Origin: an uncultured bacterium
Lineage (GTDB): Bacteria > Armatimonadota > Hebobacteria > CAIYQO01
Length of the DNA: 64,000 nt
NCBI GenBank assembly: GCA_964638715.1
Contig: CAZWZF010000008.1
Location: 92,109-156,108 of the forward strand
Direction of reading: 5' to 3'
In this document: one piece after another, positions 1 to 64,000 of the stretch
Numbering within the stretch: the stretch's first letter is position 1
Layout of the letters: the number at the start of each line of letters is the position of its first letter
Notes under the pieces: generated by a model
The model's input: the letters and a program-made list of their open reading frames with translations, nothing else
The model's database searches: none
What the model was told of the DNA's origin: nothing
Made by a program: the position numbers and the translations under genes

Positions 1-1504
1 CAAAATCGACGCGGGCGGTCGCCGCGTTGGCCGGCACCGTAAGCGGGGCTATGTAGTGATTCCATCCCTCCTTCAACACGAAAGACGCCTTACCCACTCC
101 ATGAACCATAACGTTCACCGAAGTGCCAGCGGGGCCGTTGAACCAACAGGAGAGTTCGGCGTCGCCTTGGGGCAACCCGCCCAAGGCCTGCACCCGGAAC
201 ATGGTTCCCGGTTTGTCGACCGTCAGCGTATGTTTCTCGGGTAGCGCAGCACCGGCAGGCGCCACCCCAGGTTTGGCGTTGACCAGTTCGTATCCGTCCG
301 GGTTGCCATCCTCGTCGAGATCGCGGTCCAGGGACGGAAAGATATTCCCGGTCAAACGCTTGCCTGAGCGATAAAGAATGTCCGCCCAATCCGCGTGCGA
401 TTTCACCGGGATGCTCTTCGCCTTCAACCACGCCAGCAAGGCGTCCATCTTTTCATAGTAAGCCGACCATGCCGCCGGATTCTGCACCACGTGGCTCCCG
501 ATGATCACCACCTTGTTGACCGCCAGTAGACCGGCGATGCGCTTCTTCACCGCCGGAAGATCGGAACCTGGCGTTTCATCATTCACATCCCCCCACTGCA
601 TGGCAAAGGGGGCGTCTCCCTTCAGATCGGGTTCGTTGAACACCCGGGTGACGGCCTCGGGATACACGCCGGCGGATCGGTAGCCGAACTTGTCGCCATA
701 GGAGGACTTCACCGTGGCGCGGGTGAGGTGCGGCCCGTTGCCGGGCGCGGCATAGCTGACCGGATAGCTCAGGCCGTTGCGGTCGCAGACCCGGCGGATA
801 GTCTGCGCGAGCAGCGCCAGCGCCTCAGGCGTCGGCTGGATCTCATGACTCGCCACCCGCTGAACGGGCACGTTGGCGAGTGTCTTCAAGTCAATATTGT
901 CCTCGCTCCAGAGCGACATGAGTGGGTAGACGCCGTTGACGGCCTCCCGACTCATGACGCGGCACAGTACCTTCGATTCCGGGAAATAGAGAAATTCCTG
1001 ATCCTTGAACCAACGCTCTGCCCCCTCCGCCTCCACCAGCTTGAGGCGGTTGCCGGTCACGTTCACCTTCCGGCTTTCGCGTTCGGCCGGCGGCACCGTC
1101 AGCACGTATTTCAAATAGACAACCTTCTGGTTCACGTGATCCACGCCCGGCTGTCCCTGGATCCAGGCGATGTCCTCCTCCATGGCAAATTTCATCCAGA
1201 AATTGTTATGACTCGGGGTGTGATCCATGAGGTCATGTCCGTTTTTCTGAATTTCCCGAAGCGCCTCGATCATCCCTGGTTGACTCTCGGCAGCGAGCAA
1301 GTTCACTGCTGCGCCGAACTTCAGCCCATGCTTGTCAAAGACCGCCGCCCGCTGGCTGAAATATTCGGGGCTGATGCCATTGTCGTCGGTGCGGAAGGTC
1401 ACGCCCCCGGCAATCGGACGGATTTCCGATTCCGCAGCCAACGCACTCGCTCCCGCAAACAAAGCAAGCGCTAGCCCGGCCAGGAGGGACTTCCTTATAT
1501 TCAT
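1..1504 (-). CDS. Secreted hypothetical protein, partial (C-terminal part lies beyond the window start). Contains an H-T-x-x-H motif (GHDLMDHTPSH) reminiscent of polysaccharide deacetylase/NodB-type hydrolases.
   Basis: Hand translation of the reverse complement from ATG at about 1504-1502 gives MNIRKSLLAGLALALFAGASALAAESE..., a clean signal peptide, then a long open frame to position 1. It is absent from the ORF track because no stop falls inside the window. The plus-strand ORFs 728..1474 and 501..683 are GC-rich shadow frames of it. Confidence 0.5.
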   Translation of the reverse strand, partial: MNIRKSLLAGLALALFAGASALAAESEIRPIAGGVTFRTDDNGISPEYFSQRAAVFDKHGLKFGAAVNLLAAESQPGMIEALREIQKNGHDLMDHTPSHNNFWMKFAMEEDIAWIQGQPGVDHVNQKVVYLKYVLTVPPAERESRKVNVTGNRLKLVEAEGAERWFKDQEFLYFPESKVLCRVMSREAVNGVYPLMSLWSEDNIDLKTLANVPVQRVASHEIQPTPEALALLAQTIRRVCDRNGLSYPVSYAAPGNGPHLTRATVKSSYGDKFGYRSAGVYPEAVTRVFNEPDLKGDAPFAMQWGDVNDETPGSDLPAVKKRIAGLLAVNKVVIIGSHVVQNPAAWSAYYEKMDALLAWLKAKSIPVKSHADWADILYRSGKRLTGNIFPSLDRDLDEDGNPDGYELVNAKPGVAPAGAALPEKHTLTVDKPGTMFRVQALGGLPQGDAELSCWFNGPAGTSVNVMVHGVGKASFVLKEGWNHYIAPLTVPANAATARVDF

Positions 1505-1638
1505 AAAACGATTACCGCGCTTTATGCCTTCGGCGCACGTGTGGAGTATTGACATCTGTTCATTCATGGAGCCATCCCCTTAAATGGATTTTTCATCGCA
1601 TGTTTTCTTTTGGTTTATCGTTCATTCCAATTCCCTGT

Positions 1639-4600
1639 TCACTTTCCCTCGGGTCCCAAGGCGTTCACCACACAGCGGAAGCCGGTCGGCGTCCAATCGC
1701 GAACATGCGGTGGCATGATCATGCGGGCGGCGGTTCGGCTGAAGCGCTCGTCGTAGAGACTGCATCCGCCGCGCAGCACTTTGTGACTGCCCTTCTGCGG
1801 GCCGGTCGGATTCTTGTGCGGTGCGGCCTTGTAATAATCGTAATCGTACCAGTCCGCAACCCATTCCCATACATTGCCCGCCATATCGAGCACGCCATAG
1901 GGGCTGGCTCCATTCGGGTAACTGCCCACCGGCCGGAAGCCGCGGTTGAACTTGTAGATCGTCTCCTCCATGCTTACGCACCTGGTCGAATCCCAATTAT
2001 TGCCCCACGGATACTCCCGCCCGTCCGTGCCGCGCGCGGCCTTCTCCCACTGCGCCTCGGTCGGCAAGGCCGCGCCCATGGCCTTGGCATAGGCGTCCGC
2101 CTCGTACCAGTTCATCTGCGCCGCGTAAACACCCTCTTCGCCCTTCGGGTCGGCATGCATGCCCTGGCCCCAAGTCGGCTCGAATGTCTTGCCGGCCTTG
2201 TCGCAGAACGCCTTGTACTGCGCCAGGGTCACCGGAGTCTTGTAGATCCAGTAGCCGTCAAGCTGCACCTTCTTCTGGGGACGCTCGTCACCGGCGCCTT
2301 TACCGGCCGGGCTACCGCGCAGGAACTCACCGGCCGGAACCCAGACCAACGCCGCGCCGTCGAGTTCATTGATGCCGGTAGTCGAGCCGGTCACCTTGAT
2401 CTTGGGCGGCACGAGTTTCGCCTCAGACTTGGTGGACTTATCGGACACCACCGTCGCTACAGCAACGCTCTTGGCCCTCAAAGTCTGCACCGGCAATTCA
2501 ATGGCCGTCGCTCCCTTGGCTGCGGGTGCACCGACCAGCTTCACTTCCAAATATTTCGCATCCACCACTGGCTTAATCTCTATCCCTTCCCAACCGCTGA
2601 CCGGGGTGGTCAACACGACCGCAACGCCATCGCCGCGATCGAGTTGAATCACTATCTCGCCGGCGGCGTTGGTCGCGATGGGCAGCTTCACCGATTCGGC
2701 GTCCGAGACGGCTATCACATCGTCGAATTTCTGATCCATATAGTCGGCGCCGGGCAGACGCTCTCCAACCTTGACGCCCTTGATGCCACCCGGCACGGCA
2801 TACTTGAGATCGAGCACCTTGGCGATGCCGCCGCCTTTGATCGCGACTTTGGCCACGGTCGAATCAGGCAGCGCCATCAGCCACCGCGTCGTGAAGCGGT
2901 TCGGGTTGTCCAGAACGCCGACGTATTTTCGTTCAATCTGCAATCCGGCATCGGTGACGCTTACAGTCCGGCGGAGATGTCGGCTCGTATCAAATCCGTA
3001 AAACGAGGGCGACAAAGTCAGGTCGGTTTCCAGCCGGTCCTTGGACGGGTTTTTAAACTCGCTCCACACCATCGACCAGTCCTTGTCCGCCGCGTGCGGG
3101 AGATCCTTCTCCGCCACATCCACCGGCAGCCAGATCTGCGAACTGATATTCCCCCTGAACTCGTCCCAATACCCGGCCATCCCACCTTGCACCGCCAGCA
3201 GTTCCTTGCCGCTCTTCCTATCCACCGCGCTCGTGATCTGGCCCCTGAGGTCGGGACAGACCGCCGCCGACACCGTCTTGCCCTCCAATTCGACAAGTGG
3301 TCCGCCGTTGTTGGCAACATACCAGGAGATGGTGCGCAGCACGCCGGCCTCGCCTCCGCCGCCCATAAACGCGGCTTGCTTGCCCCGTTCAAGACAACCA
3401 GGCACGCGCGGATCGGCACCGGCGACGAACCAGTTCTTGCCATCGCGCGGGTTCTTGATCGAGCCCCAGGGCTTGCCGCTGTAGGCGGCTGCATTGAGGT
3501 TGACCGCGTCGACGGAACTGCCCCGCGCCGCAATCAGGTTGGCCAGTCGCGTCGGGTCGCCCTCCTTCTCGGCGGCGGCCAGCGCCTTGTCCATGGCCTT
3601 GGTCATCTTAGCCAGAATAAATGGCGGAAACATCTTCACGCGCGTGGTCGTGGTCCACCCGCTCCAGCGCACCGCGCTGGGCAGGTGCCCGCTGTCTTTA
3701 TAAGCTGCCTGCGCGATTTTCAAATATTCCCAGACATGCGGTGCGGCACCTTTGCCGTAGTTGTCTTCCAAGAACTGGCGAATCAGTTTGTCGGCATCCT
3801 GGCTGGGATTCCAGGCCAATTTCATAAAGACCCAGGCGTAGAGGTTCGCCCAGTTGTCACCGCAAAGCTGCACATTCACGGCTGCAATGCCGCATTCCTG
3901 CCAGTATTTCACCATGTCACCCAGGTAAAAGATCGCCGGCCATTCCGGCTGGAACGGCACCCACTGCCAGGTGGTGGTACGACCGGGGGCAAGCTTGGGC
4001 CATTCGCGCAGTGCCCTGGCATAATCGCGATTTGCCGGGTTGTTCGTGATGGGGCCGACTTGGTCGCCAGCCGCATTCTCGCTCATCTCCCCGCAATGCA
4101 CATTAACCCAAAGGTTGGAGTGCGGTTTCAGGTCCCTGGGCGCCGTGATGTTGCCGAAATACGCGCAGGTGATCAGTTGCGCCTGCGGATGGGTGCGACC
4201 GAGGATCTCGAGCGTGCGGTTGAGCACCAAGATCAGAGGCGCGGCCTCGGACTGCTGCTCATAGACCAACTTACGGCAGGCCGGGCAGTGGCATGGCGTG
4301 TAACCATCGCCCATGCGCACCGAGAAGGGCAGCGACCAATCCACCTCGCCCCCGCGGGCCGCGGCGATGCGCGCCTGAATGTCGCGCTCCAAACCTTGGG
4401 CGAGAAAGGTGGGCAGATCGGGATTGGCACCACAGATGCCATAGTTCGGATCCGTCTGGCGTTTGCCGTCCGGGTCCATTGCATACAGATCCGGATGCTC
4501 GGCAAACAGCCCCTTCACCGTCACCTGGCCCGTCCGCTTGTCCTTGATGTCCTGCGGCGGCAGCAGGCCGTACATATTGAGATTCACACCCAGTGCGCCG

Positions 4601-5244
4601 CTGATTGTATCCGCCGGCTGCCCAACCCCGCGATTCTGGAGAATCCACGGATAACTGCCCGGCCAGTAGATGAACCCACGCTGGACAAAGGCCGGCTCCT
4701 GCAAATCGTCGCTCTTGTCGAGCGCCAGCGTCGCCCGCTTGGGCACCAACTCGTAGCCCGACCCGCCGTAGGAGAGACCTTGGGCCTTGTATGTGTAGAA
4801 GCGGCACCCGAGATGATCTTCGAGCAACCCATACACGGCGTAGCACAGACCCAGAGGCATGGCCGCGGTCAAGGTAATGCGATTGCCCGCGATCCTTATG
4901 CGATAGGCCTGTTTGCCCGTCGGCTTGTCACTGGCGCCCAGCACCTTGTCCACCAGTTCCAGGACGATGGCCGGTTTGTCACCCGCCTCCGCCGGCGTCG
5001 CCACCACCGGCAGTTCCGTACCGGTGATCTGCTGGAGATAATGGTTCAGGGTTTCGACAGGCGGTTTGATGAACTTAACTTCCCTGGAACCCGCCATTTC
5101 GGCCGGCACTTTGGTGTTGCCGTTGTGGACGATCACCGCCAGGGCATGTCCCTTCTCTACAATCGTGACCGCCGCGTGCGTTGCACCGCCCATTGCCAAA
5201 AGGAAAAGGAATACAAAAACTGCTTTTCCAATTTTATGCTTCAT
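1639..5244 (-). CDS. Large secreted fusion protein. An N-terminal ~900-aa DUF4838-like glycoside-hydrolase-like domain is joined to a C-terminal FGE-sulfatase (SUMF1/formylglycine-generating-enzyme fold) domain. GC-rich paralog of 37083..40622.
   Basis: N-terminal signal peptide MKHKIGKAVFVFLFLLAMGGATHAAV. C-terminus carries SUMF1-type motifs (GNVWEWVADWY, KVLRGGCSLYDE, GFRCV). Roughly two-thirds amino-acid identity by eye to ORF 37083..40622 along the full length. The opposite-strand ORF 1549..5439 is a low-complexity shadow. Confidence 0.8.
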   Translation of the reverse strand: MKHKIGKAVFVFLFLLAMGGATHAAVTIVEKGHALAVIVHNGNTKVPAEMAGSREVKFIKPPVETLNHYLQQITGTELPVVATPAEAGDKPAIVLELVDKVLGASDKPTGKQAYRIRIAGNRITLTAAMPLGLCYAVYGLLEDHLGCRFYTYKAQGLSYGGSGYELVPKRATLALDKSDDLQEPAFVQRGFIYWPGSYPWILQNRGVGQPADTISGALGVNLNMYGLLPPQDIKDKRTGQVTVKGLFAEHPDLYAMDPDGKRQTDPNYGICGANPDLPTFLAQGLERDIQARIAAARGGEVDWSLPFSVRMGDGYTPCHCPACRKLVYEQQSEAAPLILVLNRTLEILGRTHPQAQLITCAYFGNITAPRDLKPHSNLWVNVHCGEMSENAAGDQVGPITNNPANRDYARALREWPKLAPGRTTTWQWVPFQPEWPAIFYLGDMVKYWQECGIAAVNVQLCGDNWANLYAWVFMKLAWNPSQDADKLIRQFLEDNYGKGAAPHVWEYLKIAQAAYKDSGHLPSAVRWSGWTTTTRVKMFPPFILAKMTKAMDKALAAAEKEGDPTRLANLIAARGSSVDAVNLNAAAYSGKPWGSIKNPRDGKNWFVAGADPRVPGCLERGKQAAFMGGGGEAGVLRTISWYVANNGGPLVELEGKTVSAAVCPDLRGQITSAVDRKSGKELLAVQGGMAGYWDEFRGNISSQIWLPVDVAEKDLPHAADKDWSMVWSEFKNPSKDRLETDLTLSPSFYGFDTSRHLRRTVSVTDAGLQIERKYVGVLDNPNRFTTRWLMALPDSTVAKVAIKGGGIAKVLDLKYAVPGGIKGVKVGERLPGADYMDQKFDDVIAVSDAESVKLPIATNAAGEIVIQLDRGDGVAVVLTTPVSGWEGIEIKPVVDAKYLEVKLVGAPAAKGATAIELPVQTLRAKSVAVATVVSDKSTKSEAKLVPPKIKVTGSTTGINELDGAALVWVPAGEFLRGSPAGKGAGDERPQKKVQLDGYWIYKTPVTLAQYKAFCDKAGKTFEPTWGQGMHADPKGEEGVYAAQMNWYEADAYAKAMGAALPTEAQWEKAARGTDGREYPWGNNWDSTRCVSMEETIYKFNRGFRPVGSYPNGASPYGVLDMAGNVWEWVADWYDYDYYKAAPHKNPTGPQKGSHKVLRGGCSLYDERFSRTAARMIMPPHVRDWTPTGFRCVVNALGPEGK

Positions 5245-5492
5245 TTTCGATTCTCCCTTATTGTTGTTAAATTTTATTTCGCCGCCGCCCCAAACCGCCG
5301 GGTCATCCCATCGGTCATCATAGCGAAGACGCAGACAGACATGCCCAAACTCGGCACACCGAACGGCTTTCCGGTGTCGCAGTTCCTTGGTGAACGTGTC
5401 TCACGCGAGAAACATGGTTTCGGCGCGTCGAGTCCATAGATAAGTTGATTGCGTAACGCGAATGCATTATTTAACATGTTGTTATTTCCTTG

Positions 5493-7277
5493 TCACTTAA
5501 AACAAATTCCGTCGCCGTTCCCCAGGGAATGCCATTGGTCCGCCGTGAAAGGTCCTGGTTCAACGTGGGTTAACCCACCACCGAGTAGGTCCGACTTAAC
5601 ACAGTCAGGTCCATCGCCCTCGTGGTGAAATTGCAGTTGCAGCGTATCGGCGCTAAAAGTGGCCGCCATATTGACCTGCCGCGAGTCCTCATCCAGTCCG
5701 AAGAACGATTGCCAGGTCACGAGCTTCTGGTAATTCCCTGGTTCCGGATAGGCAATGTGGAAGCCGCAATTGTCGTTCGAGGAATCGAAGAGATTGCCAT
5801 TACTGACATTCTGCTCGCGCCGTCCGAATTCGATCCGCCGTGGACACCGGAATACGATGTTATTCAGAACTTGGTTAGCGCGGCACAGGGCGGTGCGCCC
5901 GTTGCTCTTTCGTTTTGCCTGACCGAGTGAGCACAGGATGGCGCCGCCTTCAGGGATCTCGCCAATCAGGTTGTGGGCGATCACGACGCACTCGTTGCAA
6001 TCCGCATGAATGCCCGTGCCTCGGATGTCCCAGATCACATTATGGTCGATCAGGTTCCTTTCGAAGTTCATTTCTGAATAGATAGCAGCTGTGACCGTTT
6101 CGATATTCACAAACACATTGCCGGAAATGCGGTTGTTGACATTGTCCACATCCAGCCAGATCCCGCCGGCATGTTTCAGGTTGCGGAACAGGTTATCACG
6201 GATCAGACAATTCTCCGCAAAATGGAATTTGATGCCGGCGCATTCATACATCCGCTCCAAGTCCAGATAGCCGATGAATTCAATTCTGTTGTTTTCGAAA
6301 AGACTCGACTTCACTCCCCGTGAGCCGGCAATGCCGCACACGCCGCAATTAACAATCTGATTTCGCCGGACGATGTGATATCCCATGCCCTCGGTTTCGG
6401 TGGCATCCCAGCTTTCGGCACCCAGACTGATACCAACGCCGTTTGCGCCGTCAACGGTGCAGTTTTCGATAATCCAGTGATGCCCGCGGCAAGTGCTGAG
6501 GCTACCCCGTTGAGGAATCGGCAGGCCGTCGGCGGCGTTTTGCAGAACCAACCCGGCCACCCGGATGAATCCCAACCCCATTTCGCGTGGTGCAAACGTC
6601 TGCTCGCGCACTGTGATTTCAAGCGGTTCGACCGGTGCCACGTCACCCGGCAGACGAAAGTGAATCCGCAAGCCCGGTTCCTCAACCCAAAATACACCGG
6701 CTTGGCTTGCCAGGTCGCAAGGGAAAGATACTTGCTTAAGCGGTTCGCCACGAAACCAGACACGGCCGCGACGAAGCAATGCGCGTTTCATCCAGTCCGG
6801 ATCCTGTCGATCGCCGAAATGAAACAGGTATTCGTAGGCATTACGGGCAAGGAAGGGATTATACGCGACAAACGCAGTCTCGGGAAGATCTGCCATCCAG
6901 ACCGTCACCTTTCCTTCTATCGCCGGGATATGCCAGCCTGCGCTTGGCTTCGCGGCCGGGAGGAATTCTTCCGTTGCTGTGATCACCACTCGCTCGTTCG
7001 GTGCCGCTTCGAAGGCAATCATACGATCGGGCCCGGTTCCGCCTCGTTGCAGGCACACCGTCTCGTGGTAAACGCCGGCATGAATCATAACTTTCTCACC
7101 AGGCTGCACGACCCGGCTGGCGGCACCAATGGTCTTGAAAGGCGCGTCCACCGTGCCCGAATTCCCATCCGCAGCCGCGTCATTGTCCTGGGCCACATGA
7201 AGGGTGCGAGCGTAAACAGTTTGGTCGTCCCAAAACGGGAAAAGGGTGCCATCAGGCAAACGGTCAAAGAACGTCAT
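5493..7277 (-). CDS. Right-handed parallel beta-helix repeat protein (pectate-lyase-fold; probable polysaccharide lyase/hydrolase). No signal peptide.
   Basis: Repeated Asn/Gly-rich beta-helix rungs (NNRISGNVFVNI, NCGVCGIAG, HNLIGEI, NNIVFRC). Sits in an operon with a heparinase-like gene. Confidence 0.55.
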   Translation of the reverse strand: MTFFDRLPDGTLFPFWDDQTVYARTLHVAQDNDAAADGNSGTVDAPFKTIGAASRVVQPGEKVMIHAGVYHETVCLQRGGTGPDRMIAFEAAPNERVVITATEEFLPAAKPSAGWHIPAIEGKVTVWMADLPETAFVAYNPFLARNAYEYLFHFGDRQDPDWMKRALLRRGRVWFRGEPLKQVSFPCDLASQAGVFWVEEPGLRIHFRLPGDVAPVEPLEITVREQTFAPREMGLGFIRVAGLVLQNAADGLPIPQRGSLSTCRGHHWIIENCTVDGANGVGISLGAESWDATETEGMGYHIVRRNQIVNCGVCGIAGSRGVKSSLFENNRIEFIGYLDLERMYECAGIKFHFAENCLIRDNLFRNLKHAGGIWLDVDNVNNRISGNVFVNIETVTAAIYSEMNFERNLIDHNVIWDIRGTGIHADCNECVVIAHNLIGEIPEGGAILCSLGQAKRKSNGRTALCRANQVLNNIVFRCPRRIEFGRREQNVSNGNLFDSSNDNCGFHIAYPEPGNYQKLVTWQSFFGLDEDSRQVNMAATFSADTLQLQFHHEGDGPDCVKSDLLGGGLTHVEPGPFTADQWHSLGNGDGICFK

Positions 7278-7806
7278 GCAGGTCTCCTTTCTGATTTAAC
7301 CAACGATTGGACGTTGCACGGTACATAGACTTCGTCAGATAAACGGCGGAATGAGGCATCAAACCCTTTTTGCTGGTCGGATACTGCCAGTTAGCGGCCG
7401 TACCTTCTAAAATCAAGCAGGAAAGATCCGTGGGTATCAAGCGGTGGTTGACAATAACGACAGAGTGACCGAACCAGCCGGTATCGACGCCGAACACGGA
7501 AGCCGTCAGCGGGACGGGCTCCGGCTCGGTGGACAGTTGCACGCGCCCAGTGCCCAGTGCCTGCGCGCTGACCTCCAGGATATAGAACGAATAACCGAGT
7601 GTCCCGTCCCATCCTGGTTGCAGGCGCGTCTCGAGCCCGGCCTGATTGACGATCCGCAAGGGCGCGGTCGATTTAAGAACCACCCTCGCCCACCCGGCTG
7701 CATGGAACTCGAACGTCAGGCCGCCGGCATCGTCAGCGGTAAGCACCGCACCATCCAAGCACCATGCCGCGTGGTCGGGTTGCAGGATAAATATCGGCAA
7801 AGTCAT
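7264..7806 (-). CDS. Hypothetical protein, translationally coupled between heparinase-like and beta-helix genes.
   Basis: The track ORF 7264..7863 begins inside the upstream gene. An internal ATG (MTLPIFILQPDH...) at 7806 overlaps the upstream stop as ATGA. No recognisable family. Confidence 0.4.
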   Translation of the reverse strand: MTLPIFILQPDHAAWCLDGAVLTADDAGGLTFEFHAAGWARVVLKSTAPLRIVNQAGLETRLQPGWDGTLGYSFYILEVSAQALGTGRVQLSTEPEPVPLTASVFGVDTGWFGHSVVIVNHRLIPTDLSCLILEGTAANWQYPTSKKGLMPHSAVYLTKSMYRATSNRWLNQKGDLHDVL

Positions 7807-10310
7807 GGTTGCGCCTCCCAGCCGGTGTTGCCATGGAAGAATCGTTCCGTCCGGCCCCGCCACCAGCGGACGCCGGCCCCACCGTCCGCGCTCAGGTCAT
7901 AAGCCAGCATGATTTCGCCTTGTTCGGCGCGGAGGCCGTCCGCAGAGGCTGTGAACTGCCAGCGCCCGGCCGTGGCCCCAGCCGGCAGCAGTTCAAGCAC
8001 CGTCAGCAGCCGGTGACTACGCGCCGGCGCGGTGACCAACCGCACGAGATTCACGGGCCGGTGCTGATCGTCAATGCTGCATTCGGCAGCGTCCACGACG
8101 CTGGGCGTCCAGTTAACGGCGGCCACGCGCAGACTCACGCCGAGGGCGCGAATCCACGCCTCGCGTCCCCGCACTTCCACCGGCTGCGTAGTGTGCAGCC
8201 TGAAGCTCATCTCAAGCAACTGGCCGGCCTCGATCACATCCTCGATCAGGAACAGGGTCGGCGTGGGCGAGCAGATGCGGCGCAGGTTGGTCTCGAACAG
8301 CCCGTCCGGCCATGCTCCGGCGTTGTCGGACGCGAGCAGCACCAGTCCGTCGACCTCTATGCACTCGCCGAGACGCGCGCCGTAGGCGTGTTCGCCCCAC
8401 CCGGGCTGGACGAACGGCACGCCGTCCGCACGGGGTTCGGGATATAGCAGGCTGTGGGCGGCGGCGCAGTGGAGAAAGGCGTTCTCCGCCTCGTGGTAGG
8501 CCAGTATGCCACGGTCAATCACCAGCGGCTTTCCGGCGGCTTCGAGGATGATACTGCCCTTGTCCTCGTGAAAGTGCCCCCCATAGGCCGGACCGCTGCA
8601 CAGATGCAGATGCACCGCGCCCAGCGCGGCATCCTGCCGCACCGAGGCTGCCTGGCCACCCAGAGGAAAGACGGAGAAACGGTGTTCCGTATCCGGTGTT
8701 CGGGATTCAGTGTTGTCCAAGTCCAGGCCGCCGCAGCCTGCCATTGCCAAGCCGAAGTGATCGACACCGGTGCCGAAGCCGCCATGCCCAGGTTCGGCGG
8801 GGGCGGCAAGCTCCGCGGCGAGCAGCCGCTTCCATTCGGGCCGGTCGGTTATCAGGCTGAATACCACCACGGTGTTGGGGGGATACCCAACCTGGTTGTG
8901 GGCGTCGTTGATGCCGAGATAGCAGGTGCCGGCGCCGAGGGTCGAGAGCAGGCTGAGCGCGAAGTCACCCGTACGCCGCAGTTTTTCCGAGGCATAGTCC
9001 TTCAGCGGCCGGCGATGATGACGCGCCAGCACGTAATAGAGCGGCGAGACGTCCAGAAACGTATGCGCCCAGTAGCCGGGCCCTTCGAGGATGACACCGT
9101 CATCGAGGATGTAGGCATCCATCATCTCGTGCAGATCGCGTTCGGCCTCGGCAAGCTGAGATGCGTAGCGCGGATGGCTTGGGATCAGCGCCAGCAGGCC
9201 CAGAATGCGGCCGATGCTGAAGACGATTCCCTGGTTCATGGAACGGATGTATTCCTTCCGTTTGAAGTCGCTCTCGATACGGGGAAAGCCCTTCATGACG
9301 ATCGCGTCCTCGACCACCCGGCGACCGCGCGGGGTGAACCATGCGCCGGCCCAGTCCAGCACCAGCGCGCAGGCCGCCGAATAGTACGTCTCCTGGAACG
9401 AGGCATGATGCCAGGTCGCGCCCGGGTGTACGCCCATCGGGCTTTCGCACCAGTGCGTGCAATGGGCGACGGCAAGCGCCATGCGCGCCGCCATGCGGGA
9501 AAACTCGGGATTCTGGTCGATGAGCCCCATCAAAGCCAGTGGCTCCATCTTGTGATACAAGTAGGGCTTCCAGTTGTCACGCACCCGCGTCCAACGCAGG
9601 TCCGGCGCCGGGACGAGGGTCCCGACCATCTTTTCCGGTTCGAGTTTCATGGACTCCAACGCCTGGCGGCGCAGGGTGTCGGCCAGCGGCTTCAGCGGCC
9701 CGGACAGGCAGCGCACGCGCAACGTTTCCAGTTCGTCCGCGCCGAAGAGGATGCCGAGTGCCGGCGCCGGTTCTGCAGGTTTTGGAACAAGGCAATACGG
9801 CCAATCGAGCGTGAAGGGGCTGGGCCGGGCCTCGAGCCGGGCCTGCGCCGCGCGATTGGCCAGCCCAAGCCAGCGCAAGGCTACGGTTGCCGGCCGCGAT
9901 TCGAGCAACGAGAACTCAAGCGTGAAGGCGTCCAGCCGCGCGCCGGCCAGTGTACCGTCGATCTCCTGCATCCCGCCATCACCGACATGACTGTCAAGAA
10001 TGACGACTGCGCCTCCGTCCACCGTGCCGGTGATGCGCAACCGCACGTAGGGCGGCTGGCAGGCGAAGACGCGGAAGACGTCGTAGCCGGCAATAGCCAG
10101 CGGCGCGCGGCAGACCAGGGTCAGCGCCGCGGCGCCAACCGGCGCACGGTCGATGACCACATCCACACTGGACCAGGCCGGTTCGGCCCGCGCCGCGCAA
10201 CCCGCACCTGACCGGACCTCAAACGTTTCAAGAAGATTGCCATTGTCGAAAAACGGGGCGAAGATGGCTTCAGCTTCATTGATGGGAACAGGAATCATGT
10301 CCAGCATCAT
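7803..10310 (-). CDS. Heparinase II/III-like (alpha/alpha-toroid polysaccharide lyase) family protein.
   Basis: 835 aa. Contains GGHFHEDKGSIIL, resembling the conserved H-x-H-x-D segment of the heparinase II/III C-terminal domain, and an N-terminal toroid-like region rich in W/H. The opposite-strand ORF 8454..10211 is a GC shadow. Confidence 0.5.
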   Translation of the reverse strand: MMLDMIPVPINEAEAIFAPFFDNGNLLETFEVRSGAGCAARAEPAWSSVDVVIDRAPVGAAALTLVCRAPLAIAGYDVFRVFACQPPYVRLRITGTVDGGAVVILDSHVGDGGMQEIDGTLAGARLDAFTLEFSLLESRPATVALRWLGLANRAAQARLEARPSPFTLDWPYCLVPKPAEPAPALGILFGADELETLRVRCLSGPLKPLADTLRRQALESMKLEPEKMVGTLVPAPDLRWTRVRDNWKPYLYHKMEPLALMGLIDQNPEFSRMAARMALAVAHCTHWCESPMGVHPGATWHHASFQETYYSAACALVLDWAGAWFTPRGRRVVEDAIVMKGFPRIESDFKRKEYIRSMNQGIVFSIGRILGLLALIPSHPRYASQLAEAERDLHEMMDAYILDDGVILEGPGYWAHTFLDVSPLYYVLARHHRRPLKDYASEKLRRTGDFALSLLSTLGAGTCYLGINDAHNQVGYPPNTVVVFSLITDRPEWKRLLAAELAAPAEPGHGGFGTGVDHFGLAMAGCGGLDLDNTESRTPDTEHRFSVFPLGGQAASVRQDAALGAVHLHLCSGPAYGGHFHEDKGSIILEAAGKPLVIDRGILAYHEAENAFLHCAAAHSLLYPEPRADGVPFVQPGWGEHAYGARLGECIEVDGLVLLASDNAGAWPDGLFETNLRRICSPTPTLFLIEDVIEAGQLLEMSFRLHTTQPVEVRGREAWIRALGVSLRVAAVNWTPSVVDAAECSIDDQHRPVNLVRLVTAPARSHRLLTVLELLPAGATAGRWQFTASADGLRAEQGEIMLAYDLSADGGAGVRWWRGRTERFFHGNTGWEAQP

Positions 10311-10567
10311 CGTAATCCCCCTATGTGATAGGCCGCCCCGTTCTCCAGATTGAAGATCGGCCCCAGTTCGGCGTGCCGTTCTACCTTCATAACTTTACAG
10401 AGCGGACACGACATATAACACCCGGAGAAACGCACACCATTTTCCGCAAGTCGGTCAAGATTCGGTGTATGCACATCCCGATTGCCAAAAAATCCCATGC
10501 CAGCTTTAGATAATTGGTCTGCAATGATTATTAAAATATTCACATGCTTTCCTTCAAAACATATCAA
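10307..10567 (-). pseudogene. Truncated sulfatase remnant, N-terminal 86 aa only.
   Basis: NILIIIADQL...HTPNLDRLAENGVRFSGCY matches the sulfatase N-terminus. The CxPxR active-site stretch is degenerate (CYMSCPLCKV) and the frame stops. Followed by an AT-rich structured intergenic region. Confidence 0.55.
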
Positions 10568-10569
10568 TA

Positions 10570-10643
10570 GATGATGTTAGTATCACTGATTAAATATGTA
10601 TCAGAAATTCTAAAAGTGATTATTTTGTGAATACTAACATCAT
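10570..10643. repeat. Inverted repeat. ATGATGTTAGTATCAC is paired with GTGAATACTAACATCAT about 40 nt away, giving a potential ~17-bp-stem hairpin, MITE-like or sRNA-like.
   Basis: Read directly in the AT-rich spacer 10568-10826. Confidence 0.4.
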
Positions 10644-10756
10644 TTCATATCAGTCTTGTCCGGTAAATTACTGATATCAATTATACATTATTAACATTCA
10701 TCAATTCCACCAATACGACTTGCGGGACGAGTAACCATCCAAAGAACTGCAACTCT

Positions 10757-10779
10757 ATTTCGCGCAAGTTGCGCGAAAT
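10757..10779. promoter_or_regulatory. 23-nt palindrome ATTTCGCGCAA-G-TTGCGCGAAAT (11-bp arms). Candidate protein-binding site or tight hairpin.
   Basis: Read directly. Lies between the stop of 10827..13736 and the sulfatase remnant. No downstream T-run, so not a canonical intrinsic terminator. Confidence 0.4.
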
Positions 10780-10826
10780 CATAGGTAACTCCCCGCATCC
10801 GTATACAGATATCCATCATTGTCACC

Positions 10827-13736
10827 TTACTTGGACGCGTCAGGAATGAGAGCCTGATTGCTGAATCGGAAATCGCTCAAGCGTCCCTTAAATTCACAGG
10901 GCACTGACTTATTGTCGTGAAATGCCGTGATTGGGGAGCCAAAAAAATTATAAGTCATTCCACCAAGTCGTGGTGGCACATAGCTCCTCGGAATCTTGCG
11001 TGCAACCGTTTTGCCGACCAACGTACCATCCAGATAGAGGCTCAGTTTGTCGTTCTCGACCGTGTCGGTGGCGCCTGCGAGAACCAGCGTTACCTGATAC
11101 CACTTGTCCGGCTGAACCTCGCCAGATGTGATCCAACTTCCTCTCCCCGGCCATTCTGTGGCCCATGAACCAGCATAGATTTTGCCTTCGAAAAGGTAAA
11201 TATTCGTGCCCCACATATACGAACCGTCCGCATACAGCATCTGGCGCGGCAGGATGGAGGCCGCCTTGAAACGGAAGGAGATAGTCCGGTTGGCTACCCC
11301 CTTAGCGTCCATGACGGTGTCATTGTCCATGGCCAGCCAAACGCCTTCGTTCAACAGGGGATTCCCGGAGAACTCCAGCACAGGCCCACGATCGGGATCA
11401 GCTACAATTTTTCCTCCCGCAACCAGTGCCCGCGCCTTGGACCCGGCATTTGGAAGCTGGCTGTAGGTAGTGAGGATTTCACCATGCTGTCCCGCCCATC
11501 CCCATGGGCCTTTCCACTCGAACAATTGGGTCAATGGCAGGTTGTAGAGAAGTTCAGAGGCCGGTTTCTTGCCGACAAAGATCTCCTGTTGCCCAACCAC
11601 CTTTTGGCCGCTCTTCGTGATGCCAGTGGCAGTGACGAGATAAACTCCTTCCTTGGCAAAGGTAATTTTCACCGGCTCGAGTTTGTCCTGCTTGATTTCC
11701 CTGTCCTCGCCCCAGGTCCAGACAAATTCTGCAATGGGTTCCGCTGGCGGACAAGTGACTGCGGCATTTACGAGCACCTCGCGGCCGGCGGATACATATT
11801 TGTCCGCCAAGCTTAAAGCAATCTCCGCCGGACCTCCGGCGAGTAACGTCTTAACCGATCGGTCAGCCTCATTGACGACAAAGAACGATCCGCTCATCGG
11901 AACCGAATCGAGCTTCACATCGCCGAAGCCCGGCAACTGGACCTTCGTGTTGCCTACCGCGCCGAGAGGTGCGTGGGCGTAGATGAGCCAACTGCGTTTC
12001 GGTTGCTCACCTTTCATCAGGGCGACGGAAAATACTCGCAGAGAGGCGTTGTCCCAGGGGTCCTTGCCCGCTTCATACGGCGTCATCGCCTCAGGGAGCG
12101 CGTTTGCACGCAGTTCTGCCTCCGGCACCCAGGCTCCGCGGGAAGGGTTGGCATCGCAAGTCAACAGATACCACCGATCTATCGCCTTCCAGCTCTTCTT
12201 TTGCTCCTCGGTCCATTCGTCCCACTTCGCCGGACGGCGGGCCGACGGTTCAAAGCGGTTAGGCACCAGCTTGCCGAAGCGCCAGAATTCCCGCAGCACC
12301 GGATAGGCCCACGGACGGTCGACCATGGCCAGCGTGCGCTGCCAGGCGGCGTCCACATAGGCGTTGCGCCGGGAATCGCCGCGGAACTCAAAGTAGAGCT
12401 TCGGACGCATTACCCAGAGGCCGAATTGAAAAACCCCCTCATAACGGTTGAAATCCCAGCGCTGACCAGAAAGCGCATATTGCGCCGTCTTTGCCGGGTT
12501 TGAGACACCTTTACCCCTGGAACGCCAGATATTCGACACGGGGTCCCCGTCCCAAAAGATGGACGACCAGAAAAAGGATGGGTCTGCTTTGAGTATCCCC
12601 GTCTGAGTGGCAAACATGTTCATAGCATCATGTTGCAGACCGGTCGCGGCGAAATCGGTTTTTCCAGGTTGCCAGTCGTTGTCGTAGAACTCTGGCATGC
12701 CGCCGTCATGCGGTCTCCTGAGGTTGTTGTAGGCGACGAACCGTAGATTTTTACTCCAACTCGGCGAAACACAGGCGGCCCGCGCCGCGGCAAACATCGC
12801 CTGATAGCGTTCGTCATAGCCCTCGGCGGTCACTTTCGTCAGAAATGCCACATCGTGTGGCCCATGGCCATACTTCGCTAAAAACCTGTCCGACTTTGGA
12901 TCGACCTGAGCCTTGCCTGCTTCGTTGTTATCCAGAAAAATCACCAACGGCGGGTCGGGATAGATTTTCTGGATCTCGACCATCATCGGATTACTGAACC
13001 AGAAGGTCCCGAATTCCTGCCAAGGCTCGATTGGCCCGCAGGGGTCCATGGACGGGTTCTTCTCTGCAGCCTTGCCCTTGATCAGCAACCGTGGATCCTT
13101 TTCAGGCGCAATCGGCTCCCTGGTGACCTGGCTACGGCGCTGGACGAGGGTGAGCGGATAAGTAGCATAGTTCCAGCCGCGAAAGGCGATGGGCAACTTA
13201 TGATCACGGCAGAACTCCAAGGCCGGCCGCCATTGATCCAGCAAATCGTCGGCCTGCTTCTTGGCCTGGGTCAGACCGGGGTTGTTGCCGGGATTGGGTG
13301 CGGAATATGTCCGCGTCGCCAAGGACATCGTGTCGATGAAGGTTGGGATAACATGATGTCCCTTCTTAACCAACTCTACGAAGTAGTTTGGATCCCAGCC
13401 CAGCGGAGAATCTCCGGGATTCTTCGATAGCTTGGGCAAATCACACATCCAGTTTCCAGTCAGCGGCAGCGGACGACCCGCGGGATCGAGGTAGCTGATG
13501 TTGACCCACTGGCGCAAATCCTCCTCCGCGCCACTGCCTTTCTTTGCCGGAACAGAAGCCACGGTCGCCGGAGCCGCCGTTTTCCCCTTAATCAAGTCAT
13601 CCGGCGTCCAGTCTGCACCATAATGTGTTGCCGGATCAAACACCGTAACCTGACCCTGCGCTACAATAAAGCTCAGTAGAAACAGACAAATCATCATAAA
13701 GATTACCGACAGAATCTTCCCCATAAACTTTTTCAT
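10827..13736 (-). CDS. Large secreted protein (969 aa) with a C-terminal concanavalin-A-like/LamG-type lectin domain. Putative glycan-binding or processing protein.
   Basis: Signal peptide MKKFMGKILSVIFMMICLFLLSFIVAQG. C-terminal ...LYLDGTLVGK...GRLSDFRFSNQAL is typical of LamG/ConA-like jelly-rolls. Confidence 0.65.
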   Translation of the reverse strand: MKKFMGKILSVIFMMICLFLLSFIVAQGQVTVFDPATHYGADWTPDDLIKGKTAAPATVASVPAKKGSGAEEDLRQWVNISYLDPAGRPLPLTGNWMCDLPKLSKNPGDSPLGWDPNYFVELVKKGHHVIPTFIDTMSLATRTYSAPNPGNNPGLTQAKKQADDLLDQWRPALEFCRDHKLPIAFRGWNYATYPLTLVQRRSQVTREPIAPEKDPRLLIKGKAAEKNPSMDPCGPIEPWQEFGTFWFSNPMMVEIQKIYPDPPLVIFLDNNEAGKAQVDPKSDRFLAKYGHGPHDVAFLTKVTAEGYDERYQAMFAAARAACVSPSWSKNLRFVAYNNLRRPHDGGMPEFYDNDWQPGKTDFAATGLQHDAMNMFATQTGILKADPSFFWSSIFWDGDPVSNIWRSRGKGVSNPAKTAQYALSGQRWDFNRYEGVFQFGLWVMRPKLYFEFRGDSRRNAYVDAAWQRTLAMVDRPWAYPVLREFWRFGKLVPNRFEPSARRPAKWDEWTEEQKKSWKAIDRWYLLTCDANPSRGAWVPEAELRANALPEAMTPYEAGKDPWDNASLRVFSVALMKGEQPKRSWLIYAHAPLGAVGNTKVQLPGFGDVKLDSVPMSGSFFVVNEADRSVKTLLAGGPAEIALSLADKYVSAGREVLVNAAVTCPPAEPIAEFVWTWGEDREIKQDKLEPVKITFAKEGVYLVTATGITKSGQKVVGQQEIFVGKKPASELLYNLPLTQLFEWKGPWGWAGQHGEILTTYSQLPNAGSKARALVAGGKIVADPDRGPVLEFSGNPLLNEGVWLAMDNDTVMDAKGVANRTISFRFKAASILPRQMLYADGSYMWGTNIYLFEGKIYAGSWATEWPGRGSWITSGEVQPDKWYQVTLVLAGATDTVENDKLSLYLDGTLVGKTVARKIPRSYVPPRLGGMTYNFFGSPITAFHDNKSVPCEFKGRLSDFRFSNQALIPDASK

Positions 13737-14236
13737 AATTTTTCTCCATTATAGATATGATGCAAACGGAGCATATCTTGTATAACCATTGCAGGAATGG
13801 TACCTATCAATTAAAGCTTGATAAAGTTACCATATCAGATTATTTAGTTAGACTGTATCAGCAAAAATAATTTTTACTGTACTTCAAGATATCCCAAAAT
13901 TCTAACTCATGCCCCGAATGAATTCCATGTTCTGGAATAACTCAAAATAGTTGTGGACCCATTTTCATAATGGTAATTATCGGTTACCATCTAAATAACG
14001 AATCCTGCCTTTTCCACATCTGTAGCCAAATGCCATTGCCATGGCTCAATTTTCCCTAAGCTACACAAAAAAAGACGTACCGTGCAAATCATTCCACGCA
14101 GGCATACAAAATGCTGAGGGAAATAGTTCTCGTAATGCGCACCCGGACGCTGTCACGCCCCAGACCTCAACCCGGTGCATTTCATGGGCGTGTTGCCGGT
14201 GAATGATGTTGTCGCGAATAATAGTGTCTTGCATCA

Positions 14237-15670
14237 TTAGTTCTCCAATATGCTGGGGGATTCTTTCCACTCCGGATTAGGTTGCGGGATTTTGGCTTCG
14301 ACGCGTTGCCGCCAGGCGACAAGTCGTGCGTGCAGGCGACCCGCGATTTCAGGCTGCTCCGCCGCCAGGTTGCGTGTCTCGCCGAGGTCCCCACTCAGGT
14401 CATATAGTTCTAAACTGCCATCTTCAAAGAACTCGATGAGCTTCCAGTCGCCCTCACGGATGGAGCACCCCGGGGTGCCGCCCTGATTGCCGTAGTGCGG
14501 GTAGTGCCAAAACAGCGGGCCGCGGTTGAAATCGGCCGCGCCGCCCAGCGCCGGCAGGAAGCTAACTCCGTCCACATGTTGCTCGGGACGCAGTGGCAGA
14601 CCGGCCGCCTCGAGCAAAGTTGGGTAGAGATCAGGACTGGTGATAGGCGTACGGCAAACCGAGTCCGGCGACACCCGTCCGGGCCAGCGGACGAGATAAG
14701 GTTCGCGGGTGCCGCCATCGTACATCCAGCCTTTGCCCGCTTGCAACGGCAGATTGCACGTCGGGGCGCTTTCGCCCTCCCAATAGCCGCCGGTGGCTAA
14801 CCCGCCATTGTCGGACGTGAATATGACAAGCGTATTCGCCGCCTGGCCAGTATCCTCCAGCGCCTCTAATACGCGCCCGATATTGGTGTCCAGGTTCTCC
14901 ATCATTGCCGCGTACGTGAGGTCAGACTGCAGCATCCGATGTTTGACGACCGCGTCACGCATGCGTTCGGTATGAAAAGTCTCGCCATCGCGAAGGGGGT
15001 CGATCCGCTCCAGTCCCAGTCGTTTAGCTTTAGCCTCGTATTTTTTCACCAGTTCCGGCGGCGCTTGAATCGGTGTATGCACGGCGTAATGCGAAAGATG
15101 CAGAAAAAAAGGACGCTCATCTGATTGGCGGATCAGATCAATCGCGGTATCTGTAAGATGGTCAGTCAGATAAGTACCCGGTGCGGCGTCCGCCATTCCG
15201 GGAATGCTCCACGGACTGAAATATCCCTTCTGGGGCATCCCCCATTCACAACCGCCAACGTTTACTTCAAAGCCATAATCAGTAGGATAATGTCCCGGTC
15301 CACCCAGATGCCACTTGCCGACATGCCATGTCCGGTATCCCCCCTCGCGCAACGCTTGCGCAACCGTAACTTCAGAACATGGCAGTCCTTTCAGATATGG
15401 CACCTCGATTAGCCGCCCCCGCTGGGGATGCCACTGTCCGGTCCAATCAATCCAATCGGTGATGCCTACAGTGGCTGGATATTTCCCGGTTAACAGGCTT
15501 GCGCGGGTTGGCGAACATACCGGACATGACGCATAGGCGTCGGTGAACCGCATTCCCTCCGCAGCCAGGCGATCCAGATTCGGTGTCTCGTAGAAGGTGC
15601 TCCCGTAACAGGTCAAATCCCGCCAGCCCAAATCGTCAATCAGGATAAAAAGGATATTCGGTTTATTCAT
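14237..15670 (-). CDS. Sulfatase (S1 family, Cys-type), no signal peptide.
   Basis: NILFILIDDLGWRD...CPVCSPTRASLLTGKYP, the canonical C-x-P-x-R formylglycine motif. Stop overlaps the downstream fucosidase start (ATGA). Confidence 0.92.
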   Translation of the reverse strand: MNKPNILFILIDDLGWRDLTCYGSTFYETPNLDRLAAEGMRFTDAYASCPVCSPTRASLLTGKYPATVGITDWIDWTGQWHPQRGRLIEVPYLKGLPCSEVTVAQALREGGYRTWHVGKWHLGGPGHYPTDYGFEVNVGGCEWGMPQKGYFSPWSIPGMADAAPGTYLTDHLTDTAIDLIRQSDERPFFLHLSHYAVHTPIQAPPELVKKYEAKAKRLGLERIDPLRDGETFHTERMRDAVVKHRMLQSDLTYAAMMENLDTNIGRVLEALEDTGQAANTLVIFTSDNGGLATGGYWEGESAPTCNLPLQAGKGWMYDGGTREPYLVRWPGRVSPDSVCRTPITSPDLYPTLLEAAGLPLRPEQHVDGVSFLPALGGAADFNRGPLFWHYPHYGNQGGTPGCSIREGDWKLIEFFEDGSLELYDLSGDLGETRNLAAEQPEIAGRLHARLVAWRQRVEAKIPQPNPEWKESPSILEN

Positions 15671-16992
15671 ACTCTATGCCCCCATCCCGCCACAACCGCC
15701 GGTGTGGTCGGTAACCATTTGAAGACTGGCTCTGTCTCAAACTCCAGTTTATATACCACTACGCCGGCATTTGAATCCGGACAATCTACCGGTAAATTTA
15801 GCAACCGGATGCGATATCCCTCCTGCAGAAATTGAACTGGCTGACCGGTCGTCAGGCAGGTGACTTCCTTCAGCGAAGTTTCGTAACCTCCAAGCCCTTG
15901 TTCAGTACCGGCCCAGATTTTCCGCCAGAAATAGACAACATTAGCTTTACGGGAGACCAGCCCGCAATAGGACGGGAAACCACCGAAGGAATCGAGCTGC
16001 CCATACACCGCTTCGCCGTGACGCTCCAGCCAGCGACCAGTCACTTCAAGAGGCTTAATCACATCACTCGGTACGCTGCCGTCGGGAAGAGGGCCGATGT
16101 TGAGCACTAAATTGCCCTGTCCGGCACAGGCTTTGCCCAGCATCTTGACAATGTCGCGGCCGCTCCAGGAATCCACCTCCGCGCCGGTCATGTAACCCCA
16201 CGAGACATCATTGAAGGTCATGGCCGCTTCCCAGCCGCGGTCGCGGACGCTCGGTACCGGAGTAATGTGACCCTCCGGCGTGGAGAAATCTTCCAAGAGA
16301 TTGCCCGGCAACTGCGGGTCGCGATACGGATGGGGTTGCGACCGGTCGTTAATCAGGATGTGCGGCTGAAGCTCGCGCACCATTTGGTTCTGCGCATCCG
16401 CCCCCCAGGCCAGCGCCGTCTTGAGCACATCGGGCGAATCGTACCACAGGATATCGATCCGGCCGTAGTGGGTCATCAGCTCGCGCATGGACTCCAGGTT
16501 GAACTGCAGGAACCGTTGCCGCGCGGCTGTATCGTAGGCCATGGTGCCGCAATCGGGATGACGCAGGTCTTCCCATGGATAATAGAAGCCGACCCTCAAC
16601 CCCTCACCCCGGCAGGCGTCGACGAACTCGCGCACCAGATCGCGCCTGGGGCCGGTCTTGACGCTGTTGAAATCGGTCTGCTTCGTGTCCCACAGGCAGT
16701 AGCCCTCGGAATGCTTGGTGGTGAACACCATGTATTTCATGCCGGCCTTCTTGGCCAACTGAGCCCACTGGCACGCGCAGCCGGGTTGGGGCCGGAAGCC
16801 ATCCACCAGTTTCTCGTATTCCGCCCACGGGATGCACTCGGTCGCCACCGCCGATTCGTGCCGGCCGAGTACCGAGTACAACCCGAGATGGACGAACATC
16901 CCGAAACGCGCTTCCTTCCACCAGCGCATCCGTTCGGCCCGGGTGACGGTAGTCTCCTGCTCGTATTGCCAGCGTGGTTTCAAGGTGGTCAT
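15667..16992 (-). CDS. Alpha-L-fucosidase, glycoside hydrolase family 29.
   Basis: ARFGMFVHLGLYSV, the GH29 signature, and overall alpha-L-fucosidase-like sequence. The track ORF extends to 17136 through a GC-rich R/A/G leader. The internal ATG (MTTLKPRWQY) at 16992 abuts the upstream sulfatase stop. Confidence 0.85.
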   Translation of the reverse strand: MTTLKPRWQYEQETTVTRAERMRWWKEARFGMFVHLGLYSVLGRHESAVATECIPWAEYEKLVDGFRPQPGCACQWAQLAKKAGMKYMVFTTKHSEGYCLWDTKQTDFNSVKTGPRRDLVREFVDACRGEGLRVGFYYPWEDLRHPDCGTMAYDTAARQRFLQFNLESMRELMTHYGRIDILWYDSPDVLKTALAWGADAQNQMVRELQPHILINDRSQPHPYRDPQLPGNLLEDFSTPEGHITPVPSVRDRGWEAAMTFNDVSWGYMTGAEVDSWSGRDIVKMLGKACAGQGNLVLNIGPLPDGSVPSDVIKPLEVTGRWLERHGEAVYGQLDSFGGFPSYCGLVSRKANVVYFWRKIWAGTEQGLGGYETSLKEVTCLTTGQPVQFLQEGYRIRLLNLPVDCPDSNAGVVVYKLEFETEPVFKWLPTTPAVVAGWGHRV

Positions 16993-18386
16993 CAGAGGCT
17001 CCCTTCGTTGACCACAATCGCCTCCGCCGGCGGCCATTCGCCTTGCGGCGATGCGTCCTCCACGCGCTGCGACTTCGCGCCCGGCCACGGCTCGATGCGA
17101 CCGGTCACCAAGGGGTCGTTGGTCTTCACCATCCACGTCTGCAAGCGCTCGCGCATCTCCAGCAACGCGGCGGCGCAGTTCGGATCGCTAGCCCGATTAC
17201 AGGCTTCGTTGGGATCGAAGACCAGATCATACAGCTCCTCGGCGACCTGTGCGCGCGAGTCCCAGCCGGCCTTCCGCAAGAACGTCTTGCTGACGCTGTC
17301 ATCGCAGTTGGGCAATACCGGACCGGAGTGCGGGGCGAAGCGGCGAATGTAGTTGTAACGCGGCGTACGCACTGAGCGCATTGGCTCCGGCGCGGCATGC
17401 CAGTTAACCTCGGCGAACACGGTATCGCGCACATCGGTTTCCTGTCCGTCAACCAACGGAACCAGTGACGCGCCTTCCAGCCATTCAGGCGAGGGTAGTC
17501 CGACCGCCTCACAGAGCGTCGGGAACACATCAATGTGACTGGCGTAAGCATCCAAGACCTTGCCGCCGGTGAATGCGCCTGGACCGCGCAGCAACAGCAG
17601 CACGCCGGTGCCGTGGGCCGTCAAATTGCACTTCATAAGTGGATAGGCGATTCCGTGGTCAGTGGTGATCAAGACAAGAGTATTCTCCGCCAACCCAGCC
17701 TGCTCTAACGCCATCAGCACCCTACCATAACATTCGTCGAGTAACCGGGCTGCAACGTGGAAGTCGGCGAAATCACGGCGTGTTTCGGGTGTATCCGGCA
17801 GCGGCGCGGGCGGACGTACATAGCGCGCGTCGTCATCTGGGGCATGGTGGGATGTGTGCCACTGTTCCCCCATTCCTGTGCGATGGGTCAAGTCAAACCC
17901 GCAATCAAGGAAAAACGGTTTCGCCGGATCAGCATTGAGTAGATATTCTACCGCCGCTTGTGCATACCATTGATTCCATGCTTCAAAATCATTCGCCCAT
18001 TCCGGCCAACGCTCATGGGTGAGCGCCTGCTCGTAACCAAGTTCGTGGATTCCTTCAGGATTATGTTTCGCTGTCACATGCTGCACACCGGAAAGCGCGG
18101 TGGCATAACCCTGGCTTTTCAGGTAGCTGGCCAGATGTTTCGATGGATCGATGAGCTTGCCGCCATGATGCGCAAGGGCAGTCATGCCACACTGGTGCGG
18201 ATATTGTCCGGTCAGCAACGCCGCCCGGCTGGGTGAACAAGTCGGCGCGGCGCAGAAGGCCTGACGGAAGAGCACCCCCTCCTCAGCAAATTTTTGCAGA
18301 TGCGGCGTCTCAACCGCATAGCCGTAAGGCTGGATATAGCGGCCAGTGTCGTGCGAGTGCAGGTAAAGGATATTCAATGTTGGCAT
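16992..18386 (-). CDS. Sulfatase (S1 family, Cys-type), no signal peptide.
   Basis: NILYLHSHDTG...CAAPTCSPSRAALLTGQYPH. Confidence 0.92.
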   Translation of the reverse strand: MPTLNILYLHSHDTGRYIQPYGYAVETPHLQKFAEEGVLFRQAFCAAPTCSPSRAALLTGQYPHQCGMTALAHHGGKLIDPSKHLASYLKSQGYATALSGVQHVTAKHNPEGIHELGYEQALTHERWPEWANDFEAWNQWYAQAAVEYLLNADPAKPFFLDCGFDLTHRTGMGEQWHTSHHAPDDDARYVRPPAPLPDTPETRRDFADFHVAARLLDECYGRVLMALEQAGLAENTLVLITTDHGIAYPLMKCNLTAHGTGVLLLLRGPGAFTGGKVLDAYASHIDVFPTLCEAVGLPSPEWLEGASLVPLVDGQETDVRDTVFAEVNWHAAPEPMRSVRTPRYNYIRRFAPHSGPVLPNCDDSVSKTFLRKAGWDSRAQVAEELYDLVFDPNEACNRASDPNCAAALLEMRERLQTWMVKTNDPLVTGRIEPWPGAKSQRVEDASPQGEWPPAEAIVVNEGSL

Positions 18387-18407
18387 AAGTGGACTCCTGA
18401 ATAACAG

Positions 18408-19865
18408 TTATTTCACCGTCTTTTCGGCTGTACGTGCGCCGCGATCCGGGTAGTTATCGATAATGTCACCATGCCCGGTAGCACGGGGATCGCCTGTACG
18501 TACCAACTCAGCAGACAATTTCCGGTCGAGTTTTCGTTTTATTCCAGTATAGTGAAGTTTGTCAGCAAGATTTATCATTTGGTTCGGATCCCGGCGATTG
18601 TCATAGAGTTCTTCGGCAGGACGCAACCCGGCGTAAGCCTTCCACATAGGCGCCACCACTGGATCATCCTGGTGATTCATCATATAATTCAGTGCAGGTC
18701 CTCCATCGGCAGCCGCTGGCGAAAGTTCTGGTTTGTAATTCCGTATATAGAGGAAATCGCGGGTATGCAATGCGCGGCAAGGATATAGGCTGCCGCCATG
18801 CCGTTCACGGACGACAATAGTATGGTCACACTCTGAATCCACTATACCTTTCTTACCCGACTTCAATATTCTTAGCAGACTGTGTCCTGTCATATCTGTG
18901 GGGATAGGCAATCCAGCCGCAGCCAAAAAGGTTGGCGCTAAATCGCAAAGACTGACAAAGTCGTCTATTACACGTCCCGATTTAATATGTTTACCCCACC
19001 GAATTGCCATCGGCATGCGAGTGCCACTGTCATAAAGATTGCACTTAGCACGCGGGAACGGCATACCATTATCACTGGTCACCACAATCAATGTGTCGTC
19101 AAGGCGACCACTTTTCTCCAGAATATTAAGAGTCGCGCCAAGTTCAGTATCGAACGCCTGAACTTCAGCATAGTAATCCGCCAGGTCTCCGCGCACTTCG
19201 GAGGTATCGGGCAAAAAGGGCGGAACAGGCACAGTTTTCTCGTCAACAGTTCCTTTCAACCAATGTTGATTGTAGGGTCGGTGTGGATTGTTGCTGCCGA
19301 ACCAATAACAGAATGGCGTCTCAGCGGGTAACGCTCCCAGAAATCCCGCAAAATCCTGTGCGGGTGGTCCGGCCGGGTTGCGAGTGCGTCCACCGAGACG
19401 AAAATCACCAGGACCAAGCCCTTTATCTTTCACACCGACGGCATAGCCGGCAGTCTCAAGCAGATCGGGATAAACTGCGAACTTCTTATCGAGAGGCCCG
19501 TTGAGATTTACAGCTTCCTCCAATCGGTAGGGATATTGCCCGGTGAGGATACCGGCACGGGACGCGGTACAGGTAGGCGCGGCGCAGTAGGCATTCCTGA
19601 ACAGCACCCCTTCGCGCGCAATGCGATCGAAGTTAGGGGTCTTTACCGCCGGATCGCCCAAACAGGATGCATGCCCCCATCCCCAATCATCGGCAATAAT
19701 CAGTATTATATTGGGACGTTTTGGTGTTGCCGTAATAGCCCATAATGCACGGGGTAACGCCATAGCGGCGAGACCAATACCAACTACTTTCAAAAAATCA
19801 CGGCGTGTTAAAGAATTATTCATTATATTCATGTTATCTAATACAAACTTACTATTATGTTTCAT
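18408..19865 (-). CDS. Sulfatase (S1 family) with twin-arginine (Tat) signal peptide.
   Basis: SLTRRDFLKVVGIGLAAMALP (Tat motif) then NIILIIADDWGWGH...CAAPTCTASRAGILTGQYP. Intermediate GC content. The true start may be the internal MNIMNN. Confidence 0.9.
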   Translation of the reverse strand: MKHNSKFVLDNMNIMNNSLTRRDFLKVVGIGLAAMALPRALWAITATPKRPNIILIIADDWGWGHASCLGDPAVKTPNFDRIAREGVLFRNAYCAAPTCTASRAGILTGQYPYRLEEAVNLNGPLDKKFAVYPDLLETAGYAVGVKDKGLGPGDFRLGGRTRNPAGPPAQDFAGFLGALPAETPFCYWFGSNNPHRPYNQHWLKGTVDEKTVPVPPFLPDTSEVRGDLADYYAEVQAFDTELGATLNILEKSGRLDDTLIVVTSDNGMPFPRAKCNLYDSGTRMPMAIRWGKHIKSGRVIDDFVSLCDLAPTFLAAAGLPIPTDMTGHSLLRILKSGKKGIVDSECDHTIVVRERHGGSLYPCRALHTRDFLYIRNYKPELSPAAADGGPALNYMMNHQDDPVVAPMWKAYAGLRPAEELYDNRRDPNQMINLADKLHYTGIKRKLDRKLSAELVRTGDPRATGHGDIIDNYPDRGARTAEKTVK

Positions 19866-19880
19866 AAATATATCTCTTTT

Positions 19881-22800
19881 TTACATCTTGAATCCCGCCG
19901 AAGGATTATCTTCATCCGGGTCAAGTAATTTCGCCACCGGTTTTCCATCTGCCAGTGATACTAAATATGTGCTGCCCCCTACCCTTGCTTTTAAAGTTAT
20001 TTCGCCGGCACCGGGGATATTCACGGTTGCGTCATACTGTTTGTCTTCACCACCCTTTGTATCTGCTGTCCAGGCTTCAACCAGCCACTCTGCCTTGTTG
20101 CGGTGTTTTCTTGCAACGACACGAAATGGGCGACCCATTGGCAATACATTTACTTTGCCTTTGGCTATAACGGTCTTTTCCAGTTCTTTCGGCAATAATT
20201 CATAGGCTGGTTGTTCAACCGACCAGATATGTTTATATTTGCCTTCATCCACCAGGTCACCATTACGAATGTAATCTTCGAGATGAGTGAACAACGCATG
20301 GACATGGCCAAGTGCCATTTGCTGCATCATCCAGTCAGGCACAGTATTCAATTTAAATGACGCATTAAAATCAGGTTGATTATATGTGCCGGCATTGCCG
20401 CCCAGAGTACCCATTACATACATACATTTTAAAAAGCCGCGATACTGGCGCATGGAAGTGTCGTATCTTTTGGCCCAGAACCAGTTATAAGATAGTGTAT
20501 CCCCCAGGGCAAGCTGCTGACCAATAGCGTTAAGAGACATCGACAACAAATCTTGATTACCATCAAAACCGGTATTCATGGAATGAAGATAACATTCTAT
20601 GCTTGGCTGGTCGCTTACTCCGCGCATTGGCTTATATGACGGTCCCCAATCTGCCCATCCCCAGTAACGGTCTTTATGACCAGAACCGCCGGATGTGTAA
20701 TAAACATATAAATCACGGTCCGGTACAGCTTTTTTCACCTCATTTGCTATCAATTTCTGGGCATTTCCGGTTTTATCATCTAAATATTCGATTCTGCTAA
20801 GACCTTTTGCCTTATATTCATCTATCGCTTTCTTTATCTTAGGGTCCTGCATCCATACACTGCCGGCAAAACCCCACACGCCAAGACCCCATTCACCACC
20901 ATTCAGAATGATAGAAACCGGCACTAATTTGCGAATTTCTGCAATCGGTTTTGCCCTTCCGGCACCGGCATCAATCCAATATTGGTCTGATACTTCGGGG
21001 CTAATAACCGTATTCATTCCCGGGTGCCATTCTGTACCATCCAGAGATTTTGCCTGGGCATTCAGTAATATGCCATCTTTATCCCGAGTCCACAAATCAG
21101 CAGGAGGATTCGGTGGGTCAAACCGGTCACAAGTCACCTCGAGTTTGTATTTACCGGGATTAGCCTTCATAAGGGAGATAGTTTTCGCCAAATCACTTTC
21201 AGGATTGGCAATTTGTTTTAGTCGTTGACTGCTAAGATACCCACCCGACGGCAACGCGTACCCCCAATTATCAGCAAACTCTTTATTCAATTCAAACGGC
21301 ATAACCCAGCCATACCGGGTTAATGGTGGCAGTTTATTACCCGGTTTGAAATATGGTTTTGGCTGCGTCTGCAAATATGCTATCGGGGTGGTCATACCGC
21401 GTTCTTTATTATATGCTGTCAAAGCCATTTGCTGTTCAGTTATTGAGGTGCGATATTTATCAGTCATTGTTTTTACAGCAGGGACAGTATCGAGATTGTA
21501 TAAAGCATCTATTATCAATTCGCTTTTCATATTATTGATATCTTCGCGCATTTGCTGATGTTCCGGTGTCGCATGATCATTTCTTACCTTTTGTGCGTCA
21601 ACAAATGCCTGCCATCTGCGTTGTGCTATTTTTTTATAATCCGTGGTTTCAGTTTTATTTTCATTACGCATCTTCGCTATTTCAGCATCAAGGTCAGCAA
21701 CCAATTTCTGGCTTTCAATGCATTTCTGGTCTTTTGCCGCCCACGCGTTAAGTTCCGCATCTGCAGCTTTTAAAGCTTCAATTTTCCCTTTATATTTCGC
21801 CTGTTTTGCCGTGAAAACTGCATTGTCGCAGGTGCCATCCAATGCAAATTTTTCAATAGCCTGGCGTTGCTGTGCTGTTTTATTCACTGAACTTTTCCAG
21901 ACAGCTTCCAGTGCTTCAGTATTATCCACCATCTGGAATTGCCGCCACAAATTAGGCAATGCGTTAACACTGCTATTGAAACCGCTGAAAGTTAACCATG
22001 AGAATTTACCCCAGTCTTCCTGAGTCTTCTTATTGGTATCATGCTGATCCCATACGCTCATAGATAACCGGAAAGCACCGCCTTTTTCCAATTTAATTGG
22101 GTATAAACTTGCTTTTGTGTATGCCCATTCATATATCCAACCGGTATCGGTACGCTTTACCGCAATCTCCGCACCGTCCGGCATCGCCGGTCCACTGGGG
22201 ACATAACCCGCACGCAGGAAACTCGCTTTGCCACCCTGTATCGGGCCCAAATGTTCGCGATAATAACCGGTATTTAAAGACTCGCCCATGTGCCATGCCC
22301 ATGGATACAGGCAAAACATGATATTATCATCATTCCAGAATAACTGTTCCTTACCATTTACAACCGGGACATTATCAGTGATTTCCGCGGCAAAATAAAG
22401 TTTCTTATCATCCCAGCGGCTATAAAACTTACCGCTGAACTCTTTCGGGTCGCGTGGTCCGTTATACCATTTTTCATAAGGAATAGGAATTAATTCGTCC
22501 AGATTCCAGTCAGACAAATCGCCATTTACTGTAATTGGAGTATTCGTTTTAAGAGATGCCTGGAAAGATACATCATCTTCGCAAGTGATGTTAAAACCAC
22601 TCTTATCAGCAATGGTGGCGCGCATTTCATAACTGGTGGCTAAATTAGCCTGCTCACGCGATATGGGGAAACGGATTTCTGTAGTGCCACGTGGAGTGAC
22701 GGTATATGCTTGTTCCATTACTGATGGTTCATAATCAGCGCCAAAGAACTTATTCGCGATACTCACCTTGCCGGTCATTGTAGTATCCGACAAACTGCGG

Positions 22801-25490
22801 ACAGTGACAGCGATGGCAGGATTTTGCAGTTTAGTCATTGGAATACCTGTCATCTGCGCAGTCAGAATCTCACCAACAACAAGCGGTTGTTTCAGGACAG
22901 TAATAAGAGTGTCACCATCATAAATTCGTGTTGTGAATGTATAATTTCCTGCTGCGGTGTCTGATGAAATTGATATTGGCAAATCAATATTGCTGACTTT
23001 ACCAACTTCAACATTAACTGTTTTTGTTTCTACTTTCGGCCAGGTTCCGTCTACCGTGGCGACAATCTTCGCGGTAAACGCTTTGTTGAATATTGCCGGC
23101 AATGTTAAAACTGCCTTACCTGATGACCCACGTGCTATTGATGGTAATATCAAACCACCATCAACAGATTTTAATATTCCGGTGGCGGTTTTCGCGTTAT
23201 ATAATCCTGTGACTTCTTTATCAAAAATCAATACCATCGGGTCAAGTGTGGCGACCACCATTGACGCACCGGCAGGGGTAATACGGTCGGTGCGACCATA
23301 AATATCCTGCATGGTATATTGCGCGTCCGCATTTACTGTGAATGTTGTTGGGGTACCAGGTTCACGCATATATAGATAACATATAGTCTTACCATCACGG
23401 GCGTAAACGTATGCAATTGTTTTATCAGTTGGTTGAAATGCCAATTTAAAATCCGCGCATTCTACTGCCTGTACAAAATTATAATACGCCATTGTTTTCA
23501 TCATTGGCATCAGTGACGCGCCGCGCTGGTCAGTACCAAAAGCACCGCGTCCCCAATTATTATCTTTTATACTATCCGCAACCCGTGGTCGGTCTACATA
23601 TTGCATCCACTGAAAACCATCACCGGGGAACTCGCCGCGTAGGATAGCGTTACTACCCAGGTTTGACCCGGCCTCATTAACATACATCAGGAAATAAGTT
23701 ATACGATACATGTCATGGGCATGGGCATCAAGCATTGATGTTATCAAGTCGCGACTGCTTTGCAACTGGTCATTACCACCAACAGCAGCAAACTCAGTTG
23801 ATATTAAATGACGTTCAATGCCCAGTTTTTTCAATTCCCTTTGTAATCTCTGCTGTCCATCCCACACAACTCCGGATTGATATACATGGGTATCAAAGAA
23901 ATCTGATACTTCATATAATTTTTCTTTTAATATCAGATTAACACCGTCATCGCCGGCATTAACACCCCAAACCATCATCCCTACCGGCAAATCGGGGAAC
24001 TCTTTTTTAATTGCCGCGTAGGCTTTTCTTTGTAGTTCCAGGGTGCGGGCATCAATAAAACGCTCTAATCCTGAAGGAACCACTTGGACGATACGATTTT
24101 TATTGGCGCGAATGTAGGCAACAATATATTCCACATAGCCATCTATCTCAAAACCTTTGCAACCGGGATGAAATGGGTCATCTATAATAGCCCAATCCGG
24201 AGCGTTTCTTGACATATCCCCCCATGGGTGATTTGGAGTTCTGCCGCGAATCTGTTCAAGGTTTGGACAATATACCATCTTGGGAAACTCTGGATCGGGT
24301 TTAATAGTTATCGGTCCGCCTTTCACGGGTTGCGCGTTTCTCCAACCATTATAATCCCAGTTATGCACTAAAGATGTGCCCATCTTATCCAACAGTGACT
24401 GCCCTTCATGCTTTGAATCACTATTCTTAAATCCCCCGCCTTCAGCAAAAGATATAAAACGGCATTTATCGTATTCATTTACCCCGGTTTTTCGCGGATT
24501 CACCACAGCATAAGTGATTGTGTCTTCAGCAATCACCTTGTCACCATCCAACAATTTTGCATTCAGGAAAAATTCACGCCCAACTTCTTTTGCTGATTCA
24601 TCAGCTATTAAAGTTGACAGACGCAAATTTTGTGTGCGTTTCGGGTCAAGATGCCGGTCAACAACCGGTGCCGCACCATCAAAAGCAATCTCGCCACTAG
24701 CAATTTTAAATTTCTCATAATCAGTTATTTCATACCGTATCACTGGCTTCTGTAGAGTTCCAATCGGCTTTTTATCATTGGCATACAATAAAAAGTCAAA
24801 TCTGAAAGGATCATCAGAAAAGAAAAGATTAGCGTTTTCCGCCGTACTGACTTCTAACGAATATCGGCTTGCGGCTGATGTTGTTTTTACCTGCGCAACA
24901 TTTGCTGCGACATCTGATACTGCTATGCGGACATCGGTGAAATAACATTCACCACGACTCATAGCCTTTGGCCAGCACAATCGCAAACGAAAAAAATCAC
25001 CAGTTACATTTTTAACAGCATTGTAATTTTTCCATAACAGACCTTCCTTTGTCATAGTGTGGCGAAATTGCGGTATTTGCCGTTTATCATCCCAGGGCAG
25101 CCAGGTCCAATCGCCGCCGTTATTTGCCAATTTACCATCTTTATCACAGGGGATAATTTCAAATGCGGCAGAATATGAAAAATCTTTCTGTGCGTCATAA
25201 TTATCCGCACCCCACAGACTGATCTTTACCGGCTTACCGGGATTTTTAAGTACCGGACTAAGCCAGGCGCTATCCGCCTCTTCGTCTTTTAATTGTTTTA
25301 TAAGCAGACTTTTACCACCGGCGCGCCGGGTGATATCAGAAACGGTGGCATTGTTCACCGCAGTCCAATCCTTGCCGCCATCAGCAAATGTGGTTTCGTA
25401 TAGAACTTCTGCCGCATTGCTTCCAACACCAGCTATTAACGTTACCATACATACCATAAACAGCCTCTTAATAAGATGATTAATACGCAT
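19881..25490 (-). CDS. Giant secreted multidomain protein (1869 aa). Contains a CBM9-like domain, a long coiled-coil segment and TIM-barrel-like regions. Function unknown.
   Basis: Signal peptide MRINHLIKRLFMVCMVTLIAGVGSNAA. Mid-region DLSDWNLDELIPIPY...WDDKKLYFAAEITDNVPV resembles CBM family 9. A KIEALKAADAELNAWAAKDQK...EIAKMRNE heptad-like stretch follows. AT-rich coding. First gene of the AT-rich block. Confidence 0.7.
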   Translation of the reverse strand: MRINHLIKRLFMVCMVTLIAGVGSNAAEVLYETTFADGGKDWTAVNNATVSDITRRAGGKSLLIKQLKDEEADSAWLSPVLKNPGKPVKISLWGADNYDAQKDFSYSAAFEIIPCDKDGKLANNGGDWTWLPWDDKRQIPQFRHTMTKEGLLWKNYNAVKNVTGDFFRLRLCWPKAMSRGECYFTDVRIAVSDVAANVAQVKTTSAASRYSLEVSTAENANLFFSDDPFRFDFLLYANDKKPIGTLQKPVIRYEITDYEKFKIASGEIAFDGAAPVVDRHLDPKRTQNLRLSTLIADESAKEVGREFFLNAKLLDGDKVIAEDTITYAVVNPRKTGVNEYDKCRFISFAEGGGFKNSDSKHEGQSLLDKMGTSLVHNWDYNGWRNAQPVKGGPITIKPDPEFPKMVYCPNLEQIRGRTPNHPWGDMSRNAPDWAIIDDPFHPGCKGFEIDGYVEYIVAYIRANKNRIVQVVPSGLERFIDARTLELQRKAYAAIKKEFPDLPVGMMVWGVNAGDDGVNLILKEKLYEVSDFFDTHVYQSGVVWDGQQRLQRELKKLGIERHLISTEFAAVGGNDQLQSSRDLITSMLDAHAHDMYRITYFLMYVNEAGSNLGSNAILRGEFPGDGFQWMQYVDRPRVADSIKDNNWGRGAFGTDQRGASLMPMMKTMAYYNFVQAVECADFKLAFQPTDKTIAYVYARDGKTICYLYMREPGTPTTFTVNADAQYTMQDIYGRTDRITPAGASMVVATLDPMVLIFDKEVTGLYNAKTATGILKSVDGGLILPSIARGSSGKAVLTLPAIFNKAFTAKIVATVDGTWPKVETKTVNVEVGKVSNIDLPISISSDTAAGNYTFTTRIYDGDTLITVLKQPLVVGEILTAQMTGIPMTKLQNPAIAVTVRSLSDTTMTGKVSIANKFFGADYEPSVMEQAYTVTPRGTTEIRFPISREQANLATSYEMRATIADKSGFNITCEDDVSFQASLKTNTPITVNGDLSDWNLDELIPIPYEKWYNGPRDPKEFSGKFYSRWDDKKLYFAAEITDNVPVVNGKEQLFWNDDNIMFCLYPWAWHMGESLNTGYYREHLGPIQGGKASFLRAGYVPSGPAMPDGAEIAVKRTDTGWIYEWAYTKASLYPIKLEKGGAFRLSMSVWDQHDTNKKTQEDWGKFSWLTFSGFNSSVNALPNLWRQFQMVDNTEALEAVWKSSVNKTAQQRQAIEKFALDGTCDNAVFTAKQAKYKGKIEALKAADAELNAWAAKDQKCIESQKLVADLDAEIAKMRNENKTETTDYKKIAQRRWQAFVDAQKVRNDHATPEHQQMREDINNMKSELIIDALYNLDTVPAVKTMTDKYRTSITEQQMALTAYNKERGMTTPIAYLQTQPKPYFKPGNKLPPLTRYGWVMPFELNKEFADNWGYALPSGGYLSSQRLKQIANPESDLAKTISLMKANPGKYKLEVTCDRFDPPNPPADLWTRDKDGILLNAQAKSLDGTEWHPGMNTVISPEVSDQYWIDAGAGRAKPIAEIRKLVPVSIILNGGEWGLGVWGFAGSVWMQDPKIKKAIDEYKAKGLSRIEYLDDKTGNAQKLIANEVKKAVPDRDLYVYYTSGGSGHKDRYWGWADWGPSYKPMRGVSDQPSIECYLHSMNTGFDGNQDLLSMSLNAIGQQLALGDTLSYNWFWAKRYDTSMRQYRGFLKCMYVMGTLGGNAGTYNQPDFNASFKLNTVPDWMMQQMALGHVHALFTHLEDYIRNGDLVDEGKYKHIWSVEQPAYELLPKELEKTVIAKGKVNVLPMGRPFRVVARKHRNKAEWLVEAWTADTKGGEDKQYDATVNIPGAGEITLKARVGGSTYLVSLADGKPVAKLLDPDEDNPSAGFKM

Positions 25491-25491
25491 T

Positions 25492-28400
25492 TCATTCCCC
25501 TTTATGCAAAATTATTTCAGAAGTCATACCATAAGCACAGGTAAACTCCAGCACTGTTACCGAGTTTCTTGTTTCTTTGACAATTACATTTTCACAAAAC
25601 TTTGGCATTATCCATTTTCCGTGCAACTCTACACGGACAATTGACGAACGTGCAGGTGTGGCATTCGCTTCATCGTCCAGATACCCCATGTTTCGACGTT
25701 TAGGAAGCCGCAGGTCGGGATCGGCAAGACTTAATATAACATTATCCGCGTTTTCTTTAACCATTATCATCACCGGGGTATCTGTCTTACGCACTATTCC
25801 ATATGGAATTACCCAGTCAGTTTCAAACAATGCATACGCGGTCGTATGCTGTGTTAAATGTTCAATTATATGCGCCTGATGATTTTGCAGTAATACCCGG
25901 TATGGTAACGTGTTAGCGTATTTACTTAATGACGCAGCATCTGTTTGAACCAGCATTACATATTCATAACGGACAGAACCATAACCATCATCTTTTGGGG
26001 CATGTCCATGGTCAAGCCAACAAGTGCTGAATGCGCCTGTTGTGTCACCCTTATTCCACGCGTCACGTGATTGCTGCATATTGCGCGTCAGTTTTACACT
26101 GCCAGCATCAGGAATTATATAACCATTGTTATATGAATCAATTATTGTCAGCTTTTCACTTTCTTTTCCATGAAATTCATACGGAAAATCAGTTATTGAT
26201 TCACCATTTATCTGAATCGGCATCTTTTCATCAGGCATCCAGTTTTGAAACAGCGTAGTTTCAGTTGTATGTTCAACATCACTATTCTGAATATTTGAAC
26301 CAAGGCAAATAATTTCATTATCAAAGAAGAAATAACTTTTATAAGCACGGAATGATGGGTCATGATAATGCTCATGCAGTTTCAGCACGAACATACCATT
26401 TTTATTCTCGCTGCTGACACCGCCGACAAAAGTCGCGTTGGAGAAAAACCGGCAAGCCCAGCTTGATTTCGGGTCATAATTTTCGTTAAGGGTAAGGTGC
26501 TTTGTGGTCGCCCCCGGCCACCGGCACCAATCCCAACCTTTATCCAGATTCCACCCACTTGATACCGGATTCACCGGGTCGCCATGGGTAATAGTCTGCA
26601 AAGTGCCATAACTCCAATAGCGCGCGAAAACATTTTCCTCTATCATTGCCCACATTTTGGGATGCATCTCAAAATCCCATACATATTGGCTCCAACCCTT
26701 AACCGCCGCCATCCAATTTTTGCGTCGGTGAATAGCCAACGCCCCCCAAGGTTTGCTCCAAAATCCATGTAGAGGCGGAGTGGCAGGCAAGTTTAGGTCA
26801 ACGAGTTCCTGCATAATCTGCAGGCGACCTGGGGTCTGATAAAAAAGAAACTTCCCCTGTTGTGCATCCAGATCCACGCTCATAATCTGCGGCAGATAAT
26901 TGGTACCCTTATCACCCTCCCCAAGATATGCGCAATTTGGGTCCCATAACCGCATGAAGATTCCAGCCAGGTCCGCATCTATCGTTTCACCCGCAAGCGC
27001 CAGGTAGGCATAGGCTGAGAGTATCCTTATCCCGGGACGCGGCATACGCCCCATCACAGTGTATGGAATGTCATATTTATTAGTGAGAATATCTTGCGTC
27101 AGTAATGCCTTTTTGAGATTGGCAACGCTCTCTGGAGCAGCGGCGAAATCGGTGCCGTGCAGCAACCAGACGATGAGCGAACAGAATTCATAAGCGCAGA
27201 CGGTATAGGCACCTGCATAGATCGCCTGATGATGAAACCCCAGTCCGTCAGGTTTGATTAGTCCGGTAAAACGCGGCGAAATCCTCAGCGCGTCATTATA
27301 CCAGTCCAGCCAGCCATTCATATACTGCACCTTTTGCGGTGTATCATCCATGGCCAGAATCATCGCCAGCGAGGTGAACATAACAGAACGCAAAGCGTCG
27401 GCGTTGGTCTCAACATATTCCTCATCGAATCGTGTAAAGGTCTTGCCAAAGGTCAGATACCAAAATGCCGCGCGTACCGCGGTATCATGCCGATCCGTGG
27501 CGCGAAGTTCATCCCGCATCAAAACAACGGCATGGCAATAAGGCGCAAAGCCGAGGGGAAGCAACCACATATCCCCCAACGCACTGCCTTCACCCCAACC
27601 CTGGTCATGGATGTAATCAAACAAATCCAGCACTGTCTGACATGCGGTTTCGTTGCCGTTGACCTTGTAGTCGAACACCAACGGCATGAGGATGTCATAA
27701 AACATGTGTTTAAAACTGGTGGAACTTCCAAAGTTCTTCACCAATCCTGGCCCGATAATGCGTCCGTGCTCATCCCTGACAATGCCCAGCGCCTCAAGTT
27801 CTGACCAGCCACGACGAATGTAGGTCTGAAACTGCTCAGCGCCACCTCGCAACACCGGACGGCTCAAATCCGGTTGGTCACCAACCAGCCATTTGTGGTA
27901 ACGCGCCAAAATTGTAGCAAAATCCCGTTTTTGTGTTTCCGTCACTGTTTCCGGCAATGGCAGACTCGGGCACTGCCAGGAATAATACAGTGGCCAATGC
28001 TGGCACCAGCCACCAAGGCTGCCACTATATTCAGGTATCTGATAATCAGCGCTGCGTTGGGCAGACATATTCGATGAAATGATAATATTATCCAAATAAA
28101 TACAGCCTGATTTTTTTGATACCGGCGGGATAATTTCCATTTTTTCAATAGTACCACCTAAGTTCTCAGCCTTCGCGTCTGCCTCAAACTGCACCTGGAA
28201 CATTCGCCATCCAGAATAATTCAAGCCGAATCTAAATATATAACGCGGGTTACCTGTTTCTAAATCCTCATCAGAACCCAAACAAAATATCAACTTGTCA
28301 TCCACAGGATTTTCATTGTAAATCCAACCACTAATCCCAGCCTGCGGGTATTCCGGGACAGATAATGACAGGCCATCACAAACTAATATTCCGCCGATAC

Positions 28401-28539
28401 CCCATTTCCACTCCAGCGATTGCCGACCATCTTTAAAATGACATGTCGAAATTTGCAATTCACCAGCATTTTTTGTATGCCAATTAGTTGGTACAGATTT
28501 TTCTTCAAATGATTCTGATAATGATGAGGAAGATTTCAT
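25492..28539 (-). CDS. Large (1015 aa) protein without signal peptide. Toroid-type polysaccharide lyase/hydrolase-like (chondroitinase/PL8-like guess, family unresolved).
   Basis: Long open frame in operon context, adjacent stop/start with neighbours. W/Y/H-rich middle region (GFHHQAIYAGAYTV) followed by a beta-rich C-terminus. Assignment is by architecture only. Confidence 0.35.
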   Translation of the reverse strand: MKSSSSLSESFEEKSVPTNWHTKNAGELQISTCHFKDGRQSLEWKWGIGGILVCDGLSLSVPEYPQAGISGWIYNENPVDDKLIFCLGSDEDLETGNPRYIFRFGLNYSGWRMFQVQFEADAKAENLGGTIEKMEIIPPVSKKSGCIYLDNIIISSNMSAQRSADYQIPEYSGSLGGWCQHWPLYYSWQCPSLPLPETVTETQKRDFATILARYHKWLVGDQPDLSRPVLRGGAEQFQTYIRRGWSELEALGIVRDEHGRIIGPGLVKNFGSSTSFKHMFYDILMPLVFDYKVNGNETACQTVLDLFDYIHDQGWGEGSALGDMWLLPLGFAPYCHAVVLMRDELRATDRHDTAVRAAFWYLTFGKTFTRFDEEYVETNADALRSVMFTSLAMILAMDDTPQKVQYMNGWLDWYNDALRISPRFTGLIKPDGLGFHHQAIYAGAYTVCAYEFCSLIVWLLHGTDFAAAPESVANLKKALLTQDILTNKYDIPYTVMGRMPRPGIRILSAYAYLALAGETIDADLAGIFMRLWDPNCAYLGEGDKGTNYLPQIMSVDLDAQQGKFLFYQTPGRLQIMQELVDLNLPATPPLHGFWSKPWGALAIHRRKNWMAAVKGWSQYVWDFEMHPKMWAMIEENVFARYWSYGTLQTITHGDPVNPVSSGWNLDKGWDWCRWPGATTKHLTLNENYDPKSSWACRFFSNATFVGGVSSENKNGMFVLKLHEHYHDPSFRAYKSYFFFDNEIICLGSNIQNSDVEHTTETTLFQNWMPDEKMPIQINGESITDFPYEFHGKESEKLTIIDSYNNGYIIPDAGSVKLTRNMQQSRDAWNKGDTTGAFSTCWLDHGHAPKDDGYGSVRYEYVMLVQTDAASLSKYANTLPYRVLLQNHQAHIIEHLTQHTTAYALFETDWVIPYGIVRKTDTPVMIMVKENADNVILSLADPDLRLPKRRNMGYLDDEANATPARSSIVRVELHGKWIMPKFCENVIVKETRNSVTVLEFTCAYGMTSEIILHKGE

Positions 28540-28549
28540 ATTACTACCT

Positions 28550-29611
28550 TTATCTGATAATTAATTTACGCAATGCTTTGTCATTCACCCATCCCTGCGC
28601 ACTGGCGAACCAGAAACGGGTTTCGGAAGTTCCCTGTTTTAATAAATCACCGGCAAAATCAACGTAATCCGGATAATCTTTGTTCTCACCGAAAAGAAAT
28701 GGAATATATATTATATCATCACCAAATAGCCGATGAATTTCTTTAAACGGCGTAAATGGATAATGGAACTCCAGGCTGTGTATTTTTATTCCAGACTCTT
28801 TTAATGCCGGTAGATGTTGCGCATAACTGCCGCAGCAATGAATTTGTAAACCGCCGAACGCATCCGCAATTCGGCGCAGACAGGGAATCTCAAAATCACG
28901 GTAAATATCCGGACTGAGCAACGGCATCATATCCTGAGTCAGTGACGCTCCCAATTCCTCCGGTAAAAATGTATAGGGCCAAATGCTGCCGATAACTTTC
29001 CCACCACCTATTTCTTTGCGAAATCGTTTGTGATATTCAATCAATGTGGTAGTGATGGAATCCAACGCAGCGTGAATTGCATCCGGTTCCTCATACATGG
29101 TAATCATCAACTCAGTCTGCTCCATCACCAGTGCCAGTGTATTCATCGGTCCCTGAAAATCCGGGGTGCGGGTAAATATCGCGTCAGACTGTAATTTGTC
29201 ACAAACTAACCAGTATAAATCAACCGCCATTTTAAAATCAGAATCTTCATACGAACAAGCCTGTAATTTTGGGAGATCATTAACGTCATTAATTACCGAT
29301 TCTATATGCACCCCACCGCCTTCCGCGGGTGGTATCACCTTGCCGCCATACATTTTAGCGGTACTGATGGTGCCGAAATCCGGATATATCGCCGGTAATA
29401 TAAACTGCTCATCAGACTCAATGTCAGCACGAATGCATTCCGCGGCAGCAGTTGCCACTTCATCCAAATTGAAATGTTCACGATCCAACATTTGCCGGTA
29501 AGCCGGTGGAACAACCATGCTGACTATTGGCCCGGTGATTTCTCCCTGCCAATATGACCTATAATATTCCAGTGTTTCTTTATAATTTGCAATTTGGTTA
29601 ACGGCGGTCAT
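28550..29611 (-). CDS. Uroporphyrinogen decarboxylase (URO-D)-like family protein.
   Basis: Size ~350 aa. Motif LQIHCCGSY parallels the h-H-x-C-G motif seen in the three other URO-D-like ORFs at the right end (MFHSCGAI, FLHTCGPT, LHMHSGG). Confidence 0.6.
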   Translation of the reverse strand: MTAVNQIANYKETLEYYRSYWQGEITGPIVSMVVPPAYRQMLDREHFNLDEVATAAAECIRADIESDEQFILPAIYPDFGTISTAKMYGGKVIPPAEGGGVHIESVINDVNDLPKLQACSYEDSDFKMAVDLYWLVCDKLQSDAIFTRTPDFQGPMNTLALVMEQTELMITMYEEPDAIHAALDSITTTLIEYHKRFRKEIGGGKVIGSIWPYTFLPEELGASLTQDMMPLLSPDIYRDFEIPCLRRIADAFGGLQIHCCGSYAQHLPALKESGIKIHSLEFHYPFTPFKEIHRLFGDDIIYIPFLFGENKDYPDYVDFAGDLLKQGTSETRFWFASAQGWVNDKALRKLIIR

Positions 29612-29624
29612 ATTATCTCACTTT

Positions 29625-31151
29625 TTATAAATAATTCAGTTGATTTATTCCTGCCCGATATGCCGGACCTGCGGTATTTGATTCTTTACCATCTTCAACA
29701 GTCTTGTAATTATAAGGTTTATTTGCCCAGTCAACGGCAGGCCAAACGCTGACAACCCGGGTGGTGTCAATCAACCATTCCAATAAACGTTTTCTGCCTT
29801 CTGCTACCACATCGCGATAAGACAAGTTATCAAATAAATTGGTTGTTTCATTCGGATCAGTTCTAATATTATATAATTCGCCAAACTCTTCACCACCAAA
29901 CATTTGCGGTTGGTAATGCACCATTCGCCATTCATCCCAACGGATAGCCTTGCTCCAGGGATTTTCTGTTACCGCGACTGACCTGACCGAGGTTTCATCT
30001 CCACTTAATAAAGTGGAAATGTCTTTGCCATCCACAGTCTCCATTGCCGGTAATCCACACAACGCGGTTATTGTCGGGGTAAGGTCGATATTTTCTACTA
30101 ACTGATGACTTACATGCCCACCCTTTGTAACACCGGGAACGCGCCAGATATACGGAACACGACAAACAGCCTGAGAACAAATACCTGGTGCTTTTTCTGG
30201 AACGCCGAAAGTACCGGAATACGCGCCATGGTCACTGCCATAAATTACAATGGTATTATCCGCCAATCTGTTTTGGTCAAGGTAATCAAGAAGTTGACCT
30301 AACGCAAAATCAACCTGGGTTATACAAGCCAGATATCCATGCCACACCCGACGGCGAACGTTTTCTACACCTTTTGGATCAATTAACCCTTCCCACGTCT
30401 TACCACGCTGTACCATTTGCTGAAAATGCGGCGGACGTTTTGAGGTGTCCTGATTTATTGTCTCTGGTAATTCCAAATCATCAGGATACATGTCCCAAAA
30501 TATCTGATCGGGGGTATAACACTGATGTGGCCTGGGTAACGAAACCTGCATACAGAAAAGTTTACCGGCTTTTTGCGATTCACCCATAAACTCTATAGCT
30601 TTTTTTACACACCATCCTTCTACGCTGTGTTCATATGGTAATTGTGATGGTCGGGCTTCATCTTGTTGCGCACCACTGAACTCCGGCAAAGTAATGCTAT
30701 CTTCTTTATCGCGTATACCCAATTCCCGCAGATAATCAAAATATGCCGAACTATTACATTCAAACTTGCCACCGTAATTATATGACTCAGCATATAAATC
30801 TACCTGGTTTAGCAGCCAGTCCTGCGGGTCGTTCGGCGTATGCAGTTTACCAATACCAGCAGTCCGATATCCATTTGATTTAAAATGACCAAGAAAACCC
30901 GGCAAATGGTCAGGACTGGGACCGGATAAACCATAAATGCCGTGGTTGTGGCAATACTGCCCGGTAAAAAATGACATGCGACTGGGGGTACAGATAGGGT
31001 TTTGCGTATATGCATCGGTAAAACGCACCCCTTCAGCAGCTAACCTGTCCATATTAGGAGTAATCGCCTGCGGATGACCTTCGTAACCAGTACAGGCAGC
31101 CTGGTGTTGGTCAGATATTACAAATATAATATTATATGGTGTATTCGGCAT
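29625..31151 (-). CDS. Sulfatase (S1 family, Cys-type), no signal peptide.
   Basis: NIIFVISDQHQ...NPICTPSRMSFFTGQY. Confidence 0.9.
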   Translation of the reverse strand: MPNTPYNIIFVISDQHQAACTGYEGHPQAITPNMDRLAAEGVRFTDAYTQNPICTPSRMSFFTGQYCHNHGIYGLSGPSPDHLPGFLGHFKSNGYRTAGIGKLHTPNDPQDWLLNQVDLYAESYNYGGKFECNSSAYFDYLRELGIRDKEDSITLPEFSGAQQDEARPSQLPYEHSVEGWCVKKAIEFMGESQKAGKLFCMQVSLPRPHQCYTPDQIFWDMYPDDLELPETINQDTSKRPPHFQQMVQRGKTWEGLIDPKGVENVRRRVWHGYLACITQVDFALGQLLDYLDQNRLADNTIVIYGSDHGAYSGTFGVPEKAPGICSQAVCRVPYIWRVPGVTKGGHVSHQLVENIDLTPTITALCGLPAMETVDGKDISTLLSGDETSVRSVAVTENPWSKAIRWDEWRMVHYQPQMFGGEEFGELYNIRTDPNETTNLFDNLSYRDVVAEGRKRLLEWLIDTTRVVSVWPAVDWANKPYNYKTVEDGKESNTAGPAYRAGINQLNYL

Positions 31152-31163
31152 TATTAACCCCTT

Positions 31164-31391
31164 TTAAATAGCTGGTGGTGTTACCCATTCTTTATTTTTC
31201 TGGATTATAATGTTTTGTGATAATGCAAGCAAACGCGGTTCTAAGTCTGCAAAATCAAGTGTGTTTGGCTGAGTATCACCTTGTGCGCACATTGCCGCCA
31301 CGCAACCTGCCGGGCACCCGCCGCAGACTACGACATCATATTCACCGATTACGGGAATGCAGGACCGATAGTCGAGACTGTTAACGCTCAT
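31164..31391 (-). pseudogene. Chimeric remnant of a FAD-dependent oxidoreductase. The N-terminal ~30 aa (GEYDVVVCGGCPAG type) is joined directly to the C-terminal ~40 aa.
   Basis: Translation ...IPVIGEYDVVVCGGCPAGCVAAMCAQGDTQPNTLDFADLEPRLLALSQNIIIQKNKEWVTPPAI. The C-terminal part is near-identical to the end of ORF 33234..34544. Its DNA (31171-31302) is a ~130-nt direct repeat of 33231-33362. Confidence 0.6.
31171..31302. repeat. Direct repeat (~130 nt, about 90% identity by eye) of 33231-33362, the 3' end of the FAD-oxidoreductase gene.
   Basis: Both copies were aligned by eye. They bracket the GC-rich sulfatase plus gene fragments. Confidence 0.6.
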
Positions 31392-31409
31392 GACAATAAC
31401 TCCTTACAC

Positions 31410-32828
31410 TCAAAAGATATCTGTCTTCGTAGGCAGCGGTTCGGACTCAAGGATGAAGGACAGGAGGCGATCGCGCATCTCACGGACCACGTCTTGCCTG
31501 CCAGTGTCGGCCCATAGGTTGCGGAGTTCGCACGGATCGTTCCTGCGGTCATGCAACTCGCCGAACTCCTTGCCCTCGTAATGGACGAACTTCCAGTCGT
31601 CGGTAACAAGGCAACGCACGGCGGGCTCCCATAGGACACCGTCTTTTTGGTGGATATGCGAACCACGCCATTCTGTCAGCACCGCATCGCGTGCCGGCAC
31701 CGGACGAAGCGTACCCTCGCGACTGAACAGTGGCCGTCCCTGTTGCCGATGTGGCCCTTGAATCCCAGCGAGTTCGGCAACCGTAGGCGCAATATCTACT
31801 GATGATGCGAACCCTGTATCGATTGCGGCTGGCACCGCCATCACCTCTGGAAAGCGCCAGATCATCGGCACGCGGATCGACGGATCGAAGAACATCGGCC
31901 CCTTGAGGAGCATGCCGTGGTCACCGAGCAACTCGCCATGATCGGAGGTGAAGATGATCACAGTCGACTCCGCCAGCCCCTGGGATTCCAAAGCCTTCAG
32001 GATGCGGCCGACGGCGTCGTCGAGATGCGCCATCATGGCGTGGAACGCGGCAATAGTGCCACCCACGCGTGCCGGGTCGCGGCAGATGTCAGCGTAGTCC
32101 TTTCGTCGCTCTTTTGCATACGGCGTCATCAACTCCTCGCAGTCCCCGCTGATTGGCGCCGGCATGTCCTCGGCCCTGAACCGCGAGGCATACGGTTCAA
32201 CAGGATCGAATGGATGATGCGGGTCAAAGAAACCGACCGAGAGGAAGAACGGCTTGCCGTCCTCACGCCGCGCCTTGAAGTAGTCGCCGACGTGGTTTGT
32301 GATCCAAGTGTTCGGATGAAACTCCAGTGGGATGTCGCGCACATAGCGCTCGTAGTGGCCGCCAGCCTTAAACTGGGCCAAGTAGGATTCATACAGGCCA
32401 TGCTTCTCAATCCACTGAAAATACTCGTCCTTGCAGTAGGGGTCGCCCTCGCATTCGAGTAGCAGGTCGAAACCATACTTCGGGTGCGGCGTGTTGCGCA
32501 TCCAGATGTTGTCGAGGTGGATCTTCCCGATCAAGCCTGTGTGGTAACCGGCACCCTTCAGCCGAGTCTGGATCATGTCCGAATTCGGATCCAACGGCAC
32601 GCCATTCTGCCAGCAGCCATGGTGACTGGGATACTGGCCGGTGAACCAGGAAGCCCGTGCTGGCATGCACACCGGATTAGCGGTGAAACAACGGTCAAAG
32701 CGAACCCCGTCGGCAGCCAGCCGGTCGAGGTTCGGGGTCTGCGCTACCTCACAGCCATAGCAACCGAGACTGTCGAGACGCTGCTGGTCGGTATTGATAA
32801 AAAGGATGTTGAGAGGTGTGTCAGTCAT
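31410..32828 (-). CDS. Sulfatase (S1 family, Cys-type). GC-rich island gene inside the AT-rich block.
   Basis: NILFINTDQQR...NPVCMPARASWFTGQYPSHHG. Codon third positions are visibly G/C-rich, unlike flanking genes. Confidence 0.9.
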   Translation of the reverse strand: MTDTPLNILFINTDQQRLDSLGCYGCEVAQTPNLDRLAADGVRFDRCFTANPVCMPARASWFTGQYPSHHGCWQNGVPLDPNSDMIQTRLKGAGYHTGLIGKIHLDNIWMRNTPHPKYGFDLLLECEGDPYCKDEYFQWIEKHGLYESYLAQFKAGGHYERYVRDIPLEFHPNTWITNHVGDYFKARREDGKPFFLSVGFFDPHHPFDPVEPYASRFRAEDMPAPISGDCEELMTPYAKERRKDYADICRDPARVGGTIAAFHAMMAHLDDAVGRILKALESQGLAESTVIIFTSDHGELLGDHGMLLKGPMFFDPSIRVPMIWRFPEVMAVPAAIDTGFASSVDIAPTVAELAGIQGPHRQQGRPLFSREGTLRPVPARDAVLTEWRGSHIHQKDGVLWEPAVRCLVTDDWKFVHYEGKEFGELHDRRNDPCELRNLWADTGRQDVVREMRDRLLSFILESEPLPTKTDIF

Positions 32829-33093
32829 GTTCTGTACTCCTATGCGTAACAGGGAAACCTTTGGGCAACCCCATGCCAGGATGCGGCGGCGATAAGTGAT
32901 AAACGGATTGCCTCACCTTGGGGAAATTAACCCCGACGTGCCATAGTTGCCCCTGATTTTCCACCATTAGCAACTCCAGTCCGGTGCGCCGTGCTGACAA
33001 CGCAGTGGCACAGCCTGCAGGCCCGCCACCGCAGACGTCGACATCATATTCACCTATAACCTGACTATTTTTATCTAACAGTTTGTATTTCAT
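32821..33093 (-). pseudogene. N-terminal fragment (about 60 aa of homology) of a FAD-dependent oxidoreductase, then diverges and stops.
   Basis: VIGEYDVDVCGGGPAGCATALSARRTGLELLMVENQGQL matches the N-terminus of ORF 57802..59250 (ARDIPVFGEYDVVVCGGGPAGCAAALSARRSGMSVLIIESQGQL). Confidence 0.55.
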
Positions 33094-33152
33094 TTTATTT
33101 ATGTGACAGTGTGATGCAAAAAATTACGTATCGAAAAAATTCGAAACGATCG

Positions 33153-33233
33153 CATCTTACCATTCTACCTTTTTACCAAAGTTTTTCTTAGCTACTTTAT
33201 TAAACTCAGTGCCTGCGGCATTAATAACCTCTT
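33153..33233 (-). pseudogene. 3'-end fragment of an RraA-like gene (encodes ...FGKKVEW*), duplicated from the 59186..59935 gene end.
   Basis: About 75 nt at roughly 90% identity by eye to 59181-59255. It lies immediately upstream of the FAD-oxidoreductase fragment, the same gene order as at 59.2 kb. Confidence 0.45.
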
Positions 33234-34544
33234 TTAAATATTTGGCGGTGTTACCCATTCTTTATTTTTGCGGATTATAATGTTTTGTGGCGGTGCAAGC
33301 AAACGTGGTTTAATGTCTGCAAAATCAAGGGTGTTTGGCTGAGTATCGCCTTGTGCGCACATCGAGCCTGCCACACCTGCCGACTGTCCAATTTGCGCCA
33401 GGATACATTGCACCCGGTATGATGCCATCGCCAGATGAGTACCACTCATATGCTTACCGACCACCATTATGCCGTCATAATCACGTGGAATAAGTGAACG
33501 ATATGGTATGCCATAAGGCTGCGGTTCCGGGAAATCTGACATTCCTTTTACCTTTTCGCTCCAAATATCCACACTGCGCTGAGTAACATGCACGCTGTCA
33601 TCCGGCACAATACCATTAAAGATATCTTCACTGGTAATTACCTTTTCTCCCATTATACGCCATTGTTCCCGCACCCCAAGTTTTGGAGCAAGATGAACCG
33701 CGTAACCATTTTTTCTCAATAAGATAATATCTTCACTCATCATATTCAGAGCTTCCCGTTGCGCGGTTGCCAATATTCCCGGTTCGCGGGTATCAGCACA
33801 TCGCACTTTGCATCCCCAATGCAGATAAGCACCAATATTTCGTTCTTTCAATCCTTCTATATCGCCTTTAGGCCAACCCTCACCGGATTCCAGTGGAAAA
33901 GAGAGCTTTAATTGACGGAAATCAAAATGCGGTACATTACCGATTTTCTGGCTAATATATTTCCACGTGCATAATTGTACATGGTCAGTGCGTTCCATAG
34001 GAGCAACACCTTCGCCAAAATCGTCCCTGCTGTCTTCGCCATAACGTCCATCCATACCAGAATTAACGCAAAGATTGCCGACACCGGTCGCTTCAATGGT
34101 GACTTTCGCTTTTATCTGCTGTTCTTTGCCGTCCGCACCACGCCAGATCGCGCCAGTCACCCGGCGGCGATTACCGGCATCTTCCACCATCAGCCTTTCT
34201 ACCCGTACCCCACAACGAACAGTGATATTTTTTTCTGCCGTCAGCATTCGTGACAGTACCATCAGATAATCACCGGGCATATACCAAAAGTCCCACCATC
34301 TACCCGGTTTGCGCTCTGTCAGCGGATAGTTCTTGTCCAACTCATTGCATAACTCGGTAATTACACCTGACCGTGGACCGCCATCAAGCATCAGAACATA
34401 TTGATCCATTGCCGCGCCGCCGGGAACCGCGTCCTCTTCCAATAAAATTACTGATGCTCCGGCACGCGCCGCGCCAATTGCCGCCGGCCAACCCGCAGCA
34501 CCGGCACCTATAACTAAAACATCTGTTTCGACTATTGTATGCAT
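33234..34544 (-). CDS. FAD-dependent oxidoreductase (GxGxxG Rossmann N-terminus; PF12831-like family).
   Basis: DVLVIGAGAAGWPAAIGAARAGASVILLEED (dinucleotide-binding motif). C-terminal ...AQIGQSAGVAGSMCAQG parallels ...TGQAAGTAAALS in the right-end paralogs. Confidence 0.8.
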   Translation of the reverse strand: MHTIVETDVLVIGAGAAGWPAAIGAARAGASVILLEEDAVPGGAAMDQYVLMLDGGPRSGVITELCNELDKNYPLTERKPGRWWDFWYMPGDYLMVLSRMLTAEKNITVRCGVRVERLMVEDAGNRRRVTGAIWRGADGKEQQIKAKVTIEATGVGNLCVNSGMDGRYGEDSRDDFGEGVAPMERTDHVQLCTWKYISQKIGNVPHFDFRQLKLSFPLESGEGWPKGDIEGLKERNIGAYLHWGCKVRCADTREPGILATAQREALNMMSEDIILLRKNGYAVHLAPKLGVREQWRIMGEKVITSEDIFNGIVPDDSVHVTQRSVDIWSEKVKGMSDFPEPQPYGIPYRSLIPRDYDGIMVVGKHMSGTHLAMASYRVQCILAQIGQSAGVAGSMCAQGDTQPNTLDFADIKPRLLAPPQNIIIRKNKEWVTPPNI

Positions 34545-34547
34545 AAA

Positions 34548-36863
34548 TTATTCCCTGAAAGTAAGTGGTGAAAAATCATTAAGGTTTGAATTAAATCCGG
34601 TATTTTTAGCATTCAGTTTCTGATCTTCCCGTATGCTATCTGTACCACGTGCATTATCACTCATGCGGTTGCGGGTTATTTGGCAGAACCATGTTACACC
34701 AGTGCCACAACGAATATTTTCGCCTAATGCTTTGAAAGGTACAAATACTTCCATCATCCAGCAACCAACCCCAACTTTGGTAGCAACCTTTAACCCCTCT
34801 GCGTTCCACGAATAGGACCCATTTTTAATATCTTGTACTGCACCATTTGCATTAATTACAAATTGTGCAAAATCACCAATATTTTTACCACTGGTATCCA
34901 GATATAATTCTATGCCATCATCCCAATATGTCAAACCATGATCATTAGTTTTTACATCACGTTTTAATTTATCAGGTGATGGTTCAGTCATTTTGAAGCT
35001 GAATGAAATTCCATCAAGAGTAAATACGGATCGTACTTCAGTGGAATATTTGCATGCGACTTCTTTTCCACCCTCATTTTTCATCAATATTACAGGTTCG
35101 GCTTTCTGCCATACAACATCATCAAGATTTCCGTCAATTACCGGGTTAGCGGCTACCTTAAAAGATTTTATAGTTCGCTGACCTTCACCTTCCATAACAG
35201 CGGCATATTCTTTAAAAAAATCATCAAAGGGATATGAAAAATATGCCAACCGTTTAGTTGCCAACGCATCAGGTGCAGCCTCTGTTTTCGCCTGCGCAAG
35301 AAGTTGTTTGAACTGTTCAACTACTGATTTAGGATATGAAATAGTATAAACAGATTTCGGTGCAAGCCTACCACCCGGCCAGCGGCTTTTTTCCCAACCA
35401 TCCATTTGCAGTTGTACTATTTTACGTACTGTATCGGCAGCAGGACCATACATTCGCTTGCAATATTCGTCAATTGAAGCATCAACATCAAAATCCGGAT
35501 TCCACAACACCTTGAGCCAGGTATAAAGCGATATATGGAATCGCGGCCATTCATCAGGATCACCACCATTAATGAATGTGCCAACAGTTTTATCTCGATT
35601 AGCCTGATAAAAATCTTTTAACACATGCGCGTAAATATATGGTGCCATGGTTCTGTCCGCAGGCCAACAGGAATAGTGCCAATCCTGCATTTTTTGCCCG
35701 GTAGCAGCAATCCAACTATCGATATTTGCCTGGTCAGCAGCAAGAATTGAAGGTTCTTTATACTGGGCAATACCGGGCATTCCACAAATCTGCATCTGCA
35801 CATTATTTGGCAACTTCACTCCTGCAGGTGCCATGGTATAATTCATATATGCTAGAAATATTATAGTCTTGCCGGGGTATTTTACTTTTACTTCATTCGC
35901 TAATTTCGTTGCAAAAGTAGTCATTATCAAAGATGCTGACGACAGGTCTCCACCTGCTTTGTTAAACAATTTTTTACATTCTTCACATTGGCAATTAACC
36001 CCAATATCCGGTGGTGACAAGGTAATTGCGTCACCGGCAATGAATGATGCATTTTTCTTCCCCGAATAATGGTCATCTATATTTTCCATAAATGTTTGCA
36101 GTGTTTTAGGGTTTGAATAACAATACATTGAAAAATCACGGGTACCATCAGGATTAAGCTGGAATATTTCTGGTCTATTTGCACGATACTCAGCATTGCG
36201 CGACCATTCCATAGGTTGGTGAACGCGCAAGTCAACAGGCCAGGAATTACCGGCGCGGAGTGTCATCAATAATGGTCGCAGTTCCTGATTCGCACCACCG
36301 ATTGGACCGGATGGAACAAATGGAGGAAAATACTGGCGTTTGCGAAATACCGGAGCATCAGTATACCAAAGCGGATCTATCACCAATTTATCTGTTTTTA
36401 TTATAGAACGACCATCACGATCAGTTGGCCAATACCAGCGTACCCCGACAACTCGTTCCAGAAAATCATAAACTCCCCAGATCGATCCGACAATAAAAAC
36501 ACCATCTGCCGTTGTTTTCAATTCAAAACCTTCGGGTGGCAATCCGGCAGATACCAGCCCGACAGTCTTTGCTTCCGGGCAATCCCCTAATATTATAGCA
36601 GGAAATATAACTTTTCCCTGCAATATCGGCAGAATCACACCCGTAGTTTCTTTAATGCAGCTTTGCATTTCATTAACAGTCTGATTAAATTCTGGAGACA
36701 TAACGCAAATAGAGAAACTGGATTTACCATCATCAGTCAACACTAATGGTTTATGTACCGGTTTCATCGTAACAGGCATCAAATCATTCCCTTTTACAGC
36801 AGCGTGACAAAATGTCACAAGACCAACCATCAACAAAATTATAAACTTTTGCATCATAAACAT
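34548..36863 (-). CDS. Secreted DUF4838-like domain protein with C-terminal CBM9-like carbohydrate-binding module.
   Basis: Signal peptide MFMMQKFIILLMVGLVTFCHAAV. N-domain resembles the N-domains of 1639..5244 and 37083..40622 (VGVRWYWP, CQCEECKKL vs CHCPACRKL). C-terminus VIDGNLDDVVWQKAEP...GIELYLDTSGKN is CBM9-like. Confidence 0.65.
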   Translation of the reverse strand: MFMMQKFIILLMVGLVTFCHAAVKGNDLMPVTMKPVHKPLVLTDDGKSSFSICVMSPEFNQTVNEMQSCIKETTGVILPILQGKVIFPAIILGDCPEAKTVGLVSAGLPPEGFELKTTADGVFIVGSIWGVYDFLERVVGVRWYWPTDRDGRSIIKTDKLVIDPLWYTDAPVFRKRQYFPPFVPSGPIGGANQELRPLLMTLRAGNSWPVDLRVHQPMEWSRNAEYRANRPEIFQLNPDGTRDFSMYCYSNPKTLQTFMENIDDHYSGKKNASFIAGDAITLSPPDIGVNCQCEECKKLFNKAGGDLSSASLIMTTFATKLANEVKVKYPGKTIIFLAYMNYTMAPAGVKLPNNVQMQICGMPGIAQYKEPSILAADQANIDSWIAATGQKMQDWHYSCWPADRTMAPYIYAHVLKDFYQANRDKTVGTFINGGDPDEWPRFHISLYTWLKVLWNPDFDVDASIDEYCKRMYGPAADTVRKIVQLQMDGWEKSRWPGGRLAPKSVYTISYPKSVVEQFKQLLAQAKTEAAPDALATKRLAYFSYPFDDFFKEYAAVMEGEGQRTIKSFKVAANPVIDGNLDDVVWQKAEPVILMKNEGGKEVACKYSTEVRSVFTLDGISFSFKMTEPSPDKLKRDVKTNDHGLTYWDDGIELYLDTSGKNIGDFAQFVINANGAVQDIKNGSYSWNAEGLKVATKVGVGCWMMEVFVPFKALGENIRCGTGVTWFCQITRNRMSDNARGTDSIREDQKLNAKNTGFNSNLNDFSPLTFRE

Positions 36864-36920
36864 GTTATGTTTCCTTTTAATACCTATTTCAATATTTAAA
36901 ACCAGGAAATTACTAATTCG

Positions 36921-36992
36921 TAGAGGCTTTTGCTAAACCTTGATGGGACAGACACCTTCCTGGCTTCGCCATTCGGTGTCAGCCCCTGATTT
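36921..36992. repeat. ~72-nt conserved intergenic element, copy A, with internal dyad GACACC...GGTGTC. Candidate structured RNA, REP/MITE-like element or bidirectional terminator.
   Basis: tagaggcttttgctaaaccttgatgggacagacaccttcctggcttcgccattcggtgtcagcccctgattt versus copy B at 52287-52358, about 85% identical by eye. Confidence 0.5.
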
Positions 36993-37046
36993 ATACTCGA
37001 TTTTTAATTTAGATCAATAAAAAATTAGGTTTTACAACAGCCTGCG

Positions 37047-37072
37047 TAATTCGTAATTCCTAATTCGTAATT
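37047..37072. repeat. Tandem direct repeat TAATTCGTAATT-cc-TAATTCGTAATT immediately downstream of the 37083 stop. A third TAATTCGTA lies at 36914.
   Basis: Read directly. Lies in the promoter region of 34548..36863. Confidence 0.35.
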
Positions 37073-37082
37073 AATAATTCCT

Positions 37083-40000
37083 TCACTTCGGTCCCAGCGC
37101 GTTAACCACACACCGGAAACCTGTTGGTGTCCAGTCTCGCACATGTGGCGGATTAATAAACCTGGCGGCGGTACGACTTAATCTTTCATCATACAGGGAA
37201 CATCCGCCACGCAATACTTTGTGACTGCCAATTGCCGGACCGGTCGGATTTTTTGATGGTGATGATTTATAATATTCATAACCATACCAATCTGCTACCC
37301 ATTCCCATACGTTGCCGGCCATATCCATCACGCCATAAGGACTGGCCCCCTGCGGGTAACTTCCTACCGGACGGAAACCGGATGAAAACTTATACAAAGT
37401 CTCTTCCATGGATACACATTTTGTAGAATCCCATTTGTTGCCCCATGGATATTCACGACCATCAGTACCACGGGCAGCTTTTTCCCATTGTGCCTCGGTG
37501 GGTAACGCGGCGCCAACCGCTTTCGCGTAAGTATCGGCTTCATACCAACTCATCTGCACCGCATACGCACCTTCATCACCTTTGGGGTCAGCATACATTC
37601 CCTGTCCCCAAGTTGGAGTAAATGTTTTACCGGTTGCGTCGCAATATTTCTTGTATTGCGCGACTGTTACCGGATATTTATACATCCAGTAACCATCCAA
37701 ATAAATTTTTCGCTGTGGTCGTTCATCACCAGCACCTTTGCCATTGGGTGAACCACGCAGAAAATCACCCGCAGGTATCCAGATTAATTCCGCGCCATCC
37801 AATTCATTAACTGCCGTTGTTGTACTGGTAATTTTTATTTTAGGCGCAAATAACACTGCAGTCGTTTCAACAGTTGCGGTAGTAACCTGTTTTGCAACTG
37901 GAACAGTTTTGGCACTCAATACCTGAACCGGTAAATTTACTTCCGTCGCATCTTTTGCCGCAGAGGTGCCAATTAATGTTATCTGTAAATATGCTTTATC
38001 AACTACCGGTTTTAATTCGACAGCGTCCCAGCCATTAGCCGAAGTTGTAATAACCGCAGCAACACCATCACCACGGTCAAGTTGAATAACGATATCTCCA
38101 GTGGAGTTGGCAGTTATAGGAATATTGACCGGTTCCGCGTCAGAAACAGCAATAACATCATCAAACTTCTGGTCCATCGCATCCAAACCGGGTAATCTTT
38201 CTCCAGCTTTCATTCCTTTTATTCCGCCCGGTACAGCATATTGCAAGTCCAGCAACTTTGTGATGCCACCGCCGGTCACTGCGACTTTCGCAACCTTCGG
38301 GTTTGGCAACGCGAGCATCCATCGGGTAGTAAATCGGTTTGTTACAGCCAGACTGCCATTATATTTTCGATCAATCTGCATTCCAGTATCAGTAGTGCTT
38401 ACTACTCTATTCAGGTGATTTTTAGTATCAAATCCATAAAAAGGCTGGGAAAGGGTAAGGTCTGTTTCTAATTTATCTTTATTCGGATTTTGGAATTCAC
38501 TCCACACTGACGACCAGTCTTTATCAGAAATATTAGGGTATTTCAAATCATTTTTTGCTACATCTGCCGGCAGCCATATCATTGAACTAATTCTGGCAAA
38601 CTGGTCAAGATATCCGGCCTGTCCACCCTGAACCGCAAGTAATTCTTTCCCACTTTTTTTATCTATCGCGCTGGTGACTTGTCCTTTCAAATCAGGACAT
38701 ACCGCCACTGACATTGATTTTCCATCCAGTTCCACTACTGGTCCGCCGTTATTGGCAACATACCATGATATGGTGCGCAATACCCCGGCTTCACCGCCGC
38801 CATTCATGAAAGCGGCTTTTTTGGCACGGTCAAGACAACCAGGCACATTCGGGTCAGCACCGGCAACATACCATTTTTTATTATCTGCCGCATATTTCAC
38901 CATTCCCCAAGGATTACCGCTGTAAGACGCCGCATTTAGCGTAACCGCATCCAAAGAGCTTCCCCGCGCCTCTATCATATTGGCAAGCAAACGTTTATCT
39001 TCTTCTTTTTCTGCCGCTGCCAGTGCTTTATCCATTGCCACTGTCATTTTGGCTAATATAGTTGGTGAAAACATCTTCACGCGTGTTGTCGTGGTCCATC
39101 CGCTCCAGCGTACCGCACTGGGAACATGACCGCTGTCAGCATAGGCAGCCTGCGCAAGTTTCAGATACTCCCAAACATAAGGTGCTGCACCTTTACCATA
39201 ATTATCATCCAGGAACTGGCGAATAAGTTTATCAGCATCCTGGTCGGGGTTCCAGGCGAGTTTTAAATAAACCCATGAATACAGCCATTGCCAGTTATCA
39301 CTGCATAACTGCGGATTTGTGCCATAAATTCCGCATTCTTTCCAATATTTCATAATGTCGCTGAGGTAGAAAATCGCTGGCCATTCCGGTTGGTAAGGAA
39401 CCCAATGCCAGGTGGTTACCCGTCCGGGAGCGATTTTTGGCCATTCTTTCAGTGCTTTCGCGTAATCACGGTTTGCCGGGTTATTGGTAATCGGTCCTAC
39501 CTGGTCACCCGCCATATTCTGCGATCGCGCGCTTGATACCACATTAATCCACAGATTTTTATTGGGTTTAATAGTCTTTGGCGCATCAAGAGAGTCAAAA
39601 TATGCGAATGTGATTACCTGCTGGTCCGGGTCGGTCTTTTCTAAATCTTCCAACGCGCGGTTAAGCATCAGTATTAACGGTGCCGCCTCAGATTGTTCAT
39701 CATGCACTAACTTGCGGCAATTATCGCACATACACCCGGTAAAACCATCACCCTGGGCAGCAGGAATCGGCATTGCCGGATCAAATTTTGCCCCCATCTG
39801 TTTTTTTCTTATAGCAATCTGTTTTCGCAATGCATCCGCCAAGAATTTTGGCAAATCCGGATTTGTTCCGCATACACCCATACTCCATGGCGTCTCGCGC
39901 TGACCGGCTTTATTTAAAGGGTAAAAATCAGGATGTTCAGCAAACAAACCTTTTTCAGTAATATTTCCTTTGCCATCTTTCTTATCCTGTGGCGGCAATA

Positions 40001-40622
40001 AATCATAAAAATTATGTCCGGCGCCAAGATCACCGCTTACAGTATTGGCAGGATAACCCGCTCCACGATTCTGCAATATCCACGGGTAACTACCCATCCA
40101 GAAGATAAAACCGCGTTGAGCAAATGCAGGTTGCTGAAAATCATCAACATTTTTTATTGACAATGTCGTTTGTTTTGGCACTACTTCATGCCCCGGACCC
40201 CCGTATGACAATCCTTTCGCCTTAAAAGTGTAAAAACGACAGCCAAGATGATCTTCCAATAAACCCCATACCGCATATTGTATTCCAAGGTCTGATAAGG
40301 CCGAGAGAATTAATTTATCGCCATCAGTTCTGATACGATAGGCCTGTTTCCCCTTCGCGTCATCACTTGCACCGGGTAGTTTATCAACTTTTTCTATAAT
40401 GATAACTGCTTTATCCCGCAATTCGTCAGTCATCGATGCTGCCAATGGTAATTCAGCACCGGTAATCTGCTTCAGATATGACTGCAGATTTTTGGCAGGC
40501 TGCAAAAAACCATTGTGAACAATAGTCGCCTTAGTCACACCATTTTCAGCAAGCGTAATTGCCTGGGTGCTGATTACAAGGCAAAGTAACAGAAATACTA
40601 CCATCGCTTTACAAGTTGACAT
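37083..40622 (-). CDS. Large secreted DUF4838-like::FGE-sulfatase-domain fusion protein. AT-rich paralog of 1639..5244.
   Basis: Signal peptide MSTCKAMVVFLLLCLVISTQA. Collinear similarity to 1639..5244, including the C-terminal SUMF1-type motifs GNVWEWVADWY, RGGCSLYDERLSRTAAR and GFRCVVNALGP. LacI-type palindrome 18 nt upstream of the start. Confidence 0.8.
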   Translation of the reverse strand: MSTCKAMVVFLLLCLVISTQAITLAENGVTKATIVHNGFLQPAKNLQSYLKQITGAELPLAASMTDELRDKAVIIIEKVDKLPGASDDAKGKQAYRIRTDGDKLILSALSDLGIQYAVWGLLEDHLGCRFYTFKAKGLSYGGPGHEVVPKQTTLSIKNVDDFQQPAFAQRGFIFWMGSYPWILQNRGAGYPANTVSGDLGAGHNFYDLLPPQDKKDGKGNITEKGLFAEHPDFYPLNKAGQRETPWSMGVCGTNPDLPKFLADALRKQIAIRKKQMGAKFDPAMPIPAAQGDGFTGCMCDNCRKLVHDEQSEAAPLILMLNRALEDLEKTDPDQQVITFAYFDSLDAPKTIKPNKNLWINVVSSARSQNMAGDQVGPITNNPANRDYAKALKEWPKIAPGRVTTWHWVPYQPEWPAIFYLSDIMKYWKECGIYGTNPQLCSDNWQWLYSWVYLKLAWNPDQDADKLIRQFLDDNYGKGAAPYVWEYLKLAQAAYADSGHVPSAVRWSGWTTTTRVKMFSPTILAKMTVAMDKALAAAEKEEDKRLLANMIEARGSSLDAVTLNAASYSGNPWGMVKYAADNKKWYVAGADPNVPGCLDRAKKAAFMNGGGEAGVLRTISWYVANNGGPVVELDGKSMSVAVCPDLKGQVTSAIDKKSGKELLAVQGGQAGYLDQFARISSMIWLPADVAKNDLKYPNISDKDWSSVWSEFQNPNKDKLETDLTLSQPFYGFDTKNHLNRVVSTTDTGMQIDRKYNGSLAVTNRFTTRWMLALPNPKVAKVAVTGGGITKLLDLQYAVPGGIKGMKAGERLPGLDAMDQKFDDVIAVSDAEPVNIPITANSTGDIVIQLDRGDGVAAVITTSANGWDAVELKPVVDKAYLQITLIGTSAAKDATEVNLPVQVLSAKTVPVAKQVTTATVETTAVLFAPKIKITSTTTAVNELDGAELIWIPAGDFLRGSPNGKGAGDERPQRKIYLDGYWMYKYPVTVAQYKKYCDATGKTFTPTWGQGMYADPKGDEGAYAVQMSWYEADTYAKAVGAALPTEAQWEKAARGTDGREYPWGNKWDSTKCVSMEETLYKFSSGFRPVGSYPQGASPYGVMDMAGNVWEWVADWYGYEYYKSSPSKNPTGPAIGSHKVLRGGCSLYDERLSRTAARFINPPHVRDWTPTGFRCVVNALGPK

Positions 40623-40639
40623 CTTGAAACCCCTTATTA

Positions 40640-40653
40640 TGTTAACGTTAACC
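40640..40653. promoter_or_regulatory. Candidate LacI-family operator TGTTAACGTTAACc (13/14 palindrome), 18 nt upstream of the 37083..40622 start.
   Basis: Sequence read directly. Central CG with TGTTAAC/GTTAACA half-sites fits the generic LacI/GalR operator TGnnAnCGnTnnCA. Confidence 0.55.
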
Positions 40654-40712
40654 TAATTTTTATTTAGACATTATTTTTGATAGATTGTTTTGGGAATTAT
40701 ATTCAAAAAAAA

Positions 40713-42848
40713 TTATTTTAAAAATTTTATACGAAAACGGAATAATGCATCTTCGTCATACCACATCGGAAAGTTTGAACCCCACACATTATTATAAAGA
40801 TTAAAATGCATTCCACCAGATAAATCAGGCAGAGATTTATCAAAATGCAATAATCGCGGATTCCCTGGCGCCACCAATGGCACATCCAATGTTTCCAACA
40901 TCAATTCGCCACTAACTATGGGACATCGCAATCCTGATTGCACAGCATGCAATGTTCTGTTTCCACCTTCTATTACATCCAGCGGTGATATCAATTCTCC
41001 CATTTTATCCATCATCCAGCTTTGAGGTTGTGGCACACAAGGTACGAATGAATACCATAATGCTTCAGGAAAACGACATGCAGGTTTATCGAACCACTGC
41101 AATTTTATTTCTACTATTGGGTTCTCATTGGGAAAGGTATATGTAATATAAATTTCCCGCGGAGCACCATACTCGTCAGAGCACCATACAGGAAATTCTA
41201 CTTTTATTAATAATTCTGAGTCTTTATCAGTTTCTTTACATCCTGCCCAGGTCATCACAGGTTTTACCATACATGACTTTGCACCGTCTTCATTAATTCC
41301 CGGCTTGTTGAAATCATGTTGTGCCCAGGCGGAATTTGTCCACTCAGGTGTAAAATTCACATCCATATTAATCAGATATTCTTTCATAAATTGCGCGTAA
41401 TCATCCTCATTAAAAGTTTGATATCGCATTAATCCCAATGGATTGTTTATTCCGGCTAATTCTACAGCAGTCGCCTTATTAATGAATGAACTCAATGCCC
41501 CGGTTTCAGGATCAAGAGAAATTTTAAAATTAGCTGTATTAAATATTCCATCGCATTTCTGATATTTTTTTTGTTCTGGCAGTGTTGGAATTAACGAATC
41601 TAACTCTGCTATTGCTTCTGTTGACAATTCAGAATTAGATGCCAATGATTTTAATGCGTCAGATATATATTTTCGTTGTTCTACCCATGAATCTGAAAAC
41701 TTCTTGAACTTCGGCGTTTTTCTGGCAATTTCAAATTCTTCTTTACGATAACTTTTATCTTTATTAAACAACTGTCCGAACGGTAATGGTTCATCCGCCG
41801 GCAAATGCGTTTTTTCATCCATTCCCCAGGTGTGTTCCGGTATCAGCAAAATATTTCTACTGAATGCATGGTAAATCGGATCATCCCATGAAACTCGTTC
41901 ATTATGTTCCCATTCAGTCCGCAATCGGCAAAGTGAACGATAAGCCGCAACCTTTGCCGGGTCAGTACCTGCGCCATGTATCCAGGTATCACCTATTTCA
42001 CTATTTATCACCGGTAATCTGTCGCGAATATCTTCAATATTTTCAGCAAACGCATCCATTGTAGATGCCATTACCTGATGCCCGGGGAATTGTTCTTTTA
42101 AATAGTTATATTTTGCCAGTATTGCATCTGCGGTTGGCGGTCCGGCATTATCACCCTGGTGAGCAAATGCCAAGACATTTTTTCCTCCGGGAATAACCTG
42201 TACATCTCCGTAACCGCCGGTTTGATACATAACCACAACTTCATCACCACCCGGCGAACACCAGCGAAAAAGCGGCGGAACCTGTGGCGGTGAACATACC
42301 GGATTAACGCCGATATGCAAAAACTTAACACCGGCCTCGGCAAGATATGGAACCATTGCCCGGGTATGTCCAGGCACATCAGTCATCTTGACGGCAATTG
42401 TTTTATGCCCAAATCTTTTATCAAGAGTCTGCGATAACGACAGTCCAAATTTGAATAATGCCGGATCCATTAATTCGGTATGAGTAGTGAATGGCAGCGC
42501 GTGCCAAGTTATATCACCGGCAGCAATGGCAAATTCCAATTTTCTGCGATTTTTAGTATTTGCCTGCTCAAGATATTCATATATCAGCCATGAACCGGTG
42601 GTCCATACCAGCCTTTCTTCACCACCGCGTTGCCGCAATTCATTTGCTGTTTCAATAGCCTGGGGCAACAGCACATTAAAATATCTATCCACTACAGATT
42701 GTGCGCTGTCAGTAAATCCTACATCAAGATGTGATTTAAATATGATATGCACCACTGACTGCAAATTCGCTTGCATATCAGTTTTTTTATTTAATATCTT
42801 TATTGGTGTTGGACTAACGGTCTTAGTCATTTTTAATTTATCCTTCAT
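40713..42848 (-). CDS. Putative glycoside hydrolase of the GH38/GH57-like (polysaccharide-deacetylase-fold) type, no signal peptide.
   Basis: N-terminal IIFKSHLDVGFTD resembles the HSH-x-D-x-GW metal-binding start of GH38 N-domains. Long ORF in operon context. Weak family call. Confidence 0.4.
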   Translation of the reverse strand: MKDKLKMTKTVSPTPIKILNKKTDMQANLQSVVHIIFKSHLDVGFTDSAQSVVDRYFNVLLPQAIETANELRQRGGEERLVWTTGSWLIYEYLEQANTKNRRKLEFAIAAGDITWHALPFTTHTELMDPALFKFGLSLSQTLDKRFGHKTIAVKMTDVPGHTRAMVPYLAEAGVKFLHIGVNPVCSPPQVPPLFRWCSPGGDEVVVMYQTGGYGDVQVIPGGKNVLAFAHQGDNAGPPTADAILAKYNYLKEQFPGHQVMASTMDAFAENIEDIRDRLPVINSEIGDTWIHGAGTDPAKVAAYRSLCRLRTEWEHNERVSWDDPIYHAFSRNILLIPEHTWGMDEKTHLPADEPLPFGQLFNKDKSYRKEEFEIARKTPKFKKFSDSWVEQRKYISDALKSLASNSELSTEAIAELDSLIPTLPEQKKYQKCDGIFNTANFKISLDPETGALSSFINKATAVELAGINNPLGLMRYQTFNEDDYAQFMKEYLINMDVNFTPEWTNSAWAQHDFNKPGINEDGAKSCMVKPVMTWAGCKETDKDSELLIKVEFPVWCSDEYGAPREIYITYTFPNENPIVEIKLQWFDKPACRFPEALWYSFVPCVPQPQSWMMDKMGELISPLDVIEGGNRTLHAVQSGLRCPIVSGELMLETLDVPLVAPGNPRLLHFDKSLPDLSGGMHFNLYNNVWGSNFPMWYDEDALFRFRIKFLK

Positions 42849-42853
42849 CTTTC

Positions 42854-42881
42854 GTAGAGACGCATGGCCGTGCGTCTCTAC
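42854..42881. repeat. Hairpin repeat GTAGAGACGCA-TGGCCG-TGCGTCTCTAC (11-bp perfect arms) in the 29-nt gap between GH31 stop and next start.
   Basis: Read directly. The right arm contains the GH31 stop codon. Second copy at 45326-45353. Confidence 0.6.
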
Positions 42882-45292
42882 ATATTTAATAAAATTACCA
42901 CCTTGAACGGGTCACCGGATTTAATTTCCGGCAGGTGGAACTGGTAACGATTTTCAGTATCTATTTTTTTACAATTAATTTCAATATCACCATTTAAAAA
43001 TGCTGACAGCGGCAATTTGTCTAATGAAACATCAATAGTTATTTGTCGTATCCCACCTAATGGCTTTCCTTCAATTACCTTTCCGGCAATCTCAATTATG
43101 TTATTATTTTTACGCATATTGAATCGCGTTCTGCAAAAATCACCTTGCTTATAATCGGGCGAACGTCCATCATCTTCGTATAATTCGGCACATCCTTCTG
43201 CACCGGGATATACATCAAGTAACAGATGCTTAATATGGGCTGCATGAATATTGTCATCCGACGATTGCCGTGGGATAATGCTGCCTGCTTTTACATATAC
43301 CGGTACTTCAGACAATTCCACATTACGGGTTATTTCTTGACCGCCGGAGACAATCTTTGCCGTCTCAAACTCGTACCATTCCCCTTCGGGAAGATAAATG
43401 GTTCGTTCCTTATCCGTTGATAATACCGGCGCAACCAGCATATCAGGTCCAAAATAAAACTCGTCAAAACGATAACCTGCATTATTCTCTGGCTCCATCA
43501 GGTATAGACCGCGGGTGATGGGCATACCAGTGTCGTAACAGGTACGGGATGCAGTGTAAATATACGGCAGCAAACTATGGCGTATTCGCAACCATCGCCG
43601 GCATTCACCATTCAATTCAGTATCATAATCATAGGGTTTGCGACTGCCGGAACCTGGTGCGCAGTGAAAACGCATAATAGGGTTAAATACCCCGAATTGC
43701 AGCCAGCGTAGATATAACTCCGGTTTAATAATCTTTTCACCCGATCTATTAGTCGTTAACTGACTCGGAGCCAGGCAAAATCCACCCATATCATGACTGA
43801 TATTGGATACGCCTACCCCGCTGGCGCGGATATTGAACTCGCATTGCAACCGCAGCACATCAAAGTCGGACGTTGTATCGCCAGTGAAAAAGCCGCCATA
43901 ACGGTGCGAACCAAAACCACCATATCTCCCCAATAGCATCCCTCGCCGTCCATCACGTTCTGACTCTTCAAAGAAAGTCTTGTTTGTTACTAACTGTCCA
44001 TGTGTTGTGGTCAATTGCCCGCGCGAACCATCGTTCCACCAGTAATCCAATCCGTCATTAATTATGTGGGTGTGGCACACTTTGCGGAATGCGGTATTCT
44101 GTGCTTTATTGCAGATATCAACCTTCGCCATTCGCAGCGTTTTGCCATTATATTCGCGGGTATTTATCTCTACATCGGGTCCGGCTTGTTTTATATATTC
44201 ATCAAAATGACTGTCATCATCACGCACATCCAAAGGATGGTCGTTGAATGTGACATCAAGATTATATTTGCGGCAAAATGCGAAAAATCGCTGCGGGTCG
44301 GGTATTAATTCGGGGTTATATTCCCAATGCCCCCAACCTTCTTTGTGCCATTCCATGTCCATTACCAAAGTTGACAATGGGTAGCCATTAGCAGCAAAAT
44401 CATGTGCCATCTCAGTAATTTCATCCTCGCTGAAAGCGGGCCAACGAGAAAAAATTATGCCATAATCTTTATGAGGTAATACTGGAACCGGCCCGGACAG
44501 CAATCTAAAGTCCTGCAACGCTTGAAGGTAATTCTTGCCATACGCGAAAAAATACCAGTCCTGATAACCGGGTTTATCGCGTTCTATTGGAAAGTCGTCT
44601 TCATCCATTACCGCACCTTCAGAATCATTCAACAGATAATACCCGCTTCTGGATAAAACACCCGGACAAAACTTTCGTGATACTTTGTACCAGTTGAAGG
44701 TGCGCTCGGTATATTTGCCATCATTAAATTGCTGCTGCGCGTCACGCAACCAGTGACCACGACCAAAATTAGCAGGAGCATCTGGGTGCAAGTCTACATA
44801 CAACGGATCAATCTCGCACTGCAGCCATGCCGGCCAGGTAGTGCCGCCGGGATCTGGCGATTCCATTGTTGCGGTTTGCACACCATCTAATACACACGAC
44901 TCACCACCATATCTATCCAAACTGCGCAGCGTGCCACCGAGATTCTGATAATCCCGATCACCGGGACGCCATATCTGCATCAGTTTGCCGTCGTTCCATC
45001 GTAACTCCAGATTATTGCGGTTACACGGCTTATCATTATCAATTGTACGAATTTGCATCGCGCCAGTATCCAACACATCCCATTTACCATCGCGTGTAAT
45101 TGCAGTGAAAGCTACTGGTTGCTGCTGATTATAAGCGACCATGCTACGCCGGTCATCAAAAATGCCATCTGGTGAAAATTCTATTCTCACCAGTGTTGGG
45201 GAGAGGCATATAAAACGGCGATGACCGATAACCACCGCCGCTGAGTTCACGAAATTATTATCTTTTTTTACATCCGAATATGGAATTGTCAT
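42878..45292 (-). CDS. Glycoside hydrolase family 31 (alpha-glucosidase/alpha-xylosidase-like).
   Basis: LVMDMEWH matches the GH31 catalytic-nucleophile region (WiDMnE). Typical GH31 C-terminal beta-sandwich pattern (YLPEGEWYEF). The track start at 45337 is a TTG inside a hairpin repeat, so the start was moved to the ATG at 45292 (MTIPYSDVKK). Confidence 0.8.
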   Translation of the reverse strand: MTIPYSDVKKDNNFVNSAAVVIGHRRFICLSPTLVRIEFSPDGIFDDRRSMVAYNQQQPVAFTAITRDGKWDVLDTGAMQIRTIDNDKPCNRNNLELRWNDGKLMQIWRPGDRDYQNLGGTLRSLDRYGGESCVLDGVQTATMESPDPGGTTWPAWLQCEIDPLYVDLHPDAPANFGRGHWLRDAQQQFNDGKYTERTFNWYKVSRKFCPGVLSRSGYYLLNDSEGAVMDEDDFPIERDKPGYQDWYFFAYGKNYLQALQDFRLLSGPVPVLPHKDYGIIFSRWPAFSEDEITEMAHDFAANGYPLSTLVMDMEWHKEGWGHWEYNPELIPDPQRFFAFCRKYNLDVTFNDHPLDVRDDDSHFDEYIKQAGPDVEINTREYNGKTLRMAKVDICNKAQNTAFRKVCHTHIINDGLDYWWNDGSRGQLTTTHGQLVTNKTFFEESERDGRRGMLLGRYGGFGSHRYGGFFTGDTTSDFDVLRLQCEFNIRASGVGVSNISHDMGGFCLAPSQLTTNRSGEKIIKPELYLRWLQFGVFNPIMRFHCAPGSGSRKPYDYDTELNGECRRWLRIRHSLLPYIYTASRTCYDTGMPITRGLYLMEPENNAGYRFDEFYFGPDMLVAPVLSTDKERTIYLPEGEWYEFETAKIVSGGQEITRNVELSEVPVYVKAGSIIPRQSSDDNIHAAHIKHLLLDVYPGAEGCAELYEDDGRSPDYKQGDFCRTRFNMRKNNNIIEIAGKVIEGKPLGGIRQITIDVSLDKLPLSAFLNGDIEINCKKIDTENRYQFHLPEIKSGDPFKVVILLNM

Positions 45293-45325
45293 AAAATTAA
45301 ATCCCTGATTTATACATATTTTTTC

Positions 45326-45353
45326 GTAGAGACGCAAAATCTTGCGTCTCTAC
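45326..45353. repeat. Second copy of the hairpin repeat, GTAGAGACGCA-AAATCT-TGCGTCTCTAC, upstream of the GH31 gene. A partial third right arm (CGTCTCTACAG) sits at 45388-45399.
   Basis: Read directly. Arms identical to the 42854 copy, spacer differs. Confidence 0.6.
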
Positions 45354-45393
45354 AGAACAGATATTATTTTTGACTATCGCAAAATAGACGTCT

Positions 45394-46353
45394 CTACAGT
45401 TCCGATTGAACAAACCTTACTTCTGCCAAGCGCATACTATTGTCGCCAAAGTTTGATGTTATTACCATTTTGACCCATTTTGCCTTTGTTGATCCGCCGG
45501 TAAATGGATAAAATTGCGCCCGCCATGTTGATTGCGTTTCATTTCTAAACTCAGCAGGTGCACCATTTACCGCTGTGTATGTTCCATTCAAGTTGGTTGT
45601 AGCATCAATTGATGATGTCAAGGTTATCCCTTTTACTGCCCGGTTTGGATAAGAAGTGCCTTCATAATAGTTCCAGATACAGATACCAGACAAATTATAA
45701 TTATCACCAAGATTAAATAAAATGTATTTATTTAACGCGCATTGCCATACTTTTGCTGTTAAGTAGCTATGGTCAGGCCAGGTTGATGGAGCTTGGTCAC
45801 CTGTATTCAACGGCTTGGTTAATCCTTCGCCATCAATAGCTAATAAAGGTGTCCCGGAGTCAGAATATGCAAATACCGGCTTAACTATAGTCCATTTGTA
45901 TGGATCACCCAATGAGCAATGACCATCAACAAAACTTTTGATTACTTTACCGCTATGGCGCGCATCAATATCATTATCTTTGCCATCCATTGTCAGCCAG
46001 GTTGCGCTGGTATCAGGTATAGTACCAACGGCCATATTTGAACATTTAACAGCATTGTAAATAAAGCCTGGCAATACAGTTCTGCCGGCAGACGGACAAA
46101 TTTTTATACCATCATCAACACTGATACTGGTCCAGAATGTTGTGGAAGATGGTAATATCTCCTGATGGTCCTGGCAATACATTTGTGCGGATACTGCTAT
46201 TTGCCTCTGGTTGCTCATACAGGTTGTTTGCCGCGCTTTTTCTCGTGCCCGGGCAAACACCGGGAACAGTATGGCGGCCAAAATGGCAATTATGGCAATC
46301 ACGACCAGCAGTTCAATAAGGGTAAAACCTTTTCGTGAATTAAATTTATACAT
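45394..46353 (-). CDS. Prepilin-type N-terminal cleavage/methylation domain protein (DUF1559 pseudopilin-like) with C-terminal discoidin/F5-8 type C (CBM32-like) domain.
   Basis: N-terminus [44 protein letters not shown] (class III signal/pilin motif G-F-T-L-I-E). DUF1559 H..DGH motif (VDGHC). C-terminus ...WVKMVITSNFGDNSMRLAEVRFV is discoidin-like. Confidence 0.8.
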   Translation of the reverse strand: MYKFNSRKGFTLIELLVVIAIIAILAAILFPVFARAREKARQTTCMSNQRQIAVSAQMYCQDHQEILPSSTTFWTSISVDDGIKICPSAGRTVLPGFIYNAVKCSNMAVGTIPDTSATWLTMDGKDNDIDARHSGKVIKSFVDGHCSLGDPYKWTIVKPVFAYSDSGTPLLAIDGEGLTKPLNTGDQAPSTWPDHSYLTAKVWQCALNKYILFNLGDNYNLSGICIWNYYEGTSYPNRAVKGITLTSSIDATTNLNGTYTAVNGAPAEFRNETQSTWRAQFYPFTGGSTKAKWVKMVITSNFGDNSMRLAEVRFVQSEL

Positions 46354-46389
46354 AAAATTTCCTCCTCAAAGAAATATGAACGATAATAA

Positions 46390-47403
46390 TTAAGGCGTGT
46401 AGACGAATCGAACTTCACCAAGCCCGGCACCACCACCCCAATGTGAATTGATATATATTTTTACCCATTTAGCTTTTGTAGCTTGTCCGCTAAATGTATA
46501 ATATTGTGCTTTCCACGGATTCGTTGTTTCATTGCCAAATTCAATAGGTGCTCCAGGAATTACAGCCCATACACCATCTGAACCATTTGTTGAATCTAAT
46601 GATGAACTGATAGTTACCGACCTGAGTGATCGGTTTGGCCATGAGGAATTTTCATAATAATTCCAGATAGTGATACCGGTAAGATTGTATGTACCGCCCA
46701 GATAATAAACTATCCAATTTCCACTACTCGACGGCCACCAATAATTTTCATTACCTCCAGAGCCGGAATTGGTTTGAGTTGGCCAGGTTAAAGGTATTGA
46801 ATCTCCGGTGCTTAATGCTTTCGATAATCCAATGCCGTCAGTAGTAGCAGCAAATGAAGAACCTCGTGTACCTGCGGCAGGACCACTGGTTGCCACACAA
46901 GTCGGCTGAATAATATAGTATTGAAATGGTTTCGATGCCGCACAATGACCGTCAACATAGCTAAGTACCAGATTTCCACTGTGACGCGGGTCCATAGCGT
47001 CATTTTTTCCATCGCAGGTCAACCATACAGCTGACGCGTCCGGTATTTTTAACGGGTCGCCGATGGCGGTACCTGAACATATAGCAGCATTATAAACATA
47101 TCCGGGCAGGACATCCCTGCCTGCTGTCGGGCATATCTTCACCCCATCATCAACTTTTATATCATTCCAGAAAGTTGCTGATAAAGGCAGCGTTTCGTCA
47201 TGGTCCTGCGCGAACATCTGAACCGATGCAGATATTTGCCGCTGATTACTGGTACAGGTAGTCTGCCGTGCTTTCTCCCGCGCCCGGGCAAATACCGGGA
47301 ACAATATCGCGGCCAAAATGGCAATAATGGCAATCACAACCAGAAGTTCAATCAGCGTAAATCCTGATTTTCGTTTGCCACATTTGGAATAGTGATGATA
47401 CAT
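46390..47403 (-). CDS. DUF1559 pseudopilin-like protein with C-terminal discoidin (CBM32-like) domain. Tandem paralog.
   Basis: [44 protein letters not shown] and ...WVKIYINSHWGGGAGLGEVRFV. Perfect TGTTAACGTTAACA palindrome 29 nt upstream of the ATG. Confidence 0.8.
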   Translation of the reverse strand: MYHHYSKCGKRKSGFTLIELLVVIAIIAILAAILFPVFARAREKARQTTCTSNQRQISASVQMFAQDHDETLPLSATFWNDIKVDDGVKICPTAGRDVLPGYVYNAAICSGTAIGDPLKIPDASAVWLTCDGKNDAMDPRHSGNLVLSYVDGHCAASKPFQYYIIQPTCVATSGPAAGTRGSSFAATTDGIGLSKALSTGDSIPLTWPTQTNSGSGGNENYWWPSSSGNWIVYYLGGTYNLTGITIWNYYENSSWPNRSLRSVTISSSLDSTNGSDGVWAVIPGAPIEFGNETTNPWKAQYYTFSGQATKAKWVKIYINSHWGGGAGLGEVRFVYTP

Positions 47404-47431
47404 AATAAATACCCCCTTAATAAAAATATTT

Positions 47432-47445
47432 TGTTAACGTTAACA
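47432..47445. promoter_or_regulatory. Candidate LacI-family operator TGTTAACGTTAACA (perfect 14-nt palindrome), 29 nt upstream of the 46390..47403 start.
   Basis: Read directly. Followed (minus sense) by AAGGGGGT Shine-Dalgarno and ATG. Confidence 0.6.
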
Positions 47446-47587
47446 GAATATTGCTAATATTAATTATACCACTGTGTTTGTATGGTGTAAATAGGAATTT
47501 AAAAGAATTTAAAAATAAAAAATCGGGGTGGCTTGCACACCTTAATAGGCAATAGAGCCACCCCTAAATAATTGTATTCGATTCAGA

Positions 47588-48730
47588 TTATTGCAGAATT
47601 CCCCATTTTTTCTTCAGGTATTCATATATGATATTGCTATCAGATGTTGATAATGCAGGAGAGAAACACAATACTTCTGAAACATCACCTGTATAATAAT
47701 CACCACCTTGCATTCCTCGTTTGCCAACACTAAATCCATAGATTGAATAATTGTTGGTAGTAGGAATGCTGCTAAAAACGCAGACACCAGCACCTGGGCC
47801 TGCCTGAATAGCATCTTTTGTTAACTGTTTTGGTGTCAGATAAAAACCACCTGTATTTTCATAATCAGAATAATAAGTTCCGCCATTTAATCCACCGGCA
47901 CCGACAATACGACCCATTTGAGTTGCGTTAGGACTGTTTGATACTGTAAATACACTCCACTTTGCTGACTGGGTTGCACCCACTGCACGAAAATCTACTT
48001 GCATACCACAATTAGTAACACCAGAAAATGATATTGTCGGTTTGCCATTCATCCCTGTTGCTGACAATATCGGCGAAATAGTAGCAGGAGTCAAATCACG
48101 TGCTTTACCAGACTGGTCTTTCCATAAAGTAACCGCACCAGTTGTTGCATTTGCTACAACACCCATATCTGCCATTACCCAAAATTGCAAATTATTCTTT
48201 GATATCGGACATGGTACAAGGTCAAATGAACTGCCTGCCTCGGAATGACCATCTACATAGCTGGCGACAGCCTTGCTGCTATGCCGATTAGTGTCAATGT
48301 CAGTTACAGAGTTTAATATATTTACACCACCCGCGCTATCTGCAGTCATTAGCACTTTTGCTGGGTTATCAATATCACTTGTTACCCGGTCTGACAGCCA
48401 ACTATTATAACCATATACAGAAATAGAGTTATCACCACTTTTAGAAGCAGACGGACATTCCCAAGATTTGCCGGAAATGCCATTGCTGCCGCCTAATGAA
48501 GTTTTCCATGTGCCGCTATTAGGCAATCGCTGTTCGTGGTCCTGCGCATACATAGTCATAGCTATCGCTAATTGCCTCTGGTTGCTGGTACATACCGTCT
48601 GTCGGGATTTCTCACGCGCCTTGGCGAATACCGGGAATAATATCGCGGCCAAAATGGCAATTATGGCAATCACGACCAGAAGTTCTATCAGGGTAAAACC
48701 CTTTCCTTCTGTTTTGTTTAACGTTATCAT
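47588..48730 (-). CDS. DUF1559 pseudopilin-like protein with C-terminal LamG/ConA-like lectin domain. Tandem paralog.
   Basis: [44 protein letters not shown] and C-terminal ...[30 protein letters not shown] (LamG-like ending). Confidence 0.8.
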
Positions 48731-48753
48731 TATCAGTCTCCTCTTAATTTATT

Positions 48754-48800
48754 GTACCAGATGGTACGGTCAGTAATCAATTATCGCAGTTTGCGATAAT
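48754..48800. promoter_or_regulatory. Two short inverted repeats, GTACCA-GA-TGGTAC and ATTATCGCA-GTT-TGCGATAAT, in the 74-nt spacer between DUF1559 genes 4 and 3.
   Basis: Read directly. Could be an internal terminator/attenuator or an operator within the array. Confidence 0.3.
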
Positions 48801-48804
48801 CATG

Positions 48805-49950
48805 TTAAAGTGCGTATTTCGCCTTTAAATATGCCATTACTTTATCAATATCGCTTTGAGACATATCATCGTGATAACACAATATTTCACAAACTTGCAT
48901 TATAGGACTTTTATCAGGATTTTCCCATCCAAGTGTAAGAGGACTAACAACACTGACAGTACGAAAACGTCCAACTCCAAATAGTGATGTTTTTCTGGTT
49001 GGTGTGATTTTTACTGTTGCTGCATTAAAAGCTAAAGGGAATGGACCTGTTGTATCTGTCCAACTAATTGAAGTGCCATTTGCGACATCTGGTGCACAGC
49101 CTTTTAAAATAGTGCCAGTCTGACATTTATCTGTCATGTTGTATACTGTAAAGCATGTAAAAGTAGATATAGAAAGTGGTGTTGCCATTAGACTGTTTGT
49201 TCCCGCCCCTGAATTGTTTTGAATAGTTGTAAATGCGGAATAACCATTTAAGGCACTGGGAGTAACAGTAGCACCGTTTCCGGCAGGATAAAGATCATTT
49301 TTATAACCAGATTCATCAGACCATTTTTTCAAAATACTACTACCACCAGAGGTAATATTCTCCGGCATCAACCAGAGTACCAGATGTCCAGATACCGGCG
49401 GAAGGCGTAACTTTAGTGTATTTGATGTGCCAACAACAACGTGGCCATCTAATGCTGACATGATGGCTTTACCCGAATGTCTTTCTGCTATTAATACCTG
49501 GTTATAGATACATCCAGGAACTTGATATGATGAATTAGTGGTTTGTACCAGAGAATCGCCGGTTAGTAATATTCCCGACGGGTCATCTATTTCGCCTATC
49601 GATGCTGGTTGACCGGTGGATGTTTTACCCAGAAACTGGTTGTAACCATATTCCGGTTTACCGGCACTACCCTCGTCATTCGTGGTCGGACAATCAAATA
49701 TTTTCGGGTCCAATCCGGTTAGCGCAAGCGTCCAACCCTCGGCGGGCGGCAATGTTTCTTCATGATCCTGTGCATACATCATCATAGATGCTGCCAATTG
49801 TTTTTGGCTGTTAGTGCATGTGGTCTGATTAGCCTTTTCTTTTGCCCTGGCAAACACCGGGAAAAGTATCGCCGCTAAAACAGCAATAATGGCAACTACA
49901 ACTAATAGCTCTATCAGTGTAAAACCATGCGAATGAGCATTATTTTTCAT
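48805..49950 (-). CDS. DUF1559 pseudopilin-like protein with C-terminal LamG/ConA-like domain. Tandem paralog, first of the array.
   Basis: [38 protein letters not shown]...VCEILCYHDDMSQSDIDKVMAYLKAKY. TGTTAACGTTAACA palindrome 26 nt upstream of the ATG. Confidence 0.8.
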   Translation of the reverse strand: MKNNAHSHGFTLIELLVVVAIIAVLAAILFPVFARAKEKANQTTCTNSQKQLAASMMMYAQDHEETLPPAEGWTLALTGLDPKIFDCPTTNDEGSAGKPEYGYNQFLGKTSTGQPASIGEIDDPSGILLTGDSLVQTTNSSYQVPGCIYNQVLIAERHSGKAIMSALDGHVVVGTSNTLKLRLPPVSGHLVLWLMPENITSGGSSILKKWSDESGYKNDLYPAGNGATVTPSALNGYSAFTTIQNNSGAGTNSLMATPLSISTFTCFTVYNMTDKCQTGTILKGCAPDVANGTSISWTDTTGPFPLAFNAATVKITPTRKTSLFGVGRFRTVSVVSPLTLGWENPDKSPIMQVCEILCYHDDMSQSDIDKVMAYLKAKYAL

Positions 49951-49975
49951 AATCCCCCCCTTGTAAAAATAAAAT

Positions 49976-49989
49976 TGTTAACGTTAACA
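49976..49989. promoter_or_regulatory. Candidate LacI-family operator TGTTAACGTTAACA (perfect), 26 nt upstream of the first DUF1559 gene (48805..49950).
   Basis: Read directly. Identical to the 47432 site. Confidence 0.6.
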
Positions 49990-50081
49990 GATATTATAAA
50001 TTTATAATAGCAGAATGTGTCATAAATGTCAATAGATTTTTTGTCGAGCATTAATAAATTTTACGTCAAGCTATTACTTGA

Positions 50082-51290
50082 TTATATTATATTTTTATCT
50101 CTATTAAACTTTTTGGCTGGTCCGGTTGAGTTCCGCGGAATAAAGGATGTAGGGAGAGTAATTCTTTGTATTTCTTTGTTATGTTCAATTATCTGACGAA
50201 TCAGCATGCGGGTGGCTTCGCGGCCAACATCTGCTAATGGCAGGTTGGTAGTGGTGACATTTATCCCTTTCACCGGGTCAAGTACCGGAAAACTGTCATC
50301 ATGCCCCACTAAACTGATATCTTCCGGCACGCTAATTCCCTGTTGTTTAAGGTCATTATATATCATTTGTGCCATATAATCATGATGGGTAAAAACTGCG
50401 GTAATTTGTGGATTGGTAATTAGGAATTTATTAAATGCAGTCATACTGGCAATGGGATAATCCCAATCCCATGGACAGGCGTACAAAGCAGAATCCGCGT
50501 CGATGCCGGCATCCATTAGCGCTTTGCCATATCCTGCCAACCGTTGCTGGTAACAATAATATTGTGATTGCTGCTCTGGGAAATGCAGAAAATGCCGGTG
50601 ACCGAGTTCTATCAAATGCTGCATTGCCGCGTAAGCGGAAGACGCGTCATCGGTTAATATCGCAGAACATCCATCCGTAGGTTCAATAATTGTAACGATA
50701 GGCCGGTCAAAAAAGTTGGACTCAGCACGCAGCATATTAACGATATACGCTTGTTCATGTGGTTTTGCCTGCAGCAATGCACCGTCTATATCACCATGGC
50801 AAAATACAGCAGGCAAAGATTCAATCATGTCATAAGGAAACAACTCTTCATCTGTTTTACCTGGCCATATTAACGATTCTATCAACTCAGTTACAGGTTC
50901 CTCTTCTGAATGAGGATAACTGACATAATTAGTATGAACGGAATATCTTTTCAACACCGCAACTGTCATTATACTGTCAAAAATCGGACCATAATAAGCT
51001 GATGCCGGATATCGGGTAAACAATGGCGGAAAAAACAACCCGATGGTATGATTTAACGCGGTAATGCCATGTCGGCGAAGTACCATCTGCCGCGCCATTT
51101 GATTTCGAGCCGGGTCATATCCAAGTCTTTTAGCCACTGCCAGTATCTTCTCACGTGTCTTAGCGGCAACATAACTGCTGCCATTCAACGCCCGTGAAGC
51201 AGTCATCACACTTACGCCGCATTCCTCAGCAACGCTATGCAGATTAACCTGTGAATCCTGAACTTTTTGTTTTTGAGTCGACTTGGCCAT
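50082..51290 (-). CDS. LacI-family transcriptional regulator.
   Basis: N-terminal HTH VNLHSVAEECGVSVMTASRALNGSSYVAAKTREKILAVAKRLGY, then a periplasmic-binding-protein-like sugar-binding domain. An imperfect copy of the palindrome lies 18 nt upstream of its ATG. Confidence 0.85.
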   Translation of the reverse strand: MAKSTQKQKVQDSQVNLHSVAEECGVSVMTASRALNGSSYVAAKTREKILAVAKRLGYDPARNQMARQMVLRRHGITALNHTIGLFFPPLFTRYPASAYYGPIFDSIMTVAVLKRYSVHTNYVSYPHSEEEPVTELIESLIWPGKTDEELFPYDMIESLPAVFCHGDIDGALLQAKPHEQAYIVNMLRAESNFFDRPIVTIIEPTDGCSAILTDDASSAYAAMQHLIELGHRHFLHFPEQQSQYYCYQQRLAGYGKALMDAGIDADSALYACPWDWDYPIASMTAFNKFLITNPQITAVFTHHDYMAQMIYNDLKQQGISVPEDISLVGHDDSFPVLDPVKGINVTTTNLPLADVGREATRMLIRQIIEHNKEIQRITLPTSFIPRNSTGPAKKFNRDKNII

Positions 51291-51307
51291 GTGTACCCCA
51301 TTTAATA

Positions 51308-51321
51308 TGTTAACGTTATTA
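51308..51321. promoter_or_regulatory. Imperfect copy TGTTAACGTTAtta upstream of the LacI-family gene itself (autoregulation candidate).
   Basis: 12/14 match to the palindrome, 18 nt upstream of the LacI ATG at 51290. Confidence 0.45.
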
Positions 51322-51425
51322 TACCGGTTTGATAAAATATTAGCAAGTTAATGATTAGAGAACTTTCTCTCTGTATGTCCTGTTATATATTAAACTTCAG
51401 CCAATAATGTTATAATTTCAGCCAG

Positions 51426-52289
51426 ATGAATAACAAACCATTTGAAAAATATTCTTTAGCGGAATTGCGACGGATTACCGCTTTGCTGACTAATATTATC
51501 CCGACAATTTCCCTTGGGTCGCGGTATATTCGGTTACGCGATTTGCGGCTTCATTATTCTCCTGCTAATGTTTCATCCGGTCAGCATACTCATGATACAT
51601 CAGAAGCAGTTCTTTTATTATCCGGTTCAGTTACATATACCTGGCAAGTTCCACATTTGCTAAATATTGGCGGATCTATTGTTTTCCCTCCTGATTGTAT
51701 GCATGAATGGAATACTGACGATAATGACGCTTTACGATTTGTTTTCTGGTACGAAGATGATTTATTAAAGAATTATCAGGATACCCAACAATCACCTCAT
51801 CGTCCAGAGTTAGCATGGGAAACGCGCGCTTTATTCAATGACGTGCGTGAAGCCCGCCCAGGTTGGCGATTCCGTTCACAGGCTCGTTTAGGTGTAATTC
51901 TTTCCGAATTATTAGCATTGCAACATACAGTAACATTAGCCAGTGACATGATATCGCAACAAGATTATTCAACATCTGTTGATGCATTTATTCGTGCTAA
52001 TTATTTTAAACCGCTAACCTTAAAAGAAATAGCGGATGCTATCGGAATTAGCGAACGAACATTATCCCGTCGATTCAGAGAAGAAACCGGCGTTAGTGTA
52101 ATGCATAAATTAGATGTTTTTAGAATGGAAAAAGCCGGTGAATTGCTTGTTGATACCATTTTGCCTTTAAGTGAAATAAGCAAGTTAATCGGAATAATTC
52201 ATCCAGGCTATTTTGCTATAAAATTTAGACATTACTCAGGAATGACTCCTTCTCAATATAGGCAATTCCACCGATCTGGAAAATTATAG
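51426..52289 (+). CDS. AraC-family transcriptional regulator (N-terminal cupin-type sensing domain, C-terminal double HTH). Only plus-strand gene.
   Basis: LKEIADAIGISERTLSRRFREETGVSV...SEISKLIGIIHPGYFAIKFRHYSGMTPSQYR is a canonical AraC HTH pair. Confidence 0.85.
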   Translation: MNNKPFEKYSLAELRRITALLTNIIPTISLGSRYIRLRDLRLHYSPANVSSGQHTHDTSEAVLLLSGSVTYTWQVPHLLNIGGSIVFPPDCMHEWNTDDNDALRFVFWYEDDLLKNYQDTQQSPHRPELAWETRALFNDVREARPGWRFRSQARLGVILSELLALQHTVTLASDMISQQDYSTSVDAFIRANYFKPLTLKEIADAIGISERTLSRRFREETGVSVMHKLDVFRMEKAGELLVDTILPLSEISKLIGIIHPGYFAIKFRHYSGMTPSQYRQFHRSGKL

Positions 52290-52358
52290 AGGCTCTTACA
52301 AAACCCGGTGGGACAGACACCATCATGGCTTCGCCACTCGGTGTCAGTCCCTGATTTT
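52287..52358. repeat. Copy B of the ~72-nt conserved intergenic element. It starts at the AraC stop codon and lies between convergent genes.
   Basis: tagaggctcttacaaaacccggtgggacagacaccatcatggcttcgccactcggtgtcagtccctgatttt, followed by a T-rich run. Confidence 0.5.
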
Positions 52359-52435
52359 CTCTCAAAAAACGATAATCAACCATCTAAAATATAGAATAAA
52401 TATAGGTTTTGCAAGAGCCTGTATAAAATGTCATT

Positions 52436-53839
52436 TTATTTTCTAACTGTTAGTTCTTCAAATGCAGGTTCAACATCTCTATCAATTTCAAGTTGCTTAA
52501 TTAATAGTTTTGCATCAAGCAACTTGGGTGAAACATCAGCATTTATACTTAGCGCCGCCGCCGTCCCGGCCGCTTGTCCTGTAGCCATACATGTTTGTTG
52601 AATACGCAGGCTTGATTCGGCAATATGTTCTGCGGAAATACATCTGCCTGCAACCAGAAGATTATCAACATTAATTGGAATTAAACTGCCATATCGAATA
52701 TCAAAATAATCTCCAGTCTTAAATCTTTCATGACGTATTTTATAACTTTCAGATTCCCTATCAACCGCAGGTGCTGTATAACTGTCAGCTGGCCAAATAT
52801 CAATATCCCATGAGCTTCGTGCCACCCCATCTGAATATTTATTAAATTCAACTGCGTCTTTTTCAGTTGCCGTGGCTAATCCATGAATCCGACGCGAAGA
52901 ACGCAAACCAATATGTGAAGAAGTATCAACAAGATAGGAATTTTCACATCCCGGCACATAATTCTTATAATAATCTGCTACCTGCCATGCCTGTTCGCGT
53001 CCTTCACGTTCTGCACGGGTAAAATCAAATGGATCCAGCGGATTCACTTTTAACACGCGACTTGTCACCAGCAGTAATTCATTTCTATATGACGGCATTT
53101 GCCACATCCACCATTGAGCATAACCTTTGACACGACCCGTTGTAATTACAGGTGTGGTATATTTACCGCTTTTCATTGCAGCCTGAAATCCATCTTCTAT
53201 CTGCTGTGCAAACTCAGGAGTGTTGAAATTTTCCGGCTTAATCGCGTTGCCAATTCGCAGAACTTTTGTGCATGCCATCGCCCATGGATTTTTCCCATCT
53301 CCCTGATCCCAAGGAACTCTGGCATAATTACATACTATCGCGTCTCCGGTAGCGTCAATCACCTGCTTAGCGGATATAAAACCAGTTCCCGCCTTTGTTT
53401 CAACAGTAATTCCAATGATAGTATTATTTTCTACTATCGCTCCGGAGCAATACGCATGATGCAGGATATCAGCACCTGCCTCTGTTAACAGGTCATCCCA
53501 TACATACTTTACGACTTCCGGGTCAACGATACCCCGAATTTGTCCACTGCCTATACCATCAAGTTTTTCAGAAATCCCGCCGCGTTTTTTCAAACCACGC
53601 GCATATTCATGCCAGATACCTTGAAAATCCACACCATTAGTGCTGAGTACAACACATACAAGCTGTGATACGGTGGCGCCGCCCAGATAGCCGTCTTTTT
53701 CGATAATCAGCGTTTTTGCGCCAAGCCTTGCTGATGCTATTGCTGCCGCACACCCCGCCGGCCCGCCGCCGCAGACGACGACATCATATTCACCGAGTAC
53801 GGGGATATCACGCGCGGGTTCTTGAATGGTAGTTTTCAT
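52436..53839 (-). CDS. FAD-dependent oxidoreductase (PF12831-like), AT-rich paralog.
   Basis: IPVLGEYDVVVCGGGPAGCAAAIASARLGAKTLIIEKDGYLGG. The track start at 53878 overlaps the upstream paralog. The internal ATG (MKTTIQEP) at 53839 abuts the upstream stop. Confidence 0.8.
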   Translation of the reverse strand: MKTTIQEPARDIPVLGEYDVVVCGGGPAGCAAAIASARLGAKTLIIEKDGYLGGATVSQLVCVVLSTNGVDFQGIWHEYARGLKKRGGISEKLDGIGSGQIRGIVDPEVVKYVWDDLLTEAGADILHHAYCSGAIVENNTIIGITVETKAGTGFISAKQVIDATGDAIVCNYARVPWDQGDGKNPWAMACTKVLRIGNAIKPENFNTPEFAQQIEDGFQAAMKSGKYTTPVITTGRVKGYAQWWMWQMPSYRNELLLVTSRVLKVNPLDPFDFTRAEREGREQAWQVADYYKNYVPGCENSYLVDTSSHIGLRSSRRIHGLATATEKDAVEFNKYSDGVARSSWDIDIWPADSYTAPAVDRESESYKIRHERFKTGDYFDIRYGSLIPINVDNLLVAGRCISAEHIAESSLRIQQTCMATGQAAGTAAALSINADVSPKLLDAKLLIKQLEIDRDVEPAFEELTVRK

Positions 53840-55272
53840 ATTGTCTTCCTTTGCGGATTGATTGCGATCAAGCCGCATAGTTCCGGGAATGCCGGCTCGA
53901 TGTCGCGGTCCTTTTCCAATTGTGCAACCACGAGCGCCGGATCGAGTTCACGTGGAGTTGTGTCCGCCTGCAGGCTTAGCGCCGCCGCAGTCCCTGCCGC
54001 CTGACCTGTTGACTGGCAGGTTTGCTGGATTCGCAGGGATGCCTGGGCGGTGCGTTCGGCGGAGATGCAACGTCCTGCCACCAGCAGGTTATCGACACCG
54101 GCAGCCACCAGGCAGCCATAACGAATATCGAAGAAATCACCCGCAAGCATTTTGGCTTTCCGCAACTGATAGGCATCCGATTCCCGATCCACGGCAGGTG
54201 CACTGTAACTCTCCGCCGGCCAAATATCGATATCCCAGGAACTGCGGGCGATACTATCTGCGTATTTACGGAACAACAACGCGTCGTCGCCCGTCACCGT
54301 CGCCATGCCGCGGATGCGCCGGCTGTCGCGCAGACCAATGTGGGCACTGGTATCCAGCAGGTAAGCCTGTGCATAGCCTGGAGCGAAACGTTTCAAGGCA
54401 TCAGCACATTGCCAGACCTGCTCGCGCCCTTCGCGTTCGGCGCGGGTGAGATCCCACGGATCGAGCGGATTGACTTGCAGCACACGGCTGGCGAACACGT
54501 TCATCTCTGTCCGGTACGGCATCACACTCGGATGCACCCAGTTTGCCATACCATAGCTGATGCCGCGGCCATTAGCCAGAACCGGCGTGTCATACTCGCC
54601 ACGAGCGACAGCAATCGCCACAGCCTCTTTAGCTGCCAGCACCGCCTCCACCGAGTAGCCCTCTTCCGGCCAGTGAACATTGCCCATACGGAAAACCTTG
54701 GTCAAGGATTGACCCCAGGTATGAGTTCCGTCACCCTGCTCCCAGGGAACACCCGCCGCCGCGCAGATAGCACCGTCCGCCGTGCAATCAATAACCCGTT
54801 TGGCCAGAATCGCCTGCCGTCCGGCACGGGTCTCGACCACTACTCCGCGACAATCCCCGTCCTCGACGATGGCATCGGCGCACAAGGCATGCAGTAATTG
54901 CCGCGCACCCGCCGCCATCAGCAGATCGTCCCAAGCATACTTTACCACTTCGGGATCGACACCACCGCGAAACTGAGGTGGCTGCCCCACCAGCGCACAG
55001 GCTCCTTCACGCTGCCGCAACGCGCGAATCCACTCGTGCCAGATGCCTTGAAAATCCACGCCGTTGGTACTGAGAATATGGCTCACCAGTTGCGAGACCG
55101 TCGCTCCACCCAGGTAGCCATCTTTCTCGATGAGGAGAGTCTCCGCGCCAAGTCGAGCCGCGGCAATCGCCGCCGCACACCCCGCCGCACCGCCGCCGCA
55201 GACGACGACATCGAATTTACCGAGTACGGGGATCTCGCGGGCAGGTTCGTTCACTGTTTGTTGCTCTTTCAT
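53836..55272 (-). CDS. FAD-dependent oxidoreductase (PF12831-like), GC-rich paralog directly adjacent to the AT-rich one.
   Basis: IPVLGKFDVVVCGGGAAGCAAAIAAARLGAETLLIEKDGYLGG. Collinear with 52436..53839 but with strongly G/C-biased third codon positions. Confidence 0.85.
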   Translation of the reverse strand: MKEQQTVNEPAREIPVLGKFDVVVCGGGAAGCAAAIAAARLGAETLLIEKDGYLGGATVSQLVSHILSTNGVDFQGIWHEWIRALRQREGACALVGQPPQFRGGVDPEVVKYAWDDLLMAAGARQLLHALCADAIVEDGDCRGVVVETRAGRQAILAKRVIDCTADGAICAAAGVPWEQGDGTHTWGQSLTKVFRMGNVHWPEEGYSVEAVLAAKEAVAIAVARGEYDTPVLANGRGISYGMANWVHPSVMPYRTEMNVFASRVLQVNPLDPWDLTRAEREGREQVWQCADALKRFAPGYAQAYLLDTSAHIGLRDSRRIRGMATVTGDDALLFRKYADSIARSSWDIDIWPAESYSAPAVDRESDAYQLRKAKMLAGDFFDIRYGCLVAAGVDNLLVAGRCISAERTAQASLRIQQTCQSTGQAAGTAAALSLQADTTPRELDPALVVAQLEKDRDIEPAFPELCGLIAINPQRKTI

Positions 55273-55295
55273 ATTGTTCCTCTTTCATTATTCTT

Positions 55296-56699
55296 TCAGC
55301 CACGCAACGCCTCCGCGTCCACAATGGCACCTTGGGATCGCAATGCCGTTCGGAGCGTGGCGATGTCAACGGCTGCGAACGACCGATCTAACGTGACGAC
55401 CTGCGCCGCCGCCAAACCAGCCGCTTCGCCCATGGCCATCACCGGCCCCATCACTCGCATCGGACCGAGTACATCGCGTTCGACCGAAACGGCTCGCCCC
55501 GGGCAGATCACATTTCGCAGTCCTCTGGGAACCATGATCCGATAAGGGATCGGCACAACAGGCGGTTTAGAAACGCCATGCATAGGTTGCGTGCCGTCGC
55601 TTTTGGCCAGATCCCAACCGTAAGGGGTGAAACCAATGGTGTCCGGGAACTCACGCCCGTCCCGTACATCCGCCACCGTCAGCCGATACTCGCCGGTAAT
55701 CCGCCGGGTCTCGCGTACCCCAAGATCCATTGCCACCGCGCGAATCCGAGCGTTGGCGCACCCGGGATAGTGACGCTGGAACAGGCGAAGCGTTTTTTCA
55801 TTTCTGTCGCGCACCGCCACCAGAGCGCCGGTACGTGACGCGGAATCGGTGCCGTCCACTCCCGGGAACGGCAGGCCGTTGACCATGAATGACCCATACC
55901 GGGGCATCTTGACAAAGATCGTAATGCTATAATTAAAGCAGTCCTCCCCTTGGTTGCGGAGTTTGGTTAGGAGTTTCTTGAACCGCGGATCGTCTTCGCG
56001 CACGACATAATCCATCAACGCGGCTTCGTCCACATTGTCGAGATGGAAAATGAGGCTGACGACACACATCTCCCCACTCTTTTCGTCACCCTTCACGAAC
56101 TCGCATCCCGCCTGCGCCGCGACATCGGCGTCGCCAGTGGCGTCCACGAACGCGGTTCCTTCCACGGCAAACAGCCCCTCTTTGCCAGCAAGCACGACAT
56201 GAGTCACCCGGCCGCAATCGGTGATTACGTCGGCAACATGCGTCTGAAGAAGGATTTCGACGCCCGCGGCAATCAGTTTCTGTTCGATAAACGACGCCAT
56301 GGCGAACGGGTCAAACGGAATGCCGTCAATCAGCCCTTTGTATTGTCCGTAGGGGATGTAGGGAACATCTGCAAAATCTTCCGCTCGCGGTATGACAGCA
56401 ATACCCAGTGCCGCCGCCTCCTGGATGAATTCCCGGCAGATGCCGCCGACGACATACTGCGTCCCATTATTCATCCTGACGCCAAGCCAATGCGAGACCA
56501 AACCCGCGGTTCCCATGCCGCCCACCACGCCTTGCCGCTCAACCAGCAAGACGGAAAGCCCGCTTCGTCGAGCGGCCAGCGCGGCCGAGAATCCGGCCGG
56601 GCCGCCGCCACACACCACCACATCGTATCGCCCATGTACCGGAAGGTTCCGATTGATTGCCACTGTGCCACTGCTGTTGCCATTATTCTTATTCATCAT
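55296..56699 (-). CDS. FAD-dependent oxidoreductase (PF12831-like).
   Basis: LPVHGRYDVVVCGGGPAGFSAALAARRSGLSVLLVERQGVVGGMGTAG. C-terminal ...GEAAGLAAAQV. Confidence 0.85.
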   Translation of the reverse strand: MMNKNNGNSSGTVAINRNLPVHGRYDVVVCGGGPAGFSAALAARRSGLSVLLVERQGVVGGMGTAGLVSHWLGVRMNNGTQYVVGGICREFIQEAAALGIAVIPRAEDFADVPYIPYGQYKGLIDGIPFDPFAMASFIEQKLIAAGVEILLQTHVADVITDCGRVTHVVLAGKEGLFAVEGTAFVDATGDADVAAQAGCEFVKGDEKSGEMCVVSLIFHLDNVDEAALMDYVVREDDPRFKKLLTKLRNQGEDCFNYSITIFVKMPRYGSFMVNGLPFPGVDGTDSASRTGALVAVRDRNEKTLRLFQRHYPGCANARIRAVAMDLGVRETRRITGEYRLTVADVRDGREFPDTIGFTPYGWDLAKSDGTQPMHGVSKPPVVPIPYRIMVPRGLRNVICPGRAVSVERDVLGPMRVMGPVMAMGEAAGLAAAQVVTLDRSFAAVDIATLRTALRSQGAIVDAEALRG

Positions 56700-57805
56700 C
56701 TGCTCCTATAACCTCGTGAATGATCCCGGACGAAACGCAATAATTCTTCACCCTCACCACGCGACGCCACTTCAGCGCGCAGGACGATGCGCCCTTTGCT
56801 CAGTGTGCCGATGTGCTGGCGAATTTCTGCAGGTGAGGCCGATACGATCAGCGGCTTCAAGCCCACTACATCCAGAACGTCATCGAGTTTTGCCATCACC
56901 GGCTTGTTGACATCGCTCACCAGTTGCAGAAAGGCAATTCCCGGCAGATCCACCACATTCGGCAATTGATGCAGGCCGCCCGAATGCATGTGCAACACAG
57001 TACCTGACCGGTGTGTGGTCAACCGCTCCAGCCATGGCCGCTCAGCTTCCCTGAATGTGTCGGGGCTAATCTGATTCGAAGAATCGATTGTCGTAATCAG
57101 TCCCGCACCGGGAGCGAACACGTTATAGCCCCACCCATAAGCGGCCCAGCCGGACAGAGACTGATTCGCGCTGTAATCCGGTAAGCCGCCGTTGATGGCA
57201 TCAATCGCCGCGCTGATGAAATCCAGCAGAGCGGGCAGACGTTCCGGCTCAGAGACGACGTCCATGTACAAGTCGTTTCCGCGAAGATCCCAAGCCAGGT
57301 CCAGCAGCCCATTGTGCTGCGGCGGTTGGATGGGAATCCGCCCATTGGCGGCGTCAATGGCGAACTGGTACCCATCGCGATAAAACCGCCACCAGAAATT
57401 GTTGTCGTCAAGGATACAGGACAATTCACTCACCTGATCGATCGAGGTGAGGCAATGCTCCGCCCACGCCGAATGTTCCGTGCTCTTGATTAGCCGGTCT
57501 TTGATAATCAAACTGTAAAGATATGGTGTCAACAGCAACTTGATGGCGGGAATATAGTCGTCGTCCAACGGATGCAATTTGTTCTCCTCGATCACCTCGT
57601 CAACCCATCCCTGGTAAATGCGCAACCGGTGTTCATCCTGTCGTATATCCAACCGCCAAAAATGTCGAATCAGGTCGTGAATCTGGAACAGATTATGAGC
57701 CTGGTCATGACATCGTATATTGACGAGTAATGCCGGTTCCTGGACGGCATGAAATCGTTCATACCGCGCCAAGCGTGTTGCAAGATCAATTGTACTGTTA
57801 TTCAT
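56696..57805 (-). CDS. URO-D-like family protein (divergent).
   Basis: ~369 aa, HMHSGG motif aligned with the h-H-x-C-G motif of the other URO-D-like ORFs. ATGA-type overlaps on both sides. Confidence 0.45.
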   Translation of the reverse strand: MNNSTIDLATRLARYERFHAVQEPALLVNIRCHDQAHNLFQIHDLIRHFWRLDIRQDEHRLRIYQGWVDEVIEENKLHPLDDDYIPAIKLLLTPYLYSLIIKDRLIKSTEHSAWAEHCLTSIDQVSELSCILDDNNFWWRFYRDGYQFAIDAANGRIPIQPPQHNGLLDLAWDLRGNDLYMDVVSEPERLPALLDFISAAIDAINGGLPDYSANQSLSGWAAYGWGYNVFAPGAGLITTIDSSNQISPDTFREAERPWLERLTTHRSGTVLHMHSGGLHQLPNVVDLPGIAFLQLVSDVNKPVMAKLDDVLDVVGLKPLIVSASPAEIRQHIGTLSKGRIVLRAEVASRGEGEELLRFVRDHSRGYRSR

Positions 57806-59184
57806 GCTATATCTACCACACTAATAATTGCGCCATTTTCATGCAAGGTATTTCGTAAAGTTTCAATATCTACATCTGCAAATGAAACATTCTGTGATAC
57901 AACCTGCGATGCTGCAACGCCTGCTGCCTCACCCATTGCCATTACTGGCGCCATTACCCGCAACGGACCAAGTACATCACGTTCCACGGAAATCGCACGT
58001 CCCGGACAGATCAGATTTTTCACTACTTGTGGTACCATGACCCGATATGGAATAGGCGTAGGGTATGGCGCCTTGCGCCCTTCCATCGGCTGATGGCTTG
58101 GCCGTTTCGGGTCTGGCAAGTCCCACCAATAGCCGGAAAGACCAATGGTATCTGCGAACACTTTTCCTGTGACCAAGTCGTCGACGGACAGGACATAATC
58201 ACCGACAATCCGTCGCGTCTCGCGCACCCCCAGCAGTGTGGCCACCGCTTTGATGCGGGCATGGGCACAGCCCGGGATGTACTTGCGCATCAAACCCACA
58301 AGTTGTTGTGTCTCCTCACGCCCCCGAATCATCCCCCGCGTCAGCGACCGCGGATCCGTACCGTCGATGCCGACCAGCCGCGAGGTGTTGATCATCATCA
58401 CGCCCGGTTCCTGCAACTGCACGCTGATGAAGATCTCATAGGGGAAGGTCCATTCCCCAATGGCGCGCAAAGCCAGAATCAATTCCTTGAGCCGTGGCGA
58501 CTCCTTGTCCTGAATGTAGGCAGATAGTGCGGTCTGGTCGACGTTGTCGACATGGAACATCAGGGTCGTCGGCGTCATCAGGTGATCACCATCACGCCCC
58601 AGAACGGTTGGACATCCGGCGTACGCGGCCACATCGGCATCGCCGGTGGCATCGACCACGGCACGTGCAGCAACCACCTGTATCCCAGACTTATTGGCGA
58701 TGAGCAGGTGGTTAATTTGCCCATCCACCACCATGGCATCGACCACCCGGGTTTCAAACAGGATTTCCACCCCATCCGTCATCATTTTGCGGTCAAGATA
58801 CGCCGCCATGGAAAAGGGATCAAAAGGCACGCCATGCACCAGACCATTGAACCATCCATGGGGTGGGTATTTCACGCCGGCGTCTTCCCGCGGCAAAAGC
58901 GCGAAGCCTTGCGCGGCAGCTTCTTCGGATAGTTCACGAAATATTCCGCCTACTATCCATTTCCCATCCGCGGTGCGACCACCAAGCCAATGGCTTACCA
59001 GCCCCGATGTGCCCATACCGCCCAGTTGTCCCTGGCTTTCAATTATCAGTACAGACATACCAGATCTTCGCGCTGACAACGCTGCCGCGCAGCCTGCTGG
59101 TCCCCCGCCGCAAACGACAACATCATATTCCCCGAAAACGGGGATGTCACGGGCTGGTATGTGAATGGTATGTTCGATAATCAT
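57802..59184 (-). CDS. FAD-dependent oxidoreductase (PF12831-like).
   Basis: IPVFGEYDVVVCGGGPAGCAAALSARRSGMSVLIIESQGQLGGMGTSG. The track start at 59250 overlaps the upstream gene. ATG (MIIEHTIHIP) at 59184 follows a GGGAGAA Shine-Dalgarno. Confidence 0.85.
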   Translation of the reverse strand: MIIEHTIHIPARDIPVFGEYDVVVCGGGPAGCAAALSARRSGMSVLIIESQGQLGGMGTSGLVSHWLGGRTADGKWIVGGIFRELSEEAAAQGFALLPREDAGVKYPPHGWFNGLVHGVPFDPFSMAAYLDRKMMTDGVEILFETRVVDAMVVDGQINHLLIANKSGIQVVAARAVVDATGDADVAAYAGCPTVLGRDGDHLMTPTTLMFHVDNVDQTALSAYIQDKESPRLKELILALRAIGEWTFPYEIFISVQLQEPGVMMINTSRLVGIDGTDPRSLTRGMIRGREETQQLVGLMRKYIPGCAHARIKAVATLLGVRETRRIVGDYVLSVDDLVTGKVFADTIGLSGYWWDLPDPKRPSHQPMEGRKAPYPTPIPYRVMVPQVVKNLICPGRAISVERDVLGPLRVMAPVMAMGEAAGVAASQVVSQNVSFADVDIETLRNTLHENGAIISVVDIA

Positions 59185-59185
59185 C

Positions 59186-59935
59186 TTACCATTCTCCCTT
59201 TTTACCAAAGTTTTCTTTAGCTGCTTTGTTAAACTCAGCGCCTGCGGCATTAATTCTGTTTAATATTTCTTCAACAGTGCATCCTGCGGCACCACGTGCT
59301 GCCGGAATTACTGTATTGCATTCGTTGCTGTCCATAAACTTTGCCGCTTCCAATAATCCGGATTCGTCTTCATGTGGAATAACCAGAAATCCATGTTTAT
59401 CTGCATGAATAAGTTGTCCTGGTTTCACTGTTCTGCCAAAAACTTCCACTTCGCAGTTCCAATGTACCGGACATGAAAAAGAATGACCTACGCATAACCT
59501 GCGCGCAATTGCTTTAAATCCGGCGTTATTCATCTCGTCGAGATCCCGGATAGCTCCATCGGTAATAGTACCAACACAACCCAAGGCGCGGTGAATATTA
59601 CTGTTTACTTCACCCCAGAAAGCACCAATTACGTTTGGCTTGTCCATATCTTGAACAACTACAATCTTTGGTCCCGGTATGCTGGCAATATATGTGCGAT
59701 ATTCACTCCAGGCATTGGGATTGTCATGCGGATGCTTCGGATTGCTTGGCTCGAATTGCACCGTCGCCGCGTAGCCGACCATCGGTCCCATTTGTGGCAT
59801 AAAGTCGCGACATTCCTCGATATTAAAACCTTCTTTAGAAATATCGTGACTGGTTATTTGTTCCCAACCATTATAGATGGTCGGGGTATTCCAGCGTTTT
59901 AGCTGGAGAAGTTCTGCATGGGTTAACATAATCAA
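59186..59935 (-). CDS. RraA-like protein (RraA / 4-hydroxy-4-methyl-2-oxoglutarate aldolase / oxaloacetate-decarboxylase fold family).
   Basis: VVVVQDMDKPNVIGAFWGEVNSNIHRALGCVGTITDGAIRDLDEM, the characteristic G-x-x-x-DG-x-x-RD region of RraA-family proteins. Lower GC than its neighbours. Confidence 0.7.
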   Translation of the reverse strand: MIMLTHAELLQLKRWNTPTIYNGWEQITSHDISKEGFNIEECRDFMPQMGPMVGYAATVQFEPSNPKHPHDNPNAWSEYRTYIASIPGPKIVVVQDMDKPNVIGAFWGEVNSNIHRALGCVGTITDGAIRDLDEMNNAGFKAIARRLCVGHSFSCPVHWNCEVEVFGRTVKPGQLIHADKHGFLVIPHEDESGLLEAAKFMDSNECNTVIPAARGAAGCTVEEILNRINAAGAEFNKAAKENFGKKGEW

Positions 59936-61008
59936 TTTCCTCCCGAAGTGTTATAGGCCGTCTCGTATAATGCCATGATGTTCGCGGTCGGGACGTCCGT
60001 CTGCAATACGTGGCTGGGCGCCAGGATAAATCCGCCATCAGCGCCAAGGATGTGCATCATTTCCCGTACCGTATGGGTAACATCTGCCATTGATCCTTGC
60101 GGCAAGACGTACTGCGTATCGATAGCACCATGCAGGCAGATGCGTGAACCGAATTGTGTTTTCAACAGGGTGGGATCCATCCCTTTCGCAGCCACCTGAA
60201 TAGGATCAAGGATATCCACCCCCATGGTGATAATACGCTCAATCAACGGCAGAATTGCGCCACAAGAGTGAAACATTACCTTCACATCATGACTATGCGC
60301 CATGTCAATGAGTTTTGTCAGACGTGGCGCGAAAAAGCGGTCGAATATATCCGGACCGATCAACAAGCGATCCTGCATGCCGAGGTCGTCGGCAATACGC
60401 AATATGTCAATTTGTCCCGGTGCCGCGGTGAACATGCGATCGAAGAAGGCGACATAATAATCAGTATACTGATCGAGGAGAAAATCAGCCATTTCCGGAA
60501 TCACCAGCAAATCCATCAGTAATTGATCGAGCCCGCGGAGAAAACTCGGATGCTGCCAGATACTGGCACCAGTGGCCATGATGGCGAATCCATGCCAGGT
60601 GTCAAGTCGGGCGGCAAAATCGCTGAAGTCGAACCAGTCCACTGTTGGCCAACGATGCGCCGCCAATTGTTCCACCGTGTCGCATTCTTCCAATACGAAG
60701 TCACAGAAACAGGTCTCAATGCCGGTCGATGTCTGCATATCCTTGGTTCGCCAACCCCAGTAGTTCTCAGTCACGCCATCAGCCAGTGACCGCTCTTTTG
60801 GGATTGGTCCACGGTAGATAGGGTCGACCACTCCGCGCAGATCCACTATGTCCACATGCAACCGTTCCAGCAACTCCCGATGGGAGGATGTACCCAAATC
60901 GCGGTGAAGCCGGGTAAGCGTAGCGGAATTGGCACTAAAATCCAGCGGTATACGATCGGGTTTCACATGATTGATCGTCGTCAAAACTCGTTCTCGGGAA
61001 TTTTTCAC
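59932..61008 (-). CDS. Uroporphyrinogen decarboxylase (URO-D) family protein.
   Basis: ...VKVMFHSCGAILPLIE...GGFILAPSHVLQTDVP. Typical URO-D/MtaA-like (beta/alpha)8 family motifs. Confidence 0.75.
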   Translation of the reverse strand: MKNSRERVLTTINHVKPDRIPLDFSANSATLTRLHRDLGTSSHRELLERLHVDIVDLRGVVDPIYRGPIPKERSLADGVTENYWGWRTKDMQTSTGIETCFCDFVLEECDTVEQLAAHRWPTVDWFDFSDFAARLDTWHGFAIMATGASIWQHPSFLRGLDQLLMDLLVIPEMADFLLDQYTDYYVAFFDRMFTAAPGQIDILRIADDLGMQDRLLIGPDIFDRFFAPRLTKLIDMAHSHDVKVMFHSCGAILPLIERIITMGVDILDPIQVAAKGMDPTLLKTQFGSRICLHGAIDTQYVLPQGSMADVTHTVREMMHILGADGGFILAPSHVLQTDVPTANIMALYETAYNTSGGN

Positions 61009-61018
61009 GCTTCGCTCC

Positions 61019-61471
61019 TTATTCCGCCAGCACCTTAACTACGATCTTCAGCACCGGCACGGAACTCTCGTATGCAAGACATGGCATGTGGGCATCTTCT
61101 GGGAAGAAAACCAGAAAATCACCGGCTCGTGCAGTCACAAAGTCGCCAGTTCCAGCAAATAATAGATAGTCTTTGTCTTCTGTATAGGACTGCGTTTCCG
61201 TCAGGTTGGCGACGTTTGTCCAGCCAAGAGTCTCGATCCCGGACGCCACGAATTGCACGTCGATGTAGCGGCGATGTGCTTCCCACAACCCCATCTCACG
61301 AGATTTGGTGTCGTATCGTTGCACCATGGCATAGACCGTGTCGCCATCAATGTCGTAACGACCGGACTCCAACGTGGAGAAATCGTTCGCGGCCAGGTAG
61401 TCGAACGCTTTTTTAAGGTTTTCGCTGAGTTCCTGATAGAGTCCAGCATTCTTCAGTTTATCTATAATCAT
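61019..61471 (-). CDS. YhcH/YjgK/YiaL family protein (NanQ-type sugar anomerase fold; DUF386).
   Basis: MIIDKLKNAGLY...HRRYIDVQFVASG...GDFLVFFPEDAHMPCLA...LKIVVKV parallels E. coli YhcH (HARYLDIQIVLKG, GDFVVFYPGEVHKP, KAVVKM). The track start at 61543 is a GC-rich extension, so the ATG at 61471 was used. Confidence 0.8.
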   Translation of the reverse strand: MIIDKLKNAGLYQELSENLKKAFDYLAANDFSTLESGRYDIDGDTVYAMVQRYDTKSREMGLWEAHRRYIDVQFVASGIETLGWTNVANLTETQSYTEDKDYLLFAGTGDFVTARAGDFLVFFPEDAHMPCLAYESSVPVLKIVVKVLAE

Positions 61472-61493
61472 CTTTTGGTAAATCCTTTCAATA

Positions 61494-62681
61494 TTACGAC
61501 AGCATACTCTGCAAGAATGCCCGTCCCTCAGCGGTTGTCCCACCCGTATTTAGTAAGAAGCCGCCGCCAGCACTGATGCGGCGCAGCCAGCCGGCCGTCA
61601 AATTCTCCTCGTCCTGTACCGTGCGGTTGTCCGGCAATATGAACGATTGGAGGGCAACGCGTCCTTGGAGTACGGTCTTCTGCGCTTCCAAGTCGGCGGT
61701 GGTCTTGGAGAAACCGTTGACAAAGGTGGTCTCGAATCCGGCGAATCCGGGTAAATCCAGCAACATACTACCGCACTGCAGAGTCGGGCCGCAGGTATGC
61801 AGAAAGATTGGCCCGAGTTGCTCCGACATCATCTGCCAGGAACTGCGGGCGACTTCCAGATAGGTGTCGGGCTTGATTACTGAGATGTAATCATCCACCA
61901 ACAACCCGCGCACCCAGACTGGCTGTACACCGCGTTGCCGCGTACGTGCCAGTGCAGGATTCCCAATCACCTGCCACATCGCCTTACTGATGTCAATGAT
62001 CATGCCGGTGAGCAATTCGGAGAACTGGCGCACCAACTCCGGTTCCGTGAGGCAAGCGACCAGATAGTCTTCCTGATCCATAAGGCGCACCGCGTTGGTG
62101 GTTGGCCCCTGCATCTGCGGATATACGATAGGCAGCCGACTCTCGGTCGCCTCGACGAGGAAGCGGCAGGTTTCAAGAATGCCGCGGCAGGGTTCGACGG
62201 CCATTGGATCAGGCCGTGACAGCTTGGGCAGGTCCGTCGCCAGGTCGCGAATCAGAAACGCTCTGGGAATGACCGCTCCATCGGCGGAGGCATCGAACTC
62301 CGCCCCCAGCATGCGGGGGATGAGGTCAGAGGTGCCGTAACCGGGATAGAGCATCGGCACGTAGTCCGACTCCGGCAGCGCTTCAAGATTGAGGATCATG
62401 CCCATGAGTTGCCAGGCCAGTGTGTGATCCAGATTGTTCTTAGCCCACTGCGCTGGCTTCTGTTCCAGTCCGGCTGCCGCATCGGTGACGTCATACTGGA
62501 TGAACGGCCGATCCGGCGTCTTGAAGCGAAAGATATCGTCGGCGCGACGTTCGGTTGCCGCGATTCGTTCCTGGTGCGGCGCAAGCGCGTCAAAGAAGAC
62601 ACGGACAGCATCCTCCCGGTTCGACGCATGAGAAAATGCGTTTAGAAAAGATTGTGTAGTTGTTTTAGATGTCATGTTCAT
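61494..62681 (-). CDS. URO-D-like family protein.
   Basis: ...GPIFLHTCGPTLQCG... (h-H-x-C-G motif). The track start at 62780 overlaps the upstream gene. The internal MNMTSKTTTQSF at about 62681 abuts the upstream stop at 62678. Confidence 0.6.
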   Translation of the reverse strand: MNMTSKTTTQSFLNAFSHASNREDAVRVFFDALAPHQERIAATERRADDIFRFKTPDRPFIQYDVTDAAAGLEQKPAQWAKNNLDHTLAWQLMGMILNLEALPESDYVPMLYPGYGTSDLIPRMLGAEFDASADGAVIPRAFLIRDLATDLPKLSRPDPMAVEPCRGILETCRFLVEATESRLPIVYPQMQGPTTNAVRLMDQEDYLVACLTEPELVRQFSELLTGMIIDISKAMWQVIGNPALARTRQRGVQPVWVRGLLVDDYISVIKPDTYLEVARSSWQMMSEQLGPIFLHTCGPTLQCGSMLLDLPGFAGFETTFVNGFSKTTADLEAQKTVLQGRVALQSFILPDNRTVQDEENLTAGWLRRISAGGGFLLNTGGTTAEGRAFLQSMLS

Positions 62682-64000
62682 TTTTCCTGTGAATAGCCGA
62701 AAAGAGTGGCCGAACGCAAAGCGACGTGAACCAGCACTCGGTGCCCAGCGAGTGATCGCAGGTTCGCGTGAGTCTTCCATTTAACAGGAGCCCGCAGACT
62801 GTCCCCGCGGACTGGTTGGCAGTCTGACAGCGCGAAACCTGGCAGCGGCTGGTCGTTTTCATCGAGCAGTGCGACGCGCGCCTCGCCGATGGTTCCGGCA
62901 TCGAGGTTGAGCGTCAGTGCCAAACCGGTGAGAGGGGCGGCAACAAAGGTCAGTTGGCCCTCGCCCGCCTTCGCGACCGCACCGACCAAGCGGTCCCGCT
63001 TCTGCACGAAGCGCCAGATTTCGCCATCGCCATCCGCCATGCGCTTGTCGCCCTGGCCATGAGTCGTATCGAGCACTGCTCCGTATTGCCACAACTCGTC
63101 CCCTCGCTCGATCAGCCCGAGTCCGAGGAAGACCATCCCCGGCTTGCGCCCCAGCAGGGCCGCGGTCACATACGGTGACCTATCAAACCGCTCCCACTGC
63201 CTGCCGTCCCGGCTGGTGGCAAGGTGCGCTACACAGACACCATCATTTTGGTACGGGCCGTTATCCGCTTCAGGGGCGTGGTTATAGAACGTGGGAAACG
63301 CAACATATAACGGCGGGCGGGTCGGGTAAACCTGTGGCATCAGAGTATACACGTCGGTCTCTGGCGGATCGCTTTTGTCACAGGCGAACACAACCGGCAC
63401 TTCGTCGATGAAATGGGGCAGCCGCTGCCGGGTGGGGAACGGACCATCCTTACCGGACGGCGTCAGGCCCACCGGCCGATCCAGCGCGTCCGCTTCCCAC
63501 CGCCCCACCTTGCGCTGCCGGGAGCGATTCGATCCCGGCACCCAGACACGGACATAACCCGCATAGCGACCCGACAGCGGATCAGCGAATACGACGTTTT
63601 GGGTGTCTGACTCGAAGGCCAACAGTGCCTCGGTGTCCCGGGTCCAGCGCCATCCATCTGGAGAAGTCCAGCGAAAAACGCCCTGGCCAAACAAATTTCC
63701 AACGAAAGCGTAACCAGTGGTCGTCCGCAGCACGGATCCCTCCATGGTCGGCAGATCGGTCAGGTTATTCTTCGCCGACCCTTCGAAGGAGCGCAACCCC
63801 AGTTCCGGGCGCTGCCAGATCACCCCGTCCGTCGATTCGGCGTAGGCGAGTCCCTTGAAGGTCGCGGAGCCCCGGCAGCCATACCACAGGCGCAACGTGC
63901 CGCCGTCATCGATGACCGTCAGGTACAGTCCGAGCATGCGCTCCCAGTTCCCGGCGACGCCAAAACAACGCTCGGCACGTATCGGGGGTTGCACGCGTAT
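62678..64000 (-). CDS. BNR/Asp-box repeat beta-propeller glycosidase, sialidase-like. Partial (N-terminus beyond window end).
   Basis: Two Asp-box motifs (AESTDGVIWQR, ATSRDGRQWERF; S-x-D-x-G-x-x-W). The frame is open to the last base of the window. The track start at 63994 is a GTG. Confidence 0.65.
   Translation of the reverse strand: MRVQPPIRAERCFGVAGNWERMLGLYLTVIDDGGTLRLWYGCRGSATFKGLAYAESTDGVIWQRPELGLRSFEGSAKNNLTDLPTMEGSVLRTTTGYAFVGNLFGQGVFRWTSPDGWRWTRDTEALLAFESDTQNVVFADPLSGRYAGYVRVWVPGSNRSRQRKVGRWEADALDRPVGLTPSGKDGPFPTRQRLPHFIDEVPVVFACDKSDPPETDVYTLMPQVYPTRPPLYVAFPTFYNHAPEADNGPYQNDGVCVAHLATSRDGRQWERFDRSPYVTAALLGRKPGMVFLGLGLIERGDELWQYGAVLDTTHGQGDKRMADGDGEIWRFVQKRDRLVGAVAKAGEGQLTFVAAPLTGLALTLNLDAGTIGEARVALLDENDQPLPGFALSDCQPVRGDSLRAPVKWKTHANLRSLAGHRVLVHVALRSATLFGYSQEK

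Follow-up and report, generated by a model that had tools for sequence, protein, structure and literature searches.

The window, a stretch of 64,000 nucleotides from an uncultured bacterium, carries two related genes for long secreted proteins, which we refer to as paralogs A and B. Both open reading frames are present on the minus strand at the positions listed in Table 1, and BLASTP aligned their products end to end (812/1196 identities, 68%, E = 0), which bears out a preliminary description of the locus that had taken them for collinear paralogs. The exact A protein occurs on six contigs (ENA and JGI assemblies) and the exact B protein on ten. Export of both proteins had likewise been proposed, and their N-termini indeed read as Sec signal peptides by eye. 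Homologs of A and B are found in Planctomycetota, Verrucomicrobiota, Lentisphaerota and Kiritimatiellota (PVC bacteria); two family copies per locus are common. Protein C, the product of a third DUF4838 gene, shares 21% identity with B across the N-domain and barrel, and the adjacency of B and C is kept in relatives.

Table 1 Features of the window discussed in the text (minus, reverse strand; aa, residues of the encoded protein).
Feature	Positions	Strand	Remarks
GC-rich block	1..18386		GC 0.58; GC3 0.63-0.79; A, β-helix protein, heparinase II/III-like protein, LamG protein, GH29 fucosidase, two sulfatases
Paralog A	1639..5244	minus	DUF4838 glycosidase-like, secreted, 1201 aa, C-terminal Cys-less FGE-fold domain; GC3 0.763
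FGE-sulfatase (PF03781) fold domain of A	1669..2355	minus	aa 964-1192; Pfam 165.6 bits
Loop of A	1723..1773	minus	RGGCSLYDERFSRTAAR, in place of the copper-binding Cys-x4-Cys loop of true FGEs
DUF4838 (PF16126) barrel of A	3718..4758	minus	aa 163-509; Pfam 110.4 bits, E = 1.3e-31
Putative active-site segment of A	4273..4314	minus	MGDGYTPCHCPACR; family-invariant Asp (putative acid/base) and CxCxxC part of the Cys4 cluster
Signal peptide of A	5173..5244	minus	MKHKIGKAVFVFLFLLAMGGATHA; read by eye
Insert relative to L096	31313..33208		GC-rich sulfatase gene at 31410-32828, GC3 0.71
AT-rich backbone block	33234..53878		GC 0.43; GC3 0.27-0.42; B, C, DUF5054, GH31, four pseudopilin-like genes, LacI and AraC regulators, FAD oxidoreductases
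Protein C	34548..36863	minus	third DUF4838 protein, 771 aa; CBM9-like domain where A and B have the FGE fold
Paralog B	37083..40622	minus	1179 aa, architecture as paralog A; GC3 0.392
FGE-fold domain of B	37107..37793	minus	aa 944-1172; Pfam 166 bits
Loop of B	37161..37211	minus	RGGCSLYDERLSRTAAR, without the Cys pair
DUF4838 barrel of B	39159..40190	minus	aa 145-488; Pfam 127.7 bits; GH115 and GH20-like fold
Putative active-site segment of B	39714..39755	minus	QGDGFTGCMCDNCR; invariant D292 and C297/C299/C302 of the Cys4 cluster, fourth Cys C251
Signal peptide of B	40560..40622	minus	MSTCKAMVVFLLLCLVISTQA; read by eye; low-confidence helix at residues 1-20 of the AF2 model

From the N- to the C-terminus, the proteins of this family consist of a Sec signal peptide, a GH20b-like α/β domain, a (β/α)8 DUF4838 barrel, a helical bundle, a galactose-mutarotase-like β-sandwich and a domain with the C-type-lectin-like fold of formylglycine-generating enzymes (FGEs), a domain that essentially all full-length members possess. 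The AF2 model of B has a pLDDT of 92.7 and a pTM of 0.90 over the chain of 1179 residues, and its only low-confidence linker is a short one. Among solved structures, the N-terminal 900 residues match best to GH115 α-glucuronidases (4zmh, 7pxq, 4c90), which show the same domain order. This relationship is one of fold only, as the identity is no higher than 10-15% and GH115 comprises inverting α-glucuronidases that lack an FGE-fold domain.

DUF4838 has meanwhile been given a function, as the barrel that carries out catalysis in the β-N-acetylglucosaminidase families GH163 and GH185, distant kin of GH20, as represented by the endo-β-N-acetylglucosaminidase BT1035 of B. thetaiotaomicron (GH163) and the 6-sulfo-β-GlcNAcase Sp_0475 of S. 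pneumoniae (GH185) (PMC10570127). Both paralogs score above the Pfam cut-off for PF16126 (26.6 bits), and the (β/α)8 barrel, the GH20b-like N-domain and the GH20/GH115-like fold are all present. At the C-terminal ends of the barrel strands lie the invariant residues R170, D292 and Y341 together with the nearly invariant H203, H230 and W407 (B numbering). The order of R170, H203, H230, D292 and Y341 resembles that of Q174, H227, D309 and Y436 in Sp_0475, a putative correspondence based on position. Sp_0475, BT1035 and our paralogs appear to have in common a conserved Asp and Tyr at the C-terminal barrel face, and all belong to loci for the degradation of sulfated or complex glycans. In contrast to the two characterized enzymes, A and B reach about 1200 residues by an added helical bundle, a mutarotase-like sandwich and the FGE-fold domain, carry a Cys4 cluster adjoining the putative catalytic Asp and possess signal peptides (as read by eye), while Sp_0475 is cytoplasmic. 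The family may form a separate DUF4838 subfamily. The likely substrate of the barrel is a glycan with HexNAc, probably acidic or sulfated, which it would hydrolyze periplasmically or extracellularly, and judging from their positions the invariant D292 and Y341 of B would serve in catalysis at the C-terminal barrel face. A closer look at A revealed substitutions at sites that are otherwise invariant or nearly so (H→L at H203, Q→M at Q290 and a V→H exchange), each shared with one other member at most; within the family, A is alone in having Met for the Gln that precedes the GDG motif (Q290). The active-site face of A appears remodelled, which suggests a specificity other than that of B.

The C-terminal domain clearly belongs to the FGE fold. 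With about 166 bits it exceeds the PF03781 cut-off of 23.3 bits, it is 25-30% identical to FGEs (EC 1.8.3.7) such as human SUMF1 and the enzymes of S. coelicolor (2q17/6muj) and T. curvata (5nxl/6s07), with a Foldseek E-value of about 1e-16, and it retains the PWGN, GNVWEW, RGG and GFR motifs. The preliminary description had noted that the catalytic Cys pair was missing. In a HMMER alignment with the two solved bacterial FGEs, whose loops read ..LCHDSYC.. and ..LCHESYC.., the copper-binding cysteines are replaced by Tyr and Ser, followed by a deletion of three residues, and the loop after RGG in our paralogs reads RGGCSLYDER[F/L]SRTAAR. Nor has the pair moved elsewhere in this loop: a C-x(3-6)-C arrangement was found in 0 of 122 family members examined. 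Across these members the first Cys position is taken by Tyr, Trp or Phe and the second by Ser, Ala, Cys or Asn, within the conserved motif RGGxS[LM][YWF]DERFSRxAAR, and the DER-containing loop is nearly invariant. As the Cu(I)-binding C-x4-C is absent, this domain would be unable to produce formylglycine. Yet no other part of the protein is as conserved: columns with at least 90% conservation make up 35% of the domain vs 19% of the barrel, A and B are 83% identical here vs 64% in the barrel, and dN/dS is 0.037 here vs 0.07 over the full length. Being under stronger constraint than the rest of the protein, the domain must be functional.

The closest structures to the domain are fold members other than FGEs, i.e., PvdO, TvpA, ToxD, PorK and pFGE. 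Outside the family, the closest sequences (about 36-47% identity) come from Ser/Thr kinases, a TIR protein and a trypsin-like peptidase of Anaerolineae, Nitrospirota, Poribacteria and others. Like our paralogs, these proteins carry the domain as a C-terminal module without the Cys pair (RGGSW...R...R...GFR), but their partner domains differ and they lack the DER motif. The FGE-fold domain of A and B is a member of the large modular Cys-less branch of PF03781. Characterized members of this branch bind ligands or partners. Among the Cys-less FGE-fold proteins pFGE/SUMF2, PvdO, PorK/GldK, the DGR variable protein TvpA, ToxD, CalU17 and the T6SS immunity protein Tsi3, none is fused to a glycoside hydrolase, unlike A and B, and the NCBIfam scores of our paralogs far below the cut-offs for PvdO, GldK and EgtB place them outside these families. 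Taken together, the tail domain of A and B is probably a binding module rather than a maturase; this tightly conserved module would hold or position a ligand, be it the glycan or a partner protein.

All five sulfatases of the window are of the Cys-type with a CxPxR or CxAxR motif. It had been stated that they mostly lack signal peptides, and in fact four carry none and the fifth has a Tat-type leader. A bacterial FGE is expected in the cytoplasm, together with its newly made, unfolded sulfatase substrates. A and B are predicted to be exported, fused to a glycosidase and provided with Sec-type signals (by eye) that four of the five local sulfatases lack. At five sampled homologue loci, no sulfatase gene was found within about 10 kb; genes of the PL8, heparinase II/III-like, GH31, GH38 and NAGPA types are present at homologue loci. 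A and B are likely secreted glycosidases of PVC-bacterial glycan-degradation loci with a non-maturase, probably ligand-binding FGE-fold module, where substrate and ligand are inferred.

Different roles of the FGE-fold domain are conceivable. It might belong to the hydrolase proper and serve structure or catalysis there, for instance as a cleft wall or an oligomerization surface, so that the family would represent a five-domain enzyme. Its conservation, its universality among full-length members and its fixed packing are atypical of a loosely tethered CBM and fit an integral domain equally well, as do the high pTM with a single short linker, the low dN/dS, the near-invariant DER loop and the use of C-terminal domains in a fixed architecture by GH115 enzymes. 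However, the domain is most closely related to modules appended to unrelated proteins, and other DUF4838 enzymes employ other C-terminal modules, CBM9-like in C and an F5/F8 domain in BT1035 (PMC10570127), which leads us to view an integral role as a possible but doubtful explanation. The richness of the window in Cys-type sulfatases, one of them Tat-exported, could instead point to a pFGE/SUMF2-like or unconventional maturase module that recognizes the CxPxR peptide and docks exported sulfatases or matures them independently of cysteines. We consider this very improbable, given that the Cys pair occurs in none of the 122 family members, four of five local sulfatases are cytoplasmic, the five sampled homologue loci have no sulfatase within about 10 kb and the closest sequences are kinase, TIR and peptidase modules rather than FGEs. 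To our knowledge, no Cys-independent formylglycine chemistry has been described for the FGE fold. A more speculative proposal, to which we give little credence, holds that the domain keeps the peptide groove of FGE and pFGE and docks exported formylglycine-type sulfatases or another partner onto the glycosidase, yielding an extracellular desulfation-hydrolysis complex in PVC bacteria with the DER loop serving recognition in place of copper chemistry; in a milder version, it would found a new FGE-fold CBM family for sulfated or acidic glycans. We know of no CBM family with an FGE fold, and a literature search returned none. A CBM role might be suggested by position, since the CBM9-like domain of C and the non-catalytic F5/F8 module of BT1035 likewise follow the barrel (PMC10570127).

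The two paralogs differ strongly in base composition, with a GC3 of 0.763 for A and 0.392 for B. This contrast, pointed out earlier as a property of the pair, is real but not particular to these genes, as each matches its own multi-gene block. GC3 of the window genes is bimodal (0.27-0.46 and 0.57-0.79), and composition changes at gene boundaries within tens of bases, with at least six switches in 64 kb. The region from about 33217 to 43808 (FAD oxidoreductase to GH31) is collinear with the relative L096 at 80-88% DNA identity. L096 is uniformly AT-rich, contains a B orthologue of 92% identity in unchanged gene order and lacks the GC-rich sulfatase cassette of the window. The sulfatase gene of this insert lies between remnants of two FAD-oxidoreductase genes and between the copies of a direct repeat of 174 nt (31139-31312 and 33209-33382, 83% identical). 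In neighbor-joining (NJ) trees A and B fall into one subclade, but their grouping as sisters received a bootstrap of 9% and essentially none after Dayhoff-6 recoding. Moreover, B is closer to the GC-rich homologs P0002 and P0003 (72%) than to A (68%), and in other genomes the two paralogs of a pair agree in composition (0.83/0.85 and 0.77/0.86). A donor of A was not found among its homologs, of which the closest is only 70% identical, and the NJ bootstraps give A no firm placement. These data sustain the earlier proposal of a xenologous origin or different residence times: from a uniformly AT-rich L096 lacking one GC-rich insert and from A not being the sister of B, B appears to be a resident gene, whereas A probably came in with a GC-rich block taken up from elsewhere. 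B would form part of the AT-rich resident backbone, and lateral acquisition of the block around A is the probable scenario judging from composition and the one other insertion.

Alternatively, A and B could be duplicates that arose within the genome, with a regional mutational bias generating the GC3 gap in place. The frequent presence of two copies per locus, the shared subclade and the absence of mobile-element genes and tRNA at the block borders would agree with this. The missing sister relationship, the greater proximity of B to GC-rich homologs, the matching composition of paralog pairs elsewhere, the abrupt flips at gene boundaries and the scarred borders of the cassette missing from L096 nevertheless make such an origin improbable. 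That the mosaic and the co-occurrence of A and B reflect a chimeric assembly of a GC-rich and an AT-rich organism is hardly credible, even though the window derives from metagenome assemblies and switches composition so often. The A-B spacing is 35,378 bp in both a SPAdes-style contig (ERZ4201038 NODE_45, 170.5 kb) and a MEGAHIT-style one (ERZ27300010 k141_1011298, 94 kb), a match of 14.8 kb to an NCBI MAG contig reaches 99.99%, the junctions lie inside tight operon-like gene arrays on one strand, and the gene-fusion scars at one junction are internally consistent. We favor, with a probability of roughly 0.6, the combined reading that A and B are divergent members of a conserved, secreted, glycosidase-type family of about 1200 residues in PVC bacteria, with a Cys-less FGE module that would hold or position a ligand, B being resident and A probably laterally acquired.

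Our result is a correction of annotation and not a new kind of system, and it is less surprising in that FGE-fold domains without the cysteines were well known as a class beforehand. The JGI labels of many A/B family proteins include "sulfatase modifying factor 1". Gene counts for PF03781 have been taken as "putative FGEs", with a stated paradox for the strictly anaerobic, sulfatase-rich Kiritimatiellales (PMC6388578). Part of this paradox disappears with an entire conserved family in which the Cys pair is missing and the domain is joined to a glycosidase, and maturase capacity should not be inferred from a Pfam PF03781 match alone. Furthermore, studies of DUF4838 glycosidases have been confined to GH163 and GH185, and the family represents an uncharacterized but well-modelled branch of them. 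With its unusually conserved accessory domain and the Cys4 cluster beside the putative catalytic Asp, it is a sensible choice in the search for enzymes that act on sulfated or acidic HexNAc glycans. In the locus itself, GC-rich and AT-rich forms of shared gene families are mixed at the level of cassettes, with recombination scars still visible.

The minus strand of the window encodes two proteins, A and B, in which a barrel of the DUF4838 type, known from the glycosidase families GH163 and GH185, is joined to a C-terminal domain with the fold of the formylglycine-generating enzyme (FGE). A preliminary description had taken them for collinear paralogs, about two-thirds identical and both secreted, whose FGE domain lacks the closely spaced copper-binding cysteine pair and is more likely something other than a sulfatase maturase. 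Both the observation and this interpretation hold. The two open reading frames are present and align end to end with 68% identity (812/1196, E = 0), and DUF4838 (PF16126) and FGE-sulfatase (PF03781) clearly exceed the Pfam cut-offs in A and in B. As judged from sequence reading, both N-termini are of the Sec signal-peptide type; residues 1-20 of B are predicted as a low-confidence helix within a confident AF2 model (pLDDT 92.7, pTM 0.90). The five sulfatases of the window, which had been described as mostly devoid of signal peptides, start directly with the catalytic domain in four cases and with a Tat-like leader in one; all five are of the Cys-type. A 1296-aa plus-strand ORF (1549-5439(+)), antisense to A and covering most of it, is interpreted as a shadow of that GC-rich gene, because the Pfam matches and homologues all lie in the minus-strand frame.

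Coordinates of the paralogs, of domains within B (residue numbers preceded by B), and of conserved segments, gene remnants and composition blocks in the window
Feature	Position	Strand	Size or composition	Basis
Paralog A	1639-5244	-	1201 aa	
Paralog B	37083-40622	-	1179 aa	
Signal peptide	B 1-21			model and sequence
GH20b-like α/β domain	B 22-145			Pfam search and model
Helical bundle	B 501-625			model
Linker	B 911-940			model
FGE fold	B 941-1179			fold search
CxCxxC segment beside putative catalytic Asp, in B	39714-39755			family alignment
CxCxxC segment beside putative catalytic Asp, in A	4273-4314			family alignment
FAD-oxidoreductase remnant, N-terminal fragment	32821-33093	-	90 aa	
FAD-oxidoreductase remnant, N-terminal FAD motif fused to last 42 codons	31164-31391	-	75 aa	
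Block	1-18386		GC 0.58	
Block	18408-31151		GC 0.45	
Block	31313-33208		GC 0.56	
Block	33234-53878		GC 0.43	
Block	53879-59250		GC 0.57	

In HMMER alignments to the characterised, solved FGEs of S. coelicolor and T. curvata, both positions of the copper-binding Cys are substituted, one by Tyr and the other by Ser, and a 3-residue deletion follows in the A/B loop (query RGGCSLYDERFS---RTAAR opposite FGE RGGSYLCHDSYCNRYRVAAR). Throughout the alignment of 122 A/B-type homologues (hereafter the family), the first Cys position is occupied by Y/W/F and the second by S/A/C/N, while a Cys directly after RGG is found in only 59/122 members. Catalytic cysteines at shifted positions are ruled out, as C-x(3-6)-C in the post-RGG loop occurs in 0/122 sequences. 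This loop is not decayed: D1145, R1147, R1150 and R1154 are retained in 108-121 of the 122 sequences and E1146 in 96. Outside the family, the nearest sequences (~36-47% identity) are modules found at the C-terminus of Ser/Thr kinases, of a TIR protein and of a trypsin-like peptidase; they likewise lack the Cys pair. We conclude that the FGE domain of A and B is not an FGE. It belongs to a superfamily with 144,550 representatives at E <= 0.001, in which the domain is often found in 2-11 repeats per protein. No NCBIfam model passed; EgtB, SenA, GldK and PvdO gave sub-threshold scores only, and membership of these families was dropped. A precedent for a Cys-less FGE fold is the immunity protein Tsi3, for which an enzymatic function is unlikely, as its authors infer (bioRxiv 10.1101/2021.05.21.445229).

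Within the family, conservation peaks in the FGE-fold domain. Columns conserved at 90% or above make up 35% of it versus 19% of the barrel, identity between A and B is 83% versus 64%, and dN/dS between B and a 92%-identical orthologue is 0.037 for the domain versus 0.070 for the whole protein. This strong conservation together with the low dN/dS marks the domain as functional and under constraint. Such constraint fits binding of a specific ligand or partner, and it suits equally well the main alternative, in which the domain is an integral part of the enzyme. Both components, the DUF4838 glycosidase barrel and the Cys-less FGE-fold module, are of known kinds; the conserved combination of the two is uncharacterised and did not appear in the literature searched, where looking for FGE-sulfatase domains together with glycoside hydrolases gave nothing relevant. 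As many family proteins are labelled FGE or SUMF1 by JGI, the practical value lies in annotation correction, and the family is a reasonable target for enzymology.

When the N-terminal part of A (948 aa) was searched against PDB sequences, nothing matched. In the B model, the family-invariant residues R170, D292 and Y341 and the nearly invariant W407 are predicted at the C-terminal ends of barrel strands, the canonical active-site face of the barrel, and D292 is the putative catalytic Asp. A nearly invariant Cys4 cluster (C251, C297, C299 and C302 of B; C...CxCxxC) follows directly after D292 and is probably a structural metal site; the DUF4838 paper PMC10570127 makes no mention of it. Both the D292-type Asp and the cluster are retained in a third DUF4838 protein, C (34548-36863(-), 771 aa), which is only 21% identical to B and has a CBM9-like C-terminus in place of the FGE fold. 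C lies immediately downstream of B, and the B-C pairing is kept in relatives (L096, 15.6-kb JGI contig).

Paralog A deviates at 12 positions that are conserved at 90% or above (B at 5, family median 6). Residue 222 is changed from His, present in 120/120 other members, to Leu. Residue 311, directly before the invariant GDG and next to the putative catalytic Asp, is changed from Gln to Met, and residue 383 from Val to His; at each, 119/120 others keep the norm. The latter change is followed by Ser to Cys and Ser to Gly, turning VSS into HCG at a barrel-strand end (383-385). All of these changes are seen in A alone or in A and one other member, and the positions equivalent to B Q290 and V362-S364 are modelled on the active-site face. 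The exact A protein recurs on several contigs. Taken from the sequence, these substitutions probably reflect altered specificity or reduced activity in A.

The contrast in composition that had been described was borne out by per-gene GC3 values of 0.763 for A and 0.392 for B. GC3 is bimodal across the window (0.27-0.46 and 0.57-0.79), and each change from one class to the other falls at a gene boundary along a single strand. Sulfatases, the five FAD_oxidored (PF12831) genes, URO-D-like genes and the DUF4838-FGE genes are represented in both classes. Loci of relatives are compositionally homogeneous, and in other genomes the two members of a paralog pair agree in GC3. That the mosaic is an assembly chimera is ruled out by two assemblies, from different assemblers as judged from contig names, with an identical A-B spacing of 35,378 bp. 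An NCBI MAG contig (GCA_037131695.1) matches the window over 14.8 kb at 99.99%.

Insertion of GC-rich DNA into an AT-rich backbone is seen directly elsewhere in the window. Locus L096, which carries a B orthologue, runs collinear to the window, is 80-88% identical to it in DNA and is uniformly AT-rich (GC3 0.34-0.43). There, an FAD oxidoreductase directly adjoins a 508-aa sulfatase, where the window has ~1.9 kb extra holding the GC-rich sulfatase 31410-32828 (GC3 0.71). A 174-nt direct repeat (83% identical) and two FAD-oxidoreductase remnants flank the insert (31139-33382), which resembles a scar left when paralogous cassettes recombined. The insert border (33153-33225) and the 5' end (59182-59254) of the FAD_oxidored gene 57802-59250 share a 73-nt repeat with 92% identity. 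A GC-rich segment of 68 nt with the FAD-binding motif recurs in six copies (31291, 32999, 53739, 55166, 56578 and 59078), at which paralogs might recombine. A tRNA scan for integration sites found none.

The phylogeny against homologues does not recover A and B as sisters: their grouping has 9% NJ bootstrap and essentially none after Dayhoff-6 recoding, and neither the Kimura NJ nor the Dayhoff-6 NJ tree settles the position of A. B shares more identity with GC-rich homologues (72%) than with A (68%). The proposal of a xenologous origin or differing residence times thus stands, given this lack of sisterhood, the homogeneous relatives and the GC-rich insertion. We infer that A was probably acquired laterally. 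No donor was found: a second protein search for one gave nothing above 70% identity except fragments of A itself, and a metagenome scan with the junction sulfatase at the A-block border (18408-19865) gave matches of <=59% identity only, uninformative on absence of the A-block.

The full architecture comprises >130 clusters at 90% identity, or roughly 15-20 at 50%, from MAGs labelled Planctomycetota, Verrucomicrobiota, Lentisphaerales, Kiritimatiellae and Tepidisphaerales. Neighbouring genes vary yet are glycan-degrading (PL8, heparinase II/III-like lyases, GH31, GH38, NAGPA, LamG and β-helix proteins), accompanied by pseudopilin-like N_methyl proteins and LacI or GntR regulators. In the five homologue loci sampled from beyond this lineage, no sulfatase lies within ~10 kb; the sulfatase link is therefore local to this organism's lineage and not family-wide. 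Homologue loci L103 (6349-13546) and L104 (1672-13663) also hold two divergent copies each, in tandem in the first (51% identical) and separated by a single gene in the second (54%). GC3 matches within each pair, and carrying two copies per locus may have functional meaning in this family.

Four tandem prepilin-type (pseudopilin-like) N_methyl genes with conserved 139-nt 5' ends (45394-49950(-)) have a LacI regulator upstream and GH31 downstream; in L093 and L103, family members are flanked by single N_methyl genes. Large HEAT_2-annotated proteins (1400-1500 aa) recur beside family members in L090, L092 and L104. A secreted 1869-aa protein (19881-25490(-)), with only a sub-threshold CBM9 match in Pfam, adjoins the PL8 lyase. 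Finally, a 78-aa sulfatase N-terminal fragment (~10307-10543(-)), predicted as a gene on the ENA contig, is apparently a truncated sulfatase remnant between the heparinase-like and LamG genes and is followed by an AT-rich spacer (10311-10826).

Follow-up and report, generated by a model that had tools for sequence, protein, structure and literature searches.

All genes of the window, by which we mean the whole 64,000-nt stretch analysed here on a 170-kb contig of an uncultured bacterium, lie on the minus strand with similar GC skew, and the same enzyme families are present in its AT-rich and GC-rich compartments. The AT-rich middle (19881-53684), characterised by GC3 (0.27-0.46), identity to a sister metagenome-assembled genome (MAG), tetranucleotide signature and Pfam content, is a locus for degrading sulfated glycans. 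It encodes a giant 1869-aa protein, a PL8 chondroitinase-family lyase, URO-D-like, sulfatase, FAD-oxidoreductase, DUF5054 and GH31 proteins, two DUF4838 proteins (one with a fused FGE domain), four prepilin-like DUF1559 proteins, LacI and AraC regulators, and most of the FAD-oxidoreductase at 52436-53839. The DUF4838+FGE-sulfatase protein (37083-40622) is 92% identical in amino acids to a sister MAG fragment in contig L016, which carries the same downstream genes. Besides the LacI-family regulator (50082-51290, Pfam), a LacI-type operator-like palindrome, TGTTAACGTTAAC(A/C), was found at 40640-40653, with other copies at 25434-25447, 47432-47445, 49976-49989 and 51308-51321 (repeat families D15, D16, I4 and I5). 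These five matches, against 0.11 expected, all fall within the AT-rich block, which is apparently under the control of its own LacI-family regulator. A terminator-like hairpin element (52300-52357, repeat family D12) lies directly 3' of the FAD-oxidoreductase at 52436-53839, and a second copy (36935-36992, 86% identical) lies 3' of the DUF4838-FGE gene.

The left GC-rich block (1-18386, per-gene GC3 0.63-0.79, Pfam) reaches past the window's left edge to about -1,900, ~20 kb in total, and carries a DUF4838+FGE-sulfatase fusion (1639-5244), a beta-helix protein, a heparinase II/III-like protein, a LamG-domain protein, a sulfatase, an alpha-L-fucosidase and a further sulfatase. The right GC-rich block (53840-64000) extends to ~74.3 kb, again ~20 kb in total; it holds three FAD-oxidoreductases, a 369-aa protein, an RraA-like protein, three URO-D-like proteins, a DUF386 protein and a 508-aa protein, followed by GH42, DUF6259, more URO-D-like, BNR and GH36 proteins. 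Within it the RraA-like gene (59186-59929) is itself AT-rich (GC3 0.39), with 80% amino acid identity to a GC-rich homologue in contig L098.

GC3 averaged 0.37 (range 0.27-0.46) over the 17 genes of 18408-53839, embedded sulfatase excluded, versus 0.64 (range 0.39-0.79) over 17 flanking genes (Mann-Whitney p = 2e-6). The 1-kb GC profile ran at ~0.58 on the left, ~0.43 in the middle and ~0.56 on the right, and GC1 and the tetranucleotide signature shifted between compartments too. Across 1-2.2 kb, independent assemblies of different samples (ENA, NCBI, Logan and JGI, different assemblers) reproduced the three junctions at 100% identity, in 6, 3 and 5 contigs. The sharp switches in GC content are thus confirmed as real. 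The mosaic goes on leftward beyond the window, and the contig as a whole crosses composition boundaries many times. The earlier note had described an AT-rich block between GC-rich flanks, interrupted by a single GC-rich sulfatase (31410-32828, GC3 0.71), and had proposed GC3 profiling and tetranucleotide analysis as checks. That description stood, and the signatures of the AT-rich block and of the GC-rich parts fell into separate groups.

The two junctions and the embedded sulfatase

The left compositional step lies at a 21-nt spacer (18387-18407) between a GC-rich sulfatase (16992-18386) and the sulfatase at 18408-19865. GC3 was 0.68 where the former begins (5') versus 0.43-0.47 where the latter ends (3'), and the junction sequence was identical in 3 independent assemblies. 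Since the best-fitting single change point, at 17721, was weak (log-likelihood ratio 22 versus 42-60 elsewhere), the left switch is stepwise, not sharply located, and its placement at the spacer is approximate. The sulfatase at 18408-19865 is of intermediate composition (GC3 0.46), uniform along its length and not a visible chimera. The gene next to it contains an internal AT-ish patch.

The right junction lies within the FAD-dependent oxidoreductase gene at 52436-53839 (467 aa, GC3 0.33), which makes this gene a chimera of a native body and ~52-57 initial codons similar to the GC-rich type. Overall it shares 89% of its amino acids with its closest relative, the ortholog in the AT-rich sister MAG, whereas its first 45 codons are 65-76% identical in nucleotides to the sister versus 79-83% to GC-type genes. 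The change point in GC3 was 53669 and similarity shifted at a breakpoint of 53678-53684, which puts the switch ~155-170 nt into the AT-rich gene. Among informative sites, 28 of 44 lying 5' of the breakpoint and 67 of 420 lying 3' of it agreed with the GC type (Fisher 4e-11, with the breakpoint chosen post hoc). The GC-type 5' tract (53678-53839), with the junction at its inner end, encodes the FAD-binding GxGxxG region; the reading frame is preserved, and the native 3' part and the terminator-like element downstream are kept. Identity between the tract and the available GC-type genes is only 79-83%, and the tract could derive from later gene conversion by a paralog instead of the original crossover.

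The adjacent GC-rich paralog, the 478-aa FAD-dependent oxidoreductase at 53836-55272, is the last gene of the right block, with a GC3 of 0.63 that is flat along the gene. It overlaps the chimeric gene by 4 nt and shares 60% amino acid identity with it, and its relatives in other organisms are 88, 83, 80 and 79% identical, one of them (79%) labelled Victivallales. The cluster of the 88% relative has a longest listed contig of 70,463 nt, the same length as is listed for a cluster member of the other paralog type, and both types may therefore occur on one contig in another lineage. Local duplication of the two adjacent genes followed by opposite drift was considered and rejected; they are old homologues (60%) joined by recombination. 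Of the switch positions claimed in the earlier note, the right one, exactly at 53836/53839, was thus displaced into the AT-rich gene; for the left one the step was upheld but not its location inside the sulfatase at 18408-19865.

The embedded sulfatase was bounded by GC3 change points at 32811 and 31422. It is 93.6% identical in amino acids and 88.9% in nucleotides to a gene in contigs L099-L104, which are uniformly GC-rich (GC 0.61, GC3 0.70-0.83). Nucleotide similarity is confined to 31412-32811, a single ORF, and other genes shared with the L099 lineage are only 61-71% identical. This pattern indicates that the sulfatase was imported as a single gene, and the L099 lineage would be the best candidate for its source or a relative of its source. 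GC3 is 0.71 in the window copy versus 0.83 in the relative, and where the two differ, the window copy more often carries A/T, at 91:38. Both sides of the gene bear scars, examined with blastn and blastx. In the upstream scar (32829-33243, repeat families D11 and D2), an 87-92% copy of the junction between RraA 3' end and FAD-oxidoreductase start at 59182-59268 is succeeded by an N-terminal piece of a FAD-oxidoreductase whose frame is broken; the fragment at 33153-33243 either derives from the 3' end of the RraA-like gene at 59186-59929 or is a sibling of it. Other assemblies annotate the downstream scar (31146-31409, repeat families D8 and D2) as an ORF of 75 aa. It is a FAD-oxidoreductase relic in which an internal deletion has joined the N-terminal motif to the final ~40 codons, and in its 3' part it matches 33216-33382 as an imperfect direct repeat (~170 nt, 85%).

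This repeat around the sulfatase resembles an insertion-site duplication, which speaks for import by a since-decayed mobile element (integrative element, transposon or phage) instead of recombination between homologous genes; the block boundaries beyond the window were looked over cursorily. However, the repeats are gene fragments and not element ends, and the right joint lies within a homologous gene whose reading frame is preserved. No tRNA was found in the window, no integrase or transposase Pfam match in the window or its extensions, no inverted terminal repeats at any junction, and no plasmid match. We consider such an element unlikely.

Native and probably imported compartments

The baseline for native composition was 5-6 housekeeping genes from one syntenic array on the same 170-kb contig. 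GC3 was 0.40-0.43 for GlmU, Prs and MetK, and the array Iso_dh-GlmU-Prs-hyp-MetK-NTP-transferase kept its order and its AT-rich composition (GC3 0.29-0.49) in two related species. The sister MAG was uniformly AT-rich across its MetK contig, FAD-oxidoreductase operon and DUF4838 contig. Gene order in the AT-rich block was common with sister contigs L016 and L097, at 81-88% nucleotide and 89-95% amino acid identity; housekeeping identity to the sister was 77-82% in nucleotides, with MetK at 91% in amino acids. Tetranucleotide signatures correlated at r 0.85-0.95 between the AT-rich block and housekeeping plus sister DNA, and at r 0.89-0.95 among the GC-rich parts and L099. The left block in particular reached 0.89-0.92 with the other GC-rich parts and the L099 lineage, versus 0.74-0.78 with native parts. 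The AT-rich housekeeping genes, the shared signature, the sister identity and the restriction of LacI-type operators to this block argue that the AT-rich middle block is this bacterium's own DNA, vertically inherited, with a host composition of ~42-46% GC. The two ~20-kb GC-rich blocks and the single sulfatase, in turn, look imported, as judged from sequence.

By flagging 18.4-53.85 kb, the earlier note had implied the opposite polarity, a foreign AT-rich 35-kb block from a low-GC donor in a GC-rich host. GC content does exceed 50% in more than half of the ~100 kb covered around the window, and 81-88% nucleotide identity to another MAG could alone also mean transfer. However, AT-rich composition is shared by the contig's own housekeeping genes, their counterparts in two related species and the three sister regions, the signature places the block with housekeeping DNA, and its divergence from the sister is about that of core genes. 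This polarity was largely refuted, and we regard it as very unlikely; the atypical DNA is that of the GC-rich flanks and the single sulfatase.

Comparison with the sister also bears on whether all genes could be native and have diverged in place, through selection (e.g. expression-linked codon usage) or local mutation bias. The single strand, the similar GC skew and the shared enzyme families would fit such a history. However, the GC-rich URO-D and FAD-oxidoreductase are only 73% and 67% identical in amino acids to the sister's AT-rich counterparts, a near-identical relative of the embedded sulfatase exists in another lineage, and a GC3 gap of 0.3 separates genes 4 nt apart within one operon, with GC1 and tetranucleotide signature shifting as well. 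Divergence in place is accordingly highly improbable. An assembly or binning chimera, in which reads of GC-rich and AT-rich organisms were joined at conserved motifs, is hardly credible: the data are metagenomic and the right breakpoint lies within a highly conserved FAD-binding motif, a possible mis-join site, but the junctions are identical in 3-6 independent assemblies, the 170-kb contig crosses many boundaries, and reading frames and 4-nt overlaps are intact.

Proposed history and comparison with known systems

The best explanation, which we hold to be quite probable, is a native AT-rich locus with higher-GC imports in and around it, stitched together by recombination. DNA of ~56-62% GC would have entered at least three times into or around the native locus (~19.9-53.7 kb), as the left block ending at 18386, the right block starting near 53680 and the sulfatase gene. 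The imports and the native locus draw on the same gene families; the DUF4838+FGE-sulfatase protein at 1639-5244, for example, is a xenolog of the native copy, 68% identical in amino acids over the full length. The likely route would be recombination between diverged homologous genes, without a mobile element, and the donors higher-GC bacteria with homologous operons. Neither large block could be matched to a donor among relatives; for left-block genes, the best relatives were 66% (DUF4838-FGE, versus L099) and 85-87% identical (heparinase-like protein). Since the GC-rich parts are uneven internally (GC3 0.39-0.79), each large block may represent several events, or be old and partly ameliorated. 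On the right, the sister has a compact AT-rich three-gene operon (~4 kb) between the BNR end and the chimeric-gene ortholog; in the window species the corresponding interval holds 14 genes, mostly GC-rich (~17 kb). This interval may have been replaced by a double crossover, the sister's BNR side being limited to the BNR 3' end, at which its contig begins (69 of 70 nt identical).

The claim of the earlier note that the mosaic arose by acquisition and recombination, not by uniform vertical descent, was borne out by the relatives of the sulfatase and FAD-oxidoreductase, the decayed fragments and the chimeric gene. Best-hit lineages, which it had also invoked, did differ (MetK, Armatimonadota, 65-68%; GC-rich FAD-oxidoreductase, Victivallales, 79%), though MAG labels are weak evidence.

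Horizontally acquired regions are reportedly recognised by atypical base composition and ameliorate gradually. Similarly, the blocks here depart from core genes in GC, GC3 and oligonucleotide signature, and the lower GC3 of the imported sulfatase and the lean of its differences toward A/T are as amelioration predicts. Unlike typical acquired regions, they come without tRNA, integrase or clean direct repeats, lie within translationally overlapping operons and contain homologues of adjoining or replaced genes. To homology-facilitated illegitimate recombination, and to xenologous gene or operon replacement through crossovers within conserved flanking genes, we see a likeness in the joint within a conserved coding motif, the in-frame chimeric gene, the lack of mobility genes and the shorter homologous operon in the same interval of the sister species. 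However, this is known here from one junction, at which either anchor may be the homologous one and the other the illegitimate one, and the 75-83% identity of the joint's two sides over the anchor is at the low end for such events.

Porphyranase and agarase loci have reportedly moved into gut Bacteroides. As in such transfer of polysaccharide utilization loci (PULs), imported glycoside hydrolase, lyase and sulfatase cassettes here extend the catabolic range, and gene content beside the conserved core array varies between close relatives. Unlike a Bacteroidota-type PUL, there is no SusC/SusD pair and no conjugative element; transport probably relies on the prepilin-like DUF1559 proteins, a putative role. 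The many S1 sulfatases, PF12831 FAD-oxidoreductases, DUF1559/N-methyl proteins and DUF4838 proteins recall glycan degraders of the Planctomycetota-Verrucomicrobiota-Lentisphaerota-Kiritimatiellota group, whose phylum names the closest labelled homologues of these families carry. Unlike in those degraders, the host MetK is closest to Armatimonadota-labelled proteins, so that its sequence does not support membership in that group. Xenologous import by recombination is a known, ordinary kind of bacterial genome evolution.

Composition of the window and recurrence of its junctions

We found that GC content in 1-kb windows was ~0.58 at 1-18 kb, 0.43 at 20-53 kb, and 0.56 at 54-64 kb. The contrast was greater in the coding frame, with third-codon-position GC (GC3) averaging 0.37 (range 0.27-0.46) over 17 genes of 18408-53839, the embedded sulfatase left out, versus 0.64 (range 0.39-0.79) over 17 flanking genes (Mann-Whitney p = 2e-6). 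The embedded sulfatase (31410-32828) had a GC3 of 0.71, and the change points fell at 32811 and 31422. At the right switch lay a pair of FAD-dependent oxidoreductase (PF12831) genes, 52436-53839 and 53836-55272, which overlapped by 4 nt, differed in GC3 (0.33 versus 0.63), and encoded proteins 60% identical. The earlier note had described a mosaic passing from GC-rich to AT-rich and back, with a single GC-rich sulfatase inside the AT-rich block. Both features held, and the contrast was seen in the GC, GC3, and tetranucleotide profiles.

An assembly artefact was ruled out, since the right junction, left junction, and embedded-sulfatase regions (compared across 1-2.2 kb) recurred at 100% identity in 6, 3, and 5 contigs respectively, from independent assemblies of ENA, NCBI, JGI, and Logan samples. 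In the locus extending the window leftward (L105, window ~-17,000 to -1,900), GC3 shifted gene by gene from 0.30 to 0.66 across neighbouring sulfatase/CAZyme genes, and the patchwork therefore reached well past the interval flagged at first. Long antisense ORFs lay opposite real genes in the GC-rich parts, among them 1549-5439 (+), 8454-10211 (+), and 16267-17352 (+). These are the shadow ORFs usual in high-GC DNA rather than genes; the longest (1549-5439, 1296 aa), the one scanned, had no Pfam match.

Native and atypical DNA

The window spans 76932-140931 of ERZ4201038 NODE_45, a contig of 170 kb, which was followed rightward. GC-rich DNA right of the window ran to ~74.3 kb in window coordinates. 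Beyond it lay a GDSL lipase (GC3 0.21), an NTP-transferase, MetK (0.43), Prs (0.42), and GlmU (0.40). The order of the array Iso_dh-GlmU-Prs-hyp-MetK-NTP-transferase was kept in two related species, all of its genes were AT-rich (GC3 0.29-0.49), and MetK of these species was 95% and 91% identical to that of the window species. The genes after the core array were different in each of the three species. Compared to the housekeeping genes (GC3 0.29-0.43), the GC-rich blocks and the embedded sulfatase (0.57-0.79) were atypical, and the AT-rich block was not. In the metagenome-assembled genome (MAG; GCA_964573385.1) of the species with 91% MetK identity, here termed the sister, the Prs gene was split into two ORFs (L113 2887-3852), by a frameshift or an assembly error.

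The sister also carried counterparts of the AT-rich block on AT-rich contigs. On one (L016), DUF4838-FGE (formylglycine-generating enzyme), DUF4838-CBM9, and FAD-oxidoreductase genes stood in the window's order at 86-88.5% nucleotide and 92-95% amino acid identity; on another (L097), the ortholog of FAD-oxidoreductase 52436-53839 was 81% identical in nucleotides and 89% in amino acids. Housekeeping DNA of the two species was 77-82% identical, so the divergence of the AT-rich block was on a par with that of core genes. We also compared tetranucleotide usage after normalising it for base composition. Segments of the AT-rich block correlated with the housekeeping region, the sister contigs, and the third species (r 0.85-0.95), whereas the GC-rich parts correlated among themselves (0.89-0.95) and with a uniformly GC-rich lineage represented by L099 (0.90-0.93), but just at 0.73-0.83 with native DNA. 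Another 61%-GC contig (L116) reached just 0.61 with the GC-rich parts, so their grouping with L099 exceeded a mere GC effect. Based on one housekeeping array rather than the whole genome, we take the AT-rich block as native and the GC-rich DNA as atypical. The earlier idea that catabolic genes were acquired by recombination was kept in part, since the AT-rich interval to which the note had pointed is the native one.

Joints in and between homologous genes

The right switch did fall at the FAD-oxidoreductase pair, but not at the gene boundary (53836/53839) to which it had been assigned: the GC3 change point was at 53669. Within the AT-rich gene (52436-53839), the first 45 codons were 65-76% identical in nucleotides to the sister ortholog and 78-83% to GC-type genes; past ~codon 60 the values were 80-91% and 44-67%. 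When solely sites at which the sister and the GC-type gene differ were used, the best breakpoint, picked post hoc, was gene nt 156-162 (window 53678-53684), in the FAD-binding region. Upstream of it 28/44 sites sided with the GC type, versus 67/420 downstream (Fisher 4e-11, post hoc). From the switch in identity and the breakpoint it follows that this gene is chimeric. Its FAD-binding N-terminus came either with the import or by later conversion; the remainder of the gene, plus a terminator-like element downstream, is native. This 58-nt hairpin element occurred at 36935-36992 and 52300-52357 (86% identity between copies), 3' of the stop codons of two native genes, and is likely a shared terminator module. 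A joint within a homologous gene that leaves an in-frame chimera was seen at the right junction only.

The earlier note had called the pair paralogs. A recent tandem duplication was rejected, because the proteins were 60% identical in amino acids and each had much closer relatives elsewhere. Other organisms had relatives of the GC-rich member (53836-55272) at 88, 83, 80, and 79%, including one with a Victivallales label; for the AT-rich member, the sister ortholog (89%) was followed by proteins at 74% and 73% (P0003), then <66%. The two are homologues of different sources joined by crossover, one made chimeric. P0106, the relative at 88%, and P0326, a cluster member of the other paralog type, were listed with longest contigs of equal size (70,463 nt), and the same sort of match recurred for further members (55,463, 20,072, and 16,105 nt). 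From these matching longest-contig sizes, a pair of the two types probably exists in other lineages too. A metagenome search with the GC-rich FAD-oxidoreductase returned 9 loci, among them no close full-length relative with DNA; L120 (89% over 132 aa) was set aside as it appears rearranged.

Between the 3' end of the BNR gene and the ortholog of the chimeric gene, the sister had 3 AT-rich genes (URO-D and two FAD-oxidoreductases) in ~4 kb, whereas the window species had 14 mostly GC-rich genes in the corresponding ~17 kb. The window's GC-rich URO-D-like gene and FAD-oxidoreductase were just 73% and 67% identical, respectively, to the sister's AT-rich counterparts. The species with 95% MetK identity had different AT-rich genes after the core array; the comparison contigs were short. 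At the BNR 3' end, L097 1-70 matched positions 11152-11221 of the locus extending the window rightward (L107; ~window 70.9 kb) at 69/70 nt and then diverged abruptly, whereas core genes of these two species were ~80% identical. GC3 of the window's BNR gene fell to 0.40-0.55 at the 3' end; GC-rich DNA went on beyond, and the sister contig stopped there. The near-identity may stem from an exchange in the recent past or mark a second endpoint of recombination. We propose that a native operon segment was replaced by a larger homologous one via crossovers in shared genes, the second crossover presumably on the BNR side. The long operon at 53836-64000 and L107 11310-21263 contained three or four PF12831 FAD-oxidoreductases, several URO-D-like proteins, RraA-like and DUF386 (YhcH/YjgK/YiaL) proteins, and two proteins (369 aa and 508 aa) with no Pfam match; the sister had a compact version.

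The left switch was present too, but not inside the sulfatase 18408-19865 where it had first been read. GC3 rose stepwise from ~0.39 in the giant ORF to 0.46 in this sulfatase and 0.68 beyond a 21-nt spacer. A single-change-point fit gave 17721 with weak support, at odds with the step at the spacer, and the left junction is therefore stepwise and less sharply placed than the others. A chimeric sulfatase was rejected, its GC3 being flat except in the active-site region. In the first GC-rich gene (16992-18386), codons ~80-160 (~17,900-18,150) formed an AT-ish patch (GC3 0.45-0.53) that was 37-49% identical to the L099 homologue, versus 76-90% in the sequence flanking it. Intragenic mosaicism or a rapidly evolving loop may account for the patch. 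The most GC-rich gene of the left block (7803-10310) had a graded series of homologues at 87, 85, 74 ... 63% (the one at 63% labelled Planctomycetota) and 49% (labelled Armatimonadota), from which no donor could be named.

The embedded sulfatase was 93.6% (amino acids) and 88.9% (nucleotides) identical to a gene on 16 contigs of another organism (e.g. GCA_947462915.1, L099-L104), whose DNA was uniformly 61% GC with a GC3 of 0.70-0.83. The nucleotide similarity was confined to the ORF (window 31412-32811), and other genes common to that lineage and the window were 61-71% identical. Differences between the two copies ran 91:38 toward A/T in the window copy, consistent with partial amelioration. 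This lineage is the leading candidate for having supplied the sulfatase, or for being related to the supplier. Upstream lay an 87-92% copy of the junction between an RraA-like 3' end and an FAD-oxidoreductase start (original in the right block, 59182-59268), and after this copy an N-terminal FAD-oxidoreductase fragment with a broken frame. Downstream lay an FAD-oxidoreductase relic with an internal deletion, in which the final ~170 nt were an 85% repeat of how native FAD-oxidoreductase 33234-34544 ends at its 3' side. These fragments are footprints of recombination within the FAD-oxidoreductase family.

The two DUF4838+FGE-sulfatase copies, 1639-5244 (GC-rich) and 37083-40622 (native), were 68% identical, and each was about as distant (64-68%) from homologues in other lineages; they are therefore old homologues rather than local duplicates. 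A genome-contig search with the DUF4838-FGE pair gave, among the matches listed, mostly generic FGE-domain proteins, and loci L013-L016 were used. Fusions of ~1,200 aa joining DUF4838 to a C-terminal FGE occurred in several lineages (L013, L014, L015, L099) at 52-68% identity, with a weak GH20b-like N-terminal match, and were uncharacterised in the data searched.

Mobility, gene content, and meaning

The joints lay in, or between, homologous genes. No tRNA or tmRNA was found in the 64-kb window by ARAGORN, and no integrase, transposase, or other mobility Pfam family among window genes or the precomputed Pfam matches of the extensions. Direct repeats bracketing either large GC-rich block were absent from the window, the sole bracketing repeat being a 170-nt, 85%-identical pair of gene fragments around the embedded sulfatase. 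Plasmid similarity did not go beyond a 46-nt FGE motif match. Like a classical genomic island of the integrase/tRNA type, the GC-rich parts depart in composition from the host core, but the window has no tRNA neighbour, mobility genes, or att-like repeats round the large blocks. Unlike a Bacteroidota-type polysaccharide utilisation locus, it has no SusC/SusD pair, in that no window gene had a Pfam match to a TonB-dependent receptor (SusC-like) or SusD.

Functions were assigned from domain matches alone. The native block encodes a PL8 chondroitinase-family lyase, sulfatases, DUF5054, GH31, LacI and AraC regulators, two DUF4838 proteins (one fused to an FGE domain), four prepilin-like DUF1559 proteins, and a 1869-aa protein with a weak CBM9-like match below the Pfam threshold. 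The left import encodes a beta-helix protein, a heparinase II/III-like protein, a fucosidase, and more sulfatases; the right import encodes FAD-oxidoreductases, URO-D-like, RraA-like, and DUF386 proteins, GH42, BNR, and GH36. Judged by its domains, the gene set would suit an organism that breaks down sulfated glycans from hosts or algae. The LacI-type palindrome TGTTAACGTTAACA occurred in 5 copies versus 0.11 expected, all in the AT-rich block (25434-25447, 40640-40653, 47432-47445, 49976-49989, and 51308-51321), close to where operons begin and adjacent to the LacI gene 50082-51290; together they look like a self-contained regulon. A hairpin with an 11-bp stem (GTAGAGACGCA ... TGCGTCTCTAC) and no T-run was identical at 42854-42881 and 45326-45353, in the gaps flanking the GH31 gene, and may be an RNA-processing or stabilising element. 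At 45394-49950, the four prepilin-type N-methyl/DUF1559 genes stood in tandem (33-54% amino acid identity) with a common 139-nt 5' region, and one of the proteins bore an F5/8 type C lectin-like domain.

MetK of the host had clade relatives at 89-100%, then a gap to 71%, with named matches at 64-68% nearly all labelled Armatimonadota. Homologues of the catabolic genes were labelled Planctomycetota, Verrucomicrobiota, Lentisphaerota, and Kiritimatiellia, such MAG-protein labels being weak evidence. A literature search with the assembly accessions found nothing relevant. We regard as rather unlikely the broader reading that an unclassified freshwater lineage, possibly Armatimonadota-related, built much of its sulfated-glycan capacity by repeatedly swapping native operon segments for larger high-GC versions from other lineages, possibly other phyla as the PVC labels of the homologues suggest, anchored on short conserved motifs (FAD-binding GxGxxG, sulfatase CxPxR) with no mobile element. 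The phenomenon in the window belongs to a well-known and otherwise ordinary kind, with precedents in compositional islands, in amelioration, and in imports of catabolic genes anchored by recombination; what is new is this instance, in an undescribed lineage, with one joint unusually well resolved.

If true genome-wide, such swapping would be a distinct and predictable path for operon-scale transfer between distant bacteria. The window itself offers a cleanly resolved case in which imported DNA has entered working operons with no mobile element, and one of the joints is mapped to a few nucleotides in a conserved motif for cofactor binding. Moreover, composition alone can mislead, as in this window it is the minority composition that is native. 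Annotators of this lineage can now tell the inherited locus for glycans, with its apparent LacI-type regulon, from later additions.

Follow-up and report, generated by a model that had tools for sequence, protein, structure and literature searches.

Accessory genes can be gained beside conserved ones by illegitimate integration, which proceeds without a dedicated recombinase; the closest described forms are homology-facilitated illegitimate recombination (de Vries & Wackernagel 2002, Prudhomme 2002 and Meier & Wackernagel 2003, summarised in PMC6382021) and double illegitimate recombination (Hulter & Wackernagel 2008, cited in PMC12359135). The locus described here resembles these cases: an accessory gene was gained beside conserved genes with no dedicated recombinase, the apparent patches of identity at its joints measure 7-13 nt as compared to 3-10 bp in that literature, and the insert spread to another lineage by flanking homology, as in transformation-type exchange. 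It differs in that both joints are illegitimate, the target was duplicated over 150-167 nt rather than deleted, and one 73-nt piece of the patchwork insert was copied from a site 26 kb distant in this genome. In replicative template switching (FoSTeS / MMBIR), described for the most part in eukaryotes and for stress-induced amplification in E. coli, a duplication is accompanied by templated insertions at the breakpoint. Our locus shares with FoSTeS / MMBIR sequence inserted precisely where the duplication is joined, short same-strand segments templated from nearby loci, and apparent microhomology or homeology at the joints; as expected of template switching, a 150-167-nt duplication is combined with a same-strand RraA tail templated from 26 kb away. 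However, the sulfatase segment is foreign, so that at least one step needs incoming DNA. The mechanism, read here from the scar alone, is inferred, and so are the enzymology of the joints (a template switch, double illegitimate recombination or integration of a circle) and the succession in which the pieces came together.

The feature lies in an operon-like cluster for sulfated-glycan utilisation (sugar degradation) within the window, by which we mean the whole 64-kb stretch of DNA analysed. It is a ~1.9-kb insertion with a target duplication of 150-167 nt that left both flanking genes intact. With a probability of roughly three in four, we interpret it as one gene-gain scar: a patchwork insert was joined in by illegitimate recombination and was then exchanged between lineages. 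The elements are listed in Table 1.

Table 1. Elements of the insertion, its target genes and the RraA-like gene of the right-hand cluster (window coordinates; FADox, FAD-dependent oxidoreductase)
Feature	Position	Strand	Evidence or description
Sulfatase-2, 508 aa, intact, downstream target gene	29625..31151	(-)	PF00884, E = 5e-43
Repeat R2, second target copy	31146..31312	(-)	Self-alignment; empty-site alignment
Stub, 75-aa chimeric pseudogene	31164..31391	(-)	ORF translation and protein comparison
S1 sulfatase, 472 aa, intact	31410..32828	(-)	PF00884, E = 1.3e-49
90-aa ORF, FADox N-terminal pseudogene fragment	32821..33093	(-)	PF12831, profile positions 1-34
Leader upstream of the S1 sulfatase, GC-richer (54%)	32829..32954	(-)	Direct sequence reading
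AT-rich spacer, 59 nt	33094..33152	(-)	Between the RraA tail and the FADox N-terminal fragment
RraA tail, pseudogene fragment	33153..33225	(-)	Last 22 codons, stop codon, one G, ATG of the next gene
Repeat R1	33216..33382	(-)	Last 149 nt of the FADox gene 33234-34544 and 18 nt downstream
FADox, 436 aa, intact, upstream target gene	33234..34544	(-)	PF12831, E = 1.5e-68
RraA-like gene, its 3' end the source of the tail fragment	59186..59935	(-)	PF03737, E = 1.5e-22

The uninterrupted site is preserved in a sister lineage (L018/L026), which matches the window at about 88% identity on either side: here the FADox gene is followed by 15 nt and then by sulfatase-2, and a second contig (JGI 3300059473) has the same map. 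The single FADox 3' end of L018 (10527-10682) aligns both to R1 and to R2. Since this lineage shows the FADox/sulfatase-2 site uninterrupted, the window carries an insertion with target duplication. A preliminary description, based on the letters of the window, had called the region a recombination scar that delivered the sulfatase and had proposed comparing related strains; the comparison bears this out, L018/L026 having the FADox/sulfatase-2 junction uninterrupted.

In a blastn self-alignment of the window, R1 and R2 are 85.3% identical over 170 columns (E = 7e-50) and slightly longer than the repeats first proposed (31171-31302 and 33231-33362). The other elements of that description, namely the stub fusion, the N-terminal FADox fragment and the RraA 3' fragment, were all recovered as well, with small shifts in coordinates. 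The direct repeat extends 18 nt beyond the FADox stop codon and reaches the start codon of sulfatase-2; R1 ends in the microhomology patch of junction 1, ATTAATGCCG (33216-33225), while the native ribosome-binding site of sulfatase-2 and its ATG lie in the 3' end of R2. R1 and R2 are the duplicated local target, that is, the 3' end of the FADox gene plus 18 nt, and because this stretch was duplicated the FADox gene stayed whole and sulfatase-2 lost neither its ribosome-binding site nor its ATG. The dN/dS ratio is 0.06-0.07 for FADox (against L023 and L018) and 0.059 for sulfatase-2 (against L018).

At junction 1, R1 follows the target up to GAGGTT and RraA from ATTAATGCCG onward, the target reading GATAATGCCA or AATAATGCCG. 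The patch is TAATGCC(G); the AT at 33224-33225 is of the RraA type, so that strict microhomology would be slight with a crossover upstream of these two bases. At junction 2 (~31291-31303), homology to the FADox N-terminus and homology to its C-terminus overlap in GCGTGGCGGCAAT. Both patches (7-13 nt) are read from sequences that have diverged by 8-15% since the event, the junction-2 donor being represented by paralogs, and the crossover points are approximate.

The ancestral state would have been FADox, 15 nt and sulfatase-2, into which a ~1.9-kb patchwork segment was probably joined by illegitimate recombination in an ancestor of the window lineage; either a double illegitimate join or template switching during replication is the most likely route. 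This segment would have consisted of the 73-nt RraA tail, the N-terminus of a FADox paralog, the GC-rich foreign sulfatase and a second FADox-paralog N-terminus. At the first joint the target would have been left at TAATGCC(G), just beyond the FADox stop codon; at the last it would have been re-entered ~150-167 nt upstream of the exit point, where the N-terminal FAD-binding motif (PAGCVAA) and a C-terminal motif (SAGVAAA) encode similar DNA. Because re-entry lay upstream of exit, the target stretch now flanks the insert as direct repeats. Exchange of the insert between lineages would have followed later, by ordinary homologous recombination. The donor order RraA / FADox-a / sulfatase / FADox-b occurs in no genome examined, and six homologous sulfatase loci have other neighbours; as neither the donor arrangement nor a source for the 59-nt spacer and the two FADox N-terminal pieces was found, one step cannot be told from several successive events.

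The RraA tail matches the window's own RraA gene (59182-59254) at 67 of 73 positions (92%) but is only ~80% identical to RraA of the sister lineage (L039/L040), and it carries W-specific bases. On these grounds it was copied from the lineage's own right-hand cluster, 26 kb away on the same strand. In that cluster the FADox gene at 57802-59184 begins 1 nt past the RraA stop codon (TAAGATG). The preliminary description had named a duplicated or imported copy of the right-hand cluster as the likely origin of the insert and had seen in it the RraA-end/FADox-start junction of 59.18 kb. This stands for the RraA tail but not for the FADox 3' copies, which are a local duplication, nor for the N-terminal pieces, which resemble the right-hand genes at paralog level; likewise the gene order of the junction is reproduced, but homology ends right after the ATG.

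The FAD-binding N-terminal box occurs in six copies in the window, 66-84% identical, and the FADox target gene belongs to a subfamily other than that of the right-hand-cluster FADox genes. Both N-terminal fragments are 71-84% identical to the right-hand genes within the conserved FAD-binding box and have no homology to them outside it, which makes them paralog-level relatives and not copies of any window gene. In the 90-aa ORF, codons 1-~56 (32926-33093) correspond to a FADox N-terminus with the FAD-binding motif GGGPAG; residues 12-56 are 67% identical to FADox 57802-59184, and the ORF is FADox-like nowhere else, its remainder being read-through from outside the family, the last 8 nt of which are shared with the start of the sulfatase gene. 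No close intact source of this piece was found among 1.84 billion representatives. In the stub, 26 FADox N-terminal codons (IPVIGEYDVVVCGG..., 31313-31391) are fused in frame to the last 49 FADox codons (R2), and the stub has 39 of 51 residues in common with residues 386-436 of the target FADox protein. Between the window and L024 the stub has accumulated 15 nonsynonymous and seven synonymous changes, some of them in the GxGxxG motif; the resulting dN/dS of 0.59, as compared to 0.065-0.18 for the sulfatase, agrees with the decay first suspected for the fragments. The spacer has no match in the window or the fetched loci, and the one promoter-like hexamer pair in its region (33120-33092) is no excess over shuffled sequence. 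The RraA tail and the 90-aa and 75-aa ORFs are probably non-functional debris.

The sulfatase, in contrast to this debris in its dN/dS (0.065 against L015 and 0.18 against L023), is predicted to be functional cargo. It is intact and, as had been noted from the start, GC-rich: GC is 58.8% and GC3 0.71, the latter 7.7 SD above the 15 surrounding genes (0.373 +/- 0.044). Its closest homologue (P0001/L015; 93% identical in amino acids, 89% in nucleotides) lies on a 62%-GC contig, and homology between the two genomes at this level is limited to the sulfatase ORF, the neighbouring genes being just 67-69% identical. The sulfatase was horizontally acquired; its composition is foreign and its sequence conserved. 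The leader has an AGGAG ribosome-binding site 8 nt ahead of the ATG and probably came in with the gene.

As to its class, the sulfatase scores 169.6 bits against PF00884 (gathering cut-off 25) and resembles S1 sulfatases in having a full-length sulfatase domain, an SGSH_C-like C-terminal domain and the CxPxR motif, here the Cys-type maturation motif C54-M-P-A-R58; the conserved DQ, GKxH, HHP, SDHG and LKG motifs are also found in the translation. Marks of an S1 formylglycine sulfatase present at the sequence level are PF00884, the C/S-x-P-x-R motif and candidate maturation enzyme genes: Pfam detects FGE-sulfatase domains in 37083-40622 and 1639-5244, one of these genes being 4 kb from the sulfatase. 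Among solved structures, those closest to it are 4upl, 2vqr and 2w8s, from the sulfatase / phosphonate monoester hydrolase group, together with the choline-sulfatase 7oz8; these relatives cover several specificities. Unlike S1 formylglycine sulfatases, the window protein has no signal peptide and is presumably cytoplasmic.

The insert recurs, with identical junctions, in a third lineage (L023/L024). In the core (33245-31500) the window and L023/L024 are 98-100% identical, as against 85-93% in the flanks; dS is 0.055 for the sulfatase and 0.60 for FADox. The flanks of L023 group with the empty-site lineage. Taken together, these identities indicate that the insert probably had a single origin and was later, and recently, exchanged between lineages by homologous recombination. 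In the stub and R2 the filled lineages agree at 88-91% of positions, but in the core at about 99%, a difference that takes no fewer than two exchange events to explain. The pattern is like that of gene-specific sweeps or introgression, with a 1.75-kb sulfatase tract at 98-100% identity between flanks at 85-93% and dS ten-fold lower; the present case comprises three haplotypes, and the direction of transfer is inferred. In the window, R1 and R2 have no identical run longer than 23 nt; in L024 the run reaches 92 nt, which is consistent with gene conversion. Excision or amplification via the direct repeats is possible in principle; among more than ten window-lineage assemblies there is no alternative structure at the insert, every one being filled.

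We consider it unlikely that the insert entered by Campbell-type integration, in which a circle with the patchwork and a ~160-nt copy of the FADox 3' end and sulfatase-2 5' end would have been taken up by a single homologous crossover. A crossover of this kind does yield an insert between direct repeats of the shared segment, and the 12-15% difference between R1 and R2 is of the sort expected for copies from two diverged genomes. However, the circle itself would need the same two illegitimate joints, which merely moves the problem, and Pfam scans of the large ORFs revealed no plasmid, phage or integrative-element genes nearby. The 14 states that the four repeat copies have in common and that are derived relative to the outgroup are explained equally well by a later duplication within the lineage.

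Slightly less probable again is a history in which the filled structure was ancestral to all three lineages and L018/L026 became empty by a precise homologous deletion between R1 and R2. Direct repeats of ~160 nt could mediate such a deletion, the L024 repeats with their 92-nt run look homogenised, and the flanks of L023 are nearer to those of empty L018 (92.6%) than to the window's (about 89%). Against this, at 14 of 149 positions the single copy of L018 has a base that none of the four repeat copies has, and it is only 81-85% identical to R1 and R2 of L024, well under the 92.6% of the flanks; the L024 repeats are nearer to the window's (88-93%), while directly downstream of the stub stop codon L024 is L018-like again. 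These observations are consistent with the insert and its repeats having been imported into an L018-like backbone and not with their loss from it, and an ancestral filled state would take one event more than the gene-gain history we favour.

Delivery by a transposon, insertion sequence or integron-like cassette, with the repeats as target-site duplication or attachment sites, is very improbable. The insert does lie between direct repeats, and a distant homologue of the sulfatase (L027, 75% amino acid identity) has an IS200-like Y1 transposase gene 350 nt away. Transposase target-site duplications measure 2-14 bp, though, and the 150-167 nt seen here are ~10x longer. Among the 37 large ORFs of the window, those of the insert included, a Pfam scan found neither a transposase nor an integrase; terminal inverted repeats are absent, the best-matching pairs being internal and just 72-76% complementary, the insert ends in fragments of housekeeping-type genes, and an Rfam scan matched no structured RNA or DNA family. 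With no recombinase, no specific ends and too long a duplication, mobile-element delivery is effectively refuted.

A chimeric contig or frameshifted intact genes, the latter a doubt raised in the preliminary description, can be dismissed: repeats and a GC jump are typical of mis-assemblies, but at least ten independent assemblies (L001-L014, at least ten samples/assemblers, from ENA, Logan and NCBI MAG GCA_037131695.1) reproduce the structure exactly at 99.98-100% identity across 8 kb (29001-37000), the divergent filled lineage has the same architecture with its own substitutions in three JGI samples, and each fragment lacks more than 360 codons (~360-390), for which there is no room.

The gene-gain scar is a clear, well-documented instance of an ordinary and known process, with no new mechanism or kind of element. 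Nevertheless, it records with unusual completeness how in nature an accessory catabolic gene came into an operon-like cluster when no mobile element was involved: filled and empty sites, the two joints, an internal source for one filler fragment and a near-relative of the foreign gene are available together. It illustrates that in illegitimate insertion a target duplication can protect both neighbouring genes, and suggests that the sulfatase repertoires of uncultured freshwater polysaccharide degraders turn over via such insertions.

At 59173-59184 of the window, where the RraA stop codon meets the start codon of the following gene, the match with the sister lineage falls from 89% to 69% identity. 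A speculative and rather improbable extension is that multi-copy FADox genes serve as portable recombination handles, their conserved FAD-binding N-terminal box and similar C-terminal motif capturing sulfatases time and again and shuffling them between clusters and lineages, with direct repeats allowing reversible loss. Were this true, sulfatase content would be a fast-switching, population-level trait, and the breakpoint at 59173-59184 would be another product of FADox-mediated shuffling.

The window lineage carries an insertion at a gene junction that a related genome keeps uninterrupted. A scan with one genome per species found this empty site in L018 (JBIJDE010000089.1; the same as contig L026), a MAG from Lake Mendota (43% GC) that carries the label Armatimonadota. 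The window aligns to it at 88% identity in two stretches, 43.8 kb to 33217 and 31299 to 29051. The map of L018 consists of a FAD-dependent oxidoreductase gene (FADox), 15 nt and a sulfatase gene, sulfatase-2; a second contig, from a different sample, has the same map. The one FADox 3′ end of L018 aligns both with direct repeat R1 (33216-33382) and with direct repeat R2 (31146-31312) of the window. From the uninterrupted map and the single 3′ end it follows that the window lineage has gained ~1.9 kb of new sequence by insertion, the period being 2070 nt. The preliminary description had proposed a recombination scar with an imported sulfatase, and the uninterrupted junction of L018 supports it. 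With a probability of roughly 75%, in our judgement, a foreign sulfatase was inserted here illegitimately, without a mobile element, and the target was duplicated in the process.

Self-BLAST recovered all elements listed in that description, that is, the repeats, the fragments and the sulfatase. R1 and R2 are 85.3% identical over 170 columns (E = 7e-50). They had been read as leftovers of a second copy of the right-hand cluster (the cluster with the RraA gene at 59186-59935); they are instead the duplicated local target. The duplicated stretch covers roughly the last 150 nt of FADox and 18 nt beyond its stop codon, the sulfatase-2 ATG included. Because the target was duplicated, FADox is complete through to the stop codon, and sulfatase-2 still has the ribosome-binding site and start codon native to it; purifying selection on both genes is strong (dN/dS 0.06). 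The adjacency of the two genes is traceable in the close clade only, since the remoter FADox orthologues P0124 and P0126 (74-77% aa identity) do not have sulfatase-2 as the next gene. An exact-pattern scan of JGI metagenome contigs with the conserved repeat core gave no match, the collection apparently being devoid of relevant samples.

Features of the filled site; all genes in this region lie on the minus strand, so that gene order reads from high to low coordinates
Feature	Position	Strand	Remark
FADox	34544-33234	minus	436 aa, PF12831
RraA tail	33225-33153	minus	
Spacer		 	59 nt, between RraA tail and 90-aa ORF
90-aa ORF	33093-32821	minus	
Acquired sulfatase	32828-31410	minus	
Spacer			18 nt, between acquired sulfatase and 75-aa ORF
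75-aa ORF	31391-31164	minus	
Sulfatase-2	31151-29625	minus	

Both joints can be read, with crossover points that are approximate because they are taken from present-day, diverged sequences. At junction 1 (minus strand), R1 reads ...AAAAGAGGTT ATTAATGCCG CAGGCACTGAG, the target reads ...AAAAGAGGTT GATAATGCCA AACTC in L018 and ...GGGGTT AATAATGCCG AATAC in R2, and the RraA donor reads ...AACAGA ATTAATGCCG CAGGCGCTGAG; TAATGCC(G) is common to donor and target. Junction 2 lies in the 75-aa ORF, a chimera whose last 51 residues match the end of FADox 33234-34544 (76%). Its sequence, GGGTGCCCGGCAGGTTGCGTGGCGGCAATGTGCGCACAAGG, tracks the FADox N-terminal consensus as far as ...GCGGCAGCAAT and from about GCGTGGCGGC tracks the target (L018 GGCGTGGCGGCGGCTATGTGCGCGCAAGG; R1 of L024, a contig of a second filled lineage, GCGGCAGCAATGTGC). 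This switch places the joint where the codons of PAGCxAA, the N-terminal FAD motif, and SAGVAAxM, a C-terminal motif of FADox, look alike.

The pieces of the insert differ in how far they can be traced. In self-BLAST the RraA tail (33153-33243) matches 59182-59268, with 67 of 73 positions identical in the ungapped core, and the homology ends directly after the ATG that lies 3′ of the RraA stop codon. The tail has the window-lineage bases GCCGCAGGC, GCAGCTAA and TTTGGT, where the sister lineage has GCTGCTGGC, GCTGCAAA and TTCGGC, and is 92% identical to the window's RraA gene versus ~80% to the sister's. It was therefore copied from the right-hand cluster of its own lineage, the source originally suggested for it. 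The same suggestion fails for the two FADox N-terminal pieces as copies of genes in the window. The N-termini in the 75-aa and 90-aa ORFs match the FAD-binding box of four right-hand FADox genes at 66-89%; that of the 75-aa ORF (26 codons, starting MSVNSLDYRSCIPVIGEYDV) is 84% identical to 53739-53806, a likeness confined to this conserved box. The FADox start in the 90-aa ORF (fragment N) reads MKYKLLDKNSQVIGEYDVDV, preceded by the 59-nt spacer. Spacer and fragment N have a host-like GC content of 41% and no close source in the window, the fetched loci or 1.84 billion representative proteins. For an intact source of this N-terminus a word-indexed search returned no candidates and an exhaustive search of the representatives returned a best match of 60-66% identity; a close source may be hidden because the library is clustered at 50% identity. 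The RraA stop and the ATG of the next gene (59173-59184) also mark a second recombination breakpoint: sister-lineage contigs (L037-L041) match the window at 89% as far as 59173, beyond which they have a BNR/sialidase-like gene (371-393 aa) with no counterpart in the window, followed by a FADox just 69% identical to 57796-59133.

Replicative template switching produces a duplicated target with new sequence exactly where the two copies meet, short templated filler, and joints marked by short identities. The scar resembles this outcome, the filler here having been templated on the same strand at a distance of 26 kb. Given an illegitimate insertion, a single template-switching event is the enzymology that we prefer, tentatively and at somewhat less than even odds. 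Two illegitimate joins on sister copies would be expected to leave the same scar, as would a circle that arose through the same illegitimate joins and then integrated. Integration of foreign DNA at microhomology has been shown by experiment in transformable bacteria (PMC6382021; PMC12359135); the former summarises homology-facilitated illegitimate recombination, in which the joints span 3-10 bp, and the latter cites double illegitimate recombination (Hulter & Wackernagel 2008). The site is a new, well-resolved case of a known process and no new type of element. That FADox paralogs act as recurrent recombination handles that shuffle sulfatases is, in our view, very improbable. A transposon or integron origin is rejected: none of the window's 37 large ORFs encodes a transposase or integrase, and scans found neither terminal inverted repeats nor an Rfam family. 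An assembly artefact is excluded by identical proteins on contigs from at least 10 samples and different assembling groups (ENA, Logan, NCBI MAG GCA_037131695.1), which are 99.98-100% identical to the window over 29001-37000. SRR12676992, SRR7053533 and ERZ4201038 are among the samples with the window lineage.

The same architecture and joints occur in a second filled lineage, represented by contigs from three JGI samples (L023, L024 and L025). Identity of L023/L024 to the window is 85-93% in the DUF4838 gene and FADox and 89% in R1, rises to 96.6-100% in a core from 33245 to ~31500, and falls to 91% at the sulfatase 3′ end, 92% in the 75-aa chimera and 88% in R2. Synonymous divergence between the filled lineages is 0.055 for the sulfatase and 0.60 for FADox; constraint on the protein cannot explain the low value, because conservation is just as high in the non-coding and pseudogene portions of the core. 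The flanks of L023 group with the empty-site lineage (92.6% identity): site patterns favour its pairing with L018 in almost all 150-nt bins between 36.7 and 33.45 kb, and L023 returns to this grouping directly downstream of the chimera's stop codon. In R1, L023 groups with the window, and relative to L018 the repeats of the two filled lineages have 14 derived positions in common. In the simplest history the insertion would have had a single origin in a window-like lineage, to which the window-lineage bases of the RraA tail also point; it would then have entered an L018-like backbone by homologous recombination, and the core would have been exchanged between lineages once more, later. The longest identity between R1 and R2 is 23 nt in the window versus 92 nt in L024, the latter being consistent with gene conversion between the repeats. 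Putative excision via R1 and R2, which the preliminary description had raised, is handicapped in the window lineage by 12-15% repeat divergence.

Between the filled lineages the 75-aa chimera has 15 nonsynonymous and 7 synonymous changes (dN/dS 0.59), its glycine-rich motif being among the changed sites. By these counts it is decaying, as had been proposed for the fragments. The 90-aa ORF and RraA tail are highly similar between the lineages, with only 3 substitutions in the 90-aa ORF. The idea that this ORF, which shares 8 nt with the start of the sulfatase gene, is retained for translational coupling was not adopted, the sulfatase having its own AGGAG site. A promoter and terminator scan found no more sites than in shuffled sequence, and hence we make no claim of a fragment-supplied promoter.

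The acquired sulfatase has 58.8% GC and a GC3 of 0.71, against an average GC3 of 0.373 ± 0.044 for 15 genes of the surrounding low-GC block; its 125-nt leader is likewise GC-rich. The nearest homologue (P0001, on the 62%-GC contig L015) is 93% identical in amino acids and 89% in nucleotides, with similarity limited to the ORF; for the next gene on L015, identity to the homologue in the window is only 67-69%. A search for a donor with FADox genes on either side of the sulfatase gave none: six homologous sulfatase loci (L015, L016, L017, L027, L028, L029) all have other neighbours. High GC and ORF-confined similarity are the signature of a probable horizontal acquisition from a GC-rich relative. 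Further relatives (75-84% aa) lie in 66%-GC contigs and a Lentisphaerae MAG. GC3 in GC-rich relatives is 0.83-0.91, and the lower value here hints at partial amelioration or an intermediate donor. The sulfatase has a dS of 0.54 to L015 and a dN/dS of 0.065 against L015 and 0.18 against L023. Full PF00884 and SGSH_C domains are present, with the motif C54-M-P-A-R58, the remaining catalytic motifs readable in translation and no signal peptide. The surrounding cluster encodes six sulfatases, a PL8 lyase, a heparinase II/III-like protein, GH29, GH31, DUF4838 proteins, pseudopilin-like DUF1559 proteins, and LacI and AraC regulators, with FGE-domain fusion proteins at 37083-40622 and 1639-5244. Judged by gene content, the acquisition adds one extra predicted cytoplasmic sulfatase to a sulfated-glycan degradation locus. 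Directly downstream of the L015 homologue lie homologues (~67-69% nt) of a 1869-aa protein of the window (19881-25490) that has no Pfam match. In L027 (2500-3063), an activated-sludge contig, an IS200-like Y1 transposase gene lies ~350 nt downstream of a 75%-identical homologue of the acquired sulfatase.

The window is a mosaic in GC3 (0.63-0.79 at 1.6-18.4 kb, 0.30-0.46 at 18.4-53.9 kb, 0.62-0.67 at 53.8-57.8 kb and 0.57-0.71 at 59.9-64 kb, with the low-GC RraA gene, 0.39, between the last two), which makes the acquired sulfatase one among several compositionally foreign genes. GC-rich and GC-poor paralogs coexist: the DUF4838-FGE fusions 1639-5244 (61% GC) and 37083-40622 (46% GC) have 72-76% nucleotide identity over >2 kb, and the adjacent FADox genes 53836-55272 (60% GC) and 52436-53878 (44% GC) are 74-77% identical. 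Such pairs suggest that homologous genes were imported more than once from GC-rich relatives. Intergenic repeats include a 58-nt pair 15 kb apart (36935-36992 and 52300-52357; 86% identity) and a hairpin, GTAGAGACGCA...TGCGTCTCTAC, 3′ of two glycoside-hydrolase-type genes (42836-42882 and 45308-45354), which looks like a terminator or REP element. A 43-nt element (47405-47447 and 49949-49991) with the palindrome TGTTAACGTTAACA lies upstream of pseudopilin-like (N_methyl/DUF1559) genes; the element could be an operator for the LacI-family regulator at 50082-51290. Four tandem pseudopilin-like paralogs (N-terminal methylation motif and DUF1559) occupy 45394-49950 and share a conserved 139-nt 5′ segment at 70-83% identity.

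Follow-up and report, generated by a model that had tools for sequence, protein, structure and literature searches.

A 64-kb stretch of DNA from an uncultured freshwater polysaccharide degrader, here called the window, carries a concrete candidate regulon in which one repressor would control about eight genes through four operators. Judging from its sequence, the palindrome TGTTAACGTTAACA is very probably the operator of the adjacent LacI-family repressor, and this repressor very probably switches off its own gene, four pilin-like genes and three glycosidase genes (Table 1). A probability of roughly 85% is given to this reading, in which a local, autoregulated LacI regulon would comprise four transcription units.

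Table 1 Predicted operators, promoters, genes and boundaries of the candidate regulon, listed in the direction of transcription
Feature	Coordinates	Strand	Remarks
lacI promoter, TTGCTA-17-TATAAT	51318..51346	-	10/12 match
O1, candidate autoregulatory operator	51308..51321	.	minus strand reads TAATAACGTTAACA; imperfect half coincides with the -10 box TATAAT
LacI-family repressor, 402 aa	50082..51290	-	Pfam and PDB matches
Promoter P2, TTGACA-17-TATTAT, TG extension	50004..50032	-	11/12, top match in region
O2, perfect predicted operator	49976..49989	.	starts 14 nt past P2 -10 box, roughly +8 to +21
Pilin-like gene A	48805..49950	-	N_methyl motif (Pfam)
Possible weak operator	48716..48729	.	TGATAACGTTAAAC, 3 mismatches, over ATG of pilin-like gene B
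Pilin-like gene B	47588..48730	-	N_methyl and DUF1559 (Pfam)
Predicted intrinsic terminator	47517..47564	-	9-bp G+C-rich outer stem, then U-run; -23.8 kcal/mol, z = -4.1
Promoter P3, TTTACA-17-TATAAT, TG extension	47463..47491	-	11/12
O3, perfect predicted operator	47432..47445	.	starts 17 nt past P3 -10 box
Pilin-like lectin gene C	46390..47403	-	N_methyl, DUF1559 and F5/8 type C (Pfam)
Pilin-like gene D	45394..46353	-	N_methyl and DUF1559 (Pfam)
GH31 alpha-glycosidase	42878..45337	-	Pfam; start called on the source contig is 45292
DUF5054 protein	40713..42848	-	Pfam; predicted to share the transcription unit of GH31
O4, 13/14 predicted operator	40640..40653	.	17 nt 5' of DUF4838::FGE ATG
DUF4838::FGE-sulfatase-domain fusion	37083..40622	-	Pfam; last gene of the predicted regulon
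58-nt hairpin element	36935..36992	-	after DUF4838::FGE; repeat family D3

A motif search of the window retrieved two perfect copies of the palindrome (O2 and O3), a 13/14 copy (TGTTAACGTTAACC, O4) and a 12/14 copy (TGTTAACGTTATTA, O1), all four of them where the initial annotation had placed them. The distances that it gave, 26-29 nt to the ATG for the perfect copies and 18 nt for the LacI gene, are corrected to 28 nt (ATG 47403), 25 nt (ATG 49950) and 17 nt (ATG 51290), and the distance from O4 to its ATG (40622) is also 17 nt. The gene content described there (a LacI gene, a pseudopilin-lectin array and a DUF4838/FGE fusion) is borne out by Pfam, the array consisting of four N_methyl/DUF1559 pilin-like genes. 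With its halves TGTTAAC and GTTAACA, the palindrome is perfect, of even length (14 bp) and centred on CG, and it generalises as TGnTAACGTTAnCA. It thus has the LacI/GalR-type operator shape that the annotation had recognised, as even palindromes with a central CG are the motifs of 1173 of 1303 transcription factors of the LacI family; within the family, 72% of the regulators control their own genes and about 90% regulate sugar use locally (PMC4052901). Five matches with at most two mismatches are present in the window (0.11 expected), a number reached in 0 of 100 shuffles, and eight with at most three mismatches (2.33 expected). The window is 94% coding and the four strong sites all lie in the 6% non-coding fraction, each directly upstream of a minus-strand gene. 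Their scores with a position weight matrix (19-23.6 bits) are clearly apart from those of the remaining matches (at most 17.4), and they are restricted to the 11 kb beside the LacI gene. The match over the start of pilin-like gene B may be a weak fifth operator. Two other candidates were rejected: the site at 13819 has no CG at its centre, and the fifth match with at most two mismatches (25434) falls where ORF 19881..25490 encodes a signal peptide and is probably due to chance. In the window scan, no site was found at the second DUF4838::FGE paralogue (1639..5244) or at the sulfatase, PL8 and GH29 genes.

The initial annotation had itself considered that the palindrome might be a methylation or restriction motif spread at random. 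The palindrome contains GTTAAC twice and AACGTT once. In the window AACGTT occurs 14 times (11.9 expected) and GTTAAC 20 times (11.2 expected), an excess for which the operator copies account; outside the operators, both words are scattered through coding sequence. Since in the window neither word is avoided or, beyond the operators, enriched, the palindrome is not a restriction-type motif. A repeat without regulatory role could also have spread through duplication of pilin-gene promoters. The pilin-like genes are indeed four paralogues with 5' ends 70-83% identical (repeat family D1), and across 43 nt the regions of O2 and O3 share 77% identity (repeat family D8); because the two perfect copies lie in promoter cassettes that resemble each other in part, they do not count as fully independent. 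Nevertheless, unrelated genes follow O1 and O4, the sites precede a GH31 gene and not a pilin gene at 48-58% regulator divergence, and they are the most conserved blocks in the intergenic alignments. A repeat with no regulatory role, of either kind, is thus very unlikely.

The location of the sites relative to the predicted promoters also argues for operators. The top three sigma-70-like promoters between 36.8 and 52.5 kb are exactly those adjoining O1, O2 and O3. O1 and the -10 box of its promoter share sequence, whereas O2 and O3 follow their -10 boxes at 14-17 nt; as predicted from sequence, this is the geometry of a repressor. The promoter search found no convincing sigma-70-like promoter upstream of O4, and a conserved block upstream of this site contains no convincing promoter hexamers, which suggests that O4 is probably either a transcriptional roadblock or an operator that serves a weak internal promoter. 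A roadblock at O4 might have its analogue in cre, for which internal sites with such an effect are known. Alternatively, the sites could belong to the divergent AraC-family regulator (51426..52289), or mediate activation and not repression. The AraC gene is adjacent, one is also found near a 35% identical LacI paralogue, and a weak promoter-like site on the plus strand (51310-51338) has its -35 box within O1, so that an effect of O1 on the AraC gene is conceivable as well. Yet the typical binding sites of AraC-family proteins are direct or asymmetric repeats that precede the -35 box, unlike 14-bp CG-centred palindromes downstream of a -10 box. The motif is also carried by two relatives (L007 and L009) on whose short contigs no AraC gene was called, and positions at or past the -10 box are those of repressors. 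Control by the AraC-family protein, like activation, is therefore highly improbable.

The 402-aa regulator is a true member of the LacI family. Pfam identifies a LacI HTH domain (PF00356, residues 17-60, 53.5 bits), as well as PF13377 and PF00532, the sensor part being made up of Peripla_BP_3 and Peripla_BP_1 domains. Its PDB homologues are CcpA, PurR and LacI structures, and its HTH and hinge align with residues 4-59 of E. coli LacI. In the PurR, LacI and CcpA structures, a leucine of the hinge helix inserts at the central CG step. In the alignment the hinge reads ...YDPARNQMARQM... and contains two inserted residues, and Met69 stands at the position of this leucine, so recognition of the operator centre may differ in detail; the position is occupied by Leu or Met in more distant LacI paralogues. 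The HTH residues V28-M29 are invariant throughout the clade with the AACGTT core. In a 36% identical paralogue (P0006) the same positions are K-I, the core is switched to TACCGGTA, and four intergenic TGkTACCGGTAwCr palindromes surround the gene. Operator core and HTH residues thus co-vary between the LacI clade and this paralogue.

The sites were also followed by phylogenetic footprinting, a check that the initial annotation had proposed, in a scan that covered the 64 kb of the genome and up to 21 kb around the relatives. Where an orthologous LacI is present (92-95%, 58% and 48% identical), the motif is kept upstream of orthologous targets: a palindrome with the TAACGTTA core adjoins the LacI gene, precedes orthologues of the pilin-like gene, GH31 and DUF4838::FGE, and forms the longest unchanged stretch amid diverged intergenic DNA. 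Among the closest relatives (LacI 92-95%), O1 and the perfect palindrome are the longest invariant blocks in three loci (L006, L013 and L014), in which O1 is unchanged despite differing flanks and ATG spacing and both boxes of the lacI promoter are conserved (alignment A3). O2 is conserved in L006 (alignment A4), O3 in L013 despite a different gene order, and O4 exactly in the sister genome L016, the flanks of which have diverged. At 58% LacI identity (L007/L008), TGGTAACGTTATCT lies between the LacI gene and the GH31 orthologue and TGATAACGTTACCT abuts a TATAAT box; at 48% (L009/L010), TGTTAACGTTACCA lies over the -10 box before the GH31 orthologue. In L007 and L010 the GH31 orthologues (67% and 52% identical) immediately follow the LacI orthologues and are separated from them by the operator. 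From this sequence conservation, GH31 is the predicted core target, and LacI-GH31 the predicted conserved core of the regulon. The sole autoregulatory candidate of the 58% orthologue is a degenerate TGGTAACGCTATCC with four mismatches, and none was found for the 48% orthologue at up to four mismatches. No site with three mismatches or fewer was found at the locus of the 35% LacI paralogue (L015) or at the loci of a 72% identical DUF4838::FGE homologue that lack this LacI (L017-L019). A scan with the LacI alignment recovered two loci only from genome contigs and no relatives from metagenome contigs. The proposal of a single regulon with an autoregulated LacI is thus supported by promoter geometry, by the LacI domains and by conserved sites beside LacI orthologues. 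The taxonomy of the host is uncertain: Armatimonadota is the label of the nearest reference MAG, but Planctomycetota or Kiritimatiellae that of the DUF4838::FGE homologues.

The palindrome is almost a cre box: it agrees at 13 of 14 positions with TGWAANCGNTNWCA, the Firmicute cre consensus, and CcpA is among the best PDB matches of the regulator. The sites could be cre-like boxes bound by a global catabolite-control regulator of the LacI family encoded elsewhere in the genome. Such global regulators exist (PMC4052901), a point in favor of this possibility, which was evaluated against sites in the 64 kb and the loci of the relatives. Nevertheless, in the window no strong site lies outside the 11 kb by the LacI gene, even though the 64 kb are rich in other carbohydrate genes, among them six sulfatases, PL8, GH29 and a heparinase-like protein. 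The motif travels with the LacI orthologues into high-GC relatives, and it changes together with the HTH residues in P0006. Within the 64 kb, none of the strong sites is found at a catabolic operon unlinked to the regulator gene. Contrary to the CcpA/cre system, the regulator is probably local, its sites lie only in neighbouring operons of the window, and an HPr or Crh co-repressor context was not seen. Global control through cre-like boxes is thus unlikely.

The local regulon finds its closest parallel in the LacI/GalR sugar regulons of GalR, RbsR, ScrR, MalR and AglR (Ravcheev et al. 2014, PMC4052901). The HTH_LacI domain with a type-I periplasmic-binding-protein sensor and the even, CG-centred palindrome are shared with them, as are the predicted position of the operators at or after the -10 boxes of adjacent catabolic operons, the predicted negative autoregulation and a glycoside hydrolase as core target. 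Unlike the regulators of that study, this one has the hinge insertion and the Met replacing the conserved Leu; it is also about 60 residues longer than typical LacI-family members. Its host, an uncultured freshwater lineage in an Armatimonadota bin with PVC-like gene content, lies outside the set covered there, and the targets include four DUF1559 pilin-like proteins instead of ABC or PTS transporters. Steric repression from an operator just past the -10 box, as predicted here, is also known from E. coli LacI and lacO. Contrary to E. coli LacI, however, the regulator is predicted to be autoregulated and has no evident C-terminal tetramerisation helix, and its operators are 1.3-6.8 kb apart at separate promoters, unlike the auxiliary looping operators of lacO.

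According to the proposed mechanism, a repressor dimer would bind the four operators as long as no inducer is present. Binding to O1, over the lacI -10 box, would lead to negative autoregulation, the effect expected being repression and not activation. O2 and O3, which lie at about +8 to +24 relative to two sigma-70 promoters close to consensus, would respectively control pilin-like genes A-B and the series pilin-lectin C, pilin D, GH31 and DUF5054, and O4 would act on DUF4838::FGE. A sugar or oligosaccharide derived from the pathway would then bind the periplasmic-binding-protein-type sensor and release the repressor, which would co-induce the pilin-like lectins and the three glycosidase-type enzymes. 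By analogy with the LacI family, we infer that the regulon is sugar-responsive; the conserved LacI-GH31 core makes the substrate or product of GH31 a likely inducer. The nearest solved relative of GH31 is an alpha-xylosidase (7wj9). The synteny of DUF5054 is retained in a sister contig, and DUF4838 is a GH163/GH185-type catalytic domain (PMC10570127). As to the boundaries, the predicted terminator would close the pilA-pilB transcription unit, and the hairpin behind DUF4838::FGE is likely the 3' boundary of the regulated unit. The hairpin has a second, 86% identical copy at 52300-52357, and the two fold with -26.3 and -30.7 kcal/mol (z = -4.0 and -4.9). No Rfam family matched between 36.5 and 52.6 kb. 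The regulon would be part of a larger sulfated-glycan utilisation island.

The predicted mechanism would be a well-known LacI-type switch of the ordinary sugar-control kind, in this case from a little-studied lake bacterium. Since no new principle is involved, the value of the regulon lies in annotation and in the lead that it offers on DUF1559 function. In Planctomycetes-type genomes, no paralogous family of unknown function is larger than that of the DUF1559 pilin-like proteins (PMC10632474). The candidate regulon ties such pilin-like lectins to GH31, DUF5054 and the GH163/GH185-type DUF4838::FGE under one presumed sugar signal. One tentative and rather doubtful interpretation is that DUF1559 proteins are substrate-inducible lectins, displayed on a pilus or pseudopilus, that capture glycans and fill the role played elsewhere by SusD-like or ABC solute-binding proteins. 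If this were true, these LacI operators would provide a first means, from the side of regulation, of matching individual DUF1559 proteins with their substrates. As a separate observation, all four DUF1559-type pilin-like genes share their predicted LacI repression with the GH31, DUF5054 and DUF4838 enzymes. In relatives, LacI paralogues also adjoin pilin-like genes: at L011 such a gene is preceded by a palindrome particular to that locus, and the contigs of P0003 and P0008 are further cases.

The LacI-family gene of the window (lacI) is predicted to encode an autoregulated repressor of LacI type that acts locally, through four putative operators or possibly five. Four transcription units would be under its control; they are part of a sulfated-glycan utilisation island carried by an uncultured freshwater bacterium. 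Such a regulon had been claimed in the initial annotation and is borne out by promoter geometry, by conservation beside LacI orthologues and by co-variation in the helix-turn-helix (HTH). Apart from a divergent AraC-family gene, the genes concerned are all encoded on the minus strand. The taxonomy of the host is not secure: the closest reference MAG, from Lake Mendota going by its isolate name, is labelled Armatimonadota and the homologues of its genes Planctomycetota.

Genes and predicted promoters of the locus
Feature	Position	Strand	Source
LacI family (HTH residues 17-60, Peripla_BP_3/1)	50082..51290	-	Pfam
Pilin-like, N-terminal methylation motif	48805..49950	-	Pfam
Pilin-like, N_methyl + DUF1559	47588..48730	-	Pfam
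Pilin-like, N_methyl + DUF1559 + F5/8 type C lectin domain	46390..47403	-	Pfam
Pilin-like, N_methyl + DUF1559	45394..46353	-	Pfam
GH31	42878..45337	-	Pfam
DUF5054	40713..42848	-	Pfam
DUF4838::FGE-sulfatase-domain fusion	37083..40622	-	Pfam
AraC family, divergent	51426..52289	+	Pfam
Promoter TTGACA-17-TATTAT	50032 to 50004	-	promoter scan
Promoter TTTACA-17-TATAAT	47491 to 47463	-	promoter scan
Promoter TTGCTA-17-TATAAT	51346 to 51318	-	promoter scan

The palindrome copies described initially were all recovered: TGTTAACGTTAACA is perfect at 49976-49989 (O2) and 47432-47445 (O3), has one mismatch at 40640-40653 (O4) and two at 51308-51321 (O1, before lacI). Five matches with at most two mismatches occur in the window against 0.11 expected from its dinucleotide-preserving shuffles, 0 of which attained that number. 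The window is 94% coding (G+C about 50%); the four strong sites all lie in intergenic DNA and, at 19-23.6 bits in a symmetrised PWM scan, stand clear of every other site in the window. A site at 25434 (two mismatches) was rejected as an operator: it falls where ORF 19881..25490 encodes its signal peptide and is probably a chance match. Another at 48716 (three mismatches), overlapping the ATG of the pilin-like gene 47588..48730, may be a weak candidate operator. A restriction or methylation motif, the scenario named at the outset as refuting, is not supported by word counts in the window, where 14 copies of AACGTT compare with 11.9 expected and the operator copies account for the excess of GTTAAC. 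In favour of global cre-like control, the palindrome agrees at 13 of 14 positions with the Firmicute cre consensus. Yet the window scan finds strong sites only within 11 kb beside the regulator, even though many other glycan genes are present in the window (six sulfatases, PL8, GH29, a heparinase-like protein and two more DUF4838 proteins).

The three best promoters of the scan (36.8-52.5 kb) are each overlapped or directly trailed by the palindrome. O2 and O3 start 14 and 17 nt after their -10 boxes, and O1 has TAAT in common with its own, which is why its left half is off consensus (TATAATAACGTTAACA); these are repressor positions. O4 lies 17 nt ahead of the DUF4838::FGE ATG, inside a 90-nt gap where neither the promoter scan nor upstream conservation reveals a convincing promoter; it would probably work either as a roadblock within a long transcript or by controlling a weak internal promoter. 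The first two pilin-like genes (48805..49950 and 47588..48730) are divided from the next unit by a strong terminator, a hairpin with a U-run (47517-47564). The -35 hexamer (TTAACG) of a weak promoter-like site for the AraC gene (51310-51338, plus strand) falls within O1, so the LacI repressor might damp that gene too.

Other elements accompany these genes. A 58-nt hairpin element 3' of the last regulated gene (36935-36992) has a direct copy at 52300-52357 (86% identical), the two flanking the entire 15.3-kb block of AraC gene, lacI, pilins and glycosidases; they are probably the terminators of both minus-strand units, but might instead delimit an inserted module. Inside the operon, the GH31 gene is framed exactly by two identical hairpins, GTAGAGACGCA-N6-TGCGTCTCTAC, each with an 11-bp stem (42854-42881 and 45326-45353; folds of -18.8 and -20.6 kcal/mol, z about -7). 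A half-copy lies near 45388-45398, and sister genomes keep the hairpins (L013 4198-4267, L016 about 1075-1105). No U-run follows them on the coding strand; a role as REP-like, mRNA-processing or stabilising elements, or as a second regulator's site, is conceivable. A further inverted repeat, TTATCGCA-AAC-TGCGATAA (48780-48798), over a promoter-like TTAACA-17-GATAAT upstream of the pilin-like gene 47588..48730, is possibly another regulator's operator or a small hairpin.

Homologues of the regulator are few. Phylogenetic footprinting, as proposed initially, found the palindrome kept near LacI orthologues 92-95%, 58% and 48% identical. In the closest loci (L006, L013, L014; 92-95%), TAATAACGTTAACA is joined to the lacI promoter's -10 box and the perfect palindrome is also kept ahead of the next gene; it is the longest invariant block of the intergenic alignments, while flanks, ATG spacing and even gene order vary (L013, for one, has the lectin pilin immediately after lacI). 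A sister-genome contig (L016) retains GGTTAACGTTAACA ahead of DUF4838::FGE, between flanks that each carry substitutions. The G+C-rich L007/L008 (58%) have TGGTAACGTTATCT between lacI and the next gene and TGATAACGTTACCT abutting a TATAAT box nearby, and L009/L010 (48%) have TGTTAACGTTACCA over the -10 box of TTGACC-17-TATACT, 20 nt ahead of the next gene. Since that next gene is a GH31 orthologue in both cases (67% and 52% identity, respectively), LacI-GH31 is the conserved core of the regulon, and the pilin-like genes and their operators joined it in the window's lineage. As a control, the locus of a 72% DUF4838::FGE homologue without this LacI has no site. The identity of O2 and O3, whose surroundings share 77% identity across 43 nt, may be accounted for by duplication of a promoter cassette. 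Nevertheless, this leaves unexplained O1, O4 and the conservation of the palindrome before GH31 in distant relatives.

Tyr17-Gln18 of LacI are the reference HTH positions; all AACGTT-core members have Val-Met there (invariant V28, M29), and a 36% identical paralogue (P0006) has Lys-Ile and is surrounded by four intergenic TGkTACCGGTAwCr palindromes, one of them behind the TTGACA-17-TACTAT promoter of a pilin-like gene. This co-variation of core and HTH residues argues that each LacI would recognise its own adjoining palindrome. In L011, where the 36% paralogue stands beside two pilin-like genes and GH123, GH172 and GH127 genes, the switched-core palindromes (TACCGGTA) are intergenic at 6105-6118, 7437-7450, 12499-12512 and 19642-19655. 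The locus has the look of a sister regulon in which specificity was swapped naturally. The regulator (402 aa) departs in minor ways from typical members of the family: its hinge (residues about 60-70) has a 2-residue insertion, Met69 stands where PurR, LacI and CcpA have the conserved Leu that contacts the central CG, and it is about 60 residues longer. Part of this extra length is an 18-residue insertion, VTELIESLIWPGKTDEEL (residues about 134-151), shared by the regulator and its 92% relative alone.

The system belongs to a well-known kind and conforms to the rules drawn from 1,303 LacI-family regulators: motifs are even palindromes with a central CG in 1173/1303, 72% of regulators control their own gene, about 90% have a local role in sugar utilisation, and for >75% of sites the start codon follows at a distance of 30-140 bp (PMC4052901). 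The site centres in the window (-24.5 to -35.5) sit at the edge of that range closest to the start codon. Its modest interest lies in a sugar sensor putatively co-regulating pilin-like DUF1559 lectins, DUF1559 proteins being of unknown function (PMC10632474), with glycosidases. Among the latter, the GH31 protein has as closest solved relative 7wj9, annotated as an alpha-xylosidase, and DUF4838 serves as catalytic domain in GH163 as well as in the 6-sulfo-beta-GlcNAcases of GH185 (PMC10570127).

The window encodes three such DUF4838 proteins (1639..5244, 34548..36863 and 37083..40622), two with a C-terminal FGE-sulfatase domain and one fused to CBM9; only one of the two FGE fusions has a LacI operator candidate. 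This architecture is widespread (>100 clusters, 35-92% identity) and apparently uncharacterised. A short tandem repeat (37040-37075; units GAATTAC/GGAATTAC, read as 'ttacgaattaggaattacgaattacg') lies just past the DUF4838::FGE stop codon. ORF 19881..25490 encodes a giant secreted protein (1869 aa) with only a weak CBM9 match in Pfam, and the PL8 lyase directly upstream shares 67.6% identity with the PL8 in the neighbourhood of the 58% LacI orthologue (L007). The minus-strand upstream block (52436-63994) holds four paralogous PF12831 FAD-dependent oxidoreductases (a fifth is at 33234..34544), two URO-D-like proteins (a third at 28550..29611), an RraA-like aldolase, a DUF386 protein and an unannotated 369-aa protein, an unusual and uncharacterised enzyme set for a sulfated-glycan island that is possibly controlled by the AraC regulator.
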